In this document: positions 1 through 64,000 of the stretch, one piece after another
Layout of the letters: every line of letters begins with the position of its first letter
How positions within the stretch are numbered: the stretch's first letter is position 1
Source: Clostridiales bacterium
Lineage (GTDB): Bacteria; Bacillota; Clostridia; Ch29
DNA length: 64,000 nt
Assembly (NCBI GenBank): GCA_012523075.1
Contig: JAAYJF010000075.1
Span: 21,009 to 85,008 of the forward strand
Direction: 5' to 3'
The notes under the pieces: model-generated
Told to the model about the DNA's origin: nothing
The model's database searches: none
What the model saw: the letters and a program-made list of their open reading frames with translations, nothing else
Made by a program: the position numbers and the translations under genes

Positions 1-1124
1 TAGAGTATTGTAGAATACTCGGTCAGGCCTTCGTCCAGCCATGCTTCCGTGTACTGGTTGCTGCCAACTATTCCGTACCACCATTGGTGCGCAGTTTCGT
101 GCACAGTTATATATTCCAGCGTAAACAGCCTTTCAATATTATATAACTCTTTGCTAATTAAAACAAGATTTGGGTACTCCATTCCTCCCACAAAAAAGTC
201 TGCCGCCACAACTGAATAGGTCTTGTAGGGATATTTACCGAAACACCGATTAAAAACTGATATCGCATCGGTAGCAAACTCCAGGGTTTTCTTACCGGTT
301 TCTTTATCAAAATAATAGGACTTTATCGTAATACCGTCGGATTTTTTACTGCTTACCAAAAATTCCTCCGAAGCGACCCACGTAAAGTCCCTTACATTGT
401 CTGCCCGGATGGTCCATTCGCTGTTTTTCCCATCGTACCTGCGCTTCTTTAAAACCTCTCCCGTTGTCGCCACCGTATAGTTCTTTGGCAGTACCAGGCT
501 CACCCTGTAGTCCGCAACATCGCTGTAAAAGGGGTCTCCTATGGCGTGGTAGGGGTCCAGGTTCCATCCGTTACTATCAAACACCGCAGCAATGGGATAC
601 CAGTTGGCTGCCTTTACCGTCTTATTACCGTACCCTAACCGCCCGTGACAGTGGGGGAATTTTACCGTAAAGTATATATCAACCTCAACGGATTCTCCCG
701 GATAAAGAGGTTGCGGCAGTCTTATTCTCAACACCTGCCTGTCACCGCTTTTGTACTCCCAGTCACCGGGCTGTCCCCCCACCTGGACGCTATCGATATT
801 CAAAAACCCGGTGTTGAACCCGTCGGGATATGCGCTGCCCCGCTCAAAGGGCTCAAAGGGCGCGGTATCTTCATTTTCAAAGGCATTGGGATAAAGATGC
901 ATATAAATGTCTTCGAAGATGGTCTCGCTATTGTTATAGTATGTAAGGTGCTGGTAACCCTTGAGCAGTTTTTCAACTTCGTCATAGTAGCAGTTAATAC
1001 TGTATTGGTTAACTTTTATTGCCTCCGCCGGGAACCCGGAAACTGGAGAACTATACTCCCGGAGGCAGCTACATAACATCACAAGAACTACGGCCAGCAT
1101 TATTAATGCAACAACCTTTTTCAT
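1..1124 (-). CDS. M1-family zinc metallopeptidase (aminopeptidase N-like), partial; the C-terminus runs off the window
   Basis: A minus-strand ORF is open from the window edge to an ATG at 1124, preceded by a GGGAGG ribosome-binding site. The N-terminus MKKVVALIMLAVVLVMLCSC is a lipoprotein signal. HETAHQWWYG (HEXXH) and the downstream WLDEGLTEY glutamate motif lie near the window edge. It is missing from the ORF track because it is truncated. Confidence 0.8.
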   Translation of the reverse strand, partial: MKKVVALIMLAVVLVMLCSCLREYSSPVSGFPAEAIKVNQYSINCYYDEVEKLLKGYQHLTYYNNSETIFEDIYMHLYPNAFENEDTAPFEPFERGSAYPDGFNTGFLNIDSVQVGGQPGDWEYKSGDRQVLRIRLPQPLYPGESVEVDIYFTVKFPHCHGRLGYGNKTVKAANWYPIAAVFDSNGWNLDPYHAIGDPFYSDVADYRVSLVLPKNYTVATTGEVLKKRRYDGKNSEWTIRADNVRDFTWVASEEFLVSSKKSDGITIKSYYFDKETGKKTLEFATDAISVFNRCFGKYPYKTYSVVAADFFVGGMEYPNLVLISKELYNIERLFTLEYITVHETAHQWWYGIVGSNQYTEAWLDEGLTEYSTIL

Positions 1125-1200
1125 GTTCTATCCTCCCTAAAATCAATGGGGAAAACCTAACACACTTCACACGTCACAGTACGGTTTATCCCCTATCCTA

Positions 1201-1320
1201 ATATACAATACGCTAATTGTATTGCATTCCTTTACCTGCCATCCCGAAGAAGCGAAGCCAGAAGAATCTGACAGCCGCTTCGCTCAGCATGATGCGTCAG
1301 GAGGTGCAAAGTTTTAAATG
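1201..1320 (+). repeat. Dispersed composite intergenic repeat, copy 1
   Basis: Shares its 5' end (ATACAAYRCGCTAATWGTATTGCATTCCTTTAYCTG), internal CCGAAGAAGCGAAGCC / GAAGAATCTGAC units and its 3' end (..AAAGTTTTAAATG) with copies at 6893, 46001 and 61403 (reverse). Confidence 0.6.
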
Positions 1321-1418
1321 CATTATATATATAATATTTTTATGCTCCGGTAGGAAGGGTGATAACTAATATGTTATAATGTAGAAAAAAGCGCAGACTA
1401 TTCTTTTGGAGTGATAAT

Positions 1419-2447
1419 ATGCAATTCATCAAGGGAAAACCTGGCATAGATATAGAGGATACGCCGGTGGAAAACATTTTTATTGATGCCTTTATGCCGT
1501 CCGCAGAGGGAAACTTTGTAAAGGTATACCTGCTTGGATATAAGTACGCCTGCAGCCGGGACCGCTCATCGGGTTTTTCCAACGAGACCATCGCCCGGGC
1601 GCTGGATATTCCGGTAACAACGGTTTTGAAGGCATGGGATTATTGGGAGAAAAGGGGTATAATCAAAAAACACTACCGGAAAGAAGATAAATCCAACTTC
1701 TCCGTAGAATTCTTAAGCCTTAAACAGCTGTACATAGACAACTACCGTAGCGTATCCGACAACACCCTCGAAGGGTCGAGGGGCGCCTACACCCCCTCGG
1801 ACCTTATGCAGGCCATGGGCGATACAAGAATCAGGGATATGTTCAACGAGGTGCAAAAGATTATATGCCGGCCCTTAACCCCCAGCGAAAGCTTGCAGTG
1901 CCTGGAGTGGCTTTACGATTTAAAGATGGCTCCGGAGATAATAGAGGAAGCCTTCCGGTATTCGGTAGAAAAAAAAGGGGTTAAGAGTATAAGGTATGTA
2001 AACGCCATTATAAGTAGCTGGTACGACAATAACATAAACACGCTGGAGAGGCTTTCCGAGCACCTGGAGGTTACCGACGCCAGGTACAGCCGGTACAATG
2101 CGGTGATGAAGGCTCTGGGAAGACCCAAAAACCCGACAAGAATTGAAAAACAGTATATTGGTAAATGGCTGGATGAATACGCTATGCCAGTGGATGTGAT
2201 ACTGAAAGCCTGCGACAAGGCCGTTATCCAGACACCTAATCCCCCGCTCAATTATGTGGACGGGATAATAACAAAATGGTACAGGGACGGGGTAAAGACC
2301 CTTTCCGATATACCGGATGGGAAAAAAGAACCTAAGCCCCAAAAACGTAAAGGCGTAAGAAATAGATTCCACAACTTTGACCAGCCGGCGCTTAAACTGA
2401 CAAACGAACAGCTCAAGGAAATACTTAACAAACACAGGGATGCTTAG
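1419..2447 (+). CDS. DnaD-domain replication initiation / membrane attachment protein (B. subtilis DnaB-like, two DDBH2-type repeats)
   Basis: 342-aa ORF with a GGAGTGA ribosome-binding site. Two DnaD-like C-terminal repeats (..YVNAIISSWYDNNINTLE.., ..YVDGIITKWYRDGVKTLSD..). Immediately followed by a DnaI-like loader gene. Confidence 0.75.
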   Translation: MQFIKGKPGIDIEDTPVENIFIDAFMPSAEGNFVKVYLLGYKYACSRDRSSGFSNETIARALDIPVTTVLKAWDYWEKRGIIKKHYRKEDKSNFSVEFLSLKQLYIDNYRSVSDNTLEGSRGAYTPSDLMQAMGDTRIRDMFNEVQKIICRPLTPSESLQCLEWLYDLKMAPEIIEEAFRYSVEKKGVKSIRYVNAIISSWYDNNINTLERLSEHLEVTDARYSRYNAVMKALGRPKNPTRIEKQYIGKWLDEYAMPVDVILKACDKAVIQTPNPPLNYVDGIITKWYRDGVKTLSDIPDGKKEPKPQKRKGVRNRFHNFDQPALKLTNEQLKEILNKHRDA

Positions 2448-2458
2448 ATTGTGGGAGA

Positions 2459-3442
2459 GTGTGGTATATGGAAAAAAACATAAACGAAATACTAAGAGAA
2501 TATGAAGCTTTGCAGTCCCGGGCAGAAAAGGAAAAGAAGGAAAGGGCGGAGAAAATCCATCGGAAAATACCGCGGATACGGGAGATTGATGACACCATAA
2601 GCAGGCTAGGCCTTGAGTGCACTTCCTATTCCATAGGCCTTAAACCCTCCGAGCAGAAGGAATACCTGGAGGCCTTTGCCCGGAAGGTGGAGAAGCTTAA
2701 ACATGAAAAAACAGCCCTCCTTAAGGACCACGGCTATCCTCCGGACTATATGGAGATAAAATACCAGTGCCAAAACTGCAGCGATACAGGGTACATAGGG
2801 CAAAAAAAATGCGCCTGTTTTAGACAAAGGCTGATAGACAGGGCATATAATCAATCCAACCTAGGTAGCGTTCTGTCCAGGGAGAACTTTGGAACCTTTG
2901 ATATCAATCTTTTTCCTGATGAAAAATTCCAGGGCCATTCAAAAACACCCAGGCAGAACATGCTGGATATTTTAAGCCGATGCGAGGCCTTTACGCATAA
3001 CTTCGAAAAGGACAACGGCGAAAATCTGCTTTTATACGGTGGTACCGGGCTGGGTAAAACCTTTTTATGCAACTGCATAGCCAAAAAACTGCTGGATAAG
3101 GGAAAAACAGTACTGTACCTTACCGCCTTCAAGCTGTTTAGAATACTGGAGGAATACCGTTTCCGACCAATGGATGCAGCGCCGAATAAGGAGATGCTGG
3201 ATTTTATTTTAACCTGTGACCTTCTAATAATTGACGACCTGGGAACGGAGCTTGCAAACAGCTTTACCAACTCAGAGCTGTTCAACATTATAAACACCCG
3301 GCTTTTAGAGAGGAAAAAAACTATTATTTCCACTAATCTTCAGCCGAATGACCTAATTGATATTTATGGTCAAAGAGTATTCTCAAGAATATCTGCCCGC
3401 TACAGGGCACTGGAGTTTTATGGTCATGACCTGAGGATGTAA
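2459..3442 (+). CDS. dnaI: Primosomal helicase loader DnaI (DnaC/IstB-like AAA+ ATPase)
   Basis: N-terminal Cys4 zinc module (CQNCSDTGYIGQKKCAC). Walker A GGTGLGKT and Walker B LLIIDDLG. GGGAGAGTG ribosome-binding site. Forms an operon-like pair with the upstream DnaD-domain gene. Confidence 0.8.
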   Translation: MWYMEKNINEILREYEALQSRAEKEKKERAEKIHRKIPRIREIDDTISRLGLECTSYSIGLKPSEQKEYLEAFARKVEKLKHEKTALLKDHGYPPDYMEIKYQCQNCSDTGYIGQKKCACFRQRLIDRAYNQSNLGSVLSRENFGTFDINLFPDEKFQGHSKTPRQNMLDILSRCEAFTHNFEKDNGENLLLYGGTGLGKTFLCNCIAKKLLDKGKTVLYLTAFKLFRILEEYRFRPMDAAPNKEMLDFILTCDLLIIDDLGTELANSFTNSELFNIINTRLLERKKTIISTNLQPNDLIDIYGQRVFSRISARYRALEFYGHDLRM

Positions 3443-3482
3443 AGAAAAAAACACCGCGTTTTTCTGCAGTGTTTGGATTAAA

Positions 3483-3558
3483 TGGAGCTGGTGATGGGAC
3501 TCGAACCCGCAACCTGCTGATTACAAATCAGCTGCTCTACCGATTGAGCTACACCAGC
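3483..3558 (-). tRNA. tRNA-Thr (anticodon UGU)
   Basis: The reverse complement folds as a cloverleaf: acceptor GCTGGTG/CACCAGC, D-stem GCTC/GAGC, anticodon stem GCTGA/TCAGC with loop TTTGTAA, T-loop TTCGAGT, genome-encoded CCA. One C-A mismatch in the T-stem. Confidence 0.75.
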
Positions 3559-3661
3559 ATCTTGAGAAGTGGGAGGTGGGATGAGAGATGTGGGATTTTA
3601 GTATTGCTATTAAGCACTACCCGCATTCTCACCTCCCACCTCATGCTTCCCACTTCACATT

Positions 3662-3739
3662 TGGCGACCCGGAAGGGACTCGAACCCTCGACCTCCAGCG
3701 TGACAGGCTGGCATTCTAACCAATCTGAACTACCGGGCC
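3662..3739 (-). tRNA. tRNA-Asp (anticodon GUC)
   Basis: The reverse complement reads GGCCCGGTAGTTCAGATTGGTTAGAATGCCAGCCTGTCACGCTGGAGGTCGAGGGTTCGAGTCCCTTCCGGGTCGCCA, closely matching Firmicute tRNA-Asp. Encoded CCA. Confidence 0.85.
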
Positions 3740-3744
3740 GGATA

Positions 3745-3820
3745 TGGTGACCCATCAGGGACTCGAACCCTGGACACCCTGATTAAGAGTCAGGTGCTCT
3801 ACCAACTGAGCTAATGAGTC
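3745..3820 (-). tRNA. tRNA-Lys (anticodon CUU)
   Basis: The reverse complement reads GACTCATTAGCTCAGTTGGTAGAGCACCTGACTCTTAATCAGGGTGTCCAGGGTTCGAGTCCCTGATGGGTCACCA with a canonical cloverleaf and encoded CCA. Confidence 0.85.
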
Positions 3821-3835
3821 TTAGGTCACTAAAAT

Positions 3836-3864
3836 ATAATAAACCAAAACCGTTTTATTGTCAA
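3836..3864 (-). promoter_or_regulatory. SigA-type promoter for the tRNA Lys-Asp-Thr operon
   Basis: On the minus strand: TTGACA, a 17-bp spacer, then TATTAT, roughly 15 nt upstream of the tRNA-Lys 5' end. Confidence 0.45.
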
Positions 3865-3984
3865 TATGCCGTGCTAAGGAGTCAGCTGGTAATTTAAAGT
3901 CGCTGTTAGTTTTGATTGCTAACATAAAATACAATTTCATATGGCGAGCTTAAAAAAGCTTAAGCCTCCACATTTATCCGGGGA

Positions 3985-5382
3985 TTAAGCCTCGGGTTGA
4001 ATGCTGTCATCTGATTGGTCTATTATCTTCTTTTTCTTCCACCGACCCGATGCATAGTAAACCCTGCTCATAAGCATACTGAAAACTGTACTTAATACAA
4101 TCGCTATCCAGATTCCGTTGGCGCCAAACCCAGCCACTCCGGACAAAAATGCAGCCAGCGGAAGCCGTATAATCCACAGGGAAGTTATGGAGAAAATCAT
4201 GGTTGCCATAGTGTCTCCCGCTCCCCGCAAAAAACCGTTTGTTACAAACATGACCGCCGAAAACACGTAGGAAAGGCTAAGGATACGCAGCACCCGGCCC
4301 GCCTGTTCAAGCAACACTTTGTCGGTTGTGAAAAGCGCCAACACCGCCCCGGGAGTCAGCTGGGCAACTAGGGTAAGCACCACCGAAATTCCCACCGCCA
4401 GTATGGTGGACCACTTAACGGCCTCCCTCACGTTCTGTTCGTTACCGGCTCCAATGTTTTGCCCCGCAATGGCCGATGTAGCCATGGAAATGGATTGCGA
4501 AGGCATAATGGCAAACTGGTCCAGCCTGGATGTCATACCAAAGATGGCTACCACCTCGGTACCAAAGGAGTTAATTAAAGAACTGACCACCAGCATTCCC
4601 ACCGACACCACCGACATCTGGATACCCGATGGAATGCCTATCTTCACTGTCTTGGCTGTTATCTCCCTGTCAAACACAAAGCCTTTTAAGTTTATGCTCA
4701 AAAGATGGTCCCTGCTGTTCAAATAAAAAACAGCAATGAAAAAGGAAATACCCTGGGCAACGGTGGTGGCCAGGGCCGCCCCCGCTATTCCCATCCTGGG
4801 AAAAGGGCCTACTCCAAGTATCAGTAGCGGGTCCAGAACTATGTTTATGACGGTGGATATAGCAAGGAACAAAAGCGGAGTCCTGGAGTCTCCCAGGCCC
4901 CTTAATATGGCACTCACCGCATTGTAACCGAACATAAAAATGAGCCCCAGCAGAAATATGTTTAAATACTCGGCTGCCATGGCCATTATTTCGTCGGGAG
5001 TGTTTATCAGCCTTAGAATGTGTTTGTTGAAGGTAATGCCCAGCACCGTTGCCACCAGAGCAGCAGCCATTAGCAGTACCAAGGTATTGTTTATGACTCT
5101 TTTGACCATTTTTGTCTGTTTTGCACCTGTGTATTGTGCTATCAGTACGGTGGACCCTATGGTTATGCCCATTACCAGCGAAATTAAGACAAATATTATG
5201 GGAAAGCTGACCGATACCGCCCCGAGGGCCTCGGGACCCAGAAATCTGCCCACCCATATGCTGTCCACGGTATTGTACAGCGCCTGAAGCATATTACCCA
5301 AAAGCATTGGTATTGAAAAGGAAATAACATGCCCAAGCATGCTTCCCTGTGTTAAGTCGTAGCCTCCCTGTGTACCCTTCAT
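3985..5382 (-). CDS. MATE-family multidrug/oligosaccharidyl-lipid efflux transporter
   Basis: 465 aa with 12 predicted TM helices and typical MATE sequence (..GAALATTVAQGI..). AAGAAGGTG ribosome-binding site. Confidence 0.85.
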   Translation of the reverse strand: MKGTQGGYDLTQGSMLGHVISFSIPMLLGNMLQALYNTVDSIWVGRFLGPEALGAVSVSFPIIFVLISLVMGITIGSTVLIAQYTGAKQTKMVKRVINNTLVLLMAAALVATVLGITFNKHILRLINTPDEIMAMAAEYLNIFLLGLIFMFGYNAVSAILRGLGDSRTPLLFLAISTVINIVLDPLLILGVGPFPRMGIAGAALATTVAQGISFFIAVFYLNSRDHLLSINLKGFVFDREITAKTVKIGIPSGIQMSVVSVGMLVVSSLINSFGTEVVAIFGMTSRLDQFAIMPSQSISMATSAIAGQNIGAGNEQNVREAVKWSTILAVGISVVLTLVAQLTPGAVLALFTTDKVLLEQAGRVLRILSLSYVFSAVMFVTNGFLRGAGDTMATMIFSITSLWIIRLPLAAFLSGVAGFGANGIWIAIVLSTVFSMLMSRVYYASGRWKKKKIIDQSDDSIQPEA

Positions 5383-5464
5383 CCTTGCACCTTCTTTATA
5401 TTAAATCTGTCCCGTTATTTCGGTTCGTAGCGCTTCCATCCCCTTGGCCGGCACAAAAACCGGC

Positions 5465-6865
5465 TTAGCGGGCTATTTCCCTTGCCACTATTATTCCAGT
5501 CACCGATGCTTGCATAAGACCCCTTGTTATCCCCGCTCCATCACCTATTGTATACAGGTTCTTAATACCGGTCTGAAACCGGCTGTCAACCTCAACCTTA
5601 CTGCTGTAGAACTTGACTTCGCACCCGTATAGCAACGTGTTCCTAGAATAAAGGTTGGGTGCCAGCTTATCAAAGGCCCGCAACGCCTCCACTATGGAGG
5701 TCAGGTGCCGGTCGGGAAATACGAAGCTTAAATCCCCCGGAACGGCACTTTTTAAAGTGGGTATGGTGGTGGATTTTTTGAGCCTGTCCGGACTGGTTCT
5801 TCTACCCTTAAGCAGGTCCCCCAGCCTTTGGACCATAATGCCTCCCCCCGTCAGCATGTTTGCAAGCTTTGCTATATATTTACCGTATTCTATTGGCTGG
5901 TTAAAGGGCTCTGTGAAGGTGGTGGATACGAGCAGCGCAAAATTGGTATTAGCCGTACGCAAGCCCGGGTCGGAATAGCTGTGGCCGTTTACCACCACAA
6001 GGTCCTCCTCATAGCGTTCCTCCGACACCACTCCTCCGGGATTCATGCAAAAGGTTCTTGCCTTATTCTCAAAGGTGTCGGAGTAATATATAAGCTTTGC
6101 CTCGTAGAGGTCCCGGGTGAGATGGTCCATAACCGAATTGGGGACCTCCACCCTCACGCCAATATCCACCGCATTGTTACTGGTACCGATACCCAGCCGG
6201 TTGGCCTGTTCCGAAAGCCAGTGGGCTCCTCCCCTGCCCGGGGCCACCACCACATGGTTTGCCCCAATCTCCATGGCTTCCCCGTTTTTATGCCTTGCCC
6301 TCACCCCCGTCACCTTGCCCTCCGAAACGGAAATATCCTCAACGGTTGTAAGTTCCCTAAACTCCACTCCCTTGTCCATAAGGTAATCATACATGGCCCT
6401 GAGTACTTGGAAGGCCCTGTCGGTGCCAAGATGCCGGACCGGGCAGGGTACCAGTTTGATACTATGCCTAGACGCCTCATACACCAATTCCTCTACCCTT
6501 TTTTCGTTGAGACCGTGCACCTCCGGCCCTGCGCCAAATTTAAGATAAATATCATCGGCGTATTTTATCAATTCCTCCGCCTGCTCTGCGGATATATAGT
6601 CGGTTATATTGCCGCCCACTTCCGGACTCAGCGAAAGCTTACCGTCGCTGAAGGCCCCCGCTCCGGCCCAGCCGGTTACTATTGAGCACGGATCGCAGTT
6701 TATGCATTTCTTTTCCCGGGCGGGGCACCTTCTAGTGCTTATTCTGCGCCCTTTATCCAGCATGACTATGTCGCTGTTCCCGCGCTCTACCAGTTCCAGG
6801 GCTGTAAATATGCCTGCGGGTCCGGAACCCACAATTATTACATCAAATTTATCCTTAAGCGCCAT
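5465..6865 (-). CDS. FAD-dependent oxidoreductase (COG2509-like NAD(FAD)-utilising dehydrogenase)
   Basis: N-terminal Rossmann motif VIIVGSGPAG; 466 aa; AAGGAGGGG ribosome-binding site. Confidence 0.7.
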   Translation of the reverse strand: MALKDKFDVIIVGSGPAGIFTALELVERGNSDIVMLDKGRRISTRRCPAREKKCINCDPCSIVTGWAGAGAFSDGKLSLSPEVGGNITDYISAEQAEELIKYADDIYLKFGAGPEVHGLNEKRVEELVYEASRHSIKLVPCPVRHLGTDRAFQVLRAMYDYLMDKGVEFRELTTVEDISVSEGKVTGVRARHKNGEAMEIGANHVVVAPGRGGAHWLSEQANRLGIGTSNNAVDIGVRVEVPNSVMDHLTRDLYEAKLIYYSDTFENKARTFCMNPGGVVSEERYEEDLVVVNGHSYSDPGLRTANTNFALLVSTTFTEPFNQPIEYGKYIAKLANMLTGGGIMVQRLGDLLKGRRTSPDRLKKSTTIPTLKSAVPGDLSFVFPDRHLTSIVEALRAFDKLAPNLYSRNTLLYGCEVKFYSSKVEVDSRFQTGIKNLYTIGDGAGITRGLMQASVTGIIVAREIAR

Positions 6866-6892
6866 AGAAGCCCCTCCTTACTCATAAATAAC

Positions 6893-7110
6893 TCACCAAT
6901 AGTGTTACATTTCATTATCTGTCATTCCGAAGAAGAAAGCCCGAAGAATCCGACTTTGTCGTTCTGAACGCAGTGAAGAATCTTACACTTTCAACAACCT
7001 GAAGGTCCTTCGTTTCACTCAGGATGACAGGCATTATGCAAGGTCCTTCGCTTCGCAAGATCCTTCGCTTCGCTCAGGATGACAGCTGCTGCACTCAGCA
7101 TGACAACCAT
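6893..7110 (+). repeat. Dispersed composite intergenic repeat, copy 2 (contains several GTCATYC...GAAGRATC units in both orientations)
   Basis: Begins CACCAATAGTGTTACATTTCATTATCTGTCATTCCGAAGAAGAAAGCCCGAAGAATCCGAC, then runs through GATCCTTCGCTTCGCTCAGGATGACAG units. Homologous to the 1201, 46001 and 61403 copies. Confidence 0.6.
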
Positions 7111-7141
7111 TGCGGCAAAATAAAACAGCCCTGGGGCTGTC
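7111..7141 (-). terminator. Rho-independent terminator after the DUF1858 gene
   Basis: On the minus strand: ACAGCCCC AGGGGCTGT hairpin followed by TTTATTTT. Confidence 0.5.
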
Positions 7142-7348
7142 CTATTCCTTTTCGAAGTATTCGTTTAGATCCTCCAAAAGGTCGTCGGCGTTTATACCGT
7201 GGACGGCACTGGCCTCCTCGATGCTTTCCCCTGAAGAGGCAGGGCATCCGATACAGTGCATACCGTGCTTCATGAATACTGAAGCGGCGCCCCTGTCCAT
7301 CATCAGCACTTGGGCAATAGTCATATCCTTGGTTACTTTTTTCGACAT
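7142..7348 (-). CDS. DUF1858-domain small redox protein (hybrid-cluster-protein-associated redox disulfide family)
   Basis: 68 aa with a CIGC motif, MSKKVTKDMTIAQVL..GMHCIGCPAS..; GGAGGGAACCCC ribosome-binding-site-like sequence upstream. Confidence 0.6.
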   Translation of the reverse strand: MSKKVTKDMTIAQVLMMDRGAASVFMKHGMHCIGCPASSGESIEEASAVHGINADDLLEDLNEYFEKE

Positions 7349-7452
7349 TGGGGTTCCCTCCTTTTAATTATTAGCATTACCATTATTGTTAATATTACTA
7401 TCCCTCTAAAGCCGTTTCCAAACAAAAACTGGGCATGCTTTACGGTTTTATG

Positions 7453-7501
7453 TTATCCACACCCGATGTAAAACTATCCACAATTATCCACACTGTCCAC
7501 A
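7453..7501. promoter_or_regulatory. DnaA-box cluster outside oriC (four boxes in the same orientation)
   Basis: TTATCCACA at ~7453, CTATCCACA at ~7474, TTATCCACA at ~7484 and CTGTCCACA at ~7493, head to tail. The cluster lies between the dnaB (helicase) stop and the DUF1858 gene start. Confidence 0.7.
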
Positions 7502-7532
7502 GAGATATGCACAAACACACATTCTTATTTCG

Positions 7533-8867
7533 CTAATTTTCCTCAAGTTTCGCCATGTCCGCAAACTTTGTATACTTATCCAGCCATACCAGCTCCACCA
7601 TGCCGGTGGGACCGTTCCTCTGCTTTGCCAGTATTATTTCGGCGATTCCCTTTTTCTCTGTATCGGCGTTATAGTATTCATCCCTGTAAAGGAACATCAC
7701 CACATCGGCATCCTGCTCTATGGCACCGGATTCCCTTAAATCGGACAGCATCGGTCGGTGCTCTGAGCGCATTTCCGGTGCCCTGCTAAGCTGTGACATG
7801 GCCAGAACCGGGCAATCCATCTCCCTGGCCAGGGCTTTGAGCGACCTGGAAATTTCAGATATTTCCTGTTGTCTGCTTTCCGACCGTCCGCCTCCCTGCA
7901 TAAGTTGAAGGTAATCTATAAGTATCAGCTCAAGGCCTCTTTCCAGCTTAAGCCTTCTGCACTTGGAACGCATCTCCGCCACCGTTATCCCCGGCGTATC
8001 GTCTATATAGATGTTCGCCTCCGAAAGCCTGCTCACTGCAGCGGCAAGCCTTGGCCAGTCATCGTCTCCGAGGTTCCCGGTACGAAGCCTGTGGCTGTCA
8101 ATATTTGCTTCGGCACAAATCATACGGTTTACCAGCTGCTCCTTGGACATCTCAAGGCTGAATATCGCCACCGAAACCTTGGCTTTCAGGGCAGCGTACT
8201 GGGCAATATTTAGCGCAAAGGCGGTCTTTCCCATAGAAGGCCTTGCGGCCACCAGTACCAAATCACTTCTTTGCAGCCCGGAGGTCTTGCTATCAATATC
8301 CGCAAAGCCGGTGGGAACCCCTGTTAGCCTGCCCTTTGTATTGTACAGCTCCTCTATTCTGTTGAAACTGGAAACAAGTATATCCTTAAGGGGAATAAAT
8401 CCCTTGGAGGTCCGCTTCTGGGAGATGTCGAATATCCCCTTCTCGGCAAACTCTATTATCTCTGCAGCTTCCTTCGCCGCCTGGTAGCTCATATCAGAAA
8501 TTTCTCCGCAGGCCTTTATTAACCTTCTTAGCAGAGCCTTTTCCTGAATAATCCTAGCGTAATGGTCCACGTTGGCTATGGTGGGTACGCTGGAGGACAT
8601 ATCGGTCAAAAATGCCACACCGCCGACGGCTTCGAGGGTGTTCCTCTGCCTTAACTGCTCCGAAAGGGTTACAAGGTCAACGGGCTCCCCTTTGTCAAAA
8701 AGCTGCATTACAGCCTCATAGACTTCCCTATGGCTGTCCTTGTAAAAGTCCTCCGGTTTAATATATTCGGAAGCAGTTATTATAGCCTCCCGGTCTAACA
8801 GCATCGCGCCCAAAACCGACTGCTCGGCTTCGATGCTGTGGGGAGGTATTTTGCCTATCGACTGCAT
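7533..8867 (-). CDS. dnaB: Replicative DNA helicase DnaB (B. subtilis DnaC)
   Basis: N-terminal IEAEQSVLGAML, Walker A RPSMGKTAF, RecA-like C-terminal domain. The track ORF uses TTG at 8894. The ATG at MQSIGK.. (~8867), 16 nt after the Lon-like stop, is the more likely start. Confidence 0.9.
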   Translation of the reverse strand: MQSIGKIPPHSIEAEQSVLGAMLLDREAIITASEYIKPEDFYKDSHREVYEAVMQLFDKGEPVDLVTLSEQLRQRNTLEAVGGVAFLTDMSSSVPTIANVDHYARIIQEKALLRRLIKACGEISDMSYQAAKEAAEIIEFAEKGIFDISQKRTSKGFIPLKDILVSSFNRIEELYNTKGRLTGVPTGFADIDSKTSGLQRSDLVLVAARPSMGKTAFALNIAQYAALKAKVSVAIFSLEMSKEQLVNRMICAEANIDSHRLRTGNLGDDDWPRLAAAVSRLSEANIYIDDTPGITVAEMRSKCRRLKLERGLELILIDYLQLMQGGGRSESRQQEISEISRSLKALAREMDCPVLAMSQLSRAPEMRSEHRPMLSDLRESGAIEQDADVVMFLYRDEYYNADTEKKGIAEIILAKQRNGPTGMVELVWLDKYTKFADMAKLEEN

Positions 8868-8883
8868 TTTCTCCACCACCCGT

Positions 8884-10791
8884 TTATTCGGCAAAGAGTA
8901 TCTCCAGCACCTCTTCCGCCCTTTTCACTGCGTGAACTTCAATCCCTGAAAGGTCGGCAGGCACTTCCTTCGAGTTCTTTGCAGGAATTATTATCGCCGA
9001 CATATCGTTTTGCTTTGCACCGTATATCTTTTCGATTATTCCTCCCACCGGCTTTATTTCTCCCTGTATGGAAATCTCCCCCGTCACCGCTATGTCCTGC
9101 CTTACGGGCCTTTGGGTAATTGCGCTGGCAAGGGCACTAAAAATGGCTACCCCCGCCGAGGGCCCGTCCACCCTTCCCCCGCCGATACAGTTGACGTGAA
9201 CATCATAATCGCTTACAATTTCGCCGGAAATTTTCCTTATTACAGCCGCTGCGTTAAACACCGAATCCCTTGTCATGGAACCTGCGGCATCATTAATTCT
9301 TATGGTCCCCTCTCCCTTTTTGAGCGCCGGAAAGGCTATAGCCTCTATCTCCAGTACCGAGCCTATGTATCCCGCCACTCCCAGGGCCAGCACCCTGCCA
9401 ACCCTTGAATGAATCTTATCGGTAAATCTTACGCAGGGAGCAAGCCGGCTGTTCTGAATAACGGTGTATATGTCGCTGCGTCTTATGCGCACTTCTTGAG
9501 GGGCGCAGTTTTGCTCGGCAATCGCAATATTATACGCATCCGCCAAAATATTGACAGCTTTCCGCCCTTCTATTGTATACTGACTTATAATCTCAGCGCA
9601 ACCCTTTTCAATTTGTACCCCCAGTTTATTAACCGCATTATTTATTATTATTACAATATCCGCAGGGGTCAGGGGGTCGAAGAATACCTCGGTACACCTT
9701 GAGCGAAACGCTGGGTTTATGCTTTCTGGCTGCCGGGTTGTGGCTCCTATCAGTATGAAATCCGCCGGCGCCCCCTCCTCAAAGAGCTTACGTATATAAA
9801 GGGGTATATTTTTGTTGGACGCATCGTAATATATGGACTCAAAGCTAATTCTTTTATCCTCCAGCACCTTCAGCAGTTTATTCTGTAAAACGGGGTCCAT
9901 CTCACCAATTTCATCAATAAACAGTATTCCCCCGTGGGCCTGGGTCACAAGCCCTATCTTTGGTTCAGGGATGCCGGTATCCGACAGTTCCTTGTTGCTT
10001 CCCTGGTATATGGGGTCGTGCACCGACCCAAGAAGGGGATTGGCTATTCCCCTGGAATCCCACCTCAGTGTTGTGCCGTCCACCTCTATAAAGCTGGAAT
10101 CCTCTGTAAAGGGTGAATACTCCTTTATCTTTGCCACTTTCAGTGCCAGCCGTGCCGCAGAGGTTTTCCCGACGCCGGGGGGGCCATAAAGCAGCACATG
10201 CTGGGGATAGGGAGAACCAATCTTTGCCAGCAGGGCCTTTATAGCTCTTTGCTGCCCTACTATCTCGTCAACGGTCGAAGGCCTCAGCACCTCCATTATG
10301 GACTTGCCCAGGCTTCTTTTCTCCAGCTTCTGGAGATTGGCATATTTTTTAAGCGTGGTTGGATTCTCCGGCCCCGAGTGTTTTTTAATAATAGCCAGCT
10401 TAAGCTCCTCCATGTATTGGGCCTGACGCTGCTGTATCCTGTCCTGGAGTTCCTTGTTGATTTTTTCTCTAACCACCCTTTCGGCCAGCATATCGGTAAT
10501 CCTGGTGCGCAGTTCCTGCACCACAGCCATACAGTCCTCCGGCTGGGGAGGTTCGGCTTCCGGACCCAGCACAATTTTTTGTAAGGCATGGATTTTAACT
10601 ACTACATCGTCCTCTTGCAAATCCTGTTCCAGCCCAAAATCCCTTACCCTTTCGTTGTAAGCCTTGACACCCATACTGTCTATGAGCATTTCCCCGAGAA
10701 CAGACACCTGTCTTTCCAACATCCTTCTATCCGGTTTATGCTCGGAACCGGCTGGCTTTGCTAAGTATTTTTCTGCGTTTACCTCCAACAT
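8884..10791 (-). CDS. Lon-family ATP-dependent protease (LonB/LonC-like: AAA+ ATPase plus S16 peptidase domain, no N-terminal LON domain)
   Basis: Walker A GPPGVGKTS; Lon catalytic serine motif VDGPSAG and the downstream lysine (..EKIYGAKQ..). 635 aa. Sits between rplI and dnaB. Confidence 0.8.
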   Translation of the reverse strand: MLEVNAEKYLAKPAGSEHKPDRRMLERQVSVLGEMLIDSMGVKAYNERVRDFGLEQDLQEDDVVVKIHALQKIVLGPEAEPPQPEDCMAVVQELRTRITDMLAERVVREKINKELQDRIQQRQAQYMEELKLAIIKKHSGPENPTTLKKYANLQKLEKRSLGKSIMEVLRPSTVDEIVGQQRAIKALLAKIGSPYPQHVLLYGPPGVGKTSAARLALKVAKIKEYSPFTEDSSFIEVDGTTLRWDSRGIANPLLGSVHDPIYQGSNKELSDTGIPEPKIGLVTQAHGGILFIDEIGEMDPVLQNKLLKVLEDKRISFESIYYDASNKNIPLYIRKLFEEGAPADFILIGATTRQPESINPAFRSRCTEVFFDPLTPADIVIIINNAVNKLGVQIEKGCAEIISQYTIEGRKAVNILADAYNIAIAEQNCAPQEVRIRRSDIYTVIQNSRLAPCVRFTDKIHSRVGRVLALGVAGYIGSVLEIEAIAFPALKKGEGTIRINDAAGSMTRDSVFNAAAVIRKISGEIVSDYDVHVNCIGGGRVDGPSAGVAIFSALASAITQRPVRQDIAVTGEISIQGEIKPVGGIIEKIYGAKQNDMSAIIIPAKNSKEVPADLSGIEVHAVKRAEEVLEILFAE

Positions 10792-10804
10792 GAACTCCCC
10801 TTTT

Positions 10805-11254
10805 CTATTCTTGCCCTATAATAACTTCAAGCATGGTTGATATCTCGGGATATACCTTAACTTCCACTTTAAATTCCCCGGTATTCTTTATCGGCTCGGG
10901 CAGTACAATTTTTTTCTTGTCCACCGTTATGCCGTACTGGTCCTTAAGGCCTTCCGCTATATCCTTAGCGGTAACCGAACCGAAGAGTTTGCCGTTTTCG
11001 CCGGCCTTAACTTTAAGTTCAACTTTAAGTGATGCTATCCTTTCGGCCTGTTCCCTGGCCTTAGCCTCTTCGGTCTGCCTTTTCCTGAGCATCATGGCGT
11101 TTTGCTGGCTTATCCTTTTTTTGCCCTGTTCGGTAGCCATCACCGCGTACCCCTTAGGCAGCAGGAAGTTCCTGGCATACCCGTCGCTTACCCTTATCAC
11201 CTCCCCTTTCTTGCCCTGTCCCTTTACATCCTTAAGAAGTATAACCTCCATCAC
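10805..11254 (-). CDS. rplI: 50S ribosomal protein L9
   Basis: [36 protein letters not shown]; 149 aa. Confidence 0.95.
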
Positions 11255-13251
11255 ACATCACCTTCCTCTATATATTGGTTAAGGGCTTCCTCTAGCCTTT
11301 CCCGGGCCCCGTCCACTTCCACACCGGTAAGCTGTACCCCCGCTGCCGTCATATGACCTCCTCCTCCGAGGCTTTCCATAATAAGCTGCACGTTTATCTC
11401 TCCCAGCGAACGGCCGCTTATAAACACGCTTTGGCCAAATTTGCACAGTACAAAGGCGGCCTTTATACCCCGTATATCCAAAAGGGTATTGGCTGCCTGG
11501 GCGGTAATAAGCAGCGGGCTTTCAATACCCTCGGGACATACTGATATGGCTATGGAATTGTGTACTATCCGTGCTTTTTTTACTGTCTCGGCCCTGGCCA
11601 AAAAAGTGTCTATATCGTCCTGGAAGAACTGCCTGACCGCCGTAGTATCCGCTCCCATACGCCTCAAAAAGGAGGCCGCTTCAAAGGTCTTTACCCCGGT
11701 TTTGTATGTAAAGTTTTTGGTGTCTATAATAATCCCTGCCAAAAGAGCCTCCGCCTCAATGGGACGTATTTTGATATCCTCGCTTATATACTGAAGAATT
11801 TCGGTTACCAGCTCACAGGTAGAGGAGGCGTAGGTTTCCTGGTATACCAGGGCCGCGTCCTCAATAAAATCGGGGCTTCTCCTGTGATGGTCTATCACAA
11901 CAATGTTGCCCGCCCTGGGCAACAGCTCCGGGCACTCGGAAAACCCGGGCCGGTGGGTATCTACTATAATCAAAAGAGTCCCCCCGTCTACAACACCCTG
12001 GGCCTCCCTGCAGCCAATGAATAGGGATGAATATTCTTCGTCCTCCATTATTCGGGAATACAATGTTTCTATTGAAGGGTTTGGCCCACTCATTATAATT
12101 TTCGCGTCTTTCCCAAGGGATTTTGCACCCCTGTACATTCCCACCGCAGCACCGAGGCTGTCCGGATCTGCAAGCCTATGAGGCATAATGAGCACGCTGT
12201 CACTTTGAAGTATTAAATGGCGTAGGGCGTGGGCTATCACCCGGGACTTAAGCTTTGTTCTCTTTTCCACTTCCCTGGTCTTACCGCCGTAAAAATACAG
12301 CCTATCTTCCACCTTAACCACCGCCTGGTCACCTCCCCTTCCCTGGGCCAGGTCAATTGCAGCATTGGCAAATTGTATTAGCCGGGCAGGGTCTCCACCG
12401 CCGGTGCCTATCCCTATGCTTAAGGTCGGGGGTATCAGGTTCCCTAAGGCTATATCCCTTATCTCGTCCAATATATCAAACTTCTTTTGCTGCAGACGCG
12501 TAAGCCAGTCCTTCTCAAACACCAGTATGTATTTGCCGTCGTCATACTTTTGTATAGCTCCCCTTATACCCTCCGCCCATCGGTACAATCTCTTATCTAT
12601 CTCCGCCACCAGCGATGCCCGGATATCGGCGTCCAGGCCAGAAGCTATCTCGTCCAGGCTGTCCACCTGTATAAGGGCAATAACGGTACCCCTTCTATTA
12701 ATCTCCTGCTGGGCTACCACGCAATCTGTTATGTCCACAAAATATAGCATGCCGGTCTTTCTTTTGCGTCCCCCCACCCCTGATGTCTCTACTATATTAT
12801 ATATAACACTGTAATGTCTATCTGCATTTGTTACCTGTATTTCCATGTCCTTTTTATGCTGCATTATCAAGTCAATATCAATATCCTTTATGTGCTCTAT
12901 TATGCCGCTACCCAGTATGTCCTCCCGCTGAACCATCTCGGCAAACCGTGAGTTGTACCAGTTGATGCTGCCCTTTTCGTTAACCATTACCATAGGCAGG
13001 GGCAACCCTATAAGGGTACTGCTTATGGCGTTGTCTATGTCAAAGGACAGGTTTTCCACGTATTCAGTAAGCTGTTCCTTCTGGCTGTGGGTTGCTGACC
13101 GGCTATGGTAAACAAGGTATGCAAGCAGTAACATCCCCACAAAACCAAGGAAAATGTTGTAATAGGTCAGGCAAAGAATCAGCCCAAAAACGCTCCACAG
13201 ATATATGGCAGTATTGGATTTTACCAGCTTAATAAAACTTTTGTTTTTCAT
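11251..13251 (-). CDS. gdpP: Cyclic-di-AMP phosphodiesterase GdpP (2 TM helices, PAS, degenerate GGDEF, DHH-DHHA1)
   Basis: DHH motif [10 protein letters not shown]; DHHA1 motif [10 protein letters not shown]; two N-terminal TM helices; 666 aa. Translationally coupled to rplI. Confidence 0.9.
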
Positions 13252-13348
13252 CCCATTACCCCTCCGGGTATTCCATTTAACCGTATTTTTAAAGGTATGC
13301 CCGTCTTAATCCCTGACTAGTCTCTGCCTTAGCCTAGCGGCCATCGTT

Positions 13349-14290
13349 TTAGGTAAATCTCCTCCTGAAGTCAAATAGAGTATCCAGCAGCCCGGTGAGT
13401 ACAGCCACCAGCGCCAGCGGCTGATTAAACAGTATAAGCACTATGAGAATTATCGCAAAAACCTTGTTAATGCCCCGGCGCATAAGGAAAAAATAGGCCA
13501 CCGAAATCCCCTGGGCTAGGAAAACTATTTGGAACAGCAGCAGTATATTGCCCGCTACAACATCTATATTGCCCAACCCCAGGTATCCGCCGGCTATGGA
13601 CAACGCCATAAGAAGCAAAAAGCCAATCATCAGGTTGCCGGGGGCCCTCCACTCGGCAAAGGGCGGTAAAGCCTCCAACCTAAGGCCCAGCCTTCTTAGC
13701 ACAATTCTGGCCACAGTATAGTTAAGGTAGGAATCCAGTACAGCGACCATAACCAAGATGGCCGGTAGCATAACCCTAAGCAATTCAAAGGACGAAAACA
13801 GGCCCTCCCTCATTTCCTCTGGAACGTCAAGGCCCATCCTGTCATAAAACCCCATGGAAAGCTCCAGTCCCTTCTCCATGGATTCAAGCTGCACCTCTAA
13901 AGGGTTTACCCCCATAAGCCGGGTAACGGCATACATCAAAAGCAGCTTGGACAGCAGCGACACAACAGCAGTTATGGCAAGTATCCTTCCCGCCCTAAAG
14001 TTCTTATGTACACCATAGCCTATGGACAGTCCCAGGGCCCCATAGGAGAGTATTACGTAAGCCGCATAGATGGGTTCGGAAACCATGCCGACAATAAGGC
14101 CGGAGGCTATGGTAGAATAAACCCCGTACTTTAAACCATATCTTTTAACTATTACTATTACCGGGACCGGCCAAAGTAGTGACGCAAGGGCCAAAACCGG
14201 AACGAACAAACCAATAATCGCTATTATAACCGACAGTGCGGTTGCCAGCGCGGTATTCGCCAGCGCCTTTACGTTGCTATCCCTGTTCAT
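13349..14290 (-). CDS. YybS-family integral membrane protein (DUF2232)
   Basis: Polytopic membrane protein in the conserved position upstream of gdpP. Confidence 0.7.
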   Translation of the reverse strand: MNRDSNVKALANTALATALSVIIAIIGLFVPVLALASLLWPVPVIVIVKRYGLKYGVYSTIASGLIVGMVSEPIYAAYVILSYGALGLSIGYGVHKNFRAGRILAITAVVSLLSKLLLMYAVTRLMGVNPLEVQLESMEKGLELSMGFYDRMGLDVPEEMREGLFSSFELLRVMLPAILVMVAVLDSYLNYTVARIVLRRLGLRLEALPPFAEWRAPGNLMIGFLLLMALSIAGGYLGLGNIDVVAGNILLLFQIVFLAQGISVAYFFLMRRGINKVFAIILIVLILFNQPLALVAVLTGLLDTLFDFRRRFT

Positions 14291-14293
14291 CCT

Positions 14294-14653
14294 TCATCCC
14301 TGCTTTCTATTTCTATTCAAATAACCCGCTAGCCCGGACAGGTCTTTATACCATTTCTCCACTTCGTGTTCCTCAGTGATCCCTAGTTTAATCTTGTTTT
14401 GTATCTTAAGGTCGATGGCGGCGTAGGTAAGTCCCATCCTCCGCGCAAGCAGGTAAGCCACCAGTATTATATTTGCGATAACATCCGATAGTGCCTCCTG
14501 GCTCTCCCGGCTGCCCCTGTGCATAAGCTGATAAAAGGTCGCCACCCCCGACAGCATTTCACATTTCAGCCACTCAACCAACCTCATGTTCCTGGTTACC
14601 TCAACCTTATCTTTAGTAGACGCCAAACCCCTGCTCCCCCCCTTAAACTCCAT
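14294..14653 (-). CDS. MazG-like nucleotide pyrophosphohydrolase-domain protein
   Basis: 119-aa all-alpha protein with EEXXE-like acidic motifs. Inserted between rpsR and yybS. Confidence 0.5.
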   Translation of the reverse strand: MEFKGGSRGLASTKDKVEVTRNMRLVEWLKCEMLSGVATFYQLMHRGSRESQEALSDVIANIILVAYLLARRMGLTYAAIDLKIQNKIKLGITEEHEVEKWYKDLSGLAGYLNRNRKQG

Positions 14654-14731
14654 CGCAGCAAAACCTTTTTCATCCTACCACAATATTATAACTCTTTTTA
14701 AGCGAACAATTTGTAAAAATATAGCTGTAAT

Positions 14732-14780
14732 CCCGTACTTTTGATACGGGTAATAAAAAGAGAGCATATAGCTCTCTTAA
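14732..14780 (-). terminator. Tandem rho-independent terminators after rpsR
   Basis: On the minus strand: GAGAGCUAUAUGCUCUC followed by UUUUUAUU, overlapping the rpsR stop; then CCCGUAUCAAAAGUACGGG. Confidence 0.7.
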
Positions 14781-15004
14781 TCGGCCGTAAAGGGCAGAAG
14801 TGCAATGTTTCTGGCTCTTTTTATTGCTATTGTAAGCTGCCTTTGATGTCTGGCGCAGTTCCCGCTTATTCTTCTGGGAGTTATTTTTCCCCTTTCGGTA
14901 ATGTACTTTCGGAGCTTACTTACGTCTTTATAATCAATTTTGTCAATTCCGTCAATACAGAAATTGCATACCCGCTTTTTGCTTTTTCGGGTTTTGCGTT
15001 TCAC
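14777..15004 (-). CDS. rpsR: 30S ribosomal protein S18
   Basis: ..[29 protein letters not shown].. Confidence 0.95.
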
Positions 15005-15021
15005 TCGTATCCCTCCCTTTG

Positions 15022-15456
15022 CTAGAATGGCAAGTCCGAATCCTCTTCTATAGGATAGAAGTCATCGTCAGAGCCGCCCTCATCACCTTTATTCCTGTTA
15101 TATTCCTTGAACTCTCCGTCCCCGCCGATGCCGGGCGCTTTGTCCAGGAAAGTTACTTCGTCTGCCACCACTTCGGTTATGGACCTCCTTTGGCCGCTGT
15201 CGTCCTCCCAGCTTCTTGTCTGTATCCTGCCCGTTATCCCTACCAATCTGCCCTTCCCGAGGTAATTGGCACACAGCTCGGCAAGCCTTCTCCAGGTAAC
15301 AATACGAATAAAATCCGTTTCCCTTTCGCCCTGTCTGTTTTTATAGTTTCTGTTCACGGCCAGCGTAAAAGTTGCCACCTGGATGCCAGTTCCTGGTGTA
15401 ACGCGCAATTCAGGGTCCCTTGTGAGTCTTCCCACAAGACATACTTTGTTCATCAT
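15022..15456 (-). CDS. ssb: Single-stranded DNA-binding protein
   Basis: OB-fold N-terminus [18 protein letters not shown]..; acidic tail ..[15 protein letters not shown]. Confidence 0.95.
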
Positions 15457-15474
15457 TTTTCACACCACCCTGAT

Positions 15475-15759
15475 TTATTCATCTTCGCTAACAATAAGAT
15501 GCCTTATAACGCTCTCAGTAATCCTAAAAACCCTGGTAAGCTCCCTGGGGACCTCATTCCCAGCCTTAAAGTTCATCTTCACGTAATAGCCTTCGTTTTT
15601 CTTGTTGATCTCATAGGCGAGCTTCCTGGTACCCCATTCGTCAACGGCCTCAATCTCGCCGTCCTGCTGGATAACACCCTTTACCCTTTCGATAATGGAA
15701 TTCCTTGCTTCCTCTTCCAGCTCCGGGTCAAGAATAAAGAGCATTTCATATTTGCTCAT
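15475..15759 (-). CDS. rpsF: 30S ribosomal protein S6
   Basis: MSKYEMLFILDPELEEE.. with a strong AGGAGGTG ribosome-binding site. The track ORF extends 12 codons upstream. Confidence 0.95.
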   Translation of the reverse strand: MSKYEMLFILDPELEEEARNSIIERVKGVIQQDGEIEAVDEWGTRKLAYEINKKNEGYYVKMNFKAGNEVPRELTRVFRITESVIRHLIVSEDE

Positions 15760-15820
15760 CGGTTCACCTCCTTCTGGACTAAACGGCCCTACCAAAGGTA
15801 GAGCAAGGATGTACTATAGT

Positions 15821-15849
15821 ATTCTACCACAGTGCATTTTTCAATGCAA
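15821..15849 (-). promoter_or_regulatory. SigA promoter for rpsF-ssb-rpsR
   Basis: On the minus strand: TTGCAT, 17-bp spacer, TGgTAGAAT (extended -10). Confidence 0.5.
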
Positions 15850-15855
15850 CAATAT

Positions 15856-16056
15856 TTACCTTTCATCGGTACCGGCTTTCAATACTCTTCTAACCCTTTT
15901 TTCAAAGGTCTCCCGGGGCATCAGAACCTGTCTACCGCATTTAAGGCATTTAATCCTAATATCCATCCCCGTTCTTACTACTTCCCACAGGTCGTTCCCG
16001 CAGGGGTGTTTCTTTTTCATCTGGGCAACGTCTCCCAGTTCAATCCTAAGAGGCAT
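15856..16056 (-). CDS. DUF951-family small protein (YyzM-like)
   Basis: MPLRIELGDVAQMKKKHPCGNDLWEVVRTGMDIRIKCLKCGRQVL.. (66 aa) with a GGAAGGAGAAGG ribosome-binding site. The longer track ORF has no ribosome-binding site. Confidence 0.7.
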   Translation of the reverse strand: MPLRIELGDVAQMKKKHPCGNDLWEVVRTGMDIRIKCLKCGRQVLMPRETFEKRVRRVLKAGTDER

Positions 16057-16070
16057 AGGCCTTCTCCTTC

Positions 16071-16907
16071 CTATTTGTTTAGTATTACCCTCCTGGGATA
16101 TGGTGTTTCTATGCCCTCTTTGTCCAGTGCATCTTTTATTCCTTTTTTGATTTCCCTTTCGATTCTCCACTGCTCCATGTTCTTTGATTTAGCCCATATT
16201 CTCAATACAACCCAGGAATCTGCAATGTCCGCAACCCCAAGCACCCTCGGCCCATTGGTCAGTTGCGGCTCATTTTCCCTATACTCTTCAAAGAAACGCT
16301 CTATGACCTTGGTGGCTTTGTCAATATCCTCCTCCAGGGGGATGCGCACATCGAACATTATCCTCATATCGCCCCTGCTATGATTGGTCACGTTGGACAC
16401 GTTCCCGTTAGGAACTATATGCAGGTCTCCGTTAAAACCCCTTATCTTTGTTATTCTTATGCCTATATCCTCCACAATACCCGAGTGCTTGTCCAGCGAG
16501 ATATAATCCCCTACGGCGTACTGGTCCTCGAAGAGTATGAAAAACCCGGTTATTACGTCCCGGACCAAGTTTTGCGCCCCAAACCCGATAGCAAGACCCC
16601 CAATCCCGGCGGTGGCAAGGATGGAAGAGACCGGAATCCCCATAATTGTAATTATCATGGTAGCCCCAATGAAATATATGGTATAGGTAATTATGCTCTT
16701 TGTAAGGGCGCTCATGGTATTTATTTTCTTTGTATCGTCAACAAAACGGCTTTCTGCCTGTTTTTGATAGAATCTGTCCGAAAATGTCCCAAAAAGTTTA
16801 ATGGAAAGCTTTACCGCAATTATCACCAGTATTATTTTAAGAATATTCTGTCCAATGGCAATAAAAGAGATGCCACCTAAGTTTATACTCTGCAAAAGCT
16901 CAGCCAT
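16071..16907 (-). CDS. Small-conductance mechanosensitive channel (MscS family)
   Basis: Three N-terminal TM helices followed by the MscS beta-domain (..ITNHSRGDMRIMFDVRIPLEEDIDKA..). Confidence 0.85.
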   Translation of the reverse strand: MAELLQSINLGGISFIAIGQNILKIILVIIAVKLSIKLFGTFSDRFYQKQAESRFVDDTKKINTMSALTKSIITYTIYFIGATMIITIMGIPVSSILATAGIGGLAIGFGAQNLVRDVITGFFILFEDQYAVGDYISLDKHSGIVEDIGIRITKIRGFNGDLHIVPNGNVSNVTNHSRGDMRIMFDVRIPLEEDIDKATKVIERFFEEYRENEPQLTNGPRVLGVADIADSWVVLRIWAKSKNMEQWRIEREIKKGIKDALDKEGIETPYPRRVILNK

Positions 16908-16923
16908 TTTCTTTCCCTCCCCC

Positions 16924-17190
16924 TTAAAGCTCCTGCTTTACATAAACGGCCTTTCCTCTGTCGACGTCAATTCTGTACAGCCTTACCCTGTTTACGGAAG
17001 AATCCACCAGGCCCTTTACTTTCTCAAGGTTTTGCCCTGAGAGCCTTATGGACAGCCCGCAGCTTGCATCAATATCCCGGGGGGTTGGAATCATCTCCCC
17101 CTCCAGTCCCTTTTCTTTTAACTGTCCTTCCACCCTTATGGCTTGGTGCGTGGAATCAAATGCCAGAATATAGTATTCTTTTGGTTTCAT
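16924..17190 (-). CDS. DUF3343-domain protein (putative Se/S carrier-like)
   Basis: 88 aa, MKPKEYYILAFDSTHQAIRVEGQLKEKG.. Confidence 0.6.
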   Translation of the reverse strand: MKPKEYYILAFDSTHQAIRVEGQLKEKGLEGEMIPTPRDIDASCGLSIRLSGQNLEKVKGLVDSSVNRVRLYRIDVDRGKAVYVKQEL

Positions 17191-17202
17191 TCATTCGCCT
17201 TC

Positions 17203-17793
17203 CTATAAAGTTATGGTATTTACGCCGTTGTTTAATTTCTCAGCAATGGTATACATATTGGATACCTGCCCCACCGCAAGCTTTCCCTTGACATTGTAAT
17301 AATCAAGACAAGTTCCGCAGGACAGTATTTCAACCCCCATTCCCTCTAGCTCCCGGAGGGACCCCAGGGCTTCGGAGCCTTCTACCGACAGATTAACACC
17401 ACTGTTCATAAATATTATGGTTTCGGGCAGTGGGCACACCTCTGACAGCGTTTTGAGATACGCGTTCATAAGTATTCGGCCCAGGGTTTTGTCTCCCGTG
17501 CCCAGTATGTCGCTGCCAATAAGGATTATTAGCCCGTTTTTGCCCGCTACGTTTTCGAACCGCGGTCCTTCCAGGCCCTTTTCCTTAAAAATGCTGATAT
17601 AATAGTCACCGTCAACCTCCTGTACATCCACGCTGCAGGCCATGCTGGCAGCCAGCTTTTTTATATTCTCCCGGGCGGTCTCGGAACTGACTATGGTTGT
17701 CACCCTGCCCTCCTCAATCTCGTCGAGGGATTTTTTGGTAAGTATTACCGGCTGGGGACAGTTTAATCCCCTTGCGTCTATCTGCTTTTCCAA
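17203..17793 (-). CDS. YedF-like selenium-metabolism protein (TusA-like N-domain plus DsrE/DsrF-like C-domain)
   Basis: TusA CPxP motif LNCPQPVI at the N-terminus; 196 aa. Confidence 0.7.
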   Translation of the reverse strand: MEKQIDARGLNCPQPVILTKKSLDEIEEGRVTTIVSSETARENIKKLAASMACSVDVQEVDGDYYISIFKEKGLEGPRFENVAGKNGLIILIGSDILGTGDKTLGRILMNAYLKTLSEVCPLPETIIFMNSGVNLSVEGSEALGSLRELEGMGVEILSCGTCLDYYNVKGKLAVGQVSNMYTIAEKLNNGVNTITL

Positions 17794-17848
17794 AACAAAA
17801 CACCTCCCTATTTTCTATTAACAACGGATAGCGGCAGACCCATTCGAT

Positions 17849-18520
17849 TTAGATTATTCTTGATATTATCTCCATTGCCCATGGCACAATAAAATTATAC
17901 CTGTAGAAAAACACCGCTCCTGCGGAGCCTTGTATGCCTTTCAAAAGCCATTGGACTGGGAAAACGGCCGTCACCGGGATTATCAGCGCAAAGGTTAACA
18001 TAAGCCCCAGCACGCCCTTTAAAAATCCCACCGCAATACCACCCAGCTTGTTGAACTGCCTCAGCACCGGCAGTGCGGCCGCGGAGTTCAAAAATGCAAT
18101 TGTTAAAGCAAAGGTAATCCTTACGGCAAGGAATATGAGTATGATGCTCAAAAGGGAAATGATTATGCCGCTCAGCATCTGGGCTATGCCCGCCCTCACC
18201 GAATCGCCGACGGCCGGTACCGCGTTGATATACGGGAGCAGGTTTCCCAATTCTCCGGGCAGCTCCCAGCCACCGGAGCCGGTATCCCGCAACAGAAAAC
18301 TGTTTCCATCCAGACCTCTTAAAACGGCGAGGTATGTATTTTGGTATAAAACAGTATTGTCCTTTAAGTAACTGGCAAGGTCAGCAAAGTACAGCCGGGA
18401 AGCAATAATCGCCGTAATAAGCCCTGCTATGTTCATAAATGAAAGTACAAATCCCTCCGAATATCCCCTTACAGTGGATACTATCAGAACCGCAATAATT
18501 ACCCCGTCTACCCAGTTCAT
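17849..18520 (-). CDS. CvpA-family membrane protein
   Basis: MNWVDGVIIAVLIVSTVRGY.. with a GGGGTGAAGG ribosome-binding site; 4 TM helices. Confidence 0.7.
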   Translation of the reverse strand: MNWVDGVIIAVLIVSTVRGYSEGFVLSFMNIAGLITAIIASRLYFADLASYLKDNTVLYQNTYLAVLRGLDGNSFLLRDTGSGGWELPGELGNLLPYINAVPAVGDSVRAGIAQMLSGIIISLLSIILIFLAVRITFALTIAFLNSAAALPVLRQFNKLGGIAVGFLKGVLGLMLTFALIIPVTAVFPVQWLLKGIQGSAGAVFFYRYNFIVPWAMEIISRII

Positions 18521-18530
18521 ACCTTCACCC

Positions 18531-19664
18531 CTATCTTGCCACCGGTTCAAAGTATAGTTTGCCCGTAGAAATATATGCCACATAATTGTTCTCCAACAGG
18601 TATATCGCTGCCAAGTCCCTGTCAAACACTTTGTCCGGCATTCCCTTACCGCCCAGGGGCACCGTCTTTAACCTCCTGCCCGAAAAAATACCTATGCAAT
18701 CCTGCCCCTCCACCAATCTCGTAACCCTTTCACCGTGCCGGAACCGCCCCATCTGGATGCCTTCCCTGCCGTACAGCACCGTTTCGTCGCTACCGCCCCC
18801 GGGCACGCCACTTCGATAGTCGTCGCTCACCGTTATCGCGGCTGCCCCTTTGTCGGTTAACAGGGCCCTTGTTATATAACCTTCCACCTCACTGCGCCAG
18901 AGCACGTCCCCTCCTTCGCTCAAACCCATTAGGGCTTTTTCAGTGAGCACAAGAAGGGAACCCTCATCGGTAAACCTTATACCCAAAACCAAGCTGTCCC
19001 TATAGCTTTTCGCCCACAGTATGGAGCTTTCACTGTTATACAATATAACGCTTCCGGTTATGCTTCCGTCCTTTATATCGGCGGTGGACACCGCTATTAA
19101 GGCACCGTCCCGGGAAACCGAAACATCCGTAACCTCAGCACCGTCAATCTGCAGATACGAGGTCTCCATGCCCCTTTGGTTAAACACCTCCGCTACCGTC
19201 CGTTGCTGATGCCGTGATATTACCCAGATATGATGACTGTCGGCACCCATTCTTATAATACCGTTTGACGGAGTAACCTGCCACAGGTTCTGACCCTGAC
19301 CGTCAATACCGTAAATAACACCCTTATCCACATCCGCTATTGCAATTATTTCCTCAAGACCCGCAATATAGGGCTTCTTTATATCAATGTGCCTTTCCCA
19401 AAGCGTACTGCCGTCCCCGGCCTGTAGCTTAAGGGTTGTCCCCCGCAGGCACACCAGTTTGCCGGAAAACACCGCAAACCCTTCCCCCGTTCCACCGTCC
19501 CCCTTATAGTCGGAAACTCGTATAAGACTGCCCGGGTTGAACTCCCTTTTTAACAGGGCAGAGTAGAAATAGGGGTATGCAAAGCAGGTTATTACAATCG
19601 CTGCCAGTATAAGAAAGGCCAGACGCCCTTTACTCTTCTCTCCCTTAAACCTTTTGTGCCTCAT
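18531..19664 (-). CDS. Hypothetical membrane-anchored protein with beta-propeller-like repeats (DUF5711-like)
   Basis: N-terminal TM anchor, then four repeated ..G(S/D/Q)xLW.. motifs. Start chosen at MRHKRF.. (AAAGGGG ribosome-binding site). Confidence 0.5.
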   Translation of the reverse strand: MRHKRFKGEKSKGRLAFLILAAIVITCFAYPYFYSALLKREFNPGSLIRVSDYKGDGGTGEGFAVFSGKLVCLRGTTLKLQAGDGSTLWERHIDIKKPYIAGLEEIIAIADVDKGVIYGIDGQGQNLWQVTPSNGIIRMGADSHHIWVISRHQQRTVAEVFNQRGMETSYLQIDGAEVTDVSVSRDGALIAVSTADIKDGSITGSVILYNSESSILWAKSYRDSLVLGIRFTDEGSLLVLTEKALMGLSEGGDVLWRSEVEGYITRALLTDKGAAAITVSDDYRSGVPGGGSDETVLYGREGIQMGRFRHGERVTRLVEGQDCIGIFSGRRLKTVPLGGKGMPDKVFDRDLAAIYLLENNYVAYISTGKLYFEPVAR

Positions 19665-19867
19665 CTGGAAAAACCCCTTTGATTCTTTCCTCTTTAATTC
19701 TTTAAAGCCGGTGGAATTCCTTCCCCCTATGGCAAATAGTGTATAAATTTGTATAGAGAATATTACCATGTATTATTAGGCCGGCTACGGAAAAACTGTT
19801 AACTGTAATATTGCCTGCCACCATCAAATAGACTGTTATAAATAGAAGCCTAACGGAGGATCAAACT

Positions 19868-20485
19868 ATGAACTTGTCCCCATCGACTTACTTAGCAACC
19901 GTTGATATAAATATCGCCCTTCCCCTGTCCCGATTCTCGGAGGTTTTTTCCGACTGCTTTAAACATTGTTATACAAGTGACAGGTACCCGGTCATTGTGC
20001 TGTGTATCGGAACCGACAGGTCAACGGGCGACTGTCTTGGCCCCCTTGTGGGACACAAACTGTCCGCCATACACAGCAACAACCGTTTCCTTGTCTACGG
20101 AACCCTGGACAACCCGGTACACGCCAAAAACCTTAAGGAAACCCTTGGGGAAATCCGGGAGCTGTATACCAATCCCTTTATAATCGCTGTGGACGCCAGC
20201 CTGGGCTCTATGGAAAGAATAGGACACATCACCATCGCCGAGGGCCCCCTTCGACCCGGTGCAGGGGTTAAAAAAACACTCCCCAGTGTGGGGGATATGC
20301 ATGTTAGCGGAGTCGTCAACTTTGGAGGTTTTATGGAATACCTTATTCTGCAGAATACTAGACTAAGCCTGGTTATGAGAATGGCAAACATCATTTCCTC
20401 CGGTATACACTACAGCTTCTTGAAACGGGGGGAAAGCCCCTCCTCGGCCCGGTTTGTGCCCCGGAAGGATTGCAGCAGGGTATGA
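19868..20485 (+). CDS. yyaC: Spore protease YyaC (GPR-like endopeptidase family)
   Basis: ..VIVLCIGTDRSTGDCLGPLVG.. ..IIAVDASLG..; ACGGAGGA ribosome-binding site. Confidence 0.85.
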   Translation: MNLSPSTYLATVDINIALPLSRFSEVFSDCFKHCYTSDRYPVIVLCIGTDRSTGDCLGPLVGHKLSAIHSNNRFLVYGTLDNPVHAKNLKETLGEIRELYTNPFIIAVDASLGSMERIGHITIAEGPLRPGAGVKKTLPSVGDMHVSGVVNFGGFMEYLILQNTRLSLVMRMANIISSGIHYSFLKRGESPSSARFVPRKDCSRV

Positions 20486-20487
20486 AT

Positions 20488-21126
20488 TCAGCCCTCCGCT
20501 CGCTGGGCTTTAAAGAGGTCCATCACTTCCCTGTCGGAAGCTTGATGAAAGTCCTCGTAAAACATACCGACTGCATAGAAGGGATATGGGCTTTCAAGGC
20601 ATACAACCTTGTCCACCACCTCCAGCAGGTCCTCTACCACATCGTTGGGGGCCACCGGTACCGCAATAACTATCTCGGCCGCTCCCGACTTCTGAATGGA
20701 TTTAATGGCTGCCTTTATTGTAAAACCTGTAGCTATGCCATCGTCCACCAATATAACCCTTTTACCTCTTATGGATACTGGAGGCCTGTTTCCAATATAA
20801 AGCTTCATTCTTCTTTTTATTTCGTTTATCTGAGAGTTCTTCTCCCTTTCTATGTATTCCCTGCTGACATTAAGATACATAACCATCTCCTCATCCAGTA
20901 GCAACGTTCCATCTTGGGTCACGGCGCCAATGGCAATCTCCCTGTTAAAGGGTGCCCCTATCTTTCTAGGAATTATCAAATCCCACTGGCATTTTAGTTC
21001 TTCCCTTATTGCATTGGCAACCAGCGCCCCTCCCCTTGGCACCGCCAGTATAACCACGTCTTCTCCCCGGTATTCTTTAAGATGCTTGGCCAGCTCCAGG
21101 CCTGCCGCCCTTCGGTTCTTAAACAT
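20488..21126 (-). CDS. Phosphoribosyltransferase-family protein (COG1926)
   Basis: PRPP-binding motif VILVDDGIATG. Confidence 0.75.
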   Translation of the reverse strand: MFKNRRAAGLELAKHLKEYRGEDVVILAVPRGGALVANAIREELKCQWDLIIPRKIGAPFNREIAIGAVTQDGTLLLDEEMVMYLNVSREYIEREKNSQINEIKRRMKLYIGNRPPVSIRGKRVILVDDGIATGFTIKAAIKSIQKSGAAEIVIAVPVAPNDVVEDLLEVVDKVVCLESPYPFYAVGMFYEDFHQASDREVMDLFKAQRAEG

Positions 21127-21136
21127 CGTATACCCC

Positions 21137-21391
21137 CTAGAAAAGTGAACTGTAAACGCCCCTTTGCAAAATAGCTTCTATTTCGTCAACCGTTTTGCCT
21201 TTCCCGTCTATCATAAGCACTGCGGTGTTATTGTAAGAATCCGCATTATGAAAATCCCTGATACCGTCATGGTATATACAGGCATCCACCCCGGTGTGCG
21301 GCCCGTAAAGGTCCACAACCTCGTATCCTCTGTCCTTAAGGTCCTCTATTAGATTTTGAAATCTGCCATCCACTGCGATTGTCTTTCTCAT
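21137..21391 (-). CDS. YkuS / UPF0180-family small protein
   Basis: 84 aa, MRKTIAVDGRFQNLIEDLKDRGYEVVDL.. Confidence 0.65.
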   Translation of the reverse strand: MRKTIAVDGRFQNLIEDLKDRGYEVVDLYGPHTGVDACIYHDGIRDFHNADSYNNTAVLMIDGKGKTVDEIEAILQRGVYSSLF

Positions 21392-21438
21392 AGCGACACC
21401 TCCAGGAATATTTTCCTCCTGGAACGCCGCTTTTATTC

Positions 21439-22308
21439 TTAAGGCACAATTACTACCAGACCCCCGGGCCGCAGCTCCATATCCGCCGGGCAGGGGCCGA
21501 TTATCTCACCGTCGGAGTTTATGTATCCCTTGGAACATTCTATCCGTATTCTGGCTGCCCTGAAATATTCCACCTCTGGCCGCAGAAGATGCTTACCCGG
21601 GTATATTAGCGGGAAGAGCCTCAAAATCCTCATCTTCCGCATGTCTTCCACAAGGCACACGTCGAACAGCCCGTCATCCACCACCGCCTTGGGGGCTATC
21701 TTCATGCCGCCGCCGTAAAATATGCCGTTGGCCACCGCCACCAGCACCGCCCGTTTCCTTATTGTTTTGTGCCCGGTCTCCATCTCCATATCAAAGGCTT
21801 CATAACCGGTCAAAGCCTTAAAAACCCCAAGGACGTAAGCAAGGGGTCCCGGTATCCTGTCCTTGATTCTATTGGTTTCCATAACTACCTGGGCATCAAA
21901 CCCAACGCTGGCCACGTTAACAAAACATTTTCCGTTCACAGTGCCGACGTCCACCGGCCTGGTTCTCCCCTGTAATACACAGCCCAGGGCCCCGTCAAAG
22001 TCCAGAGGTATCTGCAGCGTTCTTGCAAAGTCATTGCCCGAACCCGCCGGAATCACACCCATAACTACGCCGCTCATCCCTATGCCGTTAACCACTTCGT
22101 TTACTGTCCCGTCTCCTCCAACGGCCACCACAACATCACAGCCTTCCCGGACTGCCTTGGCGGCCTTTTCCACAGCATCACCCGGTCCGGCGGTGATGTA
22201 CACGTCTACCTCATGGCCCCTATGCTCGGTGGTCTCCCTTATCTGGGGCACCCACCCGACTGCCTTCTTTTTGCCCGCTACGGGATTTACAACATATCCA
22301 ATCCTCAT
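21439..22308 (-). CDS. Diacylglycerol-kinase-family lipid kinase (YegS/DagK-like)
   Basis: MRIGYVVNPVAGKKK..; GGDGT motif VVAVGGDGTVNEV. Start chosen by the AGGGGGT ribosome-binding site. Confidence 0.85.
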   Translation of the reverse strand: MRIGYVVNPVAGKKKAVGWVPQIRETTEHRGHEVDVYITAGPGDAVEKAAKAVREGCDVVVAVGGDGTVNEVVNGIGMSGVVMGVIPAGSGNDFARTLQIPLDFDGALGCVLQGRTRPVDVGTVNGKCFVNVASVGFDAQVVMETNRIKDRIPGPLAYVLGVFKALTGYEAFDMEMETGHKTIRKRAVLVAVANGIFYGGGMKIAPKAVVDDGLFDVCLVEDMRKMRILRLFPLIYPGKHLLRPEVEYFRAARIRIECSKGYINSDGEIIGPCPADMELRPGGLVVIVP

Positions 22309-22870
22309 ATTAAGATACCCCCTAACCGCAAAGCTATCAATGCTTCCTGCTCTTCTTTCTTTTAAAGGGGACACCGGCTTTGGCTTTTTTCGGTATACTA
22401 CACCTCAGCCCCTCGATACTGTCTCCGGTACTGTTCCTCATTAGTTTGTCCAGCCTGGCTCTAAGCCTTTTGGTTTTCGCCTCCGTAAGGTAGTGCAAAA
22501 AAAATAAACTACTACTCCGACGGCGCAAAGAATTGTTACAATCGTATGGTTTAATTGTATCATTCAATAAACACGTCCGAATTGGCTTTGTCCCATCCTT
22601 AACATCAGTATATATTCTACACCAACAGACAATTTCCTTCTGGTGGGGCTGGACAGGACCGCCAAAAATTTGCCCGCTGACCCTTTATTCCTGTTTTACC
22701 CAGGGCCTGATACCGGGAATGCCCTCCTCCGGAGAGCATTAGCAAAGGGCTTTTCCCAAAAACAACCTGCATCCGGTATATACTTTACCATATAATTATG
22801 CTAGACTATCATTATAAAAATAGGAAACAGGCCGCAACCAAACCATGACGGCCATTGAGGAGGGCGAATT

Positions 22871-23947
22871 GTGCAGCATTACCAGAAATATACAATATAT
22901 TTTTTCAAGACCCTATTCGTAATCGGAATAATACTTGCTTTGTATTTATTTATTACAGGCCTGTTTACCTATATTTTACCCTTTATAATAGCCTGGATTG
23001 TTGCGCTGCTTATAAACCCGGCGGTGGACGTTCTCCAAAAAAAGGCAAAGCTGCCCCGGGGGTTGATTTCCATATGTTTTGTGCTTATGTTTTACGCCCT
23101 TTTGACTCTCCTTGGTATTGCCGGAACCACGCGGCTTATGGTGGAGCTGAGCAATATACTGGATCGCCTGCCGCAGTATGCCGTAGCCCTAAGGGCGGCC
23201 ACCGAGGACATGGTATCCTACGGCCAGAATATTTATATTAACCTGCCTCCAGAGACCACCGAGCTGGTGAAATCAAGCATTGTAAACCTGATTAATTCGT
23301 TAACATCTGTAATCAGTGTAACCATAGGCCGGTCAATGAGCCTGCTTACCATAGTCCCAAAAACTTTATTGTTTGTATTAGTCACTATTATTTCTTCGTA
23401 TATGATGAGCAAGGACATGTATGAGATAAGAGGTTTTCTTGCTTCACAAGTACCAAAGACTGCCTTAGATAGGATAAAAAGTGTCTACAACGACCTTCTC
23501 AAGGCGCTGGGAGGATTCATCCGGGCCCAGCTAACCATTATGGGTATAACCTTTCTGATAACAATATCCGGTCTTTACCTGATAGGCGTTTCCTACGCCC
23601 TAACAATGGCGATAGTAATCGGCGTGGTGGACGCTCTGCCCATATTCGGCACCGGGACTGTAATAATACCCTGGGCAGTTATAAATATTTTCATGGACAA
23701 CTACCCCAAGGCCATTGCACTGCTGATACTCTACGGCGTTATTTTGGTAACAAGACAGATAATAGAGCCAAAAATAATGGGCAGAAACATAGGCTTGCAC
23801 CCGCTGGCAACGCTTATATCGCTGTACCTGGGCATGCGGATTTTCGGAGTAATGGGTATCCTAATAGGTCCTCTGACACTAATAATTATAAAAGCCTTGC
23901 AAAAGACAATGATACTTCCCCGATGGAAAAAAACAAAACAGCCCTAA
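22871..23947 (+). CDS. AI-2E-family transporter / sporulation integral membrane protein YtvI-like
   Basis: 358 aa, 8 TM helices, typical PerM/AI-2E sequence. Confidence 0.75.
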   Translation: MQHYQKYTIYFFKTLFVIGIILALYLFITGLFTYILPFIIAWIVALLINPAVDVLQKKAKLPRGLISICFVLMFYALLTLLGIAGTTRLMVELSNILDRLPQYAVALRAATEDMVSYGQNIYINLPPETTELVKSSIVNLINSLTSVISVTIGRSMSLLTIVPKTLLFVLVTIISSYMMSKDMYEIRGFLASQVPKTALDRIKSVYNDLLKALGGFIRAQLTIMGITFLITISGLYLIGVSYALTMAIVIGVVDALPIFGTGTVIIPWAVINIFMDNYPKAIALLILYGVILVTRQIIEPKIMGRNIGLHPLATLISLYLGMRIFGVMGILIGPLTLIIIKALQKTMILPRWKKTKQP

Positions 23948-24006
23948 AAAAACGTTCACTTAGCGATTGAAAGAAAAACTTAAATGACCGGCTTGGGGTG
24001 GTGCAA

Positions 24007-24057
24007 ATAAAAAACCAGCTGCATTCAAGCGTAAATGCTTGGAAGAGCCGGTTTTTT
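24007..24057. terminator. Bidirectional terminator between the convergent ytvI-like and CBS genes
   Basis: An A-run, the hairpin CAAGCGTAAATGCTTG (extended stem), then a T-run. Confidence 0.4.
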
Positions 24058-24114
24058 ATATTTAAAGAATGGTTACCTGTTAACATCGTGTTTCCCCTTA
24101 AGTTTATACGTTTG

Positions 24115-24756
24115 TTATTTACCGTTAACTAATACATGTTTTATTTTATATCCTTTTTCATTAAGCCTTTTTTCTATTTCGGAAGTATCCAGTACAGATG
24201 ACCTTATTACCAAATCCCTGATTCCATTGCCTGCATACATCGCTATATGGGTAATATTAATATTAAGAGAATAGAATATTTCAGAAATATCTGCTATACC
24301 GCCGGGAACGTCTTTAGTTTCTATGGTTATACGACTTCCTTTTTCCCTAAAGCCCAATAAATCCACATAAGCATCAAATATATCGCTTTCTGTAATAATA
24401 CCCACCAATTTTCCGTTTTCTAATACCGGAAGAGTGCTAATTTTGTTTTGCCTCATTTTGACTGCAGCTTCTTCCAATAAATTGTCGGGCCCTATAGTAA
24501 TAACATTTTTGGTCATCGCTTCTTTAACTGTTATTTTAGACAAAAAGTAGTTAACTTCAAAGATACTCAAAGATGTAGCCTTTGTAGGTGAAACTGTTTG
24601 AATATCTTCTTTTGTAAGTATGCCGACAATTCTTCCGTTATCTACTACAGGAAATCTTTTAAATCCTTTCTCTCTAAAAAGTGCCACCGCATCCGAAATA
24701 GAGGTGTCAGATGATATTGTATGTGGGTTTTTGGTCATTCTGTTTCTTATAAACAT
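24115..24756 (-). CDS. CBS-domain pair protein
   Basis: Two CBS domains (..GFKRFPVVDNGRIVGILT.., ..STLPVLENGKLVGII..); AAAGGAGAA ribosome-binding site. Confidence 0.8.
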   Translation of the reverse strand: MFIRNRMTKNPHTISSDTSISDAVALFREKGFKRFPVVDNGRIVGILTKEDIQTVSPTKATSLSIFEVNYFLSKITVKEAMTKNVITIGPDNLLEEAAVKMRQNKISTLPVLENGKLVGIITESDIFDAYVDLLGFREKGSRITIETKDVPGGIADISEIFYSLNINITHIAMYAGNGIRDLVIRSSVLDTSEIEKRLNEKGYKIKHVLVNGK

Positions 24757-24973
24757 ACTATTCTCCTTTCGATTTTTTATTGTCTTACCGTCTCTTACTC
24801 ACTACAGCGTTTTGCAACCTATTCCTGCAATGAATATTATTGCAGCATTCACCTTAATATTGAAATTATACCAGATATGTCTACTGCAAGCAATACTAAC
24901 AATCTTTTCATGAAATTACACAATAAAGCCCCTATTTGACCACCCTTGAAAGGCAGCTTTTTAATGTGAAAAA

Positions 24974-26119
24974 TCACCTTATCTCCGCTGCTATCTCACC
25001 CACTGCCTTAACCGCAGCCATAATATCCTCTCTGGTATTGAATAGGCCAACGCTAAACCGGATGGTCCCCTGCTCAAGGGTTCCAAGTGTTCTGTGGGCA
25101 AGGGGAGCACAGTGCAGCCCTGCGCGGGTTGCAATATCGTAGGATTTGTCCAGAATATAACTTATTTCTCCCGAATCTCCGTTCAGAATATTTGCAGACA
25201 CTACACCGACCTGAAGTTTGGGGTCTTTGGGTCCGTAGATTTTCACTCCGCCTATCTCTCCAAAACCCTCCAGAAGCATCCCCGTCAGTTCTGCCTCATG
25301 CTTCCGGACAGCGGCGGTCCCCTTATCCAGTATAAACCCGGCACCTTCCCCAAGACCAACTATTCCCACCGTGTTGGGCGTGCCGCTTTCATACCTGTCG
25401 GGGGCCAGAGCTGGCTGTGCCAGGTTTTCCGAGCTGCTTCCGGTGCCCCCTTCCTTCATCTGCATGACGTCCAGCTCTTCGCTTATAAAAAGTCCTCCGG
25501 TCCCCTGGGGTCCAAGCAGCCCTTTATGCCCGGGAAAGGCAAGCAGGTCTATATGCATCTCTTTTACGTCTATGTCATACACCCCTGCCGTCTGGGCCGC
25601 ATCCACCATAAAGGGTATCCCCTTTTCTGCAGCCAGGGCCCCTATATCTTTAACAGGCATAAGGGCTCCCGTTACATTGGAAGCATGGGTTACAACAATT
25701 AGTGATGTGTTTTTTTTGATTGCCCTCTTCACATCTTTTGGGTCCAGCATGCCCTCGGAATCGCATCGGACAAAGGTGGTTTCTATCCCCTTCGGTTCAA
25801 GCGCCGCAAGGGGCCTTGCCACCGAGTTATGCTCCATTGAACTGGTAACAACGTGATCGCCTGCCCTAAGCAGTCCCTTTATGCCTAGATTTAGGGATTC
25901 GGTTGCATTAGAGGTAAACACAATCTGCATGGGGTTGTCTATATTGAAAAGCCTGCATAGCCTCTCTCTGGTCTTGAAAATGGCTCTTCCCGCCTGAAGG
26001 GCAAGCCTGTGCCCCGACCTGCCGGGATTAGCTCCATAATCTCTCATGCATTTATCCATTTCCGTATAAACCCTTTCAGGTTTAGGGAAGCTTGTGGCAG
26101 CGTTATCAAGATAAATCAT
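24974..26119 (-). CDS. Class V aminotransferase / cysteine desulfurase family protein
   Basis: MIYLDNAATSFPKP..; PLP-lysine motif ..AFPGHKGLLGPQG..; GGAAGGAGA ribosome-binding site. Confidence 0.85.
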   Translation of the reverse strand: MIYLDNAATSFPKPERVYTEMDKCMRDYGANPGRSGHRLALQAGRAIFKTRERLCRLFNIDNPMQIVFTSNATESLNLGIKGLLRAGDHVVTSSMEHNSVARPLAALEPKGIETTFVRCDSEGMLDPKDVKRAIKKNTSLIVVTHASNVTGALMPVKDIGALAAEKGIPFMVDAAQTAGVYDIDVKEMHIDLLAFPGHKGLLGPQGTGGLFISEELDVMQMKEGGTGSSSENLAQPALAPDRYESGTPNTVGIVGLGEGAGFILDKGTAAVRKHEAELTGMLLEGFGEIGGVKIYGPKDPKLQVGVVSANILNGDSGEISYILDKSYDIATRAGLHCAPLAHRTLGTLEQGTIRFSVGLFNTREDIMAAVKAVGEIAAEIR

Positions 26120-26150
26120 TTTCAGTCTCCTTCCAGCGTTTACCGGGGAA

Positions 26151-26166
26151 TGTTTCACATGAAACA
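26151..26166. promoter_or_regulatory. parS-like site (TGTTTCACATGAAACA, one mismatch to consensus) in the 5' leader of the aminotransferase gene
   Basis: 15 of 16 bases match the universal parS TGTTTCACGTGAAACA. It is embedded in a longer palindrome GGGGAATGTTTCACATGAAACACTCCCC and lies downstream of a TTGATA-17-TAGTAT promoter. Confidence 0.55.
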
Positions 26167-26272
26167 CTCCCCGGTTTAGTATAAATACACTATATACTAT
26201 GCCTTAGATAGCTAAATATCAACCTTGACTTAAGGGGCGAATTCTATTTCCATTTCTTTTGTTAGCAGCCAC

Positions 26273-27205
26273 TCACAGCCCGGTCTCCTCCCGGACCGCC
26301 GGTCGCCTTGTTGGCCCGGTACTTATAGTCACATGCCGCTCTCCTATTACCAGCACTTTCCCCCCTACCTTTATGCCCTCCGGCCCAACCTTTACGTAAA
26401 TCGCCGAGGGCTTCCCCATGCCGGCTCCCTGTTTGCAGACAATCTCTCCTTCCGTTATTAGGCCCCGTTTCAAAAGGTAGTATCCCAAGGCGCCGTTAGA
26501 GGTCCCGGTTGCCGCCTCCTCGTTTATGCCCACGGCAGGACCGAAATTTCTGCACCTGACATCAAAGCGCGCTGTCCCTCTCTCCAGCGTAAAGGCATGG
26601 ACTCCCACCACCCCCAAACGCCGGGACAGTTCCGCCAGCCCCGGGAAGTCCGGCTCCATAGAGTCCAGTGCTTTTCTCGTAAGCACAGGTACTATTATAT
26701 CCGGTAGCCCCGTACTAATCATTTCCGGCACGGCTTCTTCCAGCCCCGGTATCCCCACCTGTCCGCTTTCAAGGCCAAGGCAAGAGCAAAGGTGCCGCAA
26801 GTCCTCTCCCCCTACCACCCCCAAGGCCCGGGGCTCCGCTTGGCCCATATATACCTTGTCAACCCTTCCCCGCCGAAAACTAATATAGACCGGCAGCTTG
26901 CCGGCCTTTGTCTCCAACATGACTTTTGCGTTTCCATCCTTTCCCCTGACAAGGCCTAGGCCTCCCGCTAGGTAAAAGGCCGCTATCGTTGCGTGCCCGC
27001 ATACTGGCACCTCGCATTCCGGCGTAAAGAACCTGCCGCTAAATCCCTCCCGGCGGGGGCTAATAAAAACCGTTTCCGAAAGCCCTACCTGTTTCGCCAC
27101 CTGCTGCATAGCATCCGATGGCGGGAATTTTTCGCATATGGTCACCCCTGCGCCGTTGCCTCCACTTCCCCGATAGGTAAAAGCGTTAACCAGATATACC
27201 CTCAC
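26273..27205 (-). CDS. PhzF-family isomerase (phenazine-biosynthesis-like protein)
   Basis: 310 aa, GTG start with a GGGGGA ribosome-binding site, DAP-epimerase-like fold sequence. Confidence 0.8.
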   Translation of the reverse strand: MRVYLVNAFTYRGSGGNGAGVTICEKFPPSDAMQQVAKQVGLSETVFISPRREGFSGRFFTPECEVPVCGHATIAAFYLAGGLGLVRGKDGNAKVMLETKAGKLPVYISFRRGRVDKVYMGQAEPRALGVVGGEDLRHLCSCLGLESGQVGIPGLEEAVPEMISTGLPDIIVPVLTRKALDSMEPDFPGLAELSRRLGVVGVHAFTLERGTARFDVRCRNFGPAVGINEEAATGTSNGALGYYLLKRGLITEGEIVCKQGAGMGKPSAIYVKVGPEGIKVGGKVLVIGERHVTISTGPTRRPAVREETGL

Positions 27206-27221
27206 AGAGCATCCCCCTTTA

Positions 27222-27285
27222 ATAGTGGCTAGTGGCTGGTAACCAGAGTTGCTCTTGCTAGTCTGTCCTAGCCACTAGCCACTAT
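27222..27285. repeat. Perfect 16-bp inverted repeat (ATAGTGGCTAGTGGCT / AGCCACTAGCCACTAT) with a 32-nt spacer
   Basis: Seen directly; located just upstream of the phzF-like start. Confidence 0.5.
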
Positions 27286-27408
27286 ACGCTAACCGCTAAA
27301 ACATATGCCTTTGTTTTTAAGCCTTCGGGTCGCCTTGCTAACCGGTTTAAATATGGGCCTTCCCTTGGTGGAGCCTCCCGAAGCTGGTCGCCTGTTCTAT
27401 GTCCTTAA

Positions 27409-27424
27409 TGTTTCACGTGAAACA
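27409..27424. promoter_or_regulatory. parS: parS centromere site (TGTTTCACGTGAAACA, perfect consensus) overlapping the 3' end of spo0J/parB
   Basis: Exact 16-bp universal parS palindrome (20 bp with AA/TT flanks), overlapping the parB stop codon as in B. subtilis. Confidence 0.85.
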
Positions 27425-28264
27425 TTAGCCCCTTATCAAATCTAGAATCCTTTCGAGGTCATCGTTATTATAGTATTCTATTTCTATTTTCCCCTTTTTC
27501 CTGCCCTGAACTATTTGAACCTTTGTTCCAAGCAGCTCCCCAAGCATGCCTTCCATCTCCATAACCCAGGGCTTTTTGACCTTTGCCGCTTTAGCTTTCT
27601 CCTTGCCGGCCTTTGCCATGCTACCAATAAGTTTCTCGGTTTCCCGAACGCTTAAGCCGTCCTTCAGTATTCTTTCAACCACTTCTTTTTGTTCCCCGGC
27701 TTCTAGGGTAATCAACGCCCTGGCGTGGCCTGCCGTTAACAAATTATCTCTAACCATGCTCTGGATATCGGCGGAAAGGCTTAAAAGTCTCAGAGTATTG
27801 GCTATTGCCGGCCTGCTCTTTCCCACAGCCGACGATATCTCGTCCTGGGTCAGTCCGAATTCCTCTGTAAGGGTTTTATAGGCCTCCGCCTCCTCAATGG
27901 GGTTTAGGTCTTCCCTCTGCAGGTTCTCCACCAGGGCTATCTCCATAACCTGCCGCTCATCCAGTTCCATAACAACGGCGGGTACCGTTTTTAGGCCCGC
28001 CATCCTGGCGGCCCGCCATCTTCTTTCCCCCGCCACTATCTCAAACCCTTTATCTAATTTTCTTACCGCAATGGGCTGTACAACCCCATGCTTGGAAATG
28101 GACTCGGCGAGCTCCTCCATTTTTTCCGCATCAAAGTGCTGCCTGGGCTGATTCCTGTTGGGTGCTATATCATTGATGGGCAGTTTCTGCACTCCCTGGT
28201 CTTCTATCTGCGGCAGCTCCGGGATTAGCGCGTTAAGCCCCTTGCCCAACCTTTGTTTTGCCAT
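27425..28264 (-). CDS. parB: Chromosome partitioning protein ParB / Spo0J
   Basis: ParB box ..GERRWRAA..; HTH; 279 aa; downstream of parA. Confidence 0.9.
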   Translation of the reverse strand: MAKQRLGKGLNALIPELPQIEDQGVQKLPINDIAPNRNQPRQHFDAEKMEELAESISKHGVVQPIAVRKLDKGFEIVAGERRWRAARMAGLKTVPAVVMELDERQVMEIALVENLQREDLNPIEEAEAYKTLTEEFGLTQDEISSAVGKSRPAIANTLRLLSLSADIQSMVRDNLLTAGHARALITLEAGEQKEVVERILKDGLSVRETEKLIGSMAKAGKEKAKAAKVKKPWVMEMEGMLGELLGTKVQIVQGRKKGKIEIEYYNNDDLERILDLIRG

Positions 28265-28269
28265 TTATT

Positions 28270-29040
28270 CTATTCCTCCTTACTGTATTGGATAAATTCA
28301 TCCGCCAACTCTTCATAGGCCTCGGCCCCCTTTGACTTAGGGTCATACATCAGTATAGGCACTCCGTAGCTTGGGGCTTCCGCCAGCCTTATATTCCTCG
28401 GTATTATTGTGGTGTAAACCTTGCCTTTAAAATACCGCTTCACTTCATCCACAACCTGTATTGATAGGTTTGTACGCCCGTCAAACATGCTAAGCACTAC
28501 ACCTTCCACCTTCAAATCGGGGTTTAATCCCCTTTGTACCAGCCATATTGTATTCATCAGTTGGCTTACGCCCTCCAGCGCATAGTATTCGCATTGAATT
28601 GGTATAAGTACGCTGTCCGCTGCCGTCAGAGCGTTTATTGTAAGCAGCCCAAGAGAAGGGGGACAGTCTATAAAGACGTAGTCGTAATTATTCCTTATCC
28701 TATTAAGGGCCTCCTTCAGCTTTTTTTCCCTTCCCTCAAACTCTGTCAGTTCTATTTCCGCCCCCGCCAGCTGCACGCTTGAAGGTATTATGCATAGATT
28801 CTCCACCGCCGTTTTTACTATTACCTGTTCCGCTCCGGATTCGCCTATCAGCACTTCGTATATGGTCCTTTCCAGTGCCTTTTTATCTATACCCAATCCG
28901 CTGGTGGTATTACCCTGAGGATCAATATCAACCACCAGCACCTTTTTGCCCCTTACCGCTATGCAAGAGCTTAGATTAACATTGGTGGTGGTCTTCCCTA
29001 CACCGCCCTTCTGGTTAAACACCGCAATAACCTTAGACAC
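28270..29040 (-). CDS. parA: Chromosome partitioning ATPase ParA / Soj
   Basis: Deviant Walker A KGGVGKTT; 256 aa; GTG start with a GAGGTGA ribosome-binding site. Confidence 0.95.
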   Translation of the reverse strand: MSKVIAVFNQKGGVGKTTTNVNLSSCIAVRGKKVLVVDIDPQGNTTSGLGIDKKALERTIYEVLIGESGAEQVIVKTAVENLCIIPSSVQLAGAEIELTEFEGREKKLKEALNRIRNNYDYVFIDCPPSLGLLTINALTAADSVLIPIQCEYYALEGVSQLMNTIWLVQRGLNPDLKVEGVVLSMFDGRTNLSIQVVDEVKRYFKGKVYTTIIPRNIRLAEAPSYGVPILMYDPKSKGAEAYEELADEFIQYSKEE

Positions 29041-29109
29041 CCAATCACCTCATAAAATATTTATTATCCTACTTTTTAATTCTTTATTTTAGCATAAGTT
29101 CCTTCTTAT

Positions 29110-29140
29110 AAAACGAAAAATCTGCCGGGGGGGGCAGATT
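29110..29140 (-). terminator. Rho-independent terminator downstream of noc
   Basis: On the minus strand: AATCTGCC, a G/C loop, GGCAGATT, then UUUUCGUUUU. Confidence 0.5.
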
Positions 29141-29262
29141 GGCGTCGATAAAAATTGACTTGCCTAGGATTTTGTTAATTGGCTTCTTATAATTGGCACC
29201 ATGAATACTCGCTTATTTGGTATGGGTGAGGTGAAAGGCGTGATGTGTGAATAGAACTTCCT

Positions 29263-30090
29263 TTAACCGGAAGAAACGGCTCTTCGTTTAGGTATCTTTA
29301 CTACAACCTCAACGTATTCCCCCGAATCCTTCTGGCTGAATTCGGCCTGTATCCCCGACTGTATTATTGCCCTGTAGGCATTCTTTATAGTATTAACGTA
29401 AATTCTATAGTTTATGGTCCCCCGTATGCTTTTATTTACTTCTTCCATCGTCCTATCAGTCCTGCTGGCGGTTAGCTTGTCTAAAACCCTTTCGACCAAT
29501 TCCTCCGTTTCCTTTACCCGCAGATTCTTCTCGGCTATCCTTTTTAGCAGGTTCATTTGTATCTCCTGTTCAGGTATCTTCAATAGGGCTCTGGCGTGCC
29601 TCTCGGTGAGGCCGTTCTGTATGATGTATTCCTTTACCTCCTTTGACAGCCTCAAAAGCCTTATTTTATTGGCTATTGTTGATTGATTCTTTCCAACTTT
29701 TCTGGCCACCTGCTCCTGGGTAAGCCCATAATCATTCATAAGTGAAGCATAGCCCTCTGCCTCTTCGAAAAAATTTAGGTCCTCCCTCTGCAGATTCTCT
29801 ATAAGAGCAATAATTGCTGAATCCTCATCCAGTATTTCCATGACTATCGCCGGAATACTTACCAGTCCGGCCAGTTTTGCAGCCTTTACCCTTCTCTCCC
29901 CGGCGATTAGCTCAAAAAAACCATCATTCATCCTTTTAACCGCTATGGGCTGCAGCACTCCGTATTCCTTTATGGATAAGGCCAGCTCCTCTATTGTTAT
30001 TTTATTGAATTTTTTTCTGGGCTGGTACGGGTTAGGCCTAACCCTATCTATTTCCACCTGTTCTATTACTGTCTGGAATCCCCCTGACAT
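29263..30090 (-). CDS. noc: Nucleoid occlusion protein Noc (ParB paralogue)
   Basis: ParB-like N-domain ..GERRVKAAKLAGL.. plus HTH; start chosen at MSGGFQTVIEQ.. (AAAGGGGTGG ribosome-binding site). Confidence 0.8.
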   Translation of the reverse strand: MSGGFQTVIEQVEIDRVRPNPYQPRKKFNKITIEELALSIKEYGVLQPIAVKRMNDGFFELIAGERRVKAAKLAGLVSIPAIVMEILDEDSAIIALIENLQREDLNFFEEAEGYASLMNDYGLTQEQVARKVGKNQSTIANKIRLLRLSKEVKEYIIQNGLTERHARALLKIPEQEIQMNLLKRIAEKNLRVKETEELVERVLDKLTASRTDRTMEEVNKSIRGTINYRIYVNTIKNAYRAIIQSGIQAEFSQKDSGEYVEVVVKIPKRRAVSSG

Positions 30091-30243
30091 ATCAGCCACC
30101 CCTTTTAAAAATCTGTTTGCCCATATCCGCTGACTGTTTACTCCAATCATCGCGGTTTTATCTCTACCTATCTATTTCTTTACCTACTCCTTTGTTCCTT
30201 CTGTCCTTTTCAAGAATCGTTCTACACTTACCGCTATGCTTCT

Positions 30244-30966
30244 TCAGCTTAGAGGTTTTTTCGCCGGCCTTCCTGCTTTTCTTGGATATTCCGACCCGGT
30301 GGGCTTAAGTTTTTCAATTATCATTACGTAATGGGTTATTTCCGTAAAGGGCAGACAAAACCTCCGAACCTGGGACAGGCGTCCCCCTAAAACGTCTATC
30401 GCCCTGCCGGCTTGGTCTTTTTCTTCAATGTATCCGGGACCTTTCATCGCAAGAAAAATTCCTCCCTTTTCAACAAAGGGCAGACAGTATTCAGATATCA
30501 CCGACAGATGAGCCACCGCCCTGGAAAAACACAGCCGGTACTTCTCCCTGTGGGCCTCATCCCTGCCCAATTCCTCGGCCCTGCCGTGAATGGGTATCGC
30601 ACCCTCAAGTCCCAACTCGGCTATTACGTGCTCCATGAACTTCACCCTTTTTTGCAAGGAATCCAGTAGCGTAATTTCCAGGTCAGGGTATATTATTTTC
30701 AAAGGAATGCCTGGAAACCCGGCCCCCGTACCCACATCAATAGCTTTAAGTCCGTTTGTCACGTATCCCGTTGCGGCACAGGTAAGAGAATCAAGGAAAT
30801 GCCTTGTAATAACTTCCCGAGCATCGGTAATCGCGGTAAGGTTCATTCTTTTATTCCAAACCATTAGCGATTCCATATATCTCATTAGTTGGGATATCTG
30901 TCCGTCTGAGACTGTTATCCCCAGCTTAATCGCCCCTTCTTTTATCAGCGCCTCCTCCGCCTTCAT
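30244..30966 (-). CDS. rsmG: 16S rRNA (guanine527-N7)-methyltransferase RsmG (GidB)
   Basis: SAM-binding motif [13 protein letters not shown]; 240 aa. Confidence 0.95.
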
Positions 30967-32852
30967 TTCCTTTCCGCCCTTCTTCTTTGTTCGAGGTATA
31001 CCATGAGTACCGAAATATCCGCCGGAGATACGCCCGTTATCCTGGAGGCCTGTCCTATGGAATCCGGCTTTATTCTGTCAAGCTTCTCCTGGGCCTCTTT
31101 CCTCAGCCCATTAATCCCGAAGTAATTTATTCCGGGGTCAAGCTTCTTGCTCTCCATCCTTTTGAACTGCTCCACCTGCATTTGTTGCTTTTTGATATAG
31201 CCTTCATATTTTATTTCCGTCTCCACCAGTTTGCCTATTAATTTTGGCAAATCCGGCTTTTCTTTATCCAGCACTCCAAGGCTTTCATAATCAATCTCGG
31301 GGCGTTTTAAAAGCTCGTACAGGGTTATGCCCGATTTTATCTCCGAGCTTTCCCTTTCCCGCAAAAACATGTTGGTTTCCGGCGAGGGGGATACAACGGT
31401 ACTTTTAAGTCTTTGAATTTCCCCCTGGAGTTTTTGCATTTTATCCTTGTATTTTTCGTATCTTTCCTCGGTAACCAGCCCTATATCATAGCCCTTTGGA
31501 GTTAACCTGCGATCGGCGTTATCCTGTCTCAGTATTAGCCTGTATTCCGCCCTGGAGGTCATTATCCTATAGGGCTCCTGGGTTCCCTTTGTAACCAAAT
31601 CATCTATAAGCACACCAATATATGCCTCTGAACGGTCTAGTATTACCGGCTGCTGGCCCCTTATTTTTCTGACCGCATTAATGCCCGCCATTATCCCCTG
31701 GGCCGCTGCCTCTTCGTATCCGGAGCTGCCGTTTATCTGACCGGCGCAGAACAGCCCGTTTATTCCCTTGCACTCCAACGATAAATCCAGCTGCGTTGGG
31801 TCTATACAATCGTATTCTATGGCATAGGCGGTCCTCATTATTTTTACCTTTTCCAGTCCCTTAATTGAACGATAAAACTGCACCTGGACGTCCTCCGGAA
31901 GGCTGGTTGACATACCTTGTACATACATTTCACTGGTCTCCCTTCCCTCCGGTTCAATAAAAAGCTGGTGCGTCTGCTTGTCCGGGAAAACGGTGAGTTT
32001 GCTCTCTATGGAGGGACAGTACCTGACCCCAACGCCGGTAATTTCTCCCCCGTACAGCGCAGACCTTTCTATGTTTTCCTTTACTATCCTGTGGGTATCC
32101 TCATTGGTATAACCCAACCAGCAGGAAATCTGTTCCCTATCCAGGTTTTCAAACTCGTTAAGAAAGGAAAAGGGCATTATCTCCCGATCTCCGCTTTGTT
32201 CGATCAAAACGGAATAATCGATAGAATCCCTGTGTACCCTGGCAGGAGTTCCCGTTTTAAACCTCATAAGTTTAAGTCCTGCCCTTTCCAGGCTTTCGGA
32301 CAGATCGTTGGCCGCAAACAGGCCGTAAGGACCGCCCTCGTAGCTAATTTTTCCTATATGTATTTTACCCCTGAGATACACCCCTGTGGTTAGTATAACG
32401 GTTTTGGCACTGTAAACCGCCCCATTCTTGGTTTTTACCCCTCTGCATTCGCCCTGTTCCACTATTATGTCCGTTACCTCATCCTGCTTAATATCAAGGT
32501 TTGGCTGCTCCTCCAGAGTCCTTTTCATTTCAGACTGGTAGTCCCTTTTATCGGCCTGGGCTCTCAGCGAATGAACCGCCGGGCCTTTGCCGGTGTTTAG
32601 CATTTTTATCTGGATGAAGGTCTTATCTATTAAAACCCCCATCTCCCCGCCCAGGGCATCTATCTCCCTCACCAGATGTCCCTTGCCGGTACCCCCTATT
32701 GCAGGATTGCAGGCCATAAGCGCTATACTGTCAAGATTAAGGGTAACCACGAGGGTCTTGCAGCCAAGCCTTGCCGATGCAAGGCATGCCTCACATCCCG
32801 CATGCCCGGCGCCCACCACTATTACGTCATAGTCCCCTGCGTTATATTCCAT
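30963..32852 (-). CDS. mnmG: tRNA uridine 5-carboxymethylaminomethyl modification enzyme MnmG (GidA)
   Basis: FAD motif [14 protein letters not shown]; 629 aa. Confidence 0.97.
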
Positions 32853-32862
32853 TATATCCCTC

Positions 32863-34254
32863 CTACTTGCCTATGCAAAAGTCTGCAAATATCCTGTCTA
32901 CAATTTCCTCGGTTATGTTGTCTCCGGTTATTTCTCCAAGGGCTTCAAGGGCCGCCTTTATATCTATCGAAACAAGGTCGACGGGAAGACCGCCCTTCAT
33001 AGCCCTTATAGCATCCCCAAGGCTTCTTTTGGCCCTCTTGAGACAGTCCTCGTGCCTTACCCTGGTAACCATAACCGCATCACTGCTTCTTATGCCGTCC
33101 GAAAATACCAAATTATATATGGTGTCCTCCAAGGCATCCAACCCTCTATCCTGTACAAGGGACATATGTATTACCGGCCATTCCGGGTACCTATCGGTAA
33201 TCTCCCGTTCGTCCAGCCTTATTTCCAAATCAGTTTTGTTTATTAACACTATCGACCTTTTATCCTTAATGATATCCAGTATTGCCCTGTCCTCCTTTGA
33301 TAGGGGTCTTGCGGCGTCCAGCACCAGCAGCACCAAATCGGCATTTTCCATATATACCCTGGTCTTTTCAACTCCTATGCTTTCCACCAAATCATCGGTT
33401 TCCCTTAGACCCGCAGTATCCATTAACCTTAGCGGAATACCCTTTAAGTTTATGTATTCCTCTATCACATCCCTTGTAGTCCCCGGCACTTCGGTGACTA
33501 TCGCCCTGTTCTCCCTAAGCAGTGCATTAAGCAGGGAGGATTTACCCACGTTGGGCTTTCCGATTATTACGGTTTTAAGGCCCTCCCGTACTATCCTGCC
33601 CCCGGAGGACGTGGCCAGCAGCCTTTCCACCATATCCACCGCCTGCCGGGTATCCTCCAGCAGCGTCTCCCTGGTCTGCTCCTCTATGTCATGCTCGGGG
33701 AAATCTATCGAAGCCTCCACCCCGGCCATTATCGACAGCAGTTTATCCTTTATCTCATCCAAATACCGGGACAACCCGCCTTCTAGCTGACTTACGGCAG
33801 TTTTTAAGCCCATGTCGGATTTTGAATGGATTATATCCATAACCGCCTCGGCCTGGGACAGGTCTATCCTACCGTTCAAAAAAGCCCTTTTGGTAAATTC
33901 CCCCGGCTCTGCCACCCTTGCTCCCGCCTCAACAATTAACTCCAGTATGTTTCTTACCGCGGCGTTTCCACCGTGACAGTGAATCTCCACAACGTCCTCC
34001 CTTGTATACGTATACGGTGCTTTCATTGCAACCACAAAAACCTCGTCAATTGTTTCCCCGTCGTCGGGATTAGTAATATGGCCATAGTTCATCCTTCTGT
34101 CCGGCAGTTGCTCCAGCGATTTGCCGGATACCGATCTGAAGACCCGGGCCGCTATGCTTATCGCACAGAGGCCGCTTATGCGCACTATCCCAATGCCGCT
34201 CTCCCCCGGGGCAGTGGCTATTGCGGTAATTGTATCTTCTTCCCTTATTACCAT
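32863..34254 (-). CDS. mnmE: tRNA modification GTPase MnmE (TrmE)
   Basis: G-domain [12 protein letters not shown]; C-terminal CIGK; 463 aa. Confidence 0.97.
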
Positions 34255-34480
34255 GGAACATCACCTCTAAAGTATTATACCACTTCCATTATTGCCATAA
34301 ACTACTGCAATTCTCTTTTTAAAGGCAGCCCCTCCAATTCTTTAGGAGAGGCCATTATCCAAAAGTCTAGCGCTACTTATCTCTCGCTTACACCAGTAGT
34401 TCCAGCATTGCATCTTTTACCATGTGTAGAAATACTAAGTAGCGAACATAAACGGGAGGCTTAGTGATGATTAGTCATCG

Positions 34481-34511
34481 TAAATATTTAAAGCAGGTGC
34501 ATGGCACCTGC
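34481..34511 (-). terminator. Rho-independent terminator after jag
   Basis: On the minus strand: GCAGGUGC CAU GCACCUGC followed by UUUAAAUAUUUA. Confidence 0.5.
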
Positions 34512-34522
34512 TCACAGTCAAT

Positions 34523-35155
34523 TTATTTTAGGCTTACTATTACCTTTCTGTACGGTTCTTCCCCTTCGCTGTGAGTTGTAACCCTGTCATTGCCCTGCAG
34601 TGCAGAATGGATTATCCTTCTTTCGTAGGGGTTCATGGGCTCTAAGGCTATATCCTTGCCTATCCTTACCGCCTTATATGCTATGTTCTTTGCCAACTTT
34701 ATCAGCGTTTCCTCTCTCTTTTTCCTGTAGTTCTCGGTGTCCACAATAACACGGTAGTAATGCTCCGGGTATTTCCTGTTAACCACAAGACCCGTTATGT
34801 ATTGTATCGAATCCAGGGTCTGTCCTCTTCTGCCTATTAGAACTCCCATGTTGTGACCCTTGAATTCCGCCCGTATAATGCTTCCTTCTTCCTCCTCCAC
34901 CGTTACCCTGCCTTCTACTCCCATTACATCCAGTAGCTCTTCGAGGAATTCCCTTGCCACATCGGAAGGCGTTGCTTTCAGTGTAACCCTAACCCTTGCC
35001 GGTTTATTATTTATAAGGCCCAGCAGGCCCTTTCCCGGCTCCTCAAGGATATCAATCTTAACATCACCTAAGTCAACACCCAGTTCATCTATAGCCAACT
35101 GAACCGCTTCCTGAATGGTCTTGCCCGTTTTTTCAACAGATTTTTCCATCGTCAA
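34523..35155 (-). CDS. jag: Jag/KhpB RNA-binding protein (KH plus R3H domains)
   Basis: 210 aa; C-terminal R3H ..RRIIHSALQGNDRVTTHSEGEEPYRKVIV.. Confidence 0.9.
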   Translation of the reverse strand: MTMEKSVEKTGKTIQEAVQLAIDELGVDLGDVKIDILEEPGKGLLGLINNKPARVRVTLKATPSDVAREFLEELLDVMGVEGRVTVEEEEGSIIRAEFKGHNMGVLIGRRGQTLDSIQYITGLVVNRKYPEHYYRVIVDTENYRKKREETLIKLAKNIAYKAVRIGKDIALEPMNPYERRIIHSALQGNDRVTTHSEGEEPYRKVIVSLK

Positions 35156-35844
35156 TTGGATTCCTCCTTAGCCTTACCTCCACGGCCCAGGCCAAAGTAT
35201 TGCTGCACTATCTGGAATACATTGCTAAGCACCCAATACAGTGTGACTCCGGCAGGAAAACTAAAACTAAAGTATCCTATCATAAGAGGCATTATCGTAT
35301 TCATCGTACTTTGGGTGCCTTCGGCATTCTTGGGCGTCACCATCTTTGACTGGTAGTAGGTTGTAGCGGCGGCCAGTATAGGCAATATCCACATTACCGG
35401 CTCCTTCATGCTTTCCGTAAAACTTGATGTCGCCGACAGGTCTTCTATCCAAAGAAAGCTCTTGTTTACCGTTTCATAAACCTCCGGAGTAAACACATAT
35501 CGATCAGGTAACCTTAAAACCTGAAACAGTGCAAACAGTATTGGAAGTTGTAATAGAAGAGGCAGGCATCCACCGGCAAAAGGGTTGACATTATGCTGCC
35601 TGTACAGTTCCATGGTCTTTTCATTTAGCTTCTGTTTATCGTTGCCGTATTTCTTTTGCAGCGCCTTTAACTTCGGGTTAAGCTCCTGCATCTGTTTCAT
35701 CGACTTGGTCTGTTTCAGCGTAAGCGGCAGTAGAATTAATTTTACCAGTATGGTAAAGACTACTATCGACAATCCATAACTGTTGACCATGTTATATATA
35801 CTAAAGAGCAGCCTTCCCAATGGTACAGAAATCGCGTTAATCAT
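35152..35844 (-). CDS. yidC: Membrane protein insertase YidC / SpoIIIJ
   Basis: 230 aa; 5 TM helices; conserved ..QLPILFALF.. Confidence 0.9.
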   Translation of the reverse strand: MINAISVPLGRLLFSIYNMVNSYGLSIVVFTILVKLILLPLTLKQTKSMKQMQELNPKLKALQKKYGNDKQKLNEKTMELYRQHNVNPFAGGCLPLLLQLPILFALFQVLRLPDRYVFTPEVYETVNKSFLWIEDLSATSSFTESMKEPVMWILPILAAATTYYQSKMVTPKNAEGTQSTMNTIMPLMIGYFSFSFPAGVTLYWVLSNVFQIVQQYFGLGRGGKAKEESN

Positions 35845-35865
35845 TTCTCTCCCCCTATTCTGTGG

Positions 35866-36075
35866 TTATTTTACGGGGTCATAACCTCCCGGATGGAACG
35901 GATGGCACTTCAGTATCCTTTTGCCAGCCATGAACGTCCCCTTTATTGCTCCATGCTTGTCTATGGCTTGAATTGCATATTCTGAACAGGTCGGATAGAA
36001 CCTGCACTTTCCAATTTTTATGGGTGAAATAAACATCCTGTACAAAGATATAATAAAAACAAGTACCTTTTTCAT
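35866..36075 (-). CDS. yidD: Membrane protein insertion efficiency factor YidD
   Basis: 69 aa; ..[25 protein letters not shown].. Confidence 0.85.
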
Positions 36076-36422
36076 TTTAATCCTTCTTTTTCCACGAGTT
36101 TATGTCTTACCAGCAAATCTGCCATCCATTTCTCTATGTCTTTGTATTCCATCTCTTTTGCCTGCATCCGGGCTATCAGTACAAGGTCATAGCCCTTTGC
36201 AATTCTCCCGGAATATTTCCTGTATGCTTCCTTTATAAGCCTTTTTACTCTGTTTCTTACAACGCTCTTTCCAACTTTTTTGCTGACACTTATGCCTATT
36301 CTGTTATACTCTTTTCCATTGCTAAGTACATACATCACCAGTACGGGATTGGCCTTGCTCCTGCCTCTATTGTAAACTCTGGAGAAGTCTTTGCTAGCTC
36401 TAATCGAAATTAAATCCGCCAT
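36072..36422 (-). CDS. rnpA: Ribonuclease P protein component
   Basis: ..[26 protein letters not shown]..; start chosen at MADLISI.. (AAGAAGGG ribosome-binding site). The track ORF extends to 36497. Confidence 0.8.
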
Positions 36423-36578
36423 AAGAACCCTTCTTTTCACTGTTCCTGCATAAAATATGTGCATGTTGCCAACGCTGTATTCTGCGGGCACACACATGGA
36501 ACAGCTTATTTACCTACAATGATATTATAATAGCTCTTCAGCCCTAAAAATCTATAAAAAGGCCCCCTGGTAGCGGCC

Positions 36579-36713
36579 TTATGCTGTCAACCTTTTCCTT
36601 CCTTTTTTTCTTCTGTTTTTTAATATCCTTCTTCCAGTGCTAGTTTTCATCCTTTTTCTGAAACCGTGTTCCTTCTTTCTTTTCCTTTTTTTAGGCTGGT
36701 AAGTCATTTTCAT
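36579..36713 (-). CDS. rpmH: 50S ribosomal protein L34
   Basis: The minus-strand translation [44 protein letters not shown] is 44 aa. It is missing from the ORF track because it is shorter than 60 aa. Confidence 0.9.
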
Positions 36714-36823
36714 AAGTCACACCCCCTCTTCCTTGTCTGGGCTTTTTGAGACTGTTCCCCGAATTATATATAGATTATAGCCTTATTGAATATTAGTGTC
36801 AAGAAAATGAAATTGTGGATAAT

Positions 36824-37078
36824 GTAAAAATCGGTGTTATTTTTTGTGGATATGTTGCCGATAATTATTGATAACACCGGAATAATTTGTTATCATAAGA
36901 TAGCATCTTGGGACGAACGGGAGCATATGCAAAAAATTCGTCTGCCCTTTTATTTGCAACGATATAAGGACTATAGCCGACAGCTCCCAACCGTTTAAAA
37001 ACAGTTCTTATTTATATTTTATTTATTACCCGGGGGAAGAAAATTATTCCTAATCAATGTGGACATTTGTGTGGACAA
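36824..37078. promoter_or_regulatory. oriC: oriC part 1: DnaA-box cluster upstream of dnaA, including the dnaA promoter region
   Basis: Perfect TTATCCACA (reverse complement at ~36824-36832), TATCCACA (~36845), ATGTCCACA (~37058) and TTGTCCACA (~37070). Confidence 0.7.
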
Positions 37079-37100
37079 CCCATATTAAGGAGGCAATACA

Positions 37101-38444
37101 ATGGAGAACGACACGACATCCGTTTGGGAAGAAACTTTGACGCTAATAAAGGACGAACTTGCGGAAGTAAGTTTCAATACATGGTTCAAAGTTATCCAAT
37201 TGGTTGAAACAACCAATGAAAAAATAGTACTTTGTGCCCCTAACGAATTTATTAAAAACATTCTCGAAACCCGATACATAACGCTTATTTTCAATGCCCT
37301 AGAACAGGTAACCTCCAAACAGTACGATATAAGCATTATACTGCCAGAGGAAAGGGATTCCAAAACCCAGGGCGGTGGCAGAAATAAACAAAACGATGAG
37401 AGGGATTCGCTCACTTCCGATTTGGGTATATTAAATCCAAAATATACCTTCGACACCTTTGTTATTGGAAACAGCAACCGGTTTGCCCACGCTGCTTCTC
37501 TGGCGGTATCCGAGGCACCCGCAAAGTCCTACAACCCGCTTTTTATATACGGAGGGGTTGGACTGGGCAAAACCCATCTTATGCATGCCATAGGGCACTA
37601 CATACTAAGAACCAATCCAAGGACCCGGGTTTTGTATACAACCTCGGAAAAGTTTACAAACGACCTTATCAATTCCATAAGGGATGATAAGAACGTTGAG
37701 TTCAGAAACAGGTACAGGACCACCGATGTTCTGCTTGTGGACGATATACAGTTTATAGCCGACAAGGAAAGGACCCAGGAGGAGTTTTTTCATACCTTTA
37801 ATTCGTTGTACGAGTCCAGCAAGCAGATAATAATCTCCAGCGACCGGCCCCCTAAGGAAATACCCACGCTGGAGGACAGGCTTAGGTCAAGGTTTGAATG
37901 GGGCCTTATTTGCGATATTCAGCCCCCGGACTTTGAGACCCGTATAGCCATACTAAAGAAAAAAGCCAGGCTGGAGAATATATCCACCCCCGATGAGGTG
38001 CTTGTGTTTATTGCAAAAAAAATAGAATCAAATATCCGGGAGCTGGAAGGTGCCCTCATAAGGGTTGTTGCATATTCCTCCCTTACAAACAGGGAAATAA
38101 ATATGGACCTTACCCAGGAAGCCCTTAAGGATTTCTTCTCTAATTCCAAGCCAAAGCCAGTGACGGTGGATTTGATAAAGCGGGTCATATCCGAATATTA
38201 TTCTATAAGGATAGAAGACTTCAAATCTAGAAAACGCACCCGGGCCATTGCATTCCCACGACAGGTAGCCATGTACCTGGCCAGGGAACTGACCGACCTT
38301 TCACTGCCCAAAATTGGGGAGGAATTCGGCGGAAGGGACCACACAACAGTACTGCACGCCTACGATAAGATTTCAACCGAGCTTAAAAGGGATGAATCCC
38401 TTAAAATAGCAATGGGTGAAATACAAAAAAGGCTAAACGGTTAG
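37101..38444 (+). CDS. dnaA: Chromosomal replication initiator protein DnaA
   Basis: Walker [11 protein letters not shown]; DnaA signature; C-terminal HTH; 447 aa; AAGGAGG ribosome-binding site. Confidence 0.98.
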
Positions 38445-38525
38445 CCCCTTCCGCTGGGGATAACCGGTTGATAACCTGTTGACTATTACAAATGGAATAT
38501 ATACCCATATTCAAAGAGTGCATAG

Positions 38526-38670
38526 TGTGGAAAATCATACACCGATTAATAACAATCGGTTAACAGACGGTACTGTTCCTCCTGCTACAGTCCGGTCTCT
38601 TTTCCACATATCAACACCCCCTACTACTATTACTACTATATTTTTATATATTTATATAATAAAAACTTGG
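38526..38670. promoter_or_regulatory. oriC: oriC part 2: DnaA boxes plus an AT-rich DNA unwinding element between dnaA and dnaN
   Basis: TTTTCCACA (reverse complement, ~38526) and TTTTCCACA (~38600). The 40-bp AT tract ACTATATTTTTATATATTTATATAATAAAAA ends at the dnaN ribosome-binding site. Confidence 0.7.
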
Positions 38671-39791
38671 TTTTGGAGGTTATTCACATGAAACTTGTTT
38701 GTAGCAGAGATGAATTACTGGAAGGAATACTGACAGCCCAAAAAGCGGTACCTTCGAGAACCACTCTTCCTATACTCCAGGGTATACTGCTAGACTGCAG
38801 GGACGAAACCCTGAAGCTTAGGGCTACAGATCTTGAAATTGGAATAGAATGTAGTGTTAATGCAGATATAGTGGACAAGGGTTGGGTTGTACTGGATTCA
38901 AGACTGTTGGGAGAGATTATCAGAAAACTCCCCCCGGAGGATGTAGAGGTTTTGGTGGTTGAGTGTAATATTGCCGAAATTAAGTGTGCAAACTCCAGTT
39001 TTCGTCTGCAGGGGCAAAGCGGTGAAGAGTTTCCGCAACTGCCGCAGGTGGACGGTGAAAGAAGCCTAATAATTCCCCAGGACCTGCTAAAGAGCGTTAT
39101 AAGGCAGGTGGTTTTCGCCTGTGCGGTGGAAGAAACAAGGCCTATACTGACAGGAGCGCTGGTGGAATGCATATCGGGGGATATGGTTATGGCAGCCCGT
39201 GACGGGTTCAGGCTTGCGGTAAGGAACGTAAGGCTCGAAGATGCCCGGGAGGATATCTCGGTGGTTGTACCCGCCAAGGCTCTAAATGAAATACAGAGAA
39301 TTTTAAGGGATACCCAGCAGGGAGTACAAATAAAGCTGGCAGGTAACCATATCCTGTTTGGCATGGAGGATACAAGGGTTATTTCACGTCTTTTGGAGGG
39401 CGATTTTATTAACTACAAGCAGATTATTCCAGAGGAATACGGCACCTGTATACGGCTAAAGAACGAAGAACTGCTAGAGAGCTGTGAAAGGGCTTCTTTG
39501 CTGGCCAGGGAAGGGAAGAATAATCTCATTAAGTTAAGCATAACAAAGGAGCGGCTGGAGATTACCTCCAACGCCGAAATTGGGGACGTACGGGAGGAAA
39601 TTTTAGTGGAAACTGAGGGACAGGACCTGGAGATCGCCTTTAATTCCAAGTATCTAACCGATGTACTTAAGGTAATAGAGGGCGAGTATTTACGAATGGA
39701 ATTTACCACCAGCGTAAGCCCCTGCATAATAAAGCCGGAGGGCAGTGAAGACTATATTTACTTGCTGCTGCCGGTAAGGGTAATTTCATAA
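38667..39791 (+). CDS. dnaN: DNA polymerase III beta sliding clamp
   Basis: 374 aa; MKLVCSRDELLEGILTAQKAV.. Confidence 0.97.
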   Translation: MVLEVIHMKLVCSRDELLEGILTAQKAVPSRTTLPILQGILLDCRDETLKLRATDLEIGIECSVNADIVDKGWVVLDSRLLGEIIRKLPPEDVEVLVVECNIAEIKCANSSFRLQGQSGEEFPQLPQVDGERSLIIPQDLLKSVIRQVVFACAVEETRPILTGALVECISGDMVMAARDGFRLAVRNVRLEDAREDISVVVPAKALNEIQRILRDTQQGVQIKLAGNHILFGMEDTRVISRLLEGDFINYKQIIPEEYGTCIRLKNEELLESCERASLLAREGKNNLIKLSITKERLEITSNAEIGDVREEILVETEGQDLEIAFNSKYLTDVLKVIEGEYLRMEFTTSVSPCIIKPEGSEDYIYLLLPVRVIS

Positions 39792-39802
39792 AAAAGGTAG
39801 CG

Positions 39803-40057
39803 GTGTTAGCATTTAATGTGGGAGATGGTGACGTGGAAAAGGTGCATATAAGGGGACACCATATAACCCTTGGCCAGCTTTTAAAGTTGTCTGGTATCGC
39901 CCAAACGGGTGGCCAGGCAAAATTTATGGTTGCAGACGGAAGGGTTAGGATAAACGGGCGTATAACCTTTCAAAGGGGAAAAAAGGTTTTCCCCGGGGAT
40001 ATTGTGGGTTTGGACGGCAGAGACGTAATAGAGGTGAGACCCGGGGAGCAGGGGTGA
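39803..40057 (+). CDS. yaaA: S4-domain RNA-binding protein YaaA
   Basis: ..TLGQLLKLSGIAQTGGQAKFMVADGRVRINGRI..; GTG start. The alternative start at ~39833 gives a ~75-aa protein like B. subtilis YaaA. Confidence 0.75.
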   Translation: MLAFNVGDGDVEKVHIRGHHITLGQLLKLSGIAQTGGQAKFMVADGRVRINGRITFQRGKKVFPGDIVGLDGRDVIEVRPGEQG

Positions 40058-40073
40058 AAAAACCGATGATTGC

Positions 40074-41204
40074 TTGATTGGAGTGGATGGATTGTACCTT
40101 AGGGAGCTTAAACTTATAAACTTCCGAAACTATAGGGAATCGGCTGTTAGTTTTTCACAGGGAATTAATTTTGTGGTGGGAAATAACGCCCAGGGCAAAA
40201 CAAACCTTGTGGAAGCCATATACCTGCTTTCGTCGGGAAGGTCCTATAGGACGCCGGTTGACAGCGAGTTGCTTAGATGGGGTGCCGATACCCTTTATAT
40301 AAAGGGCAGTGTGGTGGAAAACACAGGCGAAAAGTCCATAGAGATAGGCATAAGGGGTAACAATAAAAGCATTAAGGTTAACGGTGTGCAGCTTGTCAAA
40401 AGGGGTGAACTTTTCGGGAATCTTACAACGGTTATATTTTCCCCCGACGAGCTAAAATTGGTCAAGGAAGGCCCAAGCCACAGGAGAAAGTTTATGGACC
40501 AGGAAATAATTCAGATAAAACCAGCCTATTACTATGTTTTGACCAGCTACAATAAGGTATTGTACCAGAGGAATTCGTTTCTGAAAGCTTCAATGGCGGG
40601 CAGGTTTGATACCGATATCCTCGGGGTATGGGACAAGCAACTGGCCGAATATGGTGCCCGGCTTATCTATTACAGACAAAGATTTATAAAAAGGCTTTCA
40701 GGGTTTGCCAAATCAATGCACAGCAAGCTAACCAACGGCCAGGAGGACCTTGAGGTTACATACCAGTGCTGCATAGGGCAACAGCAAGAGGAAAGTCTTT
40801 CAGATATTCGGTCCTGGTTTTGTGGAAAACTTCAAAGCTGTAGGAGTAGGGATTTTAAAACCGGAGTGACCAACTTTGGTCCCCACAGAGAGGACCTGGG
40901 CGTCAGCGTGAACGGTATAGACGTTAGGAAATACGGGTCCCAGGGACAGCAGAGGACGGCAGCTCTGTCCATGAAACTTTCGGAGATAGAGCTGGTTAAG
41001 TCGGAGACTGGCGAGTATCCTGTGCTGCTTTTGGATGATGTTATGTCTGAGCTTGATCCTTTAAGGCAAAAATATATACTGGAAAACCTGGCCCGGGTGC
41101 AAACCTTTATCACCTGTACCCACCTTACCGGGGTCATGAAAAAAAGGAGCGACAGCGCTAAGGTTTTTCATGTGAATAGTGGTATAATAACTACGGAGGG
41201 CTGA
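40074..41204 (+). CDS. recF: DNA replication and repair protein RecF
   Basis: Walker A GNNAQGKTNL; signature; 376 aa. Confidence 0.95.
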   Translation: MIGVDGLYLRELKLINFRNYRESAVSFSQGINFVVGNNAQGKTNLVEAIYLLSSGRSYRTPVDSELLRWGADTLYIKGSVVENTGEKSIEIGIRGNNKSIKVNGVQLVKRGELFGNLTTVIFSPDELKLVKEGPSHRRKFMDQEIIQIKPAYYYVLTSYNKVLYQRNSFLKASMAGRFDTDILGVWDKQLAEYGARLIYYRQRFIKRLSGFAKSMHSKLTNGQEDLEVTYQCCIGQQQEESLSDIRSWFCGKLQSCRSRDFKTGVTNFGPHREDLGVSVNGIDVRKYGSQGQQRTAALSMKLSEIELVKSETGEYPVLLLDDVMSELDPLRQKYILENLARVQTFITCTHLTGVMKKRSDSAKVFHVNSGIITTEG

Positions 41205-41232
41205 TCGGCTCGGTTGTCAGGAGGAGATAAAG

Positions 41233-43519
<2,287 letters not shown>

Positions 43520-43531
43520 GGGGGAAAGAGC

Positions 43532-45955
43532 ATGACAGAGAAAAAGGACAATATTATCACGATAGACATACAACAGGAAATGAAAAAATCCTATATAGAT
43601 TATGCCATGAGCGTTATAGTAAGCAGAGCCCTCCCCGATGTAAGGGACGGCTTAAAACCGGTGCACCGGAGAATACTGTATGCTATGAGTGAACTGGGCC
43701 TTACTCCGGACAAACCCCACCGAAAATCCGCCCGGATAGTTGGGGATGTACTCGGTAAGTACCATCCCCATGGGGATACCGCTGTTTATGATGCAATGGT
43801 GAGGATGGCCCAAGACTTTTCAACAAGGCAGCCCCTTGTGGACGGGCACGGTAACTTTGGTTCCGTTGACGGGGACAGCGCCGCTGCCATGCGTTATACC
43901 GAAGCAAGAATGGCCAAAATAACCCTCGAGATGCTGAGGGATATAAACAAGGACACGGTGGACTTTATACCCAACTTTGACGAATCCTTGAAGGAACCAG
44001 CGGTTCTGCCATCCAGATTTCCTAATATACTGGTTAACGGAGCGTCGGGTATAGCGGTTGGTATGGCTACCAGCATACCTCCCCACAACCTGGGAGAGGT
44101 AATAGATGGTGTGATAAGGCTTATAGATTACCCTGATATTGGTATAAAGGACCTTACAAAGGTAATTAAGGGGCCGGATTTCCCTACTGGAGCAACCATA
44201 ATGGGTAAGAACGCAATAAGGGAAGCCTATGCCACCGGAAGGGGAAGGGTGACGGTACGGGCCAAGGCTACCATAGAGGCCTCATCGGGCAACCGGCACA
44301 GGATAATAGTCACCGAGATTCCCTACCAGGTCAACAAATCCAGAGTCATCGAAAGGATAGCCCAACTGGTTAGGGATAAAAAGATAGAAGGTATTTCGGA
44401 TATCCGGGATGAAACCGACAGAAAGGGCATGCGTATAGTAATTGAACTTAAAAGGGACGTAAACCCCCAGGTGGTGCTTAACCTGCTTTATAAGCATACC
44501 CAGTTGCAGGATACCTTCAGTATAATTATGATAGCCCTTGTGGATGGACAGCCCAGGGTTCTTAATCTAAAGGAAATACTGGAATACTACCTGGCCCACC
44601 AGAAGGATGTGGTGCGCAAAAGGACCATATACGACCTAAACAAGGCGGAGGAAAGGGCCCATATACTGGAGGGCCTTCGAATTGCCTTGGACAATATAGA
44701 CAGGGTTATTGCAATAATAAGGGGTTCCAAAACCGACCAGATAGCCAGGGACGGCCTTATGAAAGAGTTTGGCCTTTCGGAAAAACAGGCCCAGGCCATA
44801 CTGGATATGAGGCTTCGAAGGCTCACTGGGCTGGAACGGGATAAGATAGACGAGGAATATAATGAACTTCTTGAAAAAATCAGATATTATAAGGAAGTGC
44901 TGGAGAAGGAAGAGCTTTTGGAATCTATAATAAAGGAAGAAATGCTACAAATAAAGGCAAAGTTTGGCGATCTAAGGAGAACTAGTATAGCACCGGATGC
45001 CAAGGAATTCGATATAGAGGACCTTATTGAGGAACAGGAGGTGGCAGTAACCCTTACCCATTTCGGTTATATAAAAAGGGTGCCCGCCGAAACTTATCGC
45101 AGCCAGAGGCGGGGCGGAAGGGGAGTAACTGCGCTAACCACCAAAACCGAGGACTTTGTGGCGGAAATATTTACTACCTCCACGCACAGTTTCATTTTGT
45201 TTTTCACCAATCGGGGGAGGGTGTACCGGCTAAAGGCCTACGAGATTCCTGAGGCGGGAAGGCATGCAAGAGGTACCGCCATAGTAAATCTACTACAGCT
45301 TTCAGGCAATGAAACCATCACCGCTGTTATTCCCATAAGGGAAGTTGAAGAGGAAAAATTTATGCTATTTGCAACCAGGCGAGGCATGGTAAAGAAAACA
45401 CCCTTAAACGAATACGCTTCCAACAGGAAACACGGGCTTCAGGCCATAGACTTGCTGGACGGGGACGAGCTGATAGGTGTAAAGCTTACCACAGGCAGCG
45501 ATCATGTATTATTGGCTACTAAAAAGGGTTATTCAATAAGGTTTAGCGAGAAAGACGTAAGAAGCATGGGCAGATATACCCGGGGAGTTAGGGGTATAGC
45601 CCTTGGCGGCGATGACCAGGTGGTGGGGATGGAATTGGTAAGGGAGGGCGCAGACCTTCTAATCGTTACCGTAAAGGGTTTTGGAAAGAGAACAGAGCTG
45701 GAGGAATACGGGCTGCAAAAAAGAGGCGGCAAAGGGCTAAAGACCTATAGGATAACCCGTAAGACAGGAGACATTGTAGGCATAAAAGTGGTGGACGAGC
45801 ACAACGATATAATGCTTATCACCAAAAAGGGTGTAGTAATAAGGCTTAATGTTAACGAAATCTCAAGGATGGGAAGAATTACCCAGGGTGTAACCCTTAT
45901 GAAGTTTGATAAGGACCAGACGGTGGTATCCATCGCCAGAATTGAAAAGGACTAA
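43532..45955 (+). CDS. gyrA: DNA gyrase subunit A
   Basis: Catalytic region [10 protein letters not shown]; GyrA box; 807 aa. Confidence 0.98.
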
Positions 45956-45958
45956 GTT

Positions 45959-45990
45959 AAAGGCCCCTTTTACAGGGGCCTTAGTTTTAA
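45959..45990 (+). terminator. Rho-independent terminator after gyrA
   Basis: AGGCCCCT TTTAC AGGGGCCT hairpin followed by TAGTTTT. Confidence 0.65.
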
Positions 45991-46000
45991 CTATTCTTAA

Positions 46001-46188
46001 TATACAACGCACTAATAGTATTGCATTCCTTTATCTGTAATTCTGAAGAAGCGAAGCCCGAAGAACCCGGCTCTGTCATTGTGAACGTAGTGAAGAATCC
46101 GACGCCGTCGCTTAAGAGGGCGAAGCCCGAAGAATCTGACTACCGTTACGCTGGAGATGATACACTAGAAGATGTAAAGTTTTAAATG
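46001..46188 (+). repeat. Dispersed composite intergenic repeat, copy 3
   Basis: TATACAACGCACTAATAGTATTGCATTCCTTTATCTGTAATTCTGAAGAAGCGAAGCCCGAAGAAC ... GGCGAAGCCCGAAGAATCTGAC ... GATGTAAAGTTTTAAATG. Collinear with copy 1. Confidence 0.6.
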
Positions 46189-46337
46189 TGCTATGTGTTG
46201 AAAACCTGTAAAATGGTCGTGATGCGGCAAAACCCTGTGGATTTTTGGTATAATGGTGTGTGAAAATGAAACAGGGGGGTATGAATAATATGTGCAGTCT
46301 GAATTCTTATAATAAAAACGGTGGAGGAGAATATAAT

Positions 46338-46604
46338 ATGAAGCTTAAGGGTGAAATAGACATTTACACCGCAGCGGAGTTTAAGAAACAACTGAATACC
46401 GCCATAGATGAAGGACGGGGGGATTTACACTTAGACTGTAGCGAGTTGCAGTATATGGACAGCACCGGCCTGGGGGTTCTAATAGGCGCACTTAAAAGAA
46501 TGAAGGAGCAGGATAGAAATATTTACCTGGCAAACCTTAAACCCAACGTGCGCAAACTGTTCAGCATTACAGGTCTTGATAAAATATTCATTCTGGAGGT
46601 ATGA
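46338..46604 (+). CDS. Anti-sigma-factor antagonist (STAS domain, RsbV/SpoIIAA family)
   Basis: MKLKGEIDIYTAAEFKKQL..LDCSELQYMDSTGLGVLIG.. with a phosphorylatable Ser in DSTGLG; GGAGGAG ribosome-binding site. Confidence 0.8.
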   Translation: MKLKGEIDIYTAAEFKKQLNTAIDEGRGDLHLDCSELQYMDSTGLGVLIGALKRMKEQDRNIYLANLKPNVRKLFSITGLDKIFILEV

Positions 46605-46608
46605 TTTG

Positions 46609-47061
46609 ATGTCACTGGTTGATAGTGTACAAAACGAGGCAGTAAGAAACGATTGCGAGGACCAGGTGGTTTTAGTATTGCCAAACAAGCCGGAATATGT
46701 GAGCGTGGCAAGGTTGGCAGCATCTGGCATAGCCAGCAGGATGGGGTTTGATGTGGAGACGGTGGAGGACATTAAACTTGCCCTGGCCGAGGCCTGTACC
46801 AATGCGATAAAACATGGGTGCTGCGAAGAGTACAATGAATACACAATAGAATTCGGTATCGGCCAAAAATGCCTGACCATCAGCATAGCGGACAGGGGTT
46901 GCGGGATAGACAAAAAGAAAATATGCCAGCCTGATTTACAAAATCCCAGGGAAGGGGGTTTAGGCATATTTATTATAAATACCCTTATGGACCAGGTGGA
47001 TTTTGAAACTGCGCCTGACGCCGGGTTTACCATTACTATGAAAAAATACCTGGGGGTATAG
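46609..47061 (+). CDS. Anti-sigma factor / serine-protein kinase (RsbW/SpoIIAB family, GHKL)
   Basis: ..EACTNAIKHG.. N-box and G-boxes; start overlaps the upstream stop (GGAGGT ribosome-binding site). Confidence 0.8.
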   Translation: MSLVDSVQNEAVRNDCEDQVVLVLPNKPEYVSVARLAASGIASRMGFDVETVEDIKLALAEACTNAIKHGCCEEYNEYTIEFGIGQKCLTISIADRGCGIDKKKICQPDLQNPREGGLGIFIINTLMDQVDFETAPDAGFTITMKKYLGV

Positions 47062-47063
47062 CT

Positions 47064-47849
47064 ATGAATATGGATGATAAGAGGGGGACGGCCGCAGACC
47101 ACCAGCCCCGGACAGAGGACCGGGAATACGAAATGTTCGCCCATTACAGGGGGAACAGGACCCGGGAAAACAGAAACAAGATTTTTCAAGAATACGTGTA
47201 CCTAGCAGAGATACTTGCAAAAAAATACTTGAACAGGGGCGTTGATTACCAGGACCTTTTCCAGATAGCCTCCATAGGACTTATTAACGCTATCGAAAGG
47301 TTTGATATAGACAGGGGATTTAAGTTTACCAGTTTTGCCACTCCCACAATAATAGGTGAGATAAAGAAATACTTCAGGGATAAGGAATGGATGATAAGGG
47401 TGCCAAGGCGTATTCAAAAGCTGTCCAGCAAGATTAACGATGCAAAGGAAGCCTTGACACAGCAGTTGGGGCGAAGCCCAGGCATCCCGGAGCTGGCGGA
47501 GTACCTTTTGGTGAGCGAGGAGGAGCTGCTGGAGGCAATGGAAGCAGGGGGAGTATATTCTCCACAGTCCCTTGATGAGCCCTACAGCGATGACAGGGAT
47601 AAAGGGATTTCGCTGGGCGATATTATTGGTACCGTGGATACCAACTTGGAATGGGTGGATAATCGGGACTTTATAAAAAGAACCATCAGCAAACTGGATG
47701 CCAACGAATTCAAGGTGTTAAAGGACAGGTATTTCAAAGGCAGGACCCAGTCCCAGATAGCCAAGGACCTAAAAGTTTCACAGATGACAATTTCCCGATT
47801 GGAAAAGAGGATAATTGAAAAATTCAGGCAGGAACTTATGACCATTTAA
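47064..47849 (+). CDS. Sigma-70-family alternative sigma factor, SigB-like (partner-switching regulated)
   Basis: Regions 2-4 are present. ..TPTIIGEIKKYFRDKEWMIRVPRRIQKLSSKI..RSPGIPELAEYL.. resembles SigB more than SigF/SigG. Confidence 0.75.
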   Translation: MNMDDKRGTAADHQPRTEDREYEMFAHYRGNRTRENRNKIFQEYVYLAEILAKKYLNRGVDYQDLFQIASIGLINAIERFDIDRGFKFTSFATPTIIGEIKKYFRDKEWMIRVPRRIQKLSSKINDAKEALTQQLGRSPGIPELAEYLLVSEEELLEAMEAGGVYSPQSLDEPYSDDRDKGISLGDIIGTVDTNLEWVDNRDFIKRTISKLDANEFKVLKDRYFKGRTQSQIAKDLKVSQMTISRLEKRIIEKFRQELMTI

Positions 47850-48181
47850 AATCATAAAGCGCCAATATGAATAAAAAACTGACGTCTTTAACCGGTATAG
47901 CGGCAAAAGATGGGCGGTTTTTTCTTTTTGCATCTCATTTTAATTTAGCAGGTATTTTTAAAAAAAGAAGGATTCTTTTTGATTATGTAGAATAGTAATC
48001 AATACTCACTCGCAAAAACCATTGATTATGATATGATTAAAAGGACTGTTAACAAAATAAAGAACGTGTCCATAACTTGTGCTTATCGATACGGACCGGA
48101 TGAATGGGCATCGGAAATGCCTGTTTTCTGTTTGTGGTAAAAATCGGCGGAATATTAAAGCCGACGGCTTTAATATAAATG

Positions 48182-48202
48182 GAATTGCAGATATTGCAAT
48201 TC
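48182..48202. promoter_or_regulatory. Inverted repeat GAATTGCA-GATAT-TGCAATTC upstream of the ABC transporter operon (candidate operator)
   Basis: Perfect 8-bp arms, ~90 bp upstream of the lipoprotein gene start. Confidence 0.3.
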
Positions 48203-48290
48203 TATATATAACTGGGGGAGAGGGGTGAGTTAGTAAAAATATCTGTTAATTGGAATAAAGCTTTAAAAAGATTAAAGGAGGGGTTTTTTA

Positions 48291-49451
48291 ATGACGAAGA
48301 AATATTTAGCTTTTTTGCTTATAGCAATAATGGTATTAGGCATGGTTGCATGTACACCTAGTCAGCCGGCCGAAACGGGCGGTGAGGAACCGGCGGATGA
48401 GCCTGCCGATAAATGGAAGATTGGTATAATGACCAATACCGTTGTCCAGAACGAGGAAGAGTACAGGGCGGCTCAGAACGTACTTGCCAAGTACGGGGAA
48501 GAGCACGTAATACACATGACCTTCCCGGATAAGTTCATGGACGAGCAGGAAACCACGATAGCTAACCTGGTAAGTATGGCTTCGGATCCGGACCTTAAAG
48601 CTCTGGTTATCTGCCAGGCTGTTCCGGGAACATCACCGGGTATTGACAGCATAAAGGAAATAAGGGACGACCTTCTTATTATAGCAGGTCAGCCCCAGGA
48701 AGACCCGCCTATAATATCCAGCAGGGCTGACTTAGTACTCCAGCTGGATGAGATGGGAATGGGTTATTCAATACCCGCCCAGGCAAAGAAACAGGGTGCG
48801 GAGGTTTTCGTACACTATTCCTTCCCAAGGCATATGTCCTATCCTCTTCTCTCAGGCAGAAGGGATTTAATGAAAGAGGAATGCGCAAGGCTTGGTCTTG
48901 AATTTGTGGATGCCACAGCTCCTGACCCCACAGGGGATGCAGGCGTATCGGGAACTCAGCAGTTCATCCTTGAGGACGTTCCGAGGATGGTTGACAAGTA
49001 TGGCAAGAATACTGCGTTCTTTAGCACAAACTGTGCAATGCAGGTGCCGCTTATAAGCGCTGTGGTGGACACCGGCGCGATATACCCGCAGCCCTGCTGC
49101 CCGTCGCCCTACCACGGTTTCCCGTCAGCCCTGGGTATAGAAATACCTGAGGACAAACAGGGTGATATTGGTTATGTTGTGGACGAGATTACCAGAATCA
49201 TGGCCGAAAAGGATATGACCGGAAGGACCTCAACCTGGCCGGTGCCTGTTTCCATGATGTTTATCGAAGGTTCCGCCGAGTATGCCATAGATTGGATCAA
49301 TGGCGAGTTCCAAGAAAAAATTGACATTGAAAGATTACAGCAAAAGTTCCTCGAATACTCCGGGGTTGAATCTACGTTAACCGTTCTGGAAGAAGGCGGC
49401 GTTACCTATGACAACTACTACTGCATCCTGATGGACTTCCTGGATTTCTAA
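48291..49451 (+). CDS. Lipoprotein, periplasmic-binding-protein-like (DUF3798-like), putative substrate-binding component
   Basis: Lipoprotein signal ..VLGMVACTP; 386 aa; first gene of the ABC operon. Confidence 0.55.
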   Translation: MTKKYLAFLLIAIMVLGMVACTPSQPAETGGEEPADEPADKWKIGIMTNTVVQNEEEYRAAQNVLAKYGEEHVIHMTFPDKFMDEQETTIANLVSMASDPDLKALVICQAVPGTSPGIDSIKEIRDDLLIIAGQPQEDPPIISSRADLVLQLDEMGMGYSIPAQAKKQGAEVFVHYSFPRHMSYPLLSGRRDLMKEECARLGLEFVDATAPDPTGDAGVSGTQQFILEDVPRMVDKYGKNTAFFSTNCAMQVPLISAVVDTGAIYPQPCCPSPYHGFPSALGIEIPEDKQGDIGYVVDEITRIMAEKDMTGRTSTWPVPVSMMFIEGSAEYAIDWINGEFQEKIDIERLQQKFLEYSGVESTLTVLEEGGVTYDNYYCILMDFLDF

Positions 49452-49599
49452 AAGGTTAATAAAAGGGACCTTTGCCGCGCCGAGGGTAATAAACCTTTCG
49501 GTGCGGCTGTGCCCTTTTGGGAGGACATTCAAACAGGAAGGTAAGGTTGCCAATAAGGCGGCCTTACCTTTTGATTGAATTTATAAGGTGGTGACCCGA

Positions 49600-51207
49600 A
49601 TGGAAACAGAATACGTTCTACAAATGAAAAATATAGAAAAGGAGTATTACGGAAACAAAGTTCTAAAGGGAGTAGACCTTTCGGTCAAACCGGGAGAAAT
49701 TCATGCTCTCATCGGAGAAAATGGTGCCGGCAAATCCACGCTTATGAATGTACTTTTTGGAATGCCGGTTATACATTCCACCGGAGGGTTTTCTGGGGAA
49801 GTCTATATTAACGGAGAGAAAACGGATATAAAATCACCTTTGCAGGCTATGGAGACAGGTATCGGGATGGTACACCAGGAGTTTATGCTTATACCGGAGT
49901 TTACCATTACCGAGAACATAAAGCTTAACAGGGAGATAACTAAGGAAAATTTCTTAAGCAGGGCGTTTAAAAACAAGGGACTTAAGACCCTGGACACAAG
50001 AGCGATGAATAATGACGCCAGAAAAGCCCTGGACAGGTTAGGACTTGGTATTGATGAATGGGCGACGGTGGCGGGGCTTCCTGTAGGGCATATGCAGTTT
50101 GTGGAGATTGCCAGGGAAATAGATAAAACCGGATTAAAGCTCTTGGTGTTTGATGAGCCTACTGCGGTGCTTGCCGAGAGCGAAGCCGACAACCTTATAG
50201 AAGGCATGAAAAGACTTGCGGCTTCGGGAATAGCCATACTCTTTATAACCCACAGGCTTAACGAGGTATTGCAGGCGGCGGACAACATCACTGTCCTCAG
50301 GGACGGCGAACTGGTTGCCACAAGGAAAAAGGGAGATACAGAAGTGGCAGAGCTTGCCGAGCTTATGGTAGGAAGAAAGATCGATATAAACGGCAAGAAG
50401 GGACAGGAAGAACACGATACCGAAAAGGAAGTAGTCCTAAAGATTAAGAACTTGCACGTTGATATGCCCGGCGAGAAGGTAAAGGGAGTCAACTTGGAGA
50501 TATACAAGGGAGAAATATTTGGAATTGGAGGACTTGCCGGCCAGGGCAAGGTGGGTATCGCAAACGGAATTATGGGGCTTTATTCAAGCACCGGAGAGAT
50601 ACTATTAAAGGGAGAAAAGCTTCAGCTTAACAATACCATGGGTGCCTTAAACAAAGGCCTTGCATTTGTCTCGGAGGACAGGAGAGGTGTGGGGCTGCTG
50701 CTGGATTCCTCAATAGAACTAAATATTGCAGTCACCACCATGCATGTTAAGAATAAGTATCTTAAAAAAGTGGGCTTTCTTGACCAGTTAGACGGCAGGG
50801 CAATAAGGGAACATGCAAACAAAATGATAAAGGACCTGGATATAAGATGTACAGGACCTTGGCAGCTTACAAGGCAGCTTTCGGGAGGAAACCAGCAGAA
50901 GGTATGTGTTGCCAGAGCCCTGACCCTTGACCCTGAGGTGCTGTTCGTTTCCGAACCTACGCGGGGTATAGACATAGGAGCGAAAAAACTGGTGCTTGAC
51001 CTGCTGGTAAAACTAAACCAGGAACTGGGAATGACCATAGTTATGACCTCCAGCGAGCTGGTTGAGCTGCGGTCCATATGTGACAGGATAGCAATTATAT
51101 CCGGTGGCCAGGTTGAAGGCATTCTTAAACCCGGTGCCAGCGACAGAGACTTCGGACTTATGATGGCCGGTGAATATAGAAAGATGCACAATAAGGAGGC
51201 CATGTGA
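49600..51207 (+). CDS. ABC transporter ATP-binding protein (duplicated ATPase, CUT2/nucleoside-sugar type)
   Basis: Two Walker A motifs (GENGAGKST, second degenerate) and two LSGG signatures; AGGTGGTG ribosome-binding site. Confidence 0.9.
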   Translation: METEYVLQMKNIEKEYYGNKVLKGVDLSVKPGEIHALIGENGAGKSTLMNVLFGMPVIHSTGGFSGEVYINGEKTDIKSPLQAMETGIGMVHQEFMLIPEFTITENIKLNREITKENFLSRAFKNKGLKTLDTRAMNNDARKALDRLGLGIDEWATVAGLPVGHMQFVEIAREIDKTGLKLLVFDEPTAVLAESEADNLIEGMKRLAASGIAILFITHRLNEVLQAADNITVLRDGELVATRKKGDTEVAELAELMVGRKIDINGKKGQEEHDTEKEVVLKIKNLHVDMPGEKVKGVNLEIYKGEIFGIGGLAGQGKVGIANGIMGLYSSTGEILLKGEKLQLNNTMGALNKGLAFVSEDRRGVGLLLDSSIELNIAVTTMHVKNKYLKKVGFLDQLDGRAIREHANKMIKDLDIRCTGPWQLTRQLSGGNQQKVCVARALTLDPEVLFVSEPTRGIDIGAKKLVLDLLVKLNQELGMTIVMTSSELVELRSICDRIAIISGGQVEGILKPGASDRDFGLMMAGEYRKMHNKEAM

Positions 51208-51208
51208 T

Positions 51209-52246
51209 ATGAAAAAATTTATAGAAAAGATTGGCCTTCCAAGGCTTATAATCACGCTTATGTTCATAGGCATTTGTATAGCTGCAGTGGTTTTAAAGCT
51301 TCCCTTCGGCATGCTGACCTCAGACGTAATACGAAGGTTCGGTATGTTTGGAGTGCTGGCACTGGCCATGGTGCCGTCAATACAGTGCGGTACCGGACCT
51401 AACTTTGCCCTCCCCATAGGCATTATATGCGGGCTGCTGGGCAGCCTTATAGCTATAGAACTAGGGCTTACTTCCAAGGCGCTGGGCTATGGATTTATAT
51501 CTTCGGTCCTGATATCCCTGCCCCTTGCGGTGCTTACCGGCTGGGCCTACGGACTTTTGCTCAACAAGATTAAGGGCTCCGAGATGCTGGTGGCCACCTA
51601 TACCGGTTTCTCCATCGTTTCCTTTATGCAGATAGGTTGGGTTACACTGCCCTTTAAGCATCCGGAGATGATTTGGCCCATTGGTAAGGGGCTTAGGGTT
51701 ACCGTATCGCTGGATTCAACATTCGGGGAGATTTTAAACAATTTCTTGGGATTTGAAATAGGCTCAGTCTATATTCCGACCGGGCTTTTGCTGTTCTTCT
51801 TTGGTTGCTGCGCAGCGGTGTGGCTGTTTTCCAGAAGCAAAATGGGAACCGAGATGTATACCGCGGGGGCTAATCCCAAGTTTGCCGCCGCATCGGGAAT
51901 TAATGTGGACAAAAACAGGGTTATAGGAACAATCCTGTCGACGGTTATAGGTGCTGTGGGTATAATTGTATATTCCCTCAGTTTCGGTTATCTTCAGCTT
52001 TACCTTGCACCTCTTTATATGGCTTTCCCGGCCGTTGCGGCGGTTCTTATAGGCGGTGCATCCACAAGAAAGGTAAAAATATCCCATGTGCTTATTGGGA
52101 CATTTCTGTTCCAGGGTATGCTTACCATTGCGGTGCCTGTGGCCAATCAGATGTTCCCCGAAGGCAATCTTTCAGAAGTATTGAGGCAGATTGTACAGAA
52201 CGGCATAATACTTTATGCACTCACTAAGGTTGGGGGTGAAGCATAA
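51209..52246 (+). CDS. ABC transporter permease (BMP/sugar-type)
   Basis: Polytopic membrane protein; start MKKFIEKIG.. with an AAGGAGG ribosome-binding site. Overlaps the ATPase stop. Confidence 0.85.
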   Translation: MKKFIEKIGLPRLIITLMFIGICIAAVVLKLPFGMLTSDVIRRFGMFGVLALAMVPSIQCGTGPNFALPIGIICGLLGSLIAIELGLTSKALGYGFISSVLISLPLAVLTGWAYGLLLNKIKGSEMLVATYTGFSIVSFMQIGWVTLPFKHPEMIWPIGKGLRVTVSLDSTFGEILNNFLGFEIGSVYIPTGLLLFFFGCCAAVWLFSRSKMGTEMYTAGANPKFAAASGINVDKNRVIGTILSTVIGAVGIIVYSLSFGYLQLYLAPLYMAFPAVAAVLIGGASTRKVKISHVLIGTFLFQGMLTIAVPVANQMFPEGNLSEVLRQIVQNGIILYALTKVGGEA

Positions 52247-53553
52247 TGGCCCAGATCAGTAACGAAAAAACCGTAAAAACAAACAGGCCAAGCACTACAA
52301 CCAGCATTAAGAGGCTTTTGTTTGACTACAGCGTGCCCGTTCTGTTTATAATAATATGTCTTATTGGGGTTTATTTTTCGGAATTGCCTGCGGTATTCAT
52401 AGTGAATACATTGCTCACCAGGATAACAAGGAATTCATTCATGGTTCTCGCTTTGGTGCTGCCGGTAATAGCTGGGCTGGGACTTAACTTCGGTCTGGTC
52501 ATAGGGGCAATGGCAGGACAGTTTGGGATACTGATAGTAACCCACTTAAAAATCGGTGGGTTCCCGGGTTTCCTACTGTGCCTTCTGCTGTCCACTCCCT
52601 TTGCTATACTTTTCGGACTTATGACAGCCAGGCTGCTTAACAGGACCAAGGGCCAGGAAATGATATCAAGCATGATCGCGGGTTTCTTTGCAAACGGAGC
52701 CTATCAGTTTGTTCTGCTGTTCCTTGTGGGAACGCTGATACCCATTAAGAACCCCGACCTTGTACTGACCCGGGGTATAGGCATAAAGAATACCATAGAC
52801 CTGACAACCGAGTACGGGCTGAAATATTCCATTGACGCCGTTTTTGAATATCCGTTGTTTTACATCCTGGCGGGAGTTGGCGCAATAGCCGGCCTGGTTG
52901 CGATTATCGACTATACTATAAAGAGCAAAAAAGCTCCGGAACGGATTGATAAATTTAAATTTGCCACCCGGCTGGTGGTATCCGGTGCAATCCTCGGGGT
53001 AAGCCTCTGGGTGATAATGTCCGGGTCCATGCTTAATTCGGTTAAACTCCCCGTTGCCACCAGCATTATGATAGCACTGCTCTGGGCGTTCAACGTCCTT
53101 ATAATGAAGACCAAGCTGGGACAGGATTTCAGGACAGTGGGGCACAACATGGACATAGCAAAGATTTCGGGCGTGAACGTCGACAAGACAAGAACCATCG
53201 CGATGATAATATCCACGGTACTTGCTGCCTGGGGCCAGGTAATATTCCTGCAGAATATCGGGACGCTGTCCACCTACGGCAGCCACGTTCAGATTGCTAC
53301 CTTTGCCATTGCCTCAATCCTTTTGGGCGGTGCATCGGTTACCAAGGCAACCAGCGGCCAGGCAATCCTGGGTGTCATTTTGTTCCATACGCTGTTTATA
53401 GTATCTCCCAAGGCCGGTAACAACCTGTTCGGAGACGCGCAGATAGGCGAGTTCTTCAGGGCCTTCGTATCCTATGGTGTTATAGGCGTAGCCTTAGGAT
53501 TGCACGCATGGAACAAAAGAGTCCAAGCCCTTAGAAGGCAGCTTGATGTATAG
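52246..53553 (+). CDS. ABC transporter permease (second subunit)
   Basis: Polytopic; ATGA overlap with the upstream permease stop. Confidence 0.85.
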   Translation: MAQISNEKTVKTNRPSTTTSIKRLLFDYSVPVLFIIICLIGVYFSELPAVFIVNTLLTRITRNSFMVLALVLPVIAGLGLNFGLVIGAMAGQFGILIVTHLKIGGFPGFLLCLLLSTPFAILFGLMTARLLNRTKGQEMISSMIAGFFANGAYQFVLLFLVGTLIPIKNPDLVLTRGIGIKNTIDLTTEYGLKYSIDAVFEYPLFYILAGVGAIAGLVAIIDYTIKSKKAPERIDKFKFATRLVVSGAILGVSLWVIMSGSMLNSVKLPVATSIMIALLWAFNVLIMKTKLGQDFRTVGHNMDIAKISGVNVDKTRTIAMIISTVLAAWGQVIFLQNIGTLSTYGSHVQIATFAIASILLGGASVTKATSGQAILGVILFHTLFIVSPKAGNNLFGDAQIGEFFRAFVSYGVIGVALGLHAWNKRVQALRRQLDV

Positions 53554-53561
53554 CATTCAAA

Positions 53562-53606
53562 ACGCGGCAGGGAAGACCTACAGCCTGTCGCGTTTTTTTA
53601 TTTTTT
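53562..53606 (+). terminator. Rho-independent terminator after the ABC operon
   Basis: ACGCGGCAGG ... CCTGTCGCGT stem followed by TTTTTTTATTTTTT. Confidence 0.6.
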
Positions 53607-53696
53607 GCAATAATATCCGTTATTACGCTCCGGCGCGTTTTAATGTGGTATAATTCAATTATGATTATGGGGAAACATACACTTTTGTGAGGTGGC

Positions 53697-54878
53697 ATGA
53701 TGATACTTGTCAAAAGGAATATACCTCCCCTGGTGTTCCTTGTCGTTTCTGTCATGGCATTTTGTTTTATACACGACAACGCCGCTACAGAGGTCATTAC
53801 TCCTACGCTCCTGCCCGAAACCTATACCAGGGACGCCCATATGGACCAGCCGCCAGCGGATTTCCAAAGCATGAGGGTTCCGGTGAAGGCAAAGGGTATC
53901 TACCTTACCGGGTATACTGCCGGAAGCAACAGGTTTTATGATCTGTTGGACCTTTTAAACAGGACCGAATTAAACGCTATGGTTATTGACGTGAAAAATG
54001 ATGACGGGCTTGTAACCTATAAAACCCGTAACGAAATGGCGAACTTTGTCGGGGCCAACAGGATTGTTCAAATTAAGGATATAGAAAAAAGGATGGCGGA
54101 CCTCCAAAGAGACAAAGTTTACGCCATAGCCAGGATTGTTGCCTTCAAGGACAACCGGGCGGCCAGCAGTCGGCCCGACCTTGCAATCAAAACCACTTCG
54201 GGAACGGTATGGAGAGATAATAAGGGCAATGCCTGGCTTAATCCGTACAACCGCGAGGGCTGGGAATACCTGCTTGAAATTGCAATGGAGGCTGCAGAAC
54301 ACGGGTTTGACGAGATACAGTTTGACTATGTGAGGTTTCCCACCGACGGCAACAGGAGGATTATTCATTACGGGGAGGCTAAAGAAAAGGAAAGCATGTC
54401 CGAGGCCATAGCTGCATTCATGAAATATGCCACCGAAAAGCTTAATAAAAAAGGTGTTTTTGTTTCCGCCGATATATTTGGCCAGGTTACCACCAATAAG
54501 GACGATATGGGACTGGGCCAGCAGCTTGAGGACCTGACGGCAAGCACCAACGTGCTATGTCCCATGGTGTATCCATCCCATTATTATCCCGGAGTTTACG
54601 GGGTTAGCTATCCCGACTTCCAGCCCTACAGAATAGTATATACCAGCATGAGTACTGCGGTTAAAAGGATGGAAGAGGTGGAGACAAGCGGCGACAAGGC
54701 CTTACTGCGGCCCTGGCTGCAGGACTTTACCGCCACTTATCTAAAGGACGGCTACCAGGTCTATGGTCCAAAGCAGGTAAGGGAGCAAATACAGGCTACC
54801 TATGATGCCGGTGTGGAGGAATGGCTTTTGTGGAACGCCGGTAACTATTATACTGAAGGAGCACTGCTTGAGGAATAA
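53697..54878 (+). CDS. Putative glycoside hydrolase, TIM-barrel (DUF4015-like), with N-terminal signal/TM
   Basis: 393 aa; N-terminal hydrophobic segment; ..GFDEIQFDYVRFP.. motif typical of this family. Confidence 0.55.
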   Translation: MMILVKRNIPPLVFLVVSVMAFCFIHDNAATEVITPTLLPETYTRDAHMDQPPADFQSMRVPVKAKGIYLTGYTAGSNRFYDLLDLLNRTELNAMVIDVKNDDGLVTYKTRNEMANFVGANRIVQIKDIEKRMADLQRDKVYAIARIVAFKDNRAASSRPDLAIKTTSGTVWRDNKGNAWLNPYNREGWEYLLEIAMEAAEHGFDEIQFDYVRFPTDGNRRIIHYGEAKEKESMSEAIAAFMKYATEKLNKKGVFVSADIFGQVTTNKDDMGLGQQLEDLTASTNVLCPMVYPSHYYPGVYGVSYPDFQPYRIVYTSMSTAVKRMEEVETSGDKALLRPWLQDFTATYLKDGYQVYGPKQVREQIQATYDAGVEEWLLWNAGNYYTEGALLEE

Positions 54879-55220
54879 AGGGCGTAAAGCCCTTTTGCTT
54901 TATACACGTTATATTTAGGCTTCACGAAGGTGAATTGCCAGGCATCCATCATCTACGCTGCGCAAACCCGCAGTAATGCTCGTATGAGCTCGATGGCTCC
55001 GGGAATTTTCAAAAACTCGCCTAACGGCTCAAACACTTGAAAATTCTTATCCTCCGCCCTCTGCGCTCCTTTTATTTGTGCGGGATAAAGCTCCGCTTCA
55101 GATGACTTGATGCCTGGTTACGAAACGTTTGGGGTGATATGAGGTTTCATGATGTCCATAAAACGGTTTGAATAAGTTGAGGTTTTCTTCAGACTGAGGG
55201 GCGTAAAGCCCTTTTTTAAT
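54879..55220. repeat. Segment bounded by direct repeats GGGCGTAAAGCCCTTTT containing a degenerate copy of the dispersed repeat family
   Basis: The direct repeat occurs at 54879-54897 and 55201-55220. The internal ..CTCCGCCCTC.. and ..GATGACTTGATGCCTGGTTACGAAA resemble the 61403 copy. Confidence 0.3.
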
Positions 55221-55548
55221 ATTATCGCACGCCGGGGGGCAGAATAGTATCAAACGGCAATGCGGGAGGGATACAAAGAGGGGATGGGTGGACTGAGTAT
55301 AATGAAAAGGATTATTTCTGTAATAGGCAGAGGTTCCGGGAAAAAGGATACGGAATTCGCCAACGAAGACGGGCCGGTTCTACACGGGGATACCGAGGAT
55401 CCGTCCGGGCCAACCGCCCGTTCGGATACGGTGCAGCCCACCGGGGACGTGTACAGCAAACAGGAGAAGATACAGGAAGGAAAATAGGGATGTACTCCCT
55501 ATTTTTAATTAGAGAAAAAGAGGGTATAACTAGAGGTATAAATGCCAA

Positions 55549-55619
55549 TTGACACCAAAAAAAAGTGGTGATACAATATATTGTATAACCAATCATGGGA
55601 ATAACACTATATATAGTAC
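55549..55619 (+). promoter_or_regulatory. nrdJ promoter (TTGACA-17-TACAAT) with two NrdR boxes
   Basis: -35 at 55549-55554 and -10 at 55572-55577. NrdR box 1 ATACAATATATTGTAT (55571-55586) is a perfect palindrome overlapping the -10. Box 2 ACACTATATATAGTAC (55604-55619) lies ~33 bp downstream. Confidence 0.65.
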
Positions 55620-55631
55620 GGGGGTGTACAT

Positions 55632-57899
55632 GTGCAGCTTTCGGATAATGCCATTAGGGTTTTGGAAAGGAGATACCTTACAAAGAATGAAGAGGGAGAG
55701 GTAATAGAGGCTCCGGAGCAGATGTTCCGACGGGTAGCCCGTACGGTAGCATCGGCGGAGGCCTGTTACAATACCGGCACCAACCCTGAGGAGCTGGAAG
55801 AAACCTTTTACCAGCTGCTTAGCAGCCTTGAGTTTATCCCGAACTCGCCTACCCTTATGAATGCCGGCAAGGACCTGGGGCAGCTTTCCGCATGCTTTGT
55901 GCTACCGGTGGAAGATTCCATGGAGGGAATATTCGACGCGATAAAACAGGCGGCAATAATACACAAGAGCGGTGGGGGGACGGGCTTTAGCTTTTCACGG
56001 CTCCGTCCCGCCGGTGCTACGGTAAATTCCACTGGCGGCGTGGCTTCTGGACCGGTTAGCTTTATGAAGGTTTTTAACGCCGCCACCGAGGCGGTAAAGC
56101 AGGGGGGCGTACGAAGGGGTGCCAACATGGGTATTCTGCGGGTGGACCACCCGGATATCCTGGAATTCATTAAATGCAAGAGCGATAATAAGGATATTAC
56201 CAACTTCAATATTTCCGTTGCAGTTACCGAGGAATTTATGAGGGCGGTGGAAAGGGGCGGGGAGTATGCCCTTATAAATCCCCGGGATAAAAGCATTATC
56301 CGGTACATAGATGCAAGGGAAGTCTTTGACCTTATAGTGGAAATGGCGTGGAAGAATGGTGAGCCCGGTATCATATTCATAGACAGGATTAACGAATACA
56401 ATATTCTTAAAAAAATTGGGGATATAGAGAGTACAAACCCGTGCGGGGAGCAAGTTCTGTTACCCTATGAATCCTGCAATTTAGGCTCCATAAACCTGGC
56501 CAGGCTGGTCAAAAAAGAAGGAGACAAGACGGTTATTGACTACCAAAGGCTTGGCAAAATAGTGGATGACGCCGTTTGGTTCCTTGACAACGTGATTGAT
56601 GTAAATAAGTATCCGCTGGAGTCAATCGAAAAAGCCACTAAAGGTTCCAGAAAGATAGGCCTTGGTGTGATGGGCTTTGCGGATATGCTTATAAGGCTAG
56701 GGATACCCTATGATACGGACGAGGCGGTTGCGGCTGCCGAGGAGGTTATGGGCTTTATAAACCGGCGCTCCAAGGAAAAGTCGGCAGAGCTTGCCGCGGT
56801 AAAAGGGAGGTTCCCCTTTTATCAAGACAGTACCTACGCGGCGCAAGGCATTGAACTTAGAAATGCCACCACCACCACCATAGCCCCCACCGGTACCATA
56901 AGCATAATCGCCAACGTCTCCAGCGGCATAGAACCCTTGTTTGCTCTATCCTTTGTACGCAACGTGATGGATAATGACCGCCTGCCGGAGGTGCATCCCA
57001 TATTTGAGGAAATAGCCAAAAGAAAAGGGTTTTATAGCCGGGAACTGATGGAAGAGATTGCCCGCAAAGGAACGCTGCGGGATATAGGGGGTGTGCCGGA
57101 GGATGTAAAAAGGCTATTTGCGACGGCCCATGACATAGGCCCCGAGTGGCACGTAAGGATGCAGGCTGCTTTCCAGAGGCATACCGACAATGCGGTGTCC
57201 AAAACGGTTAATTTCCCCAGCCATGCCACAAGGGAGGACGTGCGGAAGGTATACCTCCTTGCGCACAAACTGGGCTGTAAGGGAGTAACCATATACAGGG
57301 ACAAAAGCAGGGAAGAGCAGGTACTTAGCATTGGAAACCATGACGGCGCTCGGGGGGGTGCGAAGGGCGAAAAGGCGGCAGGGGCCGCGGGGAGAGAGAC
57401 CATAACCCCCAGAACAAGGCCGGAGATTACCAAGGGGCTTACCGAGAAGGTGAAGATTGGCTGTGGCAACCTTTATATAACGGTAAACTATGATGATAGT
57501 GGTATATGCGAGGTATTCACCAACCTGGGCCGTGCCGGGGGATGCCCCAGCCAAAGCGAAGCCACCAGCCGGCTTGTATCCATAGCCCTCCGGTCGGGGA
57601 TAAGCGTTGAAGCGATAATAGAGCAACTTAAAGGGATACGCTGCCATTCAACCATCAGGCAAAAGGCCAACGGAAACGAGGTGAAGGTGCTTTCCTGCCC
57701 CGATGCCATAGGAAAAGCCATTGAAAGGGCCATGAAAATGAACCGCGGAGCCGGTGCCATTGTTAAGGAGGACCTGACGGCCGAGGGTGCTCCGGCCAGG
57801 GACGGTTTAAAGGCTATATGCCCCGAGTGCAACGGTGCGCTGGAGCACGAGAGTGGCTGCGTTGTGTGCCGTAGCTGCGGGTTTTCAAGGTGCGGCTGA
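55632..57899 (+). CDS. nrdJ: Adenosylcobalamin-dependent ribonucleoside-triphosphate/diphosphate reductase (class II RNR)
   Basis: 755 aa; active-site TNPCGEQ; C-terminal Cys pairs [14 protein letters not shown]; GTG start with a GGGGGTG ribosome-binding site. Confidence 0.93.
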
Positions 57900-58079
57900 T
57901 GTGGTAGCAAATCTGCAGTGGAATTTTCATAAAAGGGGTTTACCAACGTTGAATATTATGCTATACTGTACTAGCAAAACAAAATATGGAAACAAAGGGG
58001 AGTAACTCGCCATTTATTTGGTTTTGCCGTCCGTCATCACGGCACCCACGGTGTCCGGGCGGTAATCTTTAAAGAGAGT

Positions 58080-58122
58080 AAGACCTTTATCCACTGCCTT
58101 GGATAGAGGTCTTGTATTTTTT
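58080..58122 (+). terminator. Intrinsic terminator / attenuator hairpin in the 5' leader of the P-type ATPase gene
   Basis: AAGACCTTTATCC ... GATAGAGGTCTT stem followed by GTATTTTTT, 50 nt before the ATPase ATG. Confidence 0.55.
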
Positions 58123-58171
58123 GGTCCCCAAAGGATATAACTATAATGTCAATCTGAAAGGAGAAAGCCGA

Positions 58172-60832
58172 ATGGTAAACGGGGAATGGTACACCTTGGA
58201 AAGGGAGTCTGTGGAGAAGAAGCTTTCTACTTCTATGACTAAAGGGCTTAGCCGGCAAGAAGCGGTCCATAGGCTGAAGCAGTACGGCTACAACGAGATT
58301 GCCCAAAAGGACAGGAAGACCATATTCCAGATGTACGTTGACCAGTTCAAGGACTTTATGATAATAATACTAATAGTTGCCGCAGTAATCTCGGGCCTTT
58401 TGAGGGAATTTACCGATGCGGTGGTTATACTGCTAATAGTGATATTAAACGCTGTTATGGGGGTGGTCCAGGAGAATAAGGCGGAGGAATCCCTGGCGGC
58501 GTTAAAGCGAATGGCGGCACCCAACGCCAAGGTGCTAAGGGGCGGACGCCACGACATAGTACCTGCCAGGCAGCTGGTGCCAGGGGATGTCATAATACTT
58601 GAAACGGGGGACCTGGTGCCTGCCGATATAAGGATAACCACAGCTTCAAACCTGAAGATTCAGGAAGCCGCCCTAACCGGAGAATCCGTTCCGGTGGAAA
58701 AAGACACAAAGCCCCTAGCGCAAAAGAACATCCCTTTGGGTGACCGTGTCAACATGGGCTATTCGGGGAGCATTGTGACCTATGGCCGGGGCAGCGGTAT
58801 CGTTGTGGGGACCGGCATGGAAACAGAAGTAGGCAAGATTGCCGAAATGATACAGTCTGCCGAAGAGGTGGAGACTCCGCTCAAAAAAAGGCTCCAGGCT
58901 CTGGGAAAAATCTTGGGCCTCTCTGCCCTTACCATTTGCGCGGTAATTTTTGTAGTAGGAGTATTATACGGAAAAGGGATATTCGAGATGTTCCTCACGT
59001 CGGTAAGCCTGGCAGTGGCCGCCATACCCGAAGGGCTACCGGCTATTGCCACCATAGTGCTTGCCATAGGCGTACAGCGTATGGTAAAACGAAACGCCAT
59101 AGTAAGAAGGCTGCCCTCGGTGGAGACCCTGGGTAGTGCAACGGTAATTTGCTCGGACAAGACCGGAACGCTCACCCAAAACAGGATGACGGTGGAGAAG
59201 ATGTATTACCACAGCGGTATTTGCAGCGTTGCCGAGGCCATTAATGGTGAGAACAAAAGCGACCTTTTCCGGTTGCTTGTTATGACGGGGGTACTGTGCA
59301 ACGATTCCAAGCTTAAGGAAAGCGAAGAGGGAATAATAGCCTTGGGCGACCCAACCGAGACAGCACTGATAGACCTTGGCCTCAAGGCAGATATAAACAA
59401 GGACACGCTGGAGGCGGAGCAGCCAAGGGTGGACGAGGTGCCCTTCGATTCCAAGCGTAAGCTTATGACCACGGTACACGCGCTTGAAAATCGTTACCGT
59501 GTTTATACAAAGGGAGCGGTTGAAGAACTGCTTAGGATATCCGACAGCATTTTGCAGGACGGGCGGGCCGTAAAGCTGGAGGAACATCACAGGGCCGCCA
59601 TACTGGAAACAAACGAGAGGATGGCACGGGATGCCATGAGGGTGCTCGGGATGGCCTATAAGGATATTGACACCCTTTCGCAGGAAAGCGGGGAGGAAGC
59701 CTACGAAAGTGGTCTTATATTCATAGGAATGATGGGAATGATAGACCCTCCGCGACCGGAGGCCTGCGAAGCGGTAAAACTTTGCAAAAGGGCGGGCATA
59801 AAGCCGGTAATGATAACCGGAGACCATAGCGTCACTGCCGTGGCGATAGCCCGGGACTTGGGGATACTCACCGGGGATGAGGAGGCGGTTACCGGGGCCC
59901 AGCTGGAGGATATGAGCGACGGAGAGCTGGAAGAAAGGGTGCGGCGCATTTCGGTATATGCCAGGGTCTCCCCTGAGCATAAGGTAAGGATAGTTAAGGC
60001 CTGGCAGAAACAGGGCCAGATAGTGGCCATGACCGGGGACGGGGTGAATGACGCCCCGGCTCTCAAGATTGCCGATATCGGTGCGGCTATGGGCATTGTG
60101 GGTACCGACGTGGCAAAGGAAGCCTCGGATATGGTCCTGACCGATGACAACTTTGCTACGGTGGTGGCGGCGGTTGAGGAAGGAAGGACTATATTTGCCA
60201 ATATTCTAAAGGCTATACAGTTTCTGCTTTCCTGCAATGTGGGAGAGATTTTGACGCTGTTTGTTGCCACAATGCTAAACTGGCACCAACCGCTTTTGCC
60301 CATTCATATACTATGGGTTAACCTAGTGACCGACAGCCTGCCGGCTCTTGCCCTCGGGGTGGACCCGGCGGAGAAGAACATAATGGACAGAAAACCCAGG
60401 GACCCGGAACGTAACATCTTCGATAAGGGCATGGTAATAAGGATAGTATACCAGGGGATAATGGTGGGGACCCTAACGCTCACAGCCTTCGTATTTGGCA
60501 GCCAAAGGAGCCTGGAGGCCTGAAGGACCATGGCCTTCACCGTGCTGGCGTTAAGCCAGTTGGTTCACTCTTTCAATATGCGCTCAAATAGGCAGTCGGT
60601 ATTTAAGACAGGATTTACGTCAAACAAATACCTTCTAGGGGCGGTGTTAATATCGGCAATGCTGGTATTTATTGTTCTCGAGGTGCCCTTCCTTGCATCG
60701 GTGTTTAGGCTTACAACGCTTAGTATGAAAGAGTGGATAACGGTAGGGCTGCTGGCCCTGGCTCCTATTGTAGTGGTGGAAACAGCGAAGTTTTTGAAAC
60801 TGAACACCACCGCAAATGAGTATGAGGCTTAA
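58172..60832 (+). pseudogene. P-type cation-transporting ATPase (Ca2+-ATPase, YloB/PMCA-SERCA-like) interrupted by an in-frame TGA at 60521-60523
   Basis: 58172..60523 encodes TM1-TM7 plus the DKTGT phosphorylation loop. After the in-frame TGA and two codons, 60530..60832 in the same frame encodes the TM8-TM10 region (..RTMAFTVLALSQLVHSFN..). AAAGGAGAAAG ribosome-binding site at the start. Confidence 0.7.
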
Positions 60833-60871
60833 CGGGTTTTCTTACCCAGCACTGTAGAGGGGTGATATCAA

Positions 60872-61369
60872 TTGTCATTTATACGTTGTTTCCCACCGGT
60901 TGTGGATGAAGAATCTCGGGTAATTATACTGGGGTCCATGCCTGGCCGGGAATCCCTACGAAAAAAAGAATACTACGGCCACCCCAGGAACCAGTTTTGG
61001 AACGTTTTGTACGCTTTGTACGACAGGGAGCCGGACTGGGACTACGGTAAAAAGCTCGCGTTCCTTAAGGAAAAGCATATCGCTCTCTGGGACGTAATAG
61101 AAACGTGCCAGAGGGAGGGAAGTATGGACGCCAATATTACAGGCGAAAAGGCAAACGATTTTGACTGGCTGTTTTGCAACTATCCCGGCATCCGGCATGC
61201 ATTCTTCAACGGAACCAAAGCCTATGAGACCTTCAGAAAAAGGGTAGGTTTCAGGTATGATGGAATTACCTATACAAAATTGGGCTCCACAAGCCCTGCC
61301 AACGTGGTGCAGTTTGAACGGCGGCTGGAGGAATGGAGCATTGTAAAGAGATGCGCGATGAACTTATAA
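60872..61369 (+). CDS. DNA-deoxyinosine glycosylase-like protein (UDG superfamily family 6 / hypoxanthine-DNA glycosylase)
   Basis: 165 aa; ..VIILGSMPG..; ..GSTSPAN.. Confidence 0.5.
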   Translation: MSFIRCFPPVVDEESRVIILGSMPGRESLRKKEYYGHPRNQFWNVLYALYDREPDWDYGKKLAFLKEKHIALWDVIETCQREGSMDANITGEKANDFDWLFCNYPGIRHAFFNGTKAYETFRKRVGFRYDGITYTKLGSTSPANVVQFERRLEEWSIVKRCAMNL

Positions 61370-61402
61370 TCTCCTCCTAAAGGAAGCTATATATAACGCG
61401 AT

Positions 61403-61572
61403 AAAGACTTTACATCTTTTAGCGTGTCATCCTGAGCGCAGCGAAGGATCTTATGCCTGGTTGTAAAAAGATTCTTCGGGCTCCGCCCTCAGAATGACAG
61501 GGTAGGATTCTTCGGGCTTCGCCAACTTAAATGACAAGTAAAGCAATGTAATATTATTAATACTTTGTATAT
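61403..61572 (-). repeat. Dispersed composite intergenic repeat, copy 4 (reverse orientation)
   Basis: GTCATCCTGAGCGCAGCGAAGGATC ... GATTCTTCGGGCTCCGCCCTCAGAATGAC ... GATTCTTCGGGCTTCGCC ... AATGTAATATTATTAATACTTTGTATAT. Its reverse complement matches the termini of copies 1 and 3. Confidence 0.6.
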
Positions 61573-61649
61573 AGCAAGCCAAAGCACAGTATTGCCCGTT
61601 GATAGTGGGTATAGTATTTATTATACTGCTCCAGGCATGGGAGACCGGG

Positions 61650-61844
61650 TTAGAACAGGTTGTTTCTTCCGGCTTCCCTCAACTCATTGACGGGTACCTC
61701 CAGGGTATTGCCCGTCTCCAAAAGCCTTATGCCGGCGGTTTGCTTTGTCTCGTCAATGCTGTCAATCCAGACCGGTGTGTTGTTGTACAGCACTTTAATG
61801 GTGTCCGGGGATTTTAATATTTCGGATGCTCTTTGGGTAAGCAC
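61650..61844 (-). CDS. sspH: Small acid-soluble spore protein H
   Basis: GTG start with a perfect AAAGGAGGTG ribosome-binding site; (M)LTQRASEILKSPDTIKVLYNNTPVWIDSIDETKQTAGIRLLETG.. matches the SspH family; 64 aa. Confidence 0.75.
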   Translation of the reverse strand: MLTQRASEILKSPDTIKVLYNNTPVWIDSIDETKQTAGIRLLETGNTLEVPVNELREAGRNNLF

Positions 61845-62022
61845 TGCGGCACCTCCTTTGTTTTTACTGATTTGAATAATAATATTATTTAATAAAAGAG
61901 CCGTATTATACAATATATATCAAAGGTTATAAGTAAATCTAATCAAAACGAAGGAATTGACAAATATTAATAGAAATGATAAGGATAAAGCGTAAATAAA
62001 CCATTTGGAGGGAGGAAGGGGT

Positions 62023-62364
62023 ATGCCCTGGTGTCCCGAATGTAAAACCGAGTACAGGGAGGGCTTTAGCGTTTGTGCCGACTGCGGCTGCGCCCTTACC
62101 TGGCATAGGCCCCGCGAAGATACCCCGGAAGGGCCCGGGGAAAATGGGGCCTGGGAACATCTGGTGTTTTTATACAACGAGATGGAGGCGGATATAGTGA
62201 CAGGCCTGCTTGAAACCGAGGGGATTCCTGTTATAAAGACCTATAAAGGGATGGGGGTGCTGCACAAGGTATACACCGGAAAGGCTACCGGGGTGGACCT
62301 GTTTGTTCCTGCGGAAAGATTAGCTCAGGCAAAGGAACTGCTGGCGGCACAAACCAGAGACTAA
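62023..62364 (+). CDS. Zinc-ribbon plus DUF2007-like (PII-like) small protein
   Basis: MPWCPECKTEYREGFSVCADCGC..; GGAGGGAGGAAGGGG ribosome-binding site. Confidence 0.5.
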   Translation: MPWCPECKTEYREGFSVCADCGCALTWHRPREDTPEGPGENGAWEHLVFLYNEMEADIVTGLLETEGIPVIKTYKGMGVLHKVYTGKATGVDLFVPAERLAQAKELLAAQTRD

Positions 62365-62594
62365 GGCAAAAAACTACTTCCCGGCCAGATTATTTATACT
62401 TGCCAGGAAGAATAAAGGCGCGATTAAGACATTACAAGGCACAAAATGCAAGTCGAAAACTGAACCAACTATTGCCACAAGCCAATCTCCAAGGATTGTA
62501 AATGAGTTGTATATAGAACGTTATGTTAACAGAGTTGTACAGTGGCAAAGACCACTGATGAAACAACTATAATAATTGTACAAGGAGTGATTTT

Positions 62595-63797
62595 ATGGTT
62601 TCTAAATCTATGTATGCCCTGGGTGCACAGCCCTCCGGAATTCGTGAATTATTCGAATTTGGACGGCAGCGTGCAAAAGAAGTTGGAGCTGAAAACGTAT
62701 TTGATTTTAGCCTGGGTAACCCCAGCATTCCGGCTCCCGGTATGGTAGCAGAGGCCATTTCAAAAACTTTGACAGAGGTATCCCCTGTTGCGGTTCATGG
62801 TTATACCAGTGCTGCGGGCAGCGATGCCTGCCGTGACGCTATTGCAGAAAACCTGAACTCAAGATATAGTACGGGATACACAAGAAATAACGTTTTCATA
62901 ACTTGCGGTGCAGCACCAGCTTTGGTTGCTACTTTTCGGGCATTGGCCGATGACGACGGTGGCAGCGAATTCATTGTCATTGCACCTTTCTTTCCTGAAT
63001 ACAGAGTATTCATAGGAAATGCGGGCGGGAAACCCGTTATAGTTCCGCCTGATACTGATCGTTTCCAGATTGATTTTAATGCTCTTGAAACCGCAATTAA
63101 CGAGCGCACTGCGGCAGTTTTAATAAACTCGCCGAATAACCCTTCCGGCGTTGTCTACACCGAAGGAACCATTAAAATGCTAGCTAAACTTTTGGAGGAA
63201 AAATCCAGGGAATTTGGCCATCCAATCTTCCTGGTTTCAGATGAGCCTTATAGAGAGTTGGTCTATGGTGACGTGCAGGTTCCTTTTGTCCCTAACTATT
63301 ACGATAATACCATCGTTTGCTATTCATTCAGCAAGTCCCTTTCGTTACCGGGTGAGCGTATCGGTTACGTGCTGGTGCCGGACAGTGTTGAGGATGCCCG
63401 TACCGTATTTCTTGCCGTCGCCGGCTCTGCCCGATCGATGGGCCATGTGTGCGCGCCCTCTCTCATGCAGCATGTAATCACAGCCTGCATCAATCTGGTA
63501 CCTGACGTAGCGGTTTACCAGCGCAACGCCAACCTGCTCTATGATGCACTGACCTCCTATGGTTATAACTGCGCTAAGCCGGATGGGGCCTTCTACCTCT
63601 TCTTTGAAGCACCCTGTGGCATAAGCGCCCCGGAGTTTTCTGACTTTGCAAAGGAACGCTATAATGTCCTGGTGGTACCCGGTGACAGTTTCGGCTGTCC
63701 GAATTGGCTTCGCCTTTCCTATTGCGTGGAAACAGAGAGGATAAAAAACGCACTGCCGCGACTGAAACAAATAATTGATCATTTGAAGGAGAAATAG
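62595..63797 (+). CDS. Pyridoxal-phosphate-dependent aminotransferase, class I/II (aspartate/aromatic aminotransferase-like)
   Basis: 400 aa; ..YSFSKSLSLPGERIGY.. PLP-lysine motif; AGGAGTG ribosome-binding site. Confidence 0.9.
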   Translation: MVSKSMYALGAQPSGIRELFEFGRQRAKEVGAENVFDFSLGNPSIPAPGMVAEAISKTLTEVSPVAVHGYTSAAGSDACRDAIAENLNSRYSTGYTRNNVFITCGAAPALVATFRALADDDGGSEFIVIAPFFPEYRVFIGNAGGKPVIVPPDTDRFQIDFNALETAINERTAAVLINSPNNPSGVVYTEGTIKMLAKLLEEKSREFGHPIFLVSDEPYRELVYGDVQVPFVPNYYDNTIVCYSFSKSLSLPGERIGYVLVPDSVEDARTVFLAVAGSARSMGHVCAPSLMQHVITACINLVPDVAVYQRNANLLYDALTSYGYNCAKPDGAFYLFFEAPCGISAPEFSDFAKERYNVLVVPGDSFGCPNWLRLSYCVETERIKNALPRLKQIIDHLKEK

Positions 63798-64000
63798 GCA
63801 ATTATTTAGCATTTTCGGAAAGAACTCATGTATGTTAAGGTTTGCTGCCTGGTTTCCCGCCTACTCATAACGAGGATGGCGGGTGCACACCCAGGCTATT
63901 ATATGTTCCCATCTGAAAGAACGCTTATCGGTAAAGTAGCTCCGAAAACTGGGAAAATCGTACCAATGCATATTATCTGATTCTTGAGGAAACAGCGCGC

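Follow-up and report, generated by a model that had tools for sequence, protein, structure and literature searches.

The closest described relatives of the repeats considered here are the hairpin sites of the Ssn nucleases. SsnA of Neisseria is a single-domain GIY-YIG endonuclease of about 94 aa that is directed at single-stranded DNA and binds neither RNA nor double-stranded DNA; it binds its site through a palindrome and the C at the 3' side of it, and cleaves a few bases upstream in a GTC-dependent manner (PMC11893778). The first characterisation of these nucleases and their sites dates from 2025 and is limited to sequences of the Neisseria type. A broader group is the CGTC-tagged REP superfamily of Di Nocera et al. 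2013 which, in the account given there, includes the dRS3 repeats of Neisseria and the RPE-4 and RPE-6 repeats of Rickettsia (PMC3733652).

The DNA analysed here is a stretch of 64,000 nucleotides from a Clostridia MAG contig (the window). It contains four copies of a composite repeat, at 1198-1333, 6881-7104, 45996-46199 and, on the reverse strand, 61386-61575, and the units inside these copies belong to the TGTC/CGTC-tagged REP superfamily (Neisseria dRS3/NTS class), in a 'tandem G·A' form. An earlier sequence-only reading of the same DNA had listed four clear copies and a degenerate fifth one at about 54900-55200. The four are far above chance: the unit GTCATYCTGAGCGAAGCGAAGRATC has 3 matches in the window at up to 3 mismatches versus 0.00 expected, GCCCGAAGAATCYGAC has 5 matches at up to 2 mismatches versus 0.06 expected, and a repeat search of the window interconnects all four loci (pairs D1, D3, D7, D14, I1-I7 and I14). 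The degenerate copy had to be dropped, as no unit lies in that region and its resemblance to the 3' arm is limited to 19 nt (E = 1.6). Further copies, which the same reading had proposed to count, do exist, one of them on the same MAG contig just beyond the end of the window and about 25 distinct ones, with the same arms and variable interiors, in related Clostridia contigs from anaerobic digesters. The parts of the window copies are as follows.

Element A, 1198-1333, plus strand: about 136 bp, between the divergent genes for a peptidase M1 (minus) and a DnaB_2/DnaD-like protein (plus)
Element A, left part: 5' arm 1198-1238; degenerate forward unit 1238-1268 (tag GCC)
Element A, right part: truncated reverse unit 1277-1293 (minus strand); 3' arm 1301-1333
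Element B, 6881-7104, plus strand: about 224 bp, between the terminator of a DUF1858 gene and the start of a gene for an FAD-dependent protein, both on the minus strand
Element B, left part: diverged 5' arm 6881-6920; forward units 6921-6950 and 6958-6982; the element has no 3' arm
Element B, reverse units: 7004-7028 (3 mismatches) and 7059-7083 (exact canonical 25-mer)
Element B, partial units: tail-only 7041-7056; head-only 7091-7104
Exact 25-mer unit GTCATCCTGAGCGAAGCGAAGGATC, 7059-7083, minus strand: the sole exact copy in the window, 0 mismatches
Element C, 45996-46199, plus strand: about 204 bp, directly after the gyrA terminator (45960-45982) and upstream of spoIIAA
Element C, arms: 5' arm 45996-46037; 3' arm about 46167-46199, with the terminal TATATA lost
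Element C, forward units: 46037-46067 (tag GTA), 46075-46099 (apex ACGTAGT) and 46107-46136
Element C, reverse part: decayed reverse head 46144-46161
Element D, 61386-61575, minus strand: about 190 bp, between the convergent UDG (plus) and sspH (minus) genes
Element D, left part: 5' arm 61575-61535; forward units 61535-61506 (decayed head) and 61498-61470 (intact, GGGC-GGA-GCCC apex)
Element D, right part: spacer; reverse unit 61426-61450 on the plus strand (GTCATCCTGAGCGCAGCGAAGGATC, 1 mismatch); 3' arm 61420-61387

The hairpin units and the arms that enclose them are the two components of the elements. The arms (TATATAYAACGCAC...) are approximately 35-40 nt long. As imperfect inverted repeats at the two termini they finish in TATATA and enclose head-to-head clusters of units. 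When the 3' arm is reverse-complemented it aligns with the 5' arm over 33 nt, and none of 1000 shuffles reached that score; the imperfect repeat is TCTATATAYAACGCA..TTACAT.TC, and the element ends at ..AAATGCRTTATATATA(G), the inverted complement of its 5' end. The 3' boundary had been set too early by the sequence-only reading, since the true elements run about 13 nt further. Its claim of conserved termini is borne out by the arm profiles, which were built mostly from metagenome copies and, for the 5' arm, without copy B: the 5' profile matches at 1198 (E = 2.4e-10), 45997 (E = 4.6e-14), 61575 on the minus strand (E = 3.5e-10) and 6881 (E = 1.2e-4), and the 3' profile at 1301-1334 (E = 4.7e-7), 46169-46202 (E = 8.9e-6) and 61418-61385 on the minus strand (E = 7.2e-9). 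Copy B is the exception, its 5' arm being diverged and its 3' arm missing. Likewise, units were said to occur in direct and inverted orientation, which is not the case in copy C, where there are only forward units and a decayed reverse head. The predicted single-stranded folding is also uneven, i.e. elements A (z = -2.9) and D (z = -2.5) form fold-backs, element B scores z = -1.1 and element C has no fold-back (z = +0.46).

Over the whole family the elements are non-coding, about 110-260 bp long and stereotyped in layout, with forward units on the left and reverse units on the right. Each of the 23 full copies lies between genes, which may be in tandem, divergent or convergent, and both orientations occur without bias. 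The family is confined to a single uncultured lineage of Clostridia from anaerobic digesters, and searches outside that lineage did not turn up its lineage-specific 'type II' unit. The four window copies are present and identical in every strain examined (99.8-99.9% identity), element C being conserved in strains L001, L002, L005 and L006; they are fixed in this species. Within the terminal TA run of element A there is a (TA)2 length polymorphism. The repeats interrupt short-read assemblies, and we have the impression that they also give rise to spurious small ORFs like 'VILSEAKDL' or 'SLRSLRMT'.

The unit follows the consensus tGTC, AT-YCY, GA, GC-GNA-GC, GA, RGR-AT, C, which corresponds to five Watson-Crick pairs, a tandem G·A, two G-C pairs and a GNA loop of 3 nt. 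The exact copy at 7059-7083 has all of these parts (TGTC tag, stem AT-CCT/AGG-AT, tandem G·A, GCGAAGC mini-hairpin and 3' C) and is predicted to form a single-stranded DNA hairpin with a 2x2 GA/AG internal loop. Only 3 of about 11 full-length units in the window are intact (7059-7083, 61426-61450 and 61470-61498), and five further partial units were mapped. Tags in window units read ctGTCAT, ttGTCGT and ctGTCAT. Outside the window, the exact 25-mer pattern was found in 76 viral-contig stretches and in at least 120 genome stretches from Acidobacteriota, Chloroflexota, Nitrospirota, Planctomycetota, Bacteroidota, Gemmatimonadota, Verrucomicrobiota, Patescibacteria, Bacillota, Proteobacteria and others. 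The stems covary: 225 of 228 hits have one of four Watson-Crick-compensated combinations where the pattern permitted 16, other units are compensated in 138 of 144 cases (including eight transversion pairs), and partner units inside one element can have different stems that are each internally compensated. The tandem G·A pair and the GCGNAGC mini-hairpin apex are conserved across units; the apex variants GCGAAGC, GCGCAGC, GCGGAGC and GCGTAGC all contain GNA loops, a motif of DNA mini-hairpins (PMC13037366). Among the 228 exact units, GTC is preceded by T in 194 and by C in 23 (together 95%). Units are predominantly arranged head to head, as 82 of 94 adjacent plus/minus pairs lie 11-62 nt apart while only 7 of 34 minus/plus pairs lie within 62 nt, and head-only tandem arrays with a period of 19-21 nt are found 18 times in 14 loci and once in window copy B.

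The link to the Ssn nucleases comes from other organisms. Units flank single-domain GIY-YIG ORFs of about 95 aa (PF01541 only) at L071/L262 and L090, exact units stand on the flanks of five out of five homologues that were picked only by how long their contigs were, and a Planktothrix plasmid gene (WP_083616022.1) is likewise flanked by exact units. In total, unit flanking was found at 8 of 8 inspected GIY-YIG loci (L071/L262, L090, L266, L267, L268, L270, L272 and L278). The proteins encoded there are 40-48% identical to the product of the NTS-flanked gene of N. gonorrhoeae, close homologues with NTS-type unit flanks occur at L263 and L264, and the Ssn clade flanked by the tandem-G·A unit comprises at least 7,980 protein clusters. 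No GIY-YIG homologue was detected in the 64-kb window or in the additional sequence from this species and its relatives (tblastn, E up to 1).

As SsnA homologues in other phyla are flanked by the exact unit, the most likely role of the unit is that of a cognate site for one Ssn clade, and we consider it probable that the loci are non-coding mosaics in which the dispersed intergenic copies are non-autonomous relatives of that site. If a strand became single-stranded, in replication, transformation or repair, each unit would fold into a 21-nt hairpin with a stem of 5 bp, two sheared G·A pairs and a very stable GCGNAGC DNA mini-hairpin tip. In Neisseria, SsnA binds and cuts hairpins of this same class, and it is exactly this unit that flanks the homologues elsewhere. 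The DNA-type GNA triloop and the sheared G·A signature lend indirect support to a binding and cutting of the predicted site that would be specific for single-stranded DNA. The copies may have come to differ in the number of units and half-units by slippage or recombination between units. We infer both the action of an Ssn enzyme on the copies in this organism and the manner in which the elements spread. Among the points that count against this explanation are that the unit fails the published search string, that its stem and loop geometry is unlike that of the CGTC REPs, that few units are intact, that no GIY-YIG gene was found in the window or in the additional sequence from this species and its relatives, that the 'type II' unit did not turn up in other lineages, that the strains examined show no presence/absence polymorphism, that a target-site duplication is not resolvable and that Ssn, a nuclease, is not known to mobilise any element.

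A more far-reaching version is rather doubtful but worth stating. The 25-mer might be the footprint of a pan-bacterial selfish unit-ssn-unit cassette, in which the GIY-YIG nuclease of about 95 aa would cut single-stranded DNA, provoke copy-repair and in this way spread its own hairpin site together with gene-less derivatives. The head-only arrays of 19-21 nt would then be scars of cut-and-repair cycles, and the Clostridia mosaic with its TIRs would have captured the hairpins as an element of second order. If true, this would mean a miniature mobile element that is driven by a nuclease and falls outside both the RAYT/REP systems and the DDE MITEs.

The elements could also be ordinary TIR-type MITEs, in which a DDE transposase encoded elsewhere (e.g. 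IS630/Tc1-like, with a TA target) recognises the arms of about 35 nt and moves the whole element, the units being cargo or structural filler. We regard this as a minority possibility, and it can be compatible with the Ssn-site explanation. The imperfect TIR of about 33 nt, the TATATA ends that fit a TA target duplication, the size of 110-260 bp and the intergenic position of every copy all agree with it, as do the truncated copies L214, L230 and L234 and the fact that no arm was seen to lack units and, in this lineage, no unit to lie outside arms. However, no IS with matching ends was found, the one IS that was seen in a strain (L002, DDE_Tnp_1) has unrelated ends, there is no recurrent flanking gene among the approximately 25 copies, and no presence/absence polymorphism of the window copies was seen among the strains examined. 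A TA target duplication is inseparable from the TIR because the ends lie in (TA)n, and the copies vary in unit number rather than in the arms, which a transposase model leaves unexplained. A classical REP/BIME (REPIN) mobilised by a RAYT, an IS200/IS605-like Y1 HUH transposase, would share the tagged hairpins, the head-to-head doublets forming larger fold-backs and the mosaic clusters, and such systems likewise act on single-stranded DNA hairpins. Nevertheless we find it hardly credible here: the tag is T/C-GTC and not GTAG, and the gene that is repeatedly flanked by units is a GIY-YIG nuclease. No Pfam family was enriched beside the units, the 150 flanking genes in other phyla being spread across 198 unrelated families, and Y1_Tnp is absent from the 25 most frequent of these in what is a limited sample; in addition, the CGTC REPs are, by the account of Di Nocera et al., unassociated with RAYT genes (PMC3733652).

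The elements are very unlikely to act at the RNA level, be it by stabilising or terminating transcripts as a 3' hairpin, as a small RNA or as a regulatory leader. Two of the four copies adjoin terminators, elements A and D fold well, and REPs elsewhere can, as Di Nocera et al. state, stabilise mRNA 3' ends (PMC3733652). On the other hand, among 4227 Rfam covariance models the only gathering-score matches in the window are three tRNAs and the 18 canonical loci have none, E-value mode giving only sub-threshold generic long-hairpin (miRNA-precursor) matches. Copies show no orientation bias relative to neighbouring genes and no consistent promoter or terminator signal, and the fold-backs have T runs before and A runs after them, the reverse of a terminator. 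The conserved GNA triloop apex is typical of DNA mini-hairpins, and SsnA does not bind RNA (PMC11893778). The sequence-only reading had already favoured a MITE- or REP-like element over a regulatory site, and its judgement is upheld by the REP anatomy, the TIR of about 33 nt, the occurrence in all gene contexts without preferred orientation, the lack of an Rfam family and of consistent promoter or terminator signals. It was also right that all four copies are intergenic; that they are usually beside terminators holds for two and not for the other two. It had further raised the question of coincidence with a known annotated repeat, and here the units do belong to a described and partly biochemically characterised family, which lessens the novelty.

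For the window itself the outcome is a correct and fairly ordinary repeat annotation. The wider interest is that the hairpin class with tandem G·A and GCGNAGC tip escapes the published search string, yet flanks a very large Ssn clade. The site is almost invariant over many phyla, and one Clostridia lineage has it built into TIR-bounded mosaics. This provides a concrete candidate pair of enzyme and site, and a better search pattern for annotating these repeats.

The unit shares a number of features with the SRM/NTS sites (CGTCATTCCCGCGMAVGCGGGAATCYRG; Chenal et al. 2025, PMC11893778). Both have GTC directly 5' of a palindrome that starts with AT and C directly 3' of it, and this GTC-AT...AT-C pattern is present in every canonical unit, i.e. 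in the exact cross-phylum 25-mer, and in the intact units of the window. Both are oriented, multi-copy hairpins, mostly intergenic and clustered, and both flank single-domain GIY-YIG genes of about 95 aa, in the case of the unit in other organisms. Unlike SRM/NTS, the unit carries two G·A mismatches, both conserved, that separate the proximal stem of 5 bp from the GC-GNA-GC tip, and since G·A replaces paired S/B positions none of the canonical 25-mers match the SRM string HGTCWYN(0-2)YYVSBRHN(0-5)WNVSBRGN(0-2)RNCYNB (PMC11893778), whereas the NTS control does. The sole match to this string in the window, at 21672, is unrelated coding sequence. Moreover, the exact 25-mer spans many more phyla than the examples named in that paper, and the window units sit in a TIR-bounded carrier with no ssn gene nearby.

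With the CGTC REPs, as these are described by Di Nocera et al. (PMC3733652), the units have in common the CGTC/TGTC tag, a stem that starts with A-T and then T-A, a short 3' tail and a predominance of head-to-head dimers without a linked dedicated transposase; some of those families are also nested in longer lineage-specific palindromes, e.g. in a 41-bp carrier in H. neapolitanus. They differ in geometry, the text of that paper giving stems of 8-9 bp and loops of 4-5 nt as opposed to 5 pairs, two G·A, 2 pairs and a loop of 3 nt, and in distribution, as that account reports five phyla without Firmicutes whereas the unit is found in a Clostridia MAG and many further phyla.

Compared to the MITEs (Correia/NEMIS, RUP), the elements are similar in being non-coding, intergenic and multi-copy, with a size of 100-260 bp, fold-back potential, TIRs and TA-compatible ends, but they have no known parent IS and their interior is made of modular REP-type hairpins, not of a deleted transposon. 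With NIME and the BIMEs of E. coli they share the character of intergenic hairpin mosaics with alternating orientation, variable unit number and other short motifs interleaved; in the N. meningitidis genome papers the spacers of NIME are reportedly RS elements of 50-150 bp. Unlike the units here, those of BIMEs are GTAG REPs with ties to RAYT transposases, and the present elements differ from both NIME and BIMEs in their defined inverted terminal arms and their stereotyped left-forward, right-reverse layout. Our verdict is that they are a REP/NIME-like mosaic of Ssn-related hairpins.

Four of the five loci that the sequence-only reading had claimed for a dispersed repeat family in the window are true copies that share obvious sequence, as seen both by direct reading and by a repeat comparison within the window. 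Direct repeats were found at 1196-1266, 6879-6949 and 45995-46065 (D1), between 1252-1320 and 46120-46188 (D3) and between 6937-6982 and 46054-46099 (D7), and inverted matches (I1-I7 and I14) tie the A, B and C loci to 61393-61535. The unit originally read from the sequence, GTCATYCTGAGCGAAGCGAAGRATC, has 3 matches in the window at ≤3 mismatches (0.00 in shuffles), and GCCCGAAGAATCYGAC has 5 matches at ≤2 mismatches where 0.06 are expected. Profiles of the arms, i.e. the ~35-40-nt termini that end in TATATA and carry the signature TATATAYAACGCAC, place the elements as follows; the 3' arm is absent from copy B.

Element A: 1198-1333, between divergent genes
Element B: 6881-7104, flanked by a terminator and the start of the next gene
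Element C: 45996-46199, 3' of the gyrA terminator
Element D: 61386-61575, minus strand, between convergent genes

The proposed degenerate copy at ~54.9-55.2 kb contains no unit and resembles the 3' arm over 19 nt (E = 1.6), so we do not regard it as a copy; the 54.86-55.33 kb region is not a member of the repeat family and gave no Rfam match in E-value mode. This intergenic stretch of ~330 nt (54880-55215) precedes a gene for an NrdJ-like ribonucleotide reductase (55632-57899) and has features of its own: the hairpin GGGCGTAAAGCCCTTTT stands in direct orientation at both ends (54880 and 55198), with an inner inverted repeat CCAGGCATC...GATGCCTGG between them. Folding of each true copy, which had been suggested along with the claim, gave a divided picture: single-stranded DNA fold-back is significant in A (z = -2.9) and D (z = -2.5) and weak in B (-1.1), whereas copy C, which contains forward units only, does not fold back (z = +0.46). 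Most of the ~11 full-length units in the window are decayed, the intact ones being 7059-7083 (minus), 61426-61450 (plus) and 61470-61498 (minus).

The window contains the replication origin, with dnaA (37101-38444) followed by dnaN, recF, gyrB and gyrA on the plus strand and a GC-skew minimum and switch near 37 kb. In the origin region (~27000-46000) parAB, rsmG, mnmG, mnmE, jag, yidC, rnpA and rpmH lie on the minus strand. The DnaA protein is identical to proteins of MAGs named Clostridia or Clostridiales bacterium at NCBI and is present in anaerobic-digester and food-waste metagenomes, and the presence of sspH and spoIIAA-spoIIAB-sigF marks the host as a spore former. All four elements are present, essentially unchanged, in every recovered strain contig (99.8-99.9% identity). 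A search for empty sites among the strains revealed no insertion polymorphism, i.e. every strain has every copy, and A-D differ between strains at one place only, the terminal TATATA run of copy A, whose length changes by (TA)2 (1321-1333; database stretches L245, L250 and L252). Short-read contigs of the species often stop inside or at the elements (L003, L242, L244 and L256-L261), for instance at 46123 in copy C, in copy B, or 48 nt past the UDG gene. This is expected of a multi-copy repeat and means that the repeats fragment assemblies. The same MAG contig bears a fifth complete element with both arms, in plus orientation, ~70 nt past the end of the window and 3' of an aminotransferase gene (L253 6202-6355, corresponding to ~64073-64226 in window numbering).

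When the metagenome collection was scanned with a pattern for the 5' terminus, 32 stretches were recovered; five of these are chance matches in gut contigs and the rest represent ~25 distinct composite copies from related digester organisms. Together with the fifth element these copies extend the family beyond the window, and the common plan of the element is given below.

Common plan of the composite element, from 5' to 3'
5' arm: cTATATAYAACGCAC-TAATAGTATTACATTCCTTTAYCTG
One to four forward units of the lineage-specific type: GTCATTCYGARG..GCGAAGCCCGAAGAATC or GTCGCTTAAGAGGGCGAAGCCCGAAGAATC
Spacer
Zero to four reverse units of the canonical type: ..GATCCTTCGCTNNCGCTCAGGATGAC
3' arm: ..GATGTAAAGTYTTAAR.GCGTTATATATAG

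Conservation extends to the entire 3' arm and to the outermost 16 nt of the 5' arm, neither of which was included in the scan pattern. Once reverse-complemented, the 3' arm can be aligned to the 5' arm along 33 nt and scores higher than any of 1000 shuffles, so the element has terminal inverted repeats. Element lengths range from ~112 to ~253 nt, and truncated copies were also found. The intergenic location claimed for the window copies extends to the whole set (23 of 23 full copies), and the flanking genes (6 minus-minus, 4 plus-plus, 4 divergent and 3 convergent arrangements) point to no orientation preference. No neighbour recurs among the flanking genes of the Clostridia copies, a consensus scan for promoters in the arms gave nothing consistent, and the composite element has no match in PLSDB plasmids. 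The type II unit, specific to this Clostridia lineage, has 0 matches in viral contigs and none in other phyla. A lineage-specific inverted repeat, e.g. CAGGCTGCGGAAAAA...TTTTTCCGCAGCCTG, also surrounds canonical doublets in Acidobacteriota and other MAGs (L089, L117, L140, L151 and L169), and this outer repeat of the Acidobacteriota doublets parallels the arms of the Clostridia element.

The canonical unit, a 25-mer hairpin with a tGTC tag and a 3' C, has a much wider distribution. Exact matches to its pattern, GTCATYCYGAGCGAAGCGARGRATC, occur in 76 stretches of viral contigs (estimated chance count well under one) and in at least 120 stretches of species-representative genomes. According to genome titles, the matches listed include Acidobacteriota/Terriglobia, Chloroflexota, Nitrospirota, Nitrospinota, Planctomycetota, Gemmatimonadota, Bacteroidota, Ignavibacteria, Verrucomicrobiota, Omnitrophota, Armatimonadota, Patescibacteria, Gracilibacteria, Saccharimonadales, Bdellovibrionales, Alpha- and Gammaproteobacteria, a 'delta proteobacterium', and Bacillota including Lachnospiraceae, Oscillospiraceae and Clostridia. 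The typical layout is a plus unit, a spacer of 11-62 nt and a minus unit (82 of 94 adjacent plus/minus pairs), and the minus/plus order shows no such peak. The ordinary dispersed units are non-autonomous; among 150 genes adjoining them, falling in 198 unrelated families, no family is enriched. One head-to-head pair, in a Bacteroidales MAG (L104, ~2764-2860), lies within an apparent sigma-54 activator coding sequence (..IEKAVILSEAKNL..) and may have inserted into this gene in frame, a type of event that Di Nocera et al. reported for REPs.

The hairpin starts with AT-YCY paired to RGR-AT, continues with 5'-GA facing 5'-GA and ends in a variable distal stem-loop, which is mostly GC-GNA-GC with any base at N. 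Although the four degenerate positions of the pattern allow 16 combinations, 225 of 228 units carry one of the four that are Watson-Crick compensated; two others have a T·G wobble and one a mismatch. With a relaxed pattern in which pairing was not required, compensation is seen in 138 of 144 other units, and 8 of these 138 have a G-C transversion pair. The partners of a doublet often have different stems, each internally compensated (e.g. L111, L154 and L162), which argues that the single-unit hairpin, and not only the long fold-back, is under selection. ViennaRNA gives the fold of the unit, with GA/AG handled as an internal loop. In the GCGAAGC mini-hairpin a sheared pair forms between the G and the A of the GAA loop. 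GCGNAGC sequences form DNA mini-hairpins built of two G-C pairs plus a sheared G·A (Tm ~76 C), are markedly stabler than the corresponding RNA hairpin, and have been described in the phage G4 origin, in ssiA and in phage N4 promoters (PMC13037366). An apex of this DNA type suggests that the unit is active as single-stranded DNA.

A candidate enzyme was found by looking for ORFs in the 200-800-nt intervals between units. Two ORFs of ~95 aa, one in a viral contig (L071) and one in a Gracilibacteria MAG (L090), match PF01541 (GIY-YIG) only; a plain GIY..YIG regular expression failed to detect the real genes. With E ≤ 1e-10 as the cut-off, a profile of the two proteins recovered at least 7,980 protein clusters, whose members are all ~93-150 aa long. 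Five homologues were picked from these clusters solely for sitting on long contigs; in all five an exact 25-mer precedes the start by ~60-80 nt, and another overlaps the stop or follows closely after it. Two homologues from viral contigs (46-47% identity) are flanked by units of the type of the Neisseria NTS repeat, TGTCATTCCCGCGMAGGCGGGAATCCAG, instead. In PLSDB, a unit-flanked protein matches an N. gonorrhoeae chromosomal locus (48% identity, E = 6e-17), which is a 92-aa ORF with flanking NTS copies (40% identity to the Gracilibacteria protein) and, by this context, an ssnA orthologue. A second match (58% identity) is WP_083616022.1, a plasmid-encoded protein of Planktothrix agardhii annotated as 'GIY-YIG nuclease family protein', and tandem-G·A doublets lie on both sides of its gene. 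Among solved structures, UPF0213 GIY-YIG proteins come closest, with a weak match. The flanking units together with the Neisseria homology indicate, at the level of sequence, that the canonical unit is the repeat associated with one large clade of Ssn, the GIY-YIG single-stranded DNA nucleases. No GIY-YIG homologue was found in the window or in the other fetched loci of the species and its relatives.

A further arrangement was observed at 14 loci from several phyla (including L102, L115, L121, L125, L135, L172 and L278), where a complete unit is immediately preceded by an array of 2-4 tandem head-only copies (GTCATYCYGAG plus 7-10 variable bases, period mostly 19-21 nt), with 18 such arrays in all. 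Copy B has the same layout, with a head-only copy (7091-7104) next to an exact unit and a tail-only partial copy at 7041-7056. Copy B and L217 have tail-only arrays whose period is 18 nt; L217 has four such repeats, and at that locus the L211 contig ends after two. The half-unit pattern is not mentioned in the sections of the two key papers drawn on here (PMC3733652, PMC11893778). We speculate that this pattern may reflect rounds of cutting at the hairpin followed by slipped repair.

The family is real, and the sequence-only reading, which had seen in it a MITE or REP-like mobile or recombinogenic repeat, classified it correctly in kind. A MITE mobilised through its arms by a DDE-type transposase would account for the terminal inverted repeats and the TATATA ends, which is all that speaks positively for it; no IS with matching ends was found among plasmids, strain IS or flanking genes. 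At TATATA ends a TA target duplication would be indistinguishable from the inverted repeat itself. Such a MITE could coexist with the association to Ssn. One strain (JGI 3300053716) has a DDE_Tnp_1 IS 3' of sigF (L002 ~20880-21344, at ~47981 of the window), which was rejected as a parent since its ends are unrelated to the arms. A RAYT/REP system, on the other hand, is contradicted both by the tag of the unit and by the gene that is actually linked to it.

A role at the RNA level is contradicted as well. The elements have no orientation bias relative to flanking genes and lack the geometry of a terminator, their loops carry a DNA-type signature, and SsnA does not bind RNA. The comparison with Rfam proposed earlier yielded nothing specific to the family, neither at the gathering threshold for the window and 18 canonical loci nor in E-value mode for copy B and one canonical doublet. 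A hammerhead or K-turn reading of CUGA...GAAG was also considered and was dropped because the CUGAUGA core and the bulge are missing and Rfam gave no match.

It is instructive to compare the units with the systems already described. A literature search by exact sequence gave no relevant paper, but the units belong to a described superfamily that is in part biochemically characterised, and this lowers the novelty of the family by the yardstick of the sequence-only reading, which was coincidence with a known repeat family. The 'CGTC-tagged' REPs of Di Nocera et al. (2013) have a CGTC or TGTC tag, stems of 8-9 bp that open with complementary A-T, loops of 4-5 nt and a short tail; they occur chiefly as head-to-head dimers, sometimes nested within longer palindromes, include Neisseria dRS3 and Rickettsia RPE-4 and RPE-6, and have no dedicated transposase (PMC3733652). 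They were reported from five phyla, Firmicutes not among them. Chenal et al. (2025) extended dRS3 to the 28-nt NTS, CGTCATTCCCGCGMAVGCGGGAATCYRG, which is bound, as single-stranded DNA only, by SsnA, a 94-aa single-domain GIY-YIG protein (cd10448) that cuts a few bases upstream (PMC11893778). Binding depends most on the C that follows the palindrome, and cleavage depends most on the three bases that precede the palindrome; NTS-type repeats often flank ssnA genes, N. meningitidis SsnA reduces transformation by NTS-bearing DNA, and a mobile origin of the Ssn-related motif (SRM) is put forward there as a hypothesis (PMC11893778). The present unit resembles CGTC-tagged REPs and NTS in its tag, AT-first stem, 3' C and dimer habit. 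Unlike NTS, it fails the published SRM search string, as implemented here, because G·A occupies positions that must pair. The new findings are the tandem-G·A/mini-hairpin variant, its near invariance and breadth across phyla, its specific link to an Ssn clade, and the mosaics bounded by terminal inverted repeats in this Clostridia lineage.

Follow-up and report, generated by a model that had tools for sequence, protein, structure and literature searches.

A conserved cluster of DnaA boxes outside oriC, between dnaB and a DUF1858 gene, in a clade of Clostridia

The window, as we call the whole 64,000-nucleotide stretch of DNA analysed here, belongs to an uncultured organism known from metagenome contigs only. 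In it the replicative helicase gene dnaB, which has lonC, rplI, gdpP and a DUF2232 gene upstream, is followed by a DUF1858 gene, a gene for an FAD-dependent oxidoreductase and a MatE gene. The DUF1858 protein is 68 amino acids long, carries a CIGC motif and scores 91.8 bits against TIGR03980, for which the cut-off is 44.95. Five DnaA boxes, all in the same orientation, lie head to tail within 61 nt (7453-7513, forward strand), bounded by the stop codon of dnaB (7533-7535) on one side and the start of the DUF1858 gene (7348) on the other, with start-to-start spacings of 21, 10, 9 and 12 nt. The genes and boxes are as follows:

7533-8894, reverse strand: dnaB, replicative helicase gene (Pfam DnaB_C, E = 2e-116; DnaB, E = 6e-37), stop codon TAG at 7535-7533
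7505-7513, forward strand: DnaA box 5, ATATGCACA, one mismatch to TTATNCACA, matrix p = 2e-4, the box nearest dnaB
7493-7501, forward strand: DnaA box 1, CTGTCCACA, matrix p = 1.4e-4
7484-7492, forward strand: DnaA box 2, TTATCCACA, perfect consensus, matrix p = 4e-6
7474-7482, forward strand: DnaA box 3, CTATCCACA, matrix p = 5e-5
7453-7461, forward strand: DnaA box 4, TTATCCACA, perfect consensus, the box nearest the promoter and the least conserved
7142-7348, reverse strand: gene for a DUF1858 / hybrid-cluster-protein-associated redox disulfide domain (PF08984, E = 3e-19)
5465-6865, reverse strand: FAD-dependent oxidoreductase gene (Pfam FAD-depend_C)
37101-38444, forward strand: dnaA (Pfam Bac_DnaA and Bac_DnaA_C), encoding the trans-acting factor expected to bind the array

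The first-pass annotation of this DNA had described four boxes head to tail in 50 bp. These four are present with the letters it gave, and the fifth, at 7505-7513, had been overlooked. Its placement of the cluster about 30 kb from dnaA, between the dnaB stop and the DUF1858 gene, agrees with the genes found here, the distance being 29.6 kb.

The dnaA product matches the 446-residue DnaA of PDB 8btg, which we take to be the B. subtilis protein, with E = 1.4e-180, and the DNA-binding domains of the two are nearly identical. The domain IV motifs afpRq, lPkig, grDHTtv and lHa are all retained; their R, P, D-H-T and H residues are presumably the ones that contact bases, as in the E. coli domain IV–DNA structure. 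Since domain IV is near-identical to that of PDB 8btg, and since consensus boxes flank the organism’s own dnaA, a DnaA matrix from B. subtilis should apply to this protein. The one we used is the experimentally derived IDAP-seq matrix (S3 Table of PMC4447404), and regions were scored as the sum of -log10 p in 200 nt, as defined in the same paper.

The window holds 32 boxes with at most one mismatch, against 15.1 ± 3.4 expected. Three such boxes lie inside 40 nt of the array, and three or more in 50 bp occurred in 0 of 300 Markov-1 random 64-kb sequences. A matrix scan for DnaA boxes had been proposed as a check on the cluster; run on the 64-kb window, it places the array region (7341-7540) above all others, with a summed score of 29.2. 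The two halves of oriC score 22.4 (the dnaA-dnaN spacer) and 13.1 (upstream of dnaA), and the best region in each of 200 random sequences scores 13.2 on average and 19.7 at most. Chance is excluded as the source of the box cluster. The second peak outside oriC, at 43771-43970 within the ORF 43532-45955, was set aside, as it consists of weak boxes only and its score equals the random maximum. Tandem Repeats Finder reported nothing on the array, and a tandem-repeat origin was rejected. The array was also considered as a copy of oriC or of a mobile element, and this was rejected too: a blastn-short comparison of the intergenic region with the window returned matches of 9-11 nt only.

The real origin is readily recognized elsewhere in the window. 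GC skew stays below zero between 4 kb and about 38 kb and is positive further on, with its minimum at 37-38 kb and no sign change at 7.4 kb, and the dnaA-dnaN spacer holds an unwinding module at 38600-38665, composed of boxes, a GC cluster, DnaA-trios and an AT-rich unwinding element:

38600-38608 and 38608-38616: abutting DnaA boxes of oriC, TTTTCCACA and ATATCAACA
38617-38621: GC cluster, CCCCC
38622-38639: six DnaA-trios, TACTACTATTACTACTAT
after the trios, to about 38665: AT-rich stretch

The trio string is identical to that reported for C. difficile oriC2 (PMC7561715). Neither flank of the array, read on both sides, has a GC cluster, a DnaA-trio run or an adjacent AT-rich unwinding element, so the array could not open DNA, and a blastn-short comparison found no similarity between the array and oriC beyond the 9-mers. 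The array is not a chromosomal replication origin, and the first-pass annotation was right to put the cluster outside oriC, with the skew minimum and the unwinding module at 37-38.7 kb and the array at 7.45 kb.

Relatives of this locus were collected by a DnaB-based scan, keeping one genome per species, which gave nine loci (L001-L009; DnaB identity 81-94%), all from metagenome-assembled Clostridia. All nine have two to four boxes with at most one mismatch; these begin 32-41 nt beyond the dnaB stop, and most share the orientation seen in the window. A tenth relative, L067 (DnaB 78%), retains boxes 5, 1 and 2 and has lost box 3. Offset and spacing of the array are thus the same in 11 species-level lineages, and boxes 5, 1, 2 and 3 align with zero indels. 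Mean pairwise identities across the region are:

dnaB, last codons: 0.74
7514-7532, the 19-nt spacer from the dnaB stop to box 5: 0.85
Box 5: 0.94 (10 lineages), varying at position 5 only, where G or A corresponds to the N of TTATNCACA
Box 1: 0.82, varying at positions 1-3 only, with TCCACA invariant
Box 2: 0.96 (10 lineages)
Box 3: 0.78, varying at positions 1, 2, 3, 5 and 6
Box 4: 0.72, degraded to TTGTCCAAA or TTATCAACA in several relatives, with position-8 changes in some
7452-7411, the adjoining intergenic stretch: 0.43
dnaB, four-fold degenerate sites, the neutral benchmark: 0.40

Because the boxes are 0.72-0.96 identical while the adjoining DNA stands at 0.43 and the four-fold sites at 0.40, we infer that the array is kept by selection for DnaA binding. 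The pattern of change is the signature expected of such selection: in boxes 5, 1, 2 and 3 the substitutions fall at positions that the matrix tolerates (1-3, 5 and 6), and positions 4 and 7-9 are invariant. A lack of conservation in related genomes had been named beforehand as what would speak against the site; what we find is an array present in 11 lineages next to intergenic DNA that is saturated with change. Ten contigs of the same species as the window are identical over the intergenic region and are therefore uninformative on polymorphism. L008 (JAXGPT010000011.1) was left out of the codon analysis; its dnaB, lonC, rplI and FAD genes have apparent frameshifts, which are probably assembly errors. 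The conservation of the spacer at 7514-7532 extends beyond the DnaA boxes, as the matrix scan finds no significant box in it, and a second factor may be involved.

Relatives at intermediate distance, taken from a protein search, show the locus as it is without the boxes. L064 (DnaB 76%) and L065 (77%) have the window’s gene order, lonC-dnaB-DUF1858-FAD, with an intergenic region of only 84-112 nt between dnaB and DUF1858 that contains zero DnaA boxes, and a neighbour-joining tree of DnaB places the two as sister to the box-bearing clade. The FAD gene always pairs with the DUF1858 gene in relatives, and the synteny extends through L001-L009, L064 and L065. More distant loci differ in gene order, and none has the array:

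L066 and L068: dnaB convergent with the helicase-loader genes
L069: dnaB-tilS
L012: dnaB-GNAT-DUF1858

Comparison with these loci also helps to place the promoter of the DUF1858-FAD operon, for which we relied on consensus matching and on alignment with relatives:

7389-7421, reverse strand: putative sigma-A promoter of the DUF1858-FAD operon, -35 TTGGAA at 7421-7416, -10 TAATAT/TATTAA at 7397-7389

The counterparts of this putative promoter in the alignment read TTGATT or TTGAAA, then 18 nt, then TATAAT at the box-less loci L064 and L065; those of L009 and L067 read TTGAAT-18-TATAAT. The consensus scan offers an overlapping alternative, TTTAGA-17-AATAAT, at 7410-7382. Under either placement, the centres of the five boxes would fall between about -72 and -124, and the array would precede the predicted core promoter without overlapping it. 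On the opposite strand, a weak promoter-like match (TCGACA-18-AATTAT, 7342-7371) points through the array into dnaB antisense; it matches the consensus at 9 of 12 positions only.

Since L064 and L065 share the gene order and the promoter, lack the boxes and fall outside the box-bearing clade, the array is a lineage-specific gain. The simplest history is a single event in which about 100 nt entered the DNA that separates the dnaB stop from the existing DUF1858-FAD promoter, upstream of its -35 element, and were retained afterwards in at least 11 species-level lineages. The inserted segment has TGTTTG at each edge (7517-7512 and 7424-7419), and the pair could be a duplication footprint, weak sites for filament extension, or the site of another protein. 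Given the box-less DUF1858 loci L012, L064 and L065, DnaA control is not intrinsic to DUF1858 genes. Nor is the cluster a general property of dnaB 3′ ends, since about 20 other Firmicute dnaB loci have none, Tepidibacter (L010) excepted. A three-box group within rplI of C. tyrobutyricum was put down to chance, since its mismatches fall at critical positions.

The exception, in Tepidibacter thalassicus (L010, 5393-5426), is an independent cluster of three boxes, ATATCCACA, TTATCCACA and, on the opposite strand, TTATCAACA. It lies 61-94 nt after the dnaB stop, differs in orientation and lies upstream of an HD-GYP gene, and it may be a convergent use of the dnaB 3′ location. A metagenome scan for the exact triple-box pattern found 8 contigs only, 4 of them from the window’s clade and 2 with the pattern upstream of dnaN elsewhere; the scan gave no new context for the element. 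The latter two contigs (L076, at about 7452-7478, and L077, at 1280-1306) come from an unrelated metagenomic organism, and the triple arrangement with its 9- and 10-nt spacing lies about 360 nt upstream of a dnaN homologue.

The DNA between dnaB and DUF1858 offers no sign of an RNA element. We found no intrinsic terminator on the reverse strand and no stable RNA fold in this intergenic region (fold z-score +0.91 relative to shuffled sequences), and its sole Rfam match has E = 0.35, well below threshold; on these three results, an RNA element or terminator downstream of dnaB was ruled out. As neither an intrinsic terminator nor a stable fold follows dnaB, read-through from the dnaB operon is plausible.

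Taken together, these observations are best explained if the array is a selectively maintained, high-affinity DnaA site outside oriC that tunes local transcription and/or buffers DnaA, a reading that we hold to be likely. Its basic step is very likely to be the cooperative binding of ATP-DnaA: five boxes of the same orientation, spaced 9-12 nt apart with one interval of 21 nt, would be occupied by a short DnaA oligomer. Bound 30-110 nt upstream of the -35 element, DnaA could tune the DUF1858-FAD promoter, and/or it could stop RNA polymerase that reads on past the dnaB operon, which has no terminator; by either route, expression of the redox gene pair would follow DnaA activity. The array would also enlarge the free-DnaA buffer, a role proposed for the DnaA-box clusters (DBCs) of B. 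subtilis, and at 30 kb from oriC it would be duplicated very soon after initiation. Its effect may be local, global or both, and sequence alone cannot decide between these roles. The first-pass annotation suggested that the cluster may place the DUF1858 gene under DnaA control. We too put this forward as a hypothesis, and note that a transcriptional role is not required, since the boxes lie off the predicted core promoter and the sister lineages run the gene from the shared promoter without boxes.

The array might instead act purely as a transcription-factor site, through DnaA-dependent activation of the DUF1858-FAD operon or as a barrier to read-through into it, with no role in initiation; we find this conceivable though on the whole doubtful. 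It would suit the position of the array directly upstream of the operon promoter, the lack of a terminator between dnaB and DUF1858, and the finding that most B. subtilis clusters regulate the neighbouring gene (PMC3245932; PMC8203912). It would also suit the crown group, where a 3-4-nt insertion has shifted the ancestral -35 element from its place in L009, L067, L064 and L065, a change of the sort that takeover by an activator would produce. However, the DUF1858 homologues near dnaB in L064, L065 and L012 are box-less, and L001 has kept its boxes despite an extra repeat copy of about 190 bp that parts the DUF1858 promoter region from the gene. Moreover, conservation is highest in the boxes that adjoin dnaB, at the far end from the promoter, and lowest in box 4, which is nearest to it. 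This gradient and the retention of the boxes in L001 speak slightly against a role centred on the promoter alone. The converse idea, that the array is purely a sink or inactivation site for DnaA, like datA or DBC[yydA-yycS], selected for its nearness to oriC and indifferent to its neighbours, seems to us rather unlikely. The distance of 30 kb from oriC, a gain independent of the pre-existing promoter and the independent three-box cluster of Tepidibacter, in the same place after dnaB with another gene downstream, all fit it, but five boxes are a small DnaA sink, and in B. subtilis any one cluster has weak effects.

Readings in which the boxes do something else, or nothing, fare worse. That the array is a functionless repeat produced by chance or slippage, or the site of some other protein recognizing TGTGGATAA-like direct repeats, is very improbable: boxes 1-3 are indeed near-tandem repeats of 9-10 nt that slippage might have produced, and the conserved spacer hints at another factor, yet the boxes are 0.78-0.96 identical where neutral sites are saturated at 0.40, their substitutions mirror the DnaA matrix, Tandem Repeats Finder comes back empty, and the matches are to the full 9-nt DnaA consensus that also flanks dnaA here. 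It is extremely hard to credit that the array is an additional or relic origin of replication, or that helicase is loaded there, beside the helicase gene. Neither flank carries a GC cluster, a DnaA-trio run or an AT-rich unwinding element, GC skew changes sign at 37-38 kb and not at 7.4 kb, a complete unwinding module is already present at 38600-38665, similarity to oriC is limited to 9-mers, and the sister lineages have no array; these points outweigh what might recommend such an origin, namely the densest strong boxes of the window, the triple-box architecture shared with the dnaN-upstream sites of L076 and L077, and helicase and helicase-loader genes nearby.

We can also sketch a more ambitious version of the favoured reading, that of a DnaA site tuning transcription and/or buffering DnaA, though we think it quite unlikely to hold in full. 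The array would be a newly evolved replication-control element, datable to one node of the tree, in which a DnaA-ATP sink doubles as a roadblock at the 3′ end of the helicase operon. There it would insulate or terminate dnaB transcription, tie the redox pair to the initiation cycle and exert feedback on when initiation occurs. If this were true, the dnaB 3′ end would, given the independent Tepidibacter cluster, be a place where such elements have arisen repeatedly and convergently in Clostridia.

Local and global roles both have parallels in B. subtilis (PMC3245932; PMC13220808). That organism has six clusters outside oriC, mostly near it and upstream of different genes in different species; most of them regulate the neighbouring gene, two of the six measurably restrain initiation, and single deletions are nearly silent (PMC3245932). 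Like these DBCs, the array groups consensus DnaA boxes in an intergenic region of a Firmicute, near oriC and beside a promoter, with no unwinding element, and the gene that it precedes is lineage-specific, as Okumura et al. describe for Bacillus species (PMC3245932). At the level of sequence it belongs with the B. subtilis-type clusters, being clustered above chance and located outside oriC. It differs from them in being smaller and more regular (five co-oriented boxes in 61 nt), in its host, a member of the Clostridia, and in flanking dnaB and DUF1858, which none of the six does. The first-pass annotation’s comparison with the yydA-type site of B. subtilis consequently stands as an analogy (a cluster that is intergenic and outside but near oriC) and falls as orthology, because the array has other neighbours and was gained recently and independently. 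Cluster positions are in fact not conserved between B. subtilis and the window’s group: the thdF-jag (trmE-jag) spacer holds one of the six B. subtilis clusters, whereas the corresponding spacer in the window (34255-34522, between the ORFs 32863-34254 and 34523-35155, taken as trmE and jag by gene order) has one weak DnaA box only and no equivalent cluster. Okumura et al. could not identify features that distinguish the functional clusters (PMC3245932).

E. coli datA likewise groups about five DnaA boxes near oriC without being an origin, and it is believed to reduce the pool of initiation-competent DnaA once initiation has taken place. It requires IHF and promotes hydrolysis of DnaA-bound ATP (reviewed in PMC13220808). 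In architecture and sequence datA and the array are unrelated. DnaA-regulated promoters (sda, dnaA, ywlC and yydA in B. subtilis; dnaA and nrdAB in E. coli) resemble the array in having boxes beside a sigma-A-type promoter, and at the activated sda promoter the boxes lie upstream, a layout like that of the array. The candidate targets here are different in kind, a redox pair without a known link to replication. No common rule ties the position of boxes to activation or repression by DnaA (PMC8203912). With the box arrays of oriC the array shares closely packed, co-oriented boxes, and its exact triple arrangement recurs upstream of dnaN in another organism, but it has none of the GC cluster, trios and unwinding element of the basal unwinding system.

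In the open-access literature we found Clostridia DnaA-box clusters described only within oriC, with no non-oriC cluster among them, and no report of DnaA control of DUF1858. The array adds one more example to a known kind of site and does not define a new kind; it would extend the concept to Clostridia and leaves the picture of DnaA action unchanged. Work on DnaA-box clusters away from the origin has centred on E. coli and B. subtilis; how widely they are spread, how they are born and what they require in order to function form a wider question, and for this the locus is a natural experiment: box-bearing and box-less sisters have the same genes and promoter, the gain is resolved on the tree, and the footprint of selection can be read at single boxes. 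The paired loci are ready-made constructs for comparisons of binding, transcription and initiation.

The window also shows the wider gene order around the array. A DnaD-domain protein (1419-2447, forward strand) and a DnaI/DnaC-like helicase-loader ATPase (2459-3442, forward strand) are encoded convergently with dnaB, 4-6 kb from it, and the same two loader genes directly abut dnaB in the outgroup loci L066 and L068, so that the DUF1858-FAD-MatE block separates the helicase and loader genes in the window’s lineage. The repeat seen in L001 belongs to a family of about 200 bp that resembles a miniature transposable element, is intergenic and has the core CCTGAGCGAAGCGAAGGATC. Its copies are:

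Window, about 1246-1336, reverse strand
Window, about 6877-7105, reverse strand
Window, about 46000-46183, reverse strand
Window, about 61386-61574, forward strand
L001, 5495-5700 and 6000-6220, one of the two with 49-nt imperfect inverted ends

One of the window’s copies sits between the DUF1858 gene and the FAD gene.

Follow-up and report, generated by a model that had tools for sequence, protein, structure and literature searches.

A leader upstream of a PII-type Ca2+/Mn2+ ATPase gene in a Clostridiales bacterium is very probably a four-way-junction riboswitch of the yybP-ykoY class

Riboswitches of the yybP-ykoY class fold into a three- or four-way junction in which the 3′ strand of the switch helix P1.1 doubles as a part of the terminator (PMC11087558, PMC6649816). 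A G-G-A in loop L1 lines the metal site and supplies a flipped-out adenine, for which a C-G pair of helix P3.1 serves as A-minor receptor; a C-A in loop L3 contacts the metal, the N7 of A41 binding Mn2+ in L. lactis (PMC6649816, bioRxiv 10.1101/553354). The AGA on the 3′ side of L1 has been termed invariant, and C40-A41 of L. lactis corresponds to C49-A50 of S. pneumoniae (PMC6649816). The yoaB riboswitch of L. lactis has been crystallised (PDB 4Y1I, cited in bioRxiv 10.1101/553354) and was also studied in PMC11087558. Experiments in L. lactis (PMC11087558) and S. pneumoniae (PMC6649816) have established that ligand-dependent stabilisation of P1.1 during transcription gives read-through.

Here, we examined a 64-kb stretch of DNA from a Clostridiales bacterium (the window), in which a gap of 272 nt separates the gene of a B12-type ribonucleotide reductase (55632-57899, stop codon 57899; Ribonuc_red_lgN, Ribonuc_red_lgC and TSCPD domains in Pfam) from that of a P-type ATPase (ATG at 58172). 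The gap holds four elements: a promoter-like site, a structured stretch, a terminator hairpin and a ribosome-binding site (Table 1). The leader is very probably a four-way-junction riboswitch of the yybP-ykoY (Mn2+) class and a transcriptional ON switch for a PII-type Ca2+/Mn2+ efflux ATPase. A riboswitch of this class with a terminator platform controlling the P-type ATPase had been proposed in the first-pass annotation of this DNA, and the proposal is corroborated by the score of an independent covariance model, by covariation, by alignment with the L. lactis RNA and by recurrence of the element at orthologous ATPase loci. The location of the leader is also that of the class, upstream of a gene type for Mn2+ homeostasis (MntP, TerC or a PII-type ATPase).

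Table 1. Features of the gap and of the regulated gene (window coordinates).
Feature	Position	Strand	Basis or remark
Sigma-70-type promoter	57939-57967	+	Consensus scan; hexamers and TG conserved in relatives
Promoter elements	−35 TTTACC 57939-57944; extended −10 TGcTATACT 57959-57967	+	17-nt spacer
Leader aptamer, six helices (P1.1, P1.2, P2, P3.1, P3.2, P4)	57992-58090	+	Four-way junction
P1.1 switch helix, 5′ strand (A57992, A57994-G57998)	57992-57998	+	Pairs with 58084-58090
L1, 5′ strand GGAGUA	57999-58004	+	Invariant in alignments; identical in the L. lactis yoaB riboswitch
P1.2, 5′ strand ACUC	58005-58008	+	Pairs with GAGU 58076-58079
P2 hairpin CCA / UGG	58010-58021 (loop 58013-58018)	+	Covarying pairs
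P3.1, 5′ strand	58024-58033	+	10 bp with 58056-58065
L3 bulge UCAUCAC, 7 nt	58034-58040	+	C-A invariant
P3.2 hairpin, 6 bp, loop CAC	58041-58055	+	Compensatory changes in 4 of 5 modelled pairs
P3.1, 3′ strand	58056-58065	+	Same covariation basis as the 5′ strand
P4 mini-hairpin UCU / AGA, loop UUAA	58066-58075	+	Closes the four-way junction
P1.2 3′ strand GAGU and L1 3′ strand AAGA	58076-58079 and 58080-58083	+	Invariant in alignments
P1.1, 3′ strand CCUUUAU	58084-58090	+	Common to P1.1 and terminator stem
Intrinsic terminator	58078-58122	+	Relatives have a terminator at the same place
Ribosome-binding site AAAGGAG	58157-58163	+	Sequence; conserved in relatives
PII-type (LMCA1 / PMR1-SPCA-like) Ca2+/Mn2+ P-type ATPase gene	58172-60832	+	Pfam, PDB, NCBIfam

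The closest comparison is with L. lactis yoaB, whose sequence is listed among the oligonucleotides of PMC11087558. Both RNAs form a four-way junction with P1.1, L1, P1.2, P2, P3.1, L3, P3.2 and P4, and their alignment shows no difference in the blocks AAGGGGAGUA, CGUCA and AAGACCUU. The family hallmark GGGGAGUA, which is made up of G57997-G57998 and the GGAGUA of L1 (57997-58004) and went unmentioned in the first-pass annotation, is identical in the two RNAs and invariant in an alignment of 12 leaders. In both, L3 is 7 nt long and begins with UCA, the 3′ side has AAGACC, an intrinsic terminator includes the P1.1 3′ strand, and a P-type ATPase is encoded downstream. The two differ in P1.2, which has 4 bp in the window (ACUC/GAGU) and was read as a short GC/GC in L. 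lactis, and in the remainder of L3, which is UCAC in the window and AUUC in L. lactis. The sequences of P2, P3 and P4 differ entirely, P4 being only 3 bp long in the window.

Support for the individual helices is graded. In P1.1, which forms in the minimum free energy (MFE) fold of the aptamer alone, the G-C pairs are invariant and the outer pairs covary (AU/GC/UA/CG), with a mismatch at one position (C57993 / A58089). P1.2 is invariant within the close group and has compensatory changes in all four of its pairs among 38 distinct leaders, and P2 covaries, for example as CCAU/AUGG versus CCGCU/AGCGG. The GC-rich segment GCCGTCCGTCATCACGGCACCCACGGTGTCCGGGCGG (58026-58062) makes helix P3, of which P3.1 has 98-99% of its alignment cells paired and compensatory changes in 9 of 10 pairs. 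P4 is the least supported helix, with 69% of cells paired in a plain MAFFT alignment and 86% in a model-fitted one; its sequence is variable and the hairpin is found in most relatives. The motif AAAGAGAGTAAG (58071-58082), which the first-pass annotation had likened to the conserved loop of the class, is in fact the 3′ half of P4 followed by GAGU and the start of AAGA.

All functionally defined residues of the class are present in the window: G57999-G58000-A58001, C58035-A58036, A58081-G58082-A58083 and C58032-G58057. The 5′ strand of L1 is the counterpart of G16-G17-A18 in S. pneumoniae mgtA, and the invariant AGA stands directly 5′ of CC 58084-58085 in the P1.1 3′ strand. The pair C58032-G58057, just above L3 in P3.1, is the predicted A-minor receptor, with C46-G83 as its S. 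pneumoniae counterpart; it is CG in all of the 12 leaders of the unfitted alignment and in 35 of 36 in the fitted alignment. The predicted metal-contacting C58035-A58036 occurs without exception in the 39 aligned leaders and is equivalent to L. lactis C40-A41 (PMC6649816; A41U oligonucleotide in PMC11087558). We had considered that the window might represent a natural A41U variant with altered metal specificity, an idea that arose from the numbering of L3 after a crystal construct and that is refuted by the A41U primer (PMC11087558). Since A41 directly follows the C (PMC11087558, PMC6649816) and A58036 is invariant, the window is canonical at this site and the idea was rejected. The nucleotide after the invariant A (U58037 in the window) varies by clade: the window clade, Caldicoprobacter and others have U, L. 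lactis-like leaders and the Lactobacillaceae have A, and L166, L061 and L046 have G.

With S. pneumoniae mgtA (PMC6649816) the window shares the L1 and L3 residues, a terminator-type ON switch and a PII-type Ca2+/Mn2+ ATPase downstream. The pneumococcal and Lactobacillaceae versions differ in being three-way junctions in which UNAAA replaces P4 (PMC6649816). The window carries the P4 hairpin and does not match the Rfam family RF02617, and so stands outside the three-way-junction mgtA subtype.

A protein search with the ATPase, limited to one genome per species, gave 80 loci at 50-90% amino-acid identity, and at most of these a motif search found GGG(G)AGUAAC ... GAGA(C/GUAAGAC)CUU and a terminator directly 5′ of the pump gene. 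Additional leaders were sought by scanning metagenomes with the 15-mer GGGGAGTAACTCGCC, which retrieved 120 stretches; 10 passed a filter for the 3′ motif of the family, and the other 110 failed it and mostly look like chance matches. Eight of the 10, seven of them distinct, were useful leaders of the window type (L103, L105, L116, L119, L144, L159, L166 and L199). Twelve leaders were aligned with plain MAFFT, and the six-helix structure was drawn on them by hand; 93.8% of the cells were standard pairs, compared with 31-43% when the partners were slid by 1-3 columns. In the same alignment 17 of 34 pairs had changed on both sides, and the covariation score was reached by none of 500 shuffles. 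Plain MAFFT misaligned P3 of L105, L119 and L199, and these were aligned via a covariance model.

A first covariance model (R1), built from the 12-leader alignment, recovered 39 leaders with 38 distinct sequences; among the latter, 93.4% of cells were paired and 30 of 34 pairs had compensatory changes, figures from a model-fitted alignment that leans towards the structure. For a second model (R2), 30 leaders were used, to the exclusion of the window and of its close relatives L001-L004, L010, L116, L144 and L159. When run against both strands of the 64 kb, R2 found 57992-58091 with 75.4 bits and E 2.7e-17, the next match having E 3.4, where the E-values are rough owing to a shortened calibration. 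R2 located the element at 55 of the 80 orthologous loci; it invariably shared the strand of the ATPase gene and in most cases lay 50-400 nt 5′ of the start. That orthologous ATPase genes should be preceded by the same leader structure was a point on which the first-pass annotation had made its proposal depend, and such conservation is strongly evident.

Aptamers of the same type also stand 5′ of a gene for a small hydrophobic protein (MTAFWI...) in two contigs from metagenomes, at 1180-1305 (−) in L082 and 4742-4869 (+) in L138. The Nitrospirae locus L061 has a model-detected copy at 820-931 and a motif-level candidate at about 1958-2052 5′ of the ATPase gene.

Rfam was of little help in this branch of the family. 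At gathering thresholds, Rfam 15 found three tRNAs and nothing else in the 64-kb window; the three form a cluster at 3486-3820 (−) with 64-71 bits. A permissive scan of 57850-58250 (E up to 10) gave a correctly placed but sub-threshold match to RF00080 (Manganese, yybP-ykoY), with 16.1 bits against a gathering threshold of 45 and E 0.018, in which the model blocks GGGGAGUAGC and GUCAACAUAC are laid against GGGGAGUA and against GUCAUCA of L3. The M-box and NiCo riboswitch models had no match in this segment at E up to 10, nor had RF02617 (SSRC10) any match to the window at the same limit. The remaining permissive matches, to miRNA and snoRNA families, were chance matches caused by the terminator hairpin. 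The Rfam check that the first-pass annotation had suggested came out negative at the gathering threshold.

This outcome reaches well beyond the window: at the gathering threshold RF00080 found none of 21 ATPase-linked leaders (the window and 20 related loci), it had no match at 10 loci at E up to 1, and it had no match to the Sporomusa leader L056 (1909-2002) at E up to 10. The P3/L3 core of L056 resembles the crystallised L. lactis RNA. Since RF00080 misses related leaders including L056, the Rfam negative is regarded as a limit of the model and uninformative for this branch, and since the leader structure is conserved 5′ of orthologues, the riboswitch idea is not refuted by it. RF02617 itself matches Dellaglioa L064 (2321-2446) and L073 (2320-2446) at 82 and 73 bits, and Lactobacillaceae relatives also match. 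To judge from its consensus and its matches, this ‘SSRC10’ family (Streptococcus sRNA 10) seems to represent the mgtA-type riboswitch with a three-way junction, together with its terminator; the RNA is named SN44 in PMC6649816. Between RF00080 and RF02617, the curation of Rfam seems to have left a gap or an overlap.

The promoter match is weak by itself, as a scan of 1.3 kb gave three promoter-like sites where 1.3 are expected. Both hexamers and the TG are, however, kept in L001, L002, L003 and L159, among which the spacer differs; the weak SigA promoter of the first-pass annotation is thereby upheld, with its limits moved from about 57933-57966 to those of Table 1. Transcription would start at about 57974-57976. 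The order reductase, riboswitch, ATPase is kept in L001, L002 and L159. In L003, the closest culture-independent relative, an insertion of about 34 nt that forms a hairpin (GGGGGACA...UGUCCCC, at about 2270-2305) lies between promoter and aptamer, and a group II intron (RF02001, RF01998, RF00029) occupies 5279-6808, 3′ of the ATPase gene. At the other end of the gap, GGAG 58160-58163 ends 8 nt 5′ of the ATG.

The terminator has a 16-bp stem (58078-58093 / 58100-58115) and a 6-nt loop (58094-58099), followed by AUUUUUU to 58122, and the hairpin by itself has a folding energy of −21 kcal/mol. The hairpin and its U-run had been recognised from the start; the stem begins at 58078 and not at 58080, and the structure ends about 35-40 nt before the ribosome-binding site where 50 had been given. 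The segment 58078-58093 is common to the terminator stem and to the 3′ strands of P1.2, L1 and P1.1, and in L. lactis the P1.1 3′ strand likewise overlaps the terminator (PMC11087558). The fold of the 206-nt leader has z = −4.4 relative to dinucleotide shuffles, none of 200 shuffles being as good, in agreement with the structured leader described initially. The MFE structure of the aptamer alone is essentially the proposed junction. When the terminator segment is included, the terminator state (−43.5 kcal/mol) is favoured over the aptamer state (−27.3 kcal/mol) by about 16 kcal/mol, so that the default outcome would be termination, as fits a default-OFF switch. In the full-leader MFE fold the U-run of the terminator can pair with a downstream A-rich stretch in 58116-58150 (UAUUUUUUGG / CCAAAGGAUAUA), and a GAUAAUAAC-like sequence in this segment is kept among close relatives.

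A mechanism can be proposed by analogy with the L. lactis and S. pneumoniae members, from which metal binding, tertiary docking, Mn2+ as the ligand and the ON direction are inferred. Transcription would begin at the conserved promoter, about 17 nt 5′ of the aptamer. At low free Mn2+, the terminator hairpin (58078-58115) would capture the 3′ strands of P1.1 and L1 and a part of that of P1.2, and RNA polymerase would halt at the U-run. When Mn2+ rises, L1 (GGAGUA / AAGA) and L3 (C58035-A58036) would hold the metal between them, with docking of the two helical legs and stacking of P1.2 on P1.1. P1.1 stabilised in this way would prevent strand invasion by the terminator, permitting read-through into the ATPase gene and export of the excess metal.

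The ATPase has Listeria LMCA1 (E 6e-208) and human SPCA1 (E 2e-168) as its closest solved structures and a PMR1-type model as its best NCBIfam match, and it is of the pump type that yoaB encodes in L. lactis and mgtA in S. pneumoniae. Its frame is interrupted by a TGA at 60521-60523; in five close orthologues, L001-L004 and L010, this codon is one for Gly (GGA, GGC or GGT). A further 102 codons follow in frame (60524-60832) and encode the last transmembrane helices, in the second half of Cation_ATPase_C; GGAGG at 60513-60517 and an ATG at 60530 could permit a restart. The same TGA occurs in the near-identical anaerobic-digester metagenome contig L201, which has 1 mismatch in 5352 nt. A recoded TGA, read as Gly or Trp, was rejected as an explanation, since 10 of the 32 long ORFs in the window have TGA as their stop codon. 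The riboswitch is intact, but the pump gene may have split or have recently become a pseudogene, and the switch may then control a crippled gene in this strain.

Because the S. pneumoniae homologue prefers Ca2+ in vitro and the pump is of the Ca2+ type, Mn2+ as the physiological signal is deduced from related systems. It is conceivable, though unlikely, that the same fold serves another signal and that this subgroup senses Ca2+, or Ca2+ together with Mn2+, as a switch for Ca2+ efflux. The similarity of the pump to the Listeria Ca2+-ATPase LMCA1 points in this direction, as does the in vitro affinity of the S. pneumoniae mgtA aptamer, with a Kd of 1.7 uM for Ca2+ and 54 uM for Mn2+, a difference of about 30-fold (PMC6649816). 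In S. pneumoniae and in a B. subtilis reporter, however, robust activation came from Mn2+ only, both in vitro and in vivo, and MgtA was not induced under Ca2+ stress (PMC6649816). The discriminator adenine A58036 is moreover kept and would, by analogy, offer a soft N7 ligand for Mn2+, and pumps of the SPCA/PMR1 type carry Mn2+ too (PMC6649816). That the four-way-junction subgroup in front of LMCA1-like pumps of anaerobic Clostridia is tuned in vivo to Ca2+, or to both metals, is a speculation to which we assign a slim chance; if true, it would be a natural Ca2+-responsive riboswitch.

Two further explanations do without metal sensing in cis. The hairpin and U-run could merely terminate the upstream reductase gene, the rest of the leader being unregulated spacer. 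No other terminator-like site was found between the reductase stop (57899) and 58078, and with the gene order conserved in the three relatives named above, the hairpin may indeed also end reductase transcripts. As a full account this is very improbable: aptamer and terminator precede ATPase orthologues in many genera, in a comparison that covered the ATPase side, the great majority of aptamer pairs covary, a conserved promoter separates the reductase gene from the aptamer, and the overlap with P1.1 is the same as in validated switches (PMC11087558). That the terminated leader transcript of about 150 nt acts mainly in trans as a small RNA, and not as a cis regulator, is hardly credible given that the element is always immediately 5′ of a pump gene and co-oriented with it. 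This possibility draws on the listing of the Streptococcus version as an sRNA in Rfam (SSRC10, RF02617) and on a preprint on S. aureus metal homeostasis, whose abstract reports that a cis-acting and a trans-acting regulatory RNA interact and whose title refers to an sRNA-riboswitch interaction. A cis-acting riboswitch of the yybP-ykoY class accounts best for the observations.

The leader adds one more case to a riboswitch class that is well characterised, in a genomic context already known for it. The current Rfam model under-detects this branch, and annotation by Rfam only would leave such leaders blank. Some members of the family seem, moreover, to be listed under ‘sRNA’ (SSRC10). The Rfam half of the rule by which the first-pass annotation would have given up its proposal would have thrown out a true riboswitch. 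For the organism, the analysis assigns a mechanism, metal-induced antitermination, to a generic ‘cation ATPase’ of an uncultivated anaerobic-digester Bacillota, in which its likely role is Mn2+ detoxification and possibly Ca2+ efflux.

Follow-up and report, generated by a model that had tools for sequence, protein, structure and literature searches.

A probable recent G-to-T nonsense mutation in a P-type Ca2+ ATPase gene of an anaerobic-digester Clostridia population

The window, by which we mean the whole stretch of 64,000 nucleotides that was analysed, carries a P-type Ca2+ ATPase gene that is interrupted by a premature TGA codon at positions 60521-60523 of the plus strand. The explanation that we favour, and consider quite probable, is that a recent G-to-T substitution turned the GGA codon of Gly784 into TGA and knocked out the pump in one population of digester Clostridia, leaving a segregating loss-of-function allele or new pseudogene. 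A recent nonsense mutation was one of the readings offered in an earlier note on this DNA, and it has held up well: the intact conspecific allele differs from the window within the gene at this one base. On this reading, a familiar family of pumps has acquired a recent nonsense polymorphism, which is an ordinary event of an already known kind.

Across the lesion the gene reads ...AGC CTG GAG GCC TGA AGG ACC ATG GCC TTC... in the window sequence. Translated in a single frame from 58172 to 60835, it gives GSQRSLEA, the stop and then RTMAFTVLAL (the same stop context in the translation is written GSQRSLEA, stop, RTMAFTVLALSQLVH), with this one internal stop and a terminal TAA at 60830-60832. Both open reading frames therefore lie in the same frame, with 783 codons from the ATG at 58172 and 100 codons from the ATG at 60530. 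The upstream, N-terminal part (58172-60523, plus strand, 783 codons and the premature TGA) comprises the A, P and N domains and M1-M7. It matches the Pfam domains Cation_ATPase_N, E1-E2_ATPase, Cation_ATPase, Hydrolase and the first half of Cation_ATPase_C, and in the protein search it was identical to P0002, the window's own 783-residue product. The downstream part (60530-60832, plus strand, 100 codons and TAA) comprises M8-M10 and aligns with residues 784-876 of LMCA1. All five Pfam domains are found in the ATPase, and the last of them, Cation_ATPase_C, is cut cleanly, the upstream part matching profile positions 2-74 and the downstream part 87-175. Because this domain is shared across both open reading frames, they are two halves of one gene. 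This bears out the earlier description of an ATPase split by one in-frame TGA, with a C-terminal stretch of 100 codons holding TM8-10.

The details of the N-terminal half need some correction. The start had been placed at 58172, which stands: a GGAG at 58160 precedes this ATG, which is the biological start, and the resulting N-terminus MVNGEWY agrees with that of intact orthologues. The accompanying count of 803 codons belongs to a mechanical open reading frame beginning at the TTG at 58112, whereas the ATG gives 783. The truncated product, put earlier at 88 kDa, has a computed mass of 85.3 kDa, and that of the downstream product is 11.1 kDa.

The ancestral codon can be read from intact alleles of the same species. 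P0122 (886 aa), which belongs to the 90% cluster of P0002 (sources: NCBI, JGI, ENA and Logan assemblies), equals the read-through translation of the window at every residue, except that Gly stands in place of the stop. It is encoded on 18 contigs from many samples, 10 of which were fetched and aligned to the window across 15.8 kb of shared DNA. Nine of the fetched contigs are 99.84-99.99% identical to the window over this length; L010, the remaining one, reaches 98.5%; its coverage is given as about 1.6x, and it differs from the window mostly by gaps. In the per-site comparison, position 60521 is T in the window and in one further contig, L001, and G in all 10 fetched contigs, so that the comparison with sister strains proposed in the earlier note returned an intact 886-residue allele on every one of them. 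The stop arose from GGA (Gly784) by a G>T transversion of the first base of the codon, and the route from TGG that had been suggested before is wrong. No other difference separates the T and G alleles within 58172-60832; the lesion must therefore be very young, with no decay accumulated. Elsewhere in the 15.8 kb, 17 further sites vary; these are ordinary polymorphisms and for the most part synonymous.

Judged as a pseudogene, the window allele carries a disabling lesion relative to intact orthologues, namely Gly784 to stop in an otherwise identical 886-residue allele. It resembles young pseudogenes and segregating nonsense polymorphisms in bacteria in having a single stop without further decay. 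Further shared traits are the dominance of intact alleles elsewhere in the species and the restriction of the stop to one sampled population. Two shorter members of the 90% cluster, P0124 (96 aa) and P0126 (76 aa), were considered as independent disruptions of the gene and rejected as assembly noise. Both come from L092, an indel-ridden assembly of 1.5x coverage that has G at 60521 and whose neighbouring genes, EF-G among them, are likewise broken up.

Among the assemblies compared, the T allele is confined to the window and two assemblies of a single run, SRR3166067. The first is L001, a MEGAHIT contig from ENA, and the second is the Logan assembly of the same run, in which a 1,133-bp contig (L094) has T and is identical to the window. 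The run belongs to BioProject PRJNA283612, a biogas-upgrading reactor study from DTU (PMC5985405). The three consensus sequences with T may all derive from a single reactor system. Exact-pattern scans for the 54-nt site, with any base allowed at 60521, gave no match in the genome and metagenome contig collections.

Apart from 60521, where both have T, the window and L001 disagree at 8 sites, which places the stop allele on two consensus backgrounds that are slightly different. Over the compared positions 48172-64000, the window has the common haplotype with a private synonymous C at 55823. L001 has seven private differences, consisting of a one-base insertion and six substitutions (49076, 51883, 53124, 53214, 54590 and 57847). 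The two backgrounds could stem from recombination, from a mixed-strain consensus or from overlapping or shared reads.

This distribution bears on whether the T is real. A sequencing error, which the earlier note had listed as a possible cause, is unlikely, and we regard the wider proposal of a sequencing or assembly artefact as improbable too. It would mean that the real codon is GGA, with the T either miscalled systematically or taken into the consensus in error from a minor variant. The T is indeed limited to the window and to data tied to one run, and the site is preceded by GGCC and lies within an inverted repeat. GGCC together with an inverted repeat is a known context for Illumina sequence-specific errors, and library damage through 8-oxoG likewise shows up as G>T. 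Against this, two assemblers (ENA MEGAHIT for L001, Logan for L094) give T from SRR3166067, and the window is a further consensus with T that is not identical to L001. The window is otherwise extremely clean, with 2 differences and no indels relative to the fetched contig L002 over 15.8 kb. An error driven by context would also be expected to recur, if the sequencing platform were the same, yet all 10 of the other assemblies show G.

The pump itself is a PMR1/LMCA1-type P-type Ca2+ (probably Ca2+/Mn2+) efflux ATPase, as judged from profile and alignment evidence. Against the NCBIfam equivalog TIGR01522 (PMR1-type), whose cut-off is 798.3, the intact allele P0122 reaches 801.1 bits. The SERCA-type (717 against 703) and PMCA-type (547 against 507) models are passed too, the PMR1-type being the best. 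The catalytic motifs CSDKTGTLT (DKTGT), LTGES (TGES) and TGDGVNDAP, as well as IPEGLP in M4, can be read in the translation. Aligned by eye, M8 of the window pump has Gln where SERCA has Glu908, an indication that it is a single-site pump, as LMCA1 and SPCA are.

Among relatives of solved structure, Listeria LMCA1 comes first, with E = 9e-227 over residues 22-876, and human SPCA1 follows with E = 1e-178. Listeria monocytogenes LMCA1 (lmo0841; PDB 6ZHF, 6ZHG and 6ZHH), human SPCA1/ATP2C1 and yeast PMR1 are P2A Ca2+(/Mn2+) ATPases, and LMCA1 and SPCA1 match the protein over its full length. Unlike these pumps, the window allele is interrupted before M8, while the intact allele found elsewhere is an ordinary family member. 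A single uninterrupted polypeptide with ten TM helices is thus encoded by the conspecific alleles and not by the window allele. In LMCA1 the stop corresponds to Ser784 (...SPEM-S-VAMAFTTL...), two residues ahead of M8, the helix beginning TMAF. The hydropathy profile agrees with the canonical layout, placing M7 at about 755-776 and M9 and M10 at 824-874. On this alignment the break is in the short extracytoplasmic M7-M8 loop and not inside a domain.

The position of the break, outside any domain and in a short inter-helix loop, fits the idea of a functional two-piece pump. Translation would stop at the UGA and re-initiate 6 nt further on, at the ATG at 60530, and the mutation would be nearly neutral. 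It is conceivable that the 783-residue (M1-M7) and 100-residue (M8-M10) chains then assemble in the membrane as an active ATPase. The local geometry suits termination-reinitiation, since a GGAGG (60514-60518, plus strand), lying within the codons for Leu-Glu-Ala, stands 11 nt 5' of this ATG, exactly as the earlier note had claimed, and could serve as an accidental Shine-Dalgarno sequence. The downstream open reading frame is also wholly intact. Nothing here appears to have evolved for such a role, however. The GGAGG and the ATG are pre-existing coding sequence, the one encoding LEA and the other the conserved Met of the RTMAF motif, which is invariant in 122 of 122 homologues. Both are present in the intact alleles, as are the palindrome arms described below, and together they encode LEA-G-RTMAF there. 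The lesion is also too young to have been tested by selection.

Nor is the gene split in its relatives. The best 120 protein matches are about 875-920 aa long, save for contig-end fragments and the window's own 783-residue product, and no orthologue among them or among 75 species-level genome loci is split at this position. A naturally split two-gene ATPase, as entertained in the earlier note, was rejected on these grounds, and we give the two-piece pump as a whole little credence. Slightly less likely still is the specific proposal that the nonsense allele is not a knock-out, with a re-initiated 11-kDa M8-M10 chain co-assembling with the 85-kDa M1-M7 chain into a working pump. Were it true, this would be a natural P-type ATPase that tolerates a break between its core and support helices, and a gene fission at its onset.

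The homologues also inform on what the codon might encode. An orthologue alignment, as the earlier note had advised, places Gly, Ala, Asp, Trp or Pro at the stop. In the MAFFT alignment of 122 close homologues, which covered the C-terminal 270 residues, the column holds G in 91, A in 30 and P in 1, and the following T-M-x-F positions are invariant. The same codon in the 75 species-level genome loci is GGN in 42, GCN in 22, GAY in 6 and TGG in 5 (G, A, D and W respectively). None of these 75 loci has a stop in this segment, and neither they nor the 122 homologues have TGA or Cys at the column.

Programmed recoding, in which the UGA would stand for selenocysteine, or be decoded as Trp or Gly through programmed read-through or an alternative code, seems to us extremely unlikely and is largely refuted already. 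UGA is the leakiest stop codon. Trp at the column in 5 of the 75 loci, all distant relatives, suggests that a Trp read-through product would probably work, and a modest hairpin lies 19 nt 3' of the stop. Yet in the conspecific alleles the codon is GGA for Gly, neither TGA nor Cys occurs at the column in any relative, and no tRNA-Sec was found in the window. The local RNA fold at the stop is no better than that of shuffled sequences (z = -1.2; 27 of 200 shuffles fold as well), and a permissive scan gave no Rfam match at E <= 10 in 60450-60650. TGA ends 12 of the 44 long open reading frames in the window, including well-conserved genes, and no internal TGA was seen in the window's other conserved genes. 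A bacterial selenoprotein gene was rejected from the residues at the column, the fold and the missing Rfam match, and a reassigned code (UGA as Gly or Trp) from the stop usage. The programmed read-through raised in the earlier note likewise finds no support, there being no stop in homologues or species-level loci.

The earlier note had also drawn attention to a near-palindrome at the TGA. It is present, as TGAAGGACCATGGCCTTCA at 60521-60539 on the plus strand (TGAAGG-ACCATGG-CCTTCA), and its fold is not unusual. The same stretch codes for G-R-T-M-A-F in the intact allele, where the arms are found too, as GAAGG/CCTTC. Considered as a signal, it is coding sequence with no demonstrable signal, given the fold and the Rfam result above.

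If the young nonsense allele is taken as the correct reading, the G>T transversion would have arisen very recently in a single population of an uncultured Clostridia species from anaerobic digesters. Translation would end at the UGA and yield an 85-kDa protein without M8-M10, and a P2-type pump that lacks these support helices is expected to be unstable or inactive. UGA leakiness might yield a trace of full-length protein, in which tRNA-Trp would give Trp784; any such read-through would amount to leakage and would not be programmed. Some re-initiation of the 100-residue tail might also follow from the chance combination of GGAGG and ATG. Because both predate the mutation, this would be accident and not design, and neither the read-through trace nor the re-initiation is an evolved mechanism.

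The locus is best annotated as one disrupted Ca2+/Mn2+ P-type ATPase (Gly784 to stop), and neither as two genes nor as a recoding site. The stop has little significance beyond annotation. It is a clean instance of a loss-of-function allele that segregates within a digester population and, should reads bear out the T, might be used to mark the strain or hint at a relaxed need for Ca2+/Mn2+ efflux in the reactor.

A more useful by-product than the stop is the leader of the gene. The leader region (57939-58171, plus strand) holds Mn2+-riboswitch-like motifs, AAAGGGGAGUA ... AAGACCUUUAU, followed by a terminator. At its 5' end lies a promoter-like site (57939-57967, plus strand), a consensus match only, which reads TTTACC-17 nt-TATACT with TG before the -10 hexamer. 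A leader element of about 105 nt occupies the space between this site and the ribosome binding site. Its conserved structured part (57985-58077, plus strand) carries the yybP-ykoY-like motifs AAAGGGGAGUAAC ... GUCAUCAC ... AGAGAGUAAGACCUUUAU, which match RF00080 below threshold. A strong intrinsic terminator follows (58078-58122, plus strand), with a 16-bp stem at 58078-58115 and a T-run. The 5' arm of the terminator overlaps the putative 3' strand of the closing helix P1, and this overlap is the logic of an ON switch in what would be a putative riboswitch.

Seven orthologous leaders are nearly identical; AAAGGGGAGUA and AGAGAGUAAGACCUUU are invariant across them, and 4 base pairs show compensatory changes. 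The leader shares the GGGGAGUA and AAGACCUUU motifs, the terminator and a downstream PMR1-like ATPase with the yybP-ykoY Mn2+ riboswitch of Streptococcus pneumoniae MgtA. In that organism the riboswitch activates MgtA, a Mn2+/Ca2+ P-type ATPase (PMC6649816). Unlike members of RF00080, the leaders here stay at 16-21 bits, short of the gathering score of 45 (16.1 for the window, 20.7 and 16.6 for the orthologous leaders L013 and L012), so that the resemblance rests on sub-threshold matches. No riboswitch was found at the Rfam gathering threshold in the window or upstream of the ATPase in 15 orthologous loci. The leader may represent a divergent form of yybP-ykoY, far below threshold under the current model, and its resemblance to the Mn2+ riboswitch suggests that the role of the pump includes Mn2+ export. 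Should it prove to be a divergent Mn2+ riboswitch, it would both point to Mn2+ export and add a variant.

The ATPase gene is flanked by a class II ribonucleotide reductase gene (55632-57899) and a gene of the uracil-DNA glycosylase family (60872-61369). It lies about 21 kb from dnaA-dnaN-recF-gyrB-gyrA, on the dnaA side, and is co-oriented with dnaA. By Pfam, positions 30963-45955 of the window probably belong to the chromosomal origin region, with mnmG and mnmE on the minus strand and dnaA, dnaN, recF, gyrB and gyrA on the plus strand. A tRNA cluster on the minus strand at 3483-3820 (Lys-CTT, Asp-GTC and Thr-TGT) provides the only Rfam families at the gathering threshold in the window.

In an orthologous locus of 80% identity (L014, from a metagenome-assembled genome labelled Bacillota bacterium Ch29), a group II intron lies directly 3' of the ATPase gene at 5779-7308. 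It matches RF02001, RF01998 and RF00029, and is absent from the window. In a sister lineage of 78% identity (L097 and L098, positions 1-1228), the ribonucleotide reductase has 1,124 aa and by Pfam contains an intein with a LAGLIDADG endonuclease, while that of the window has 755 aa and is without the intein.
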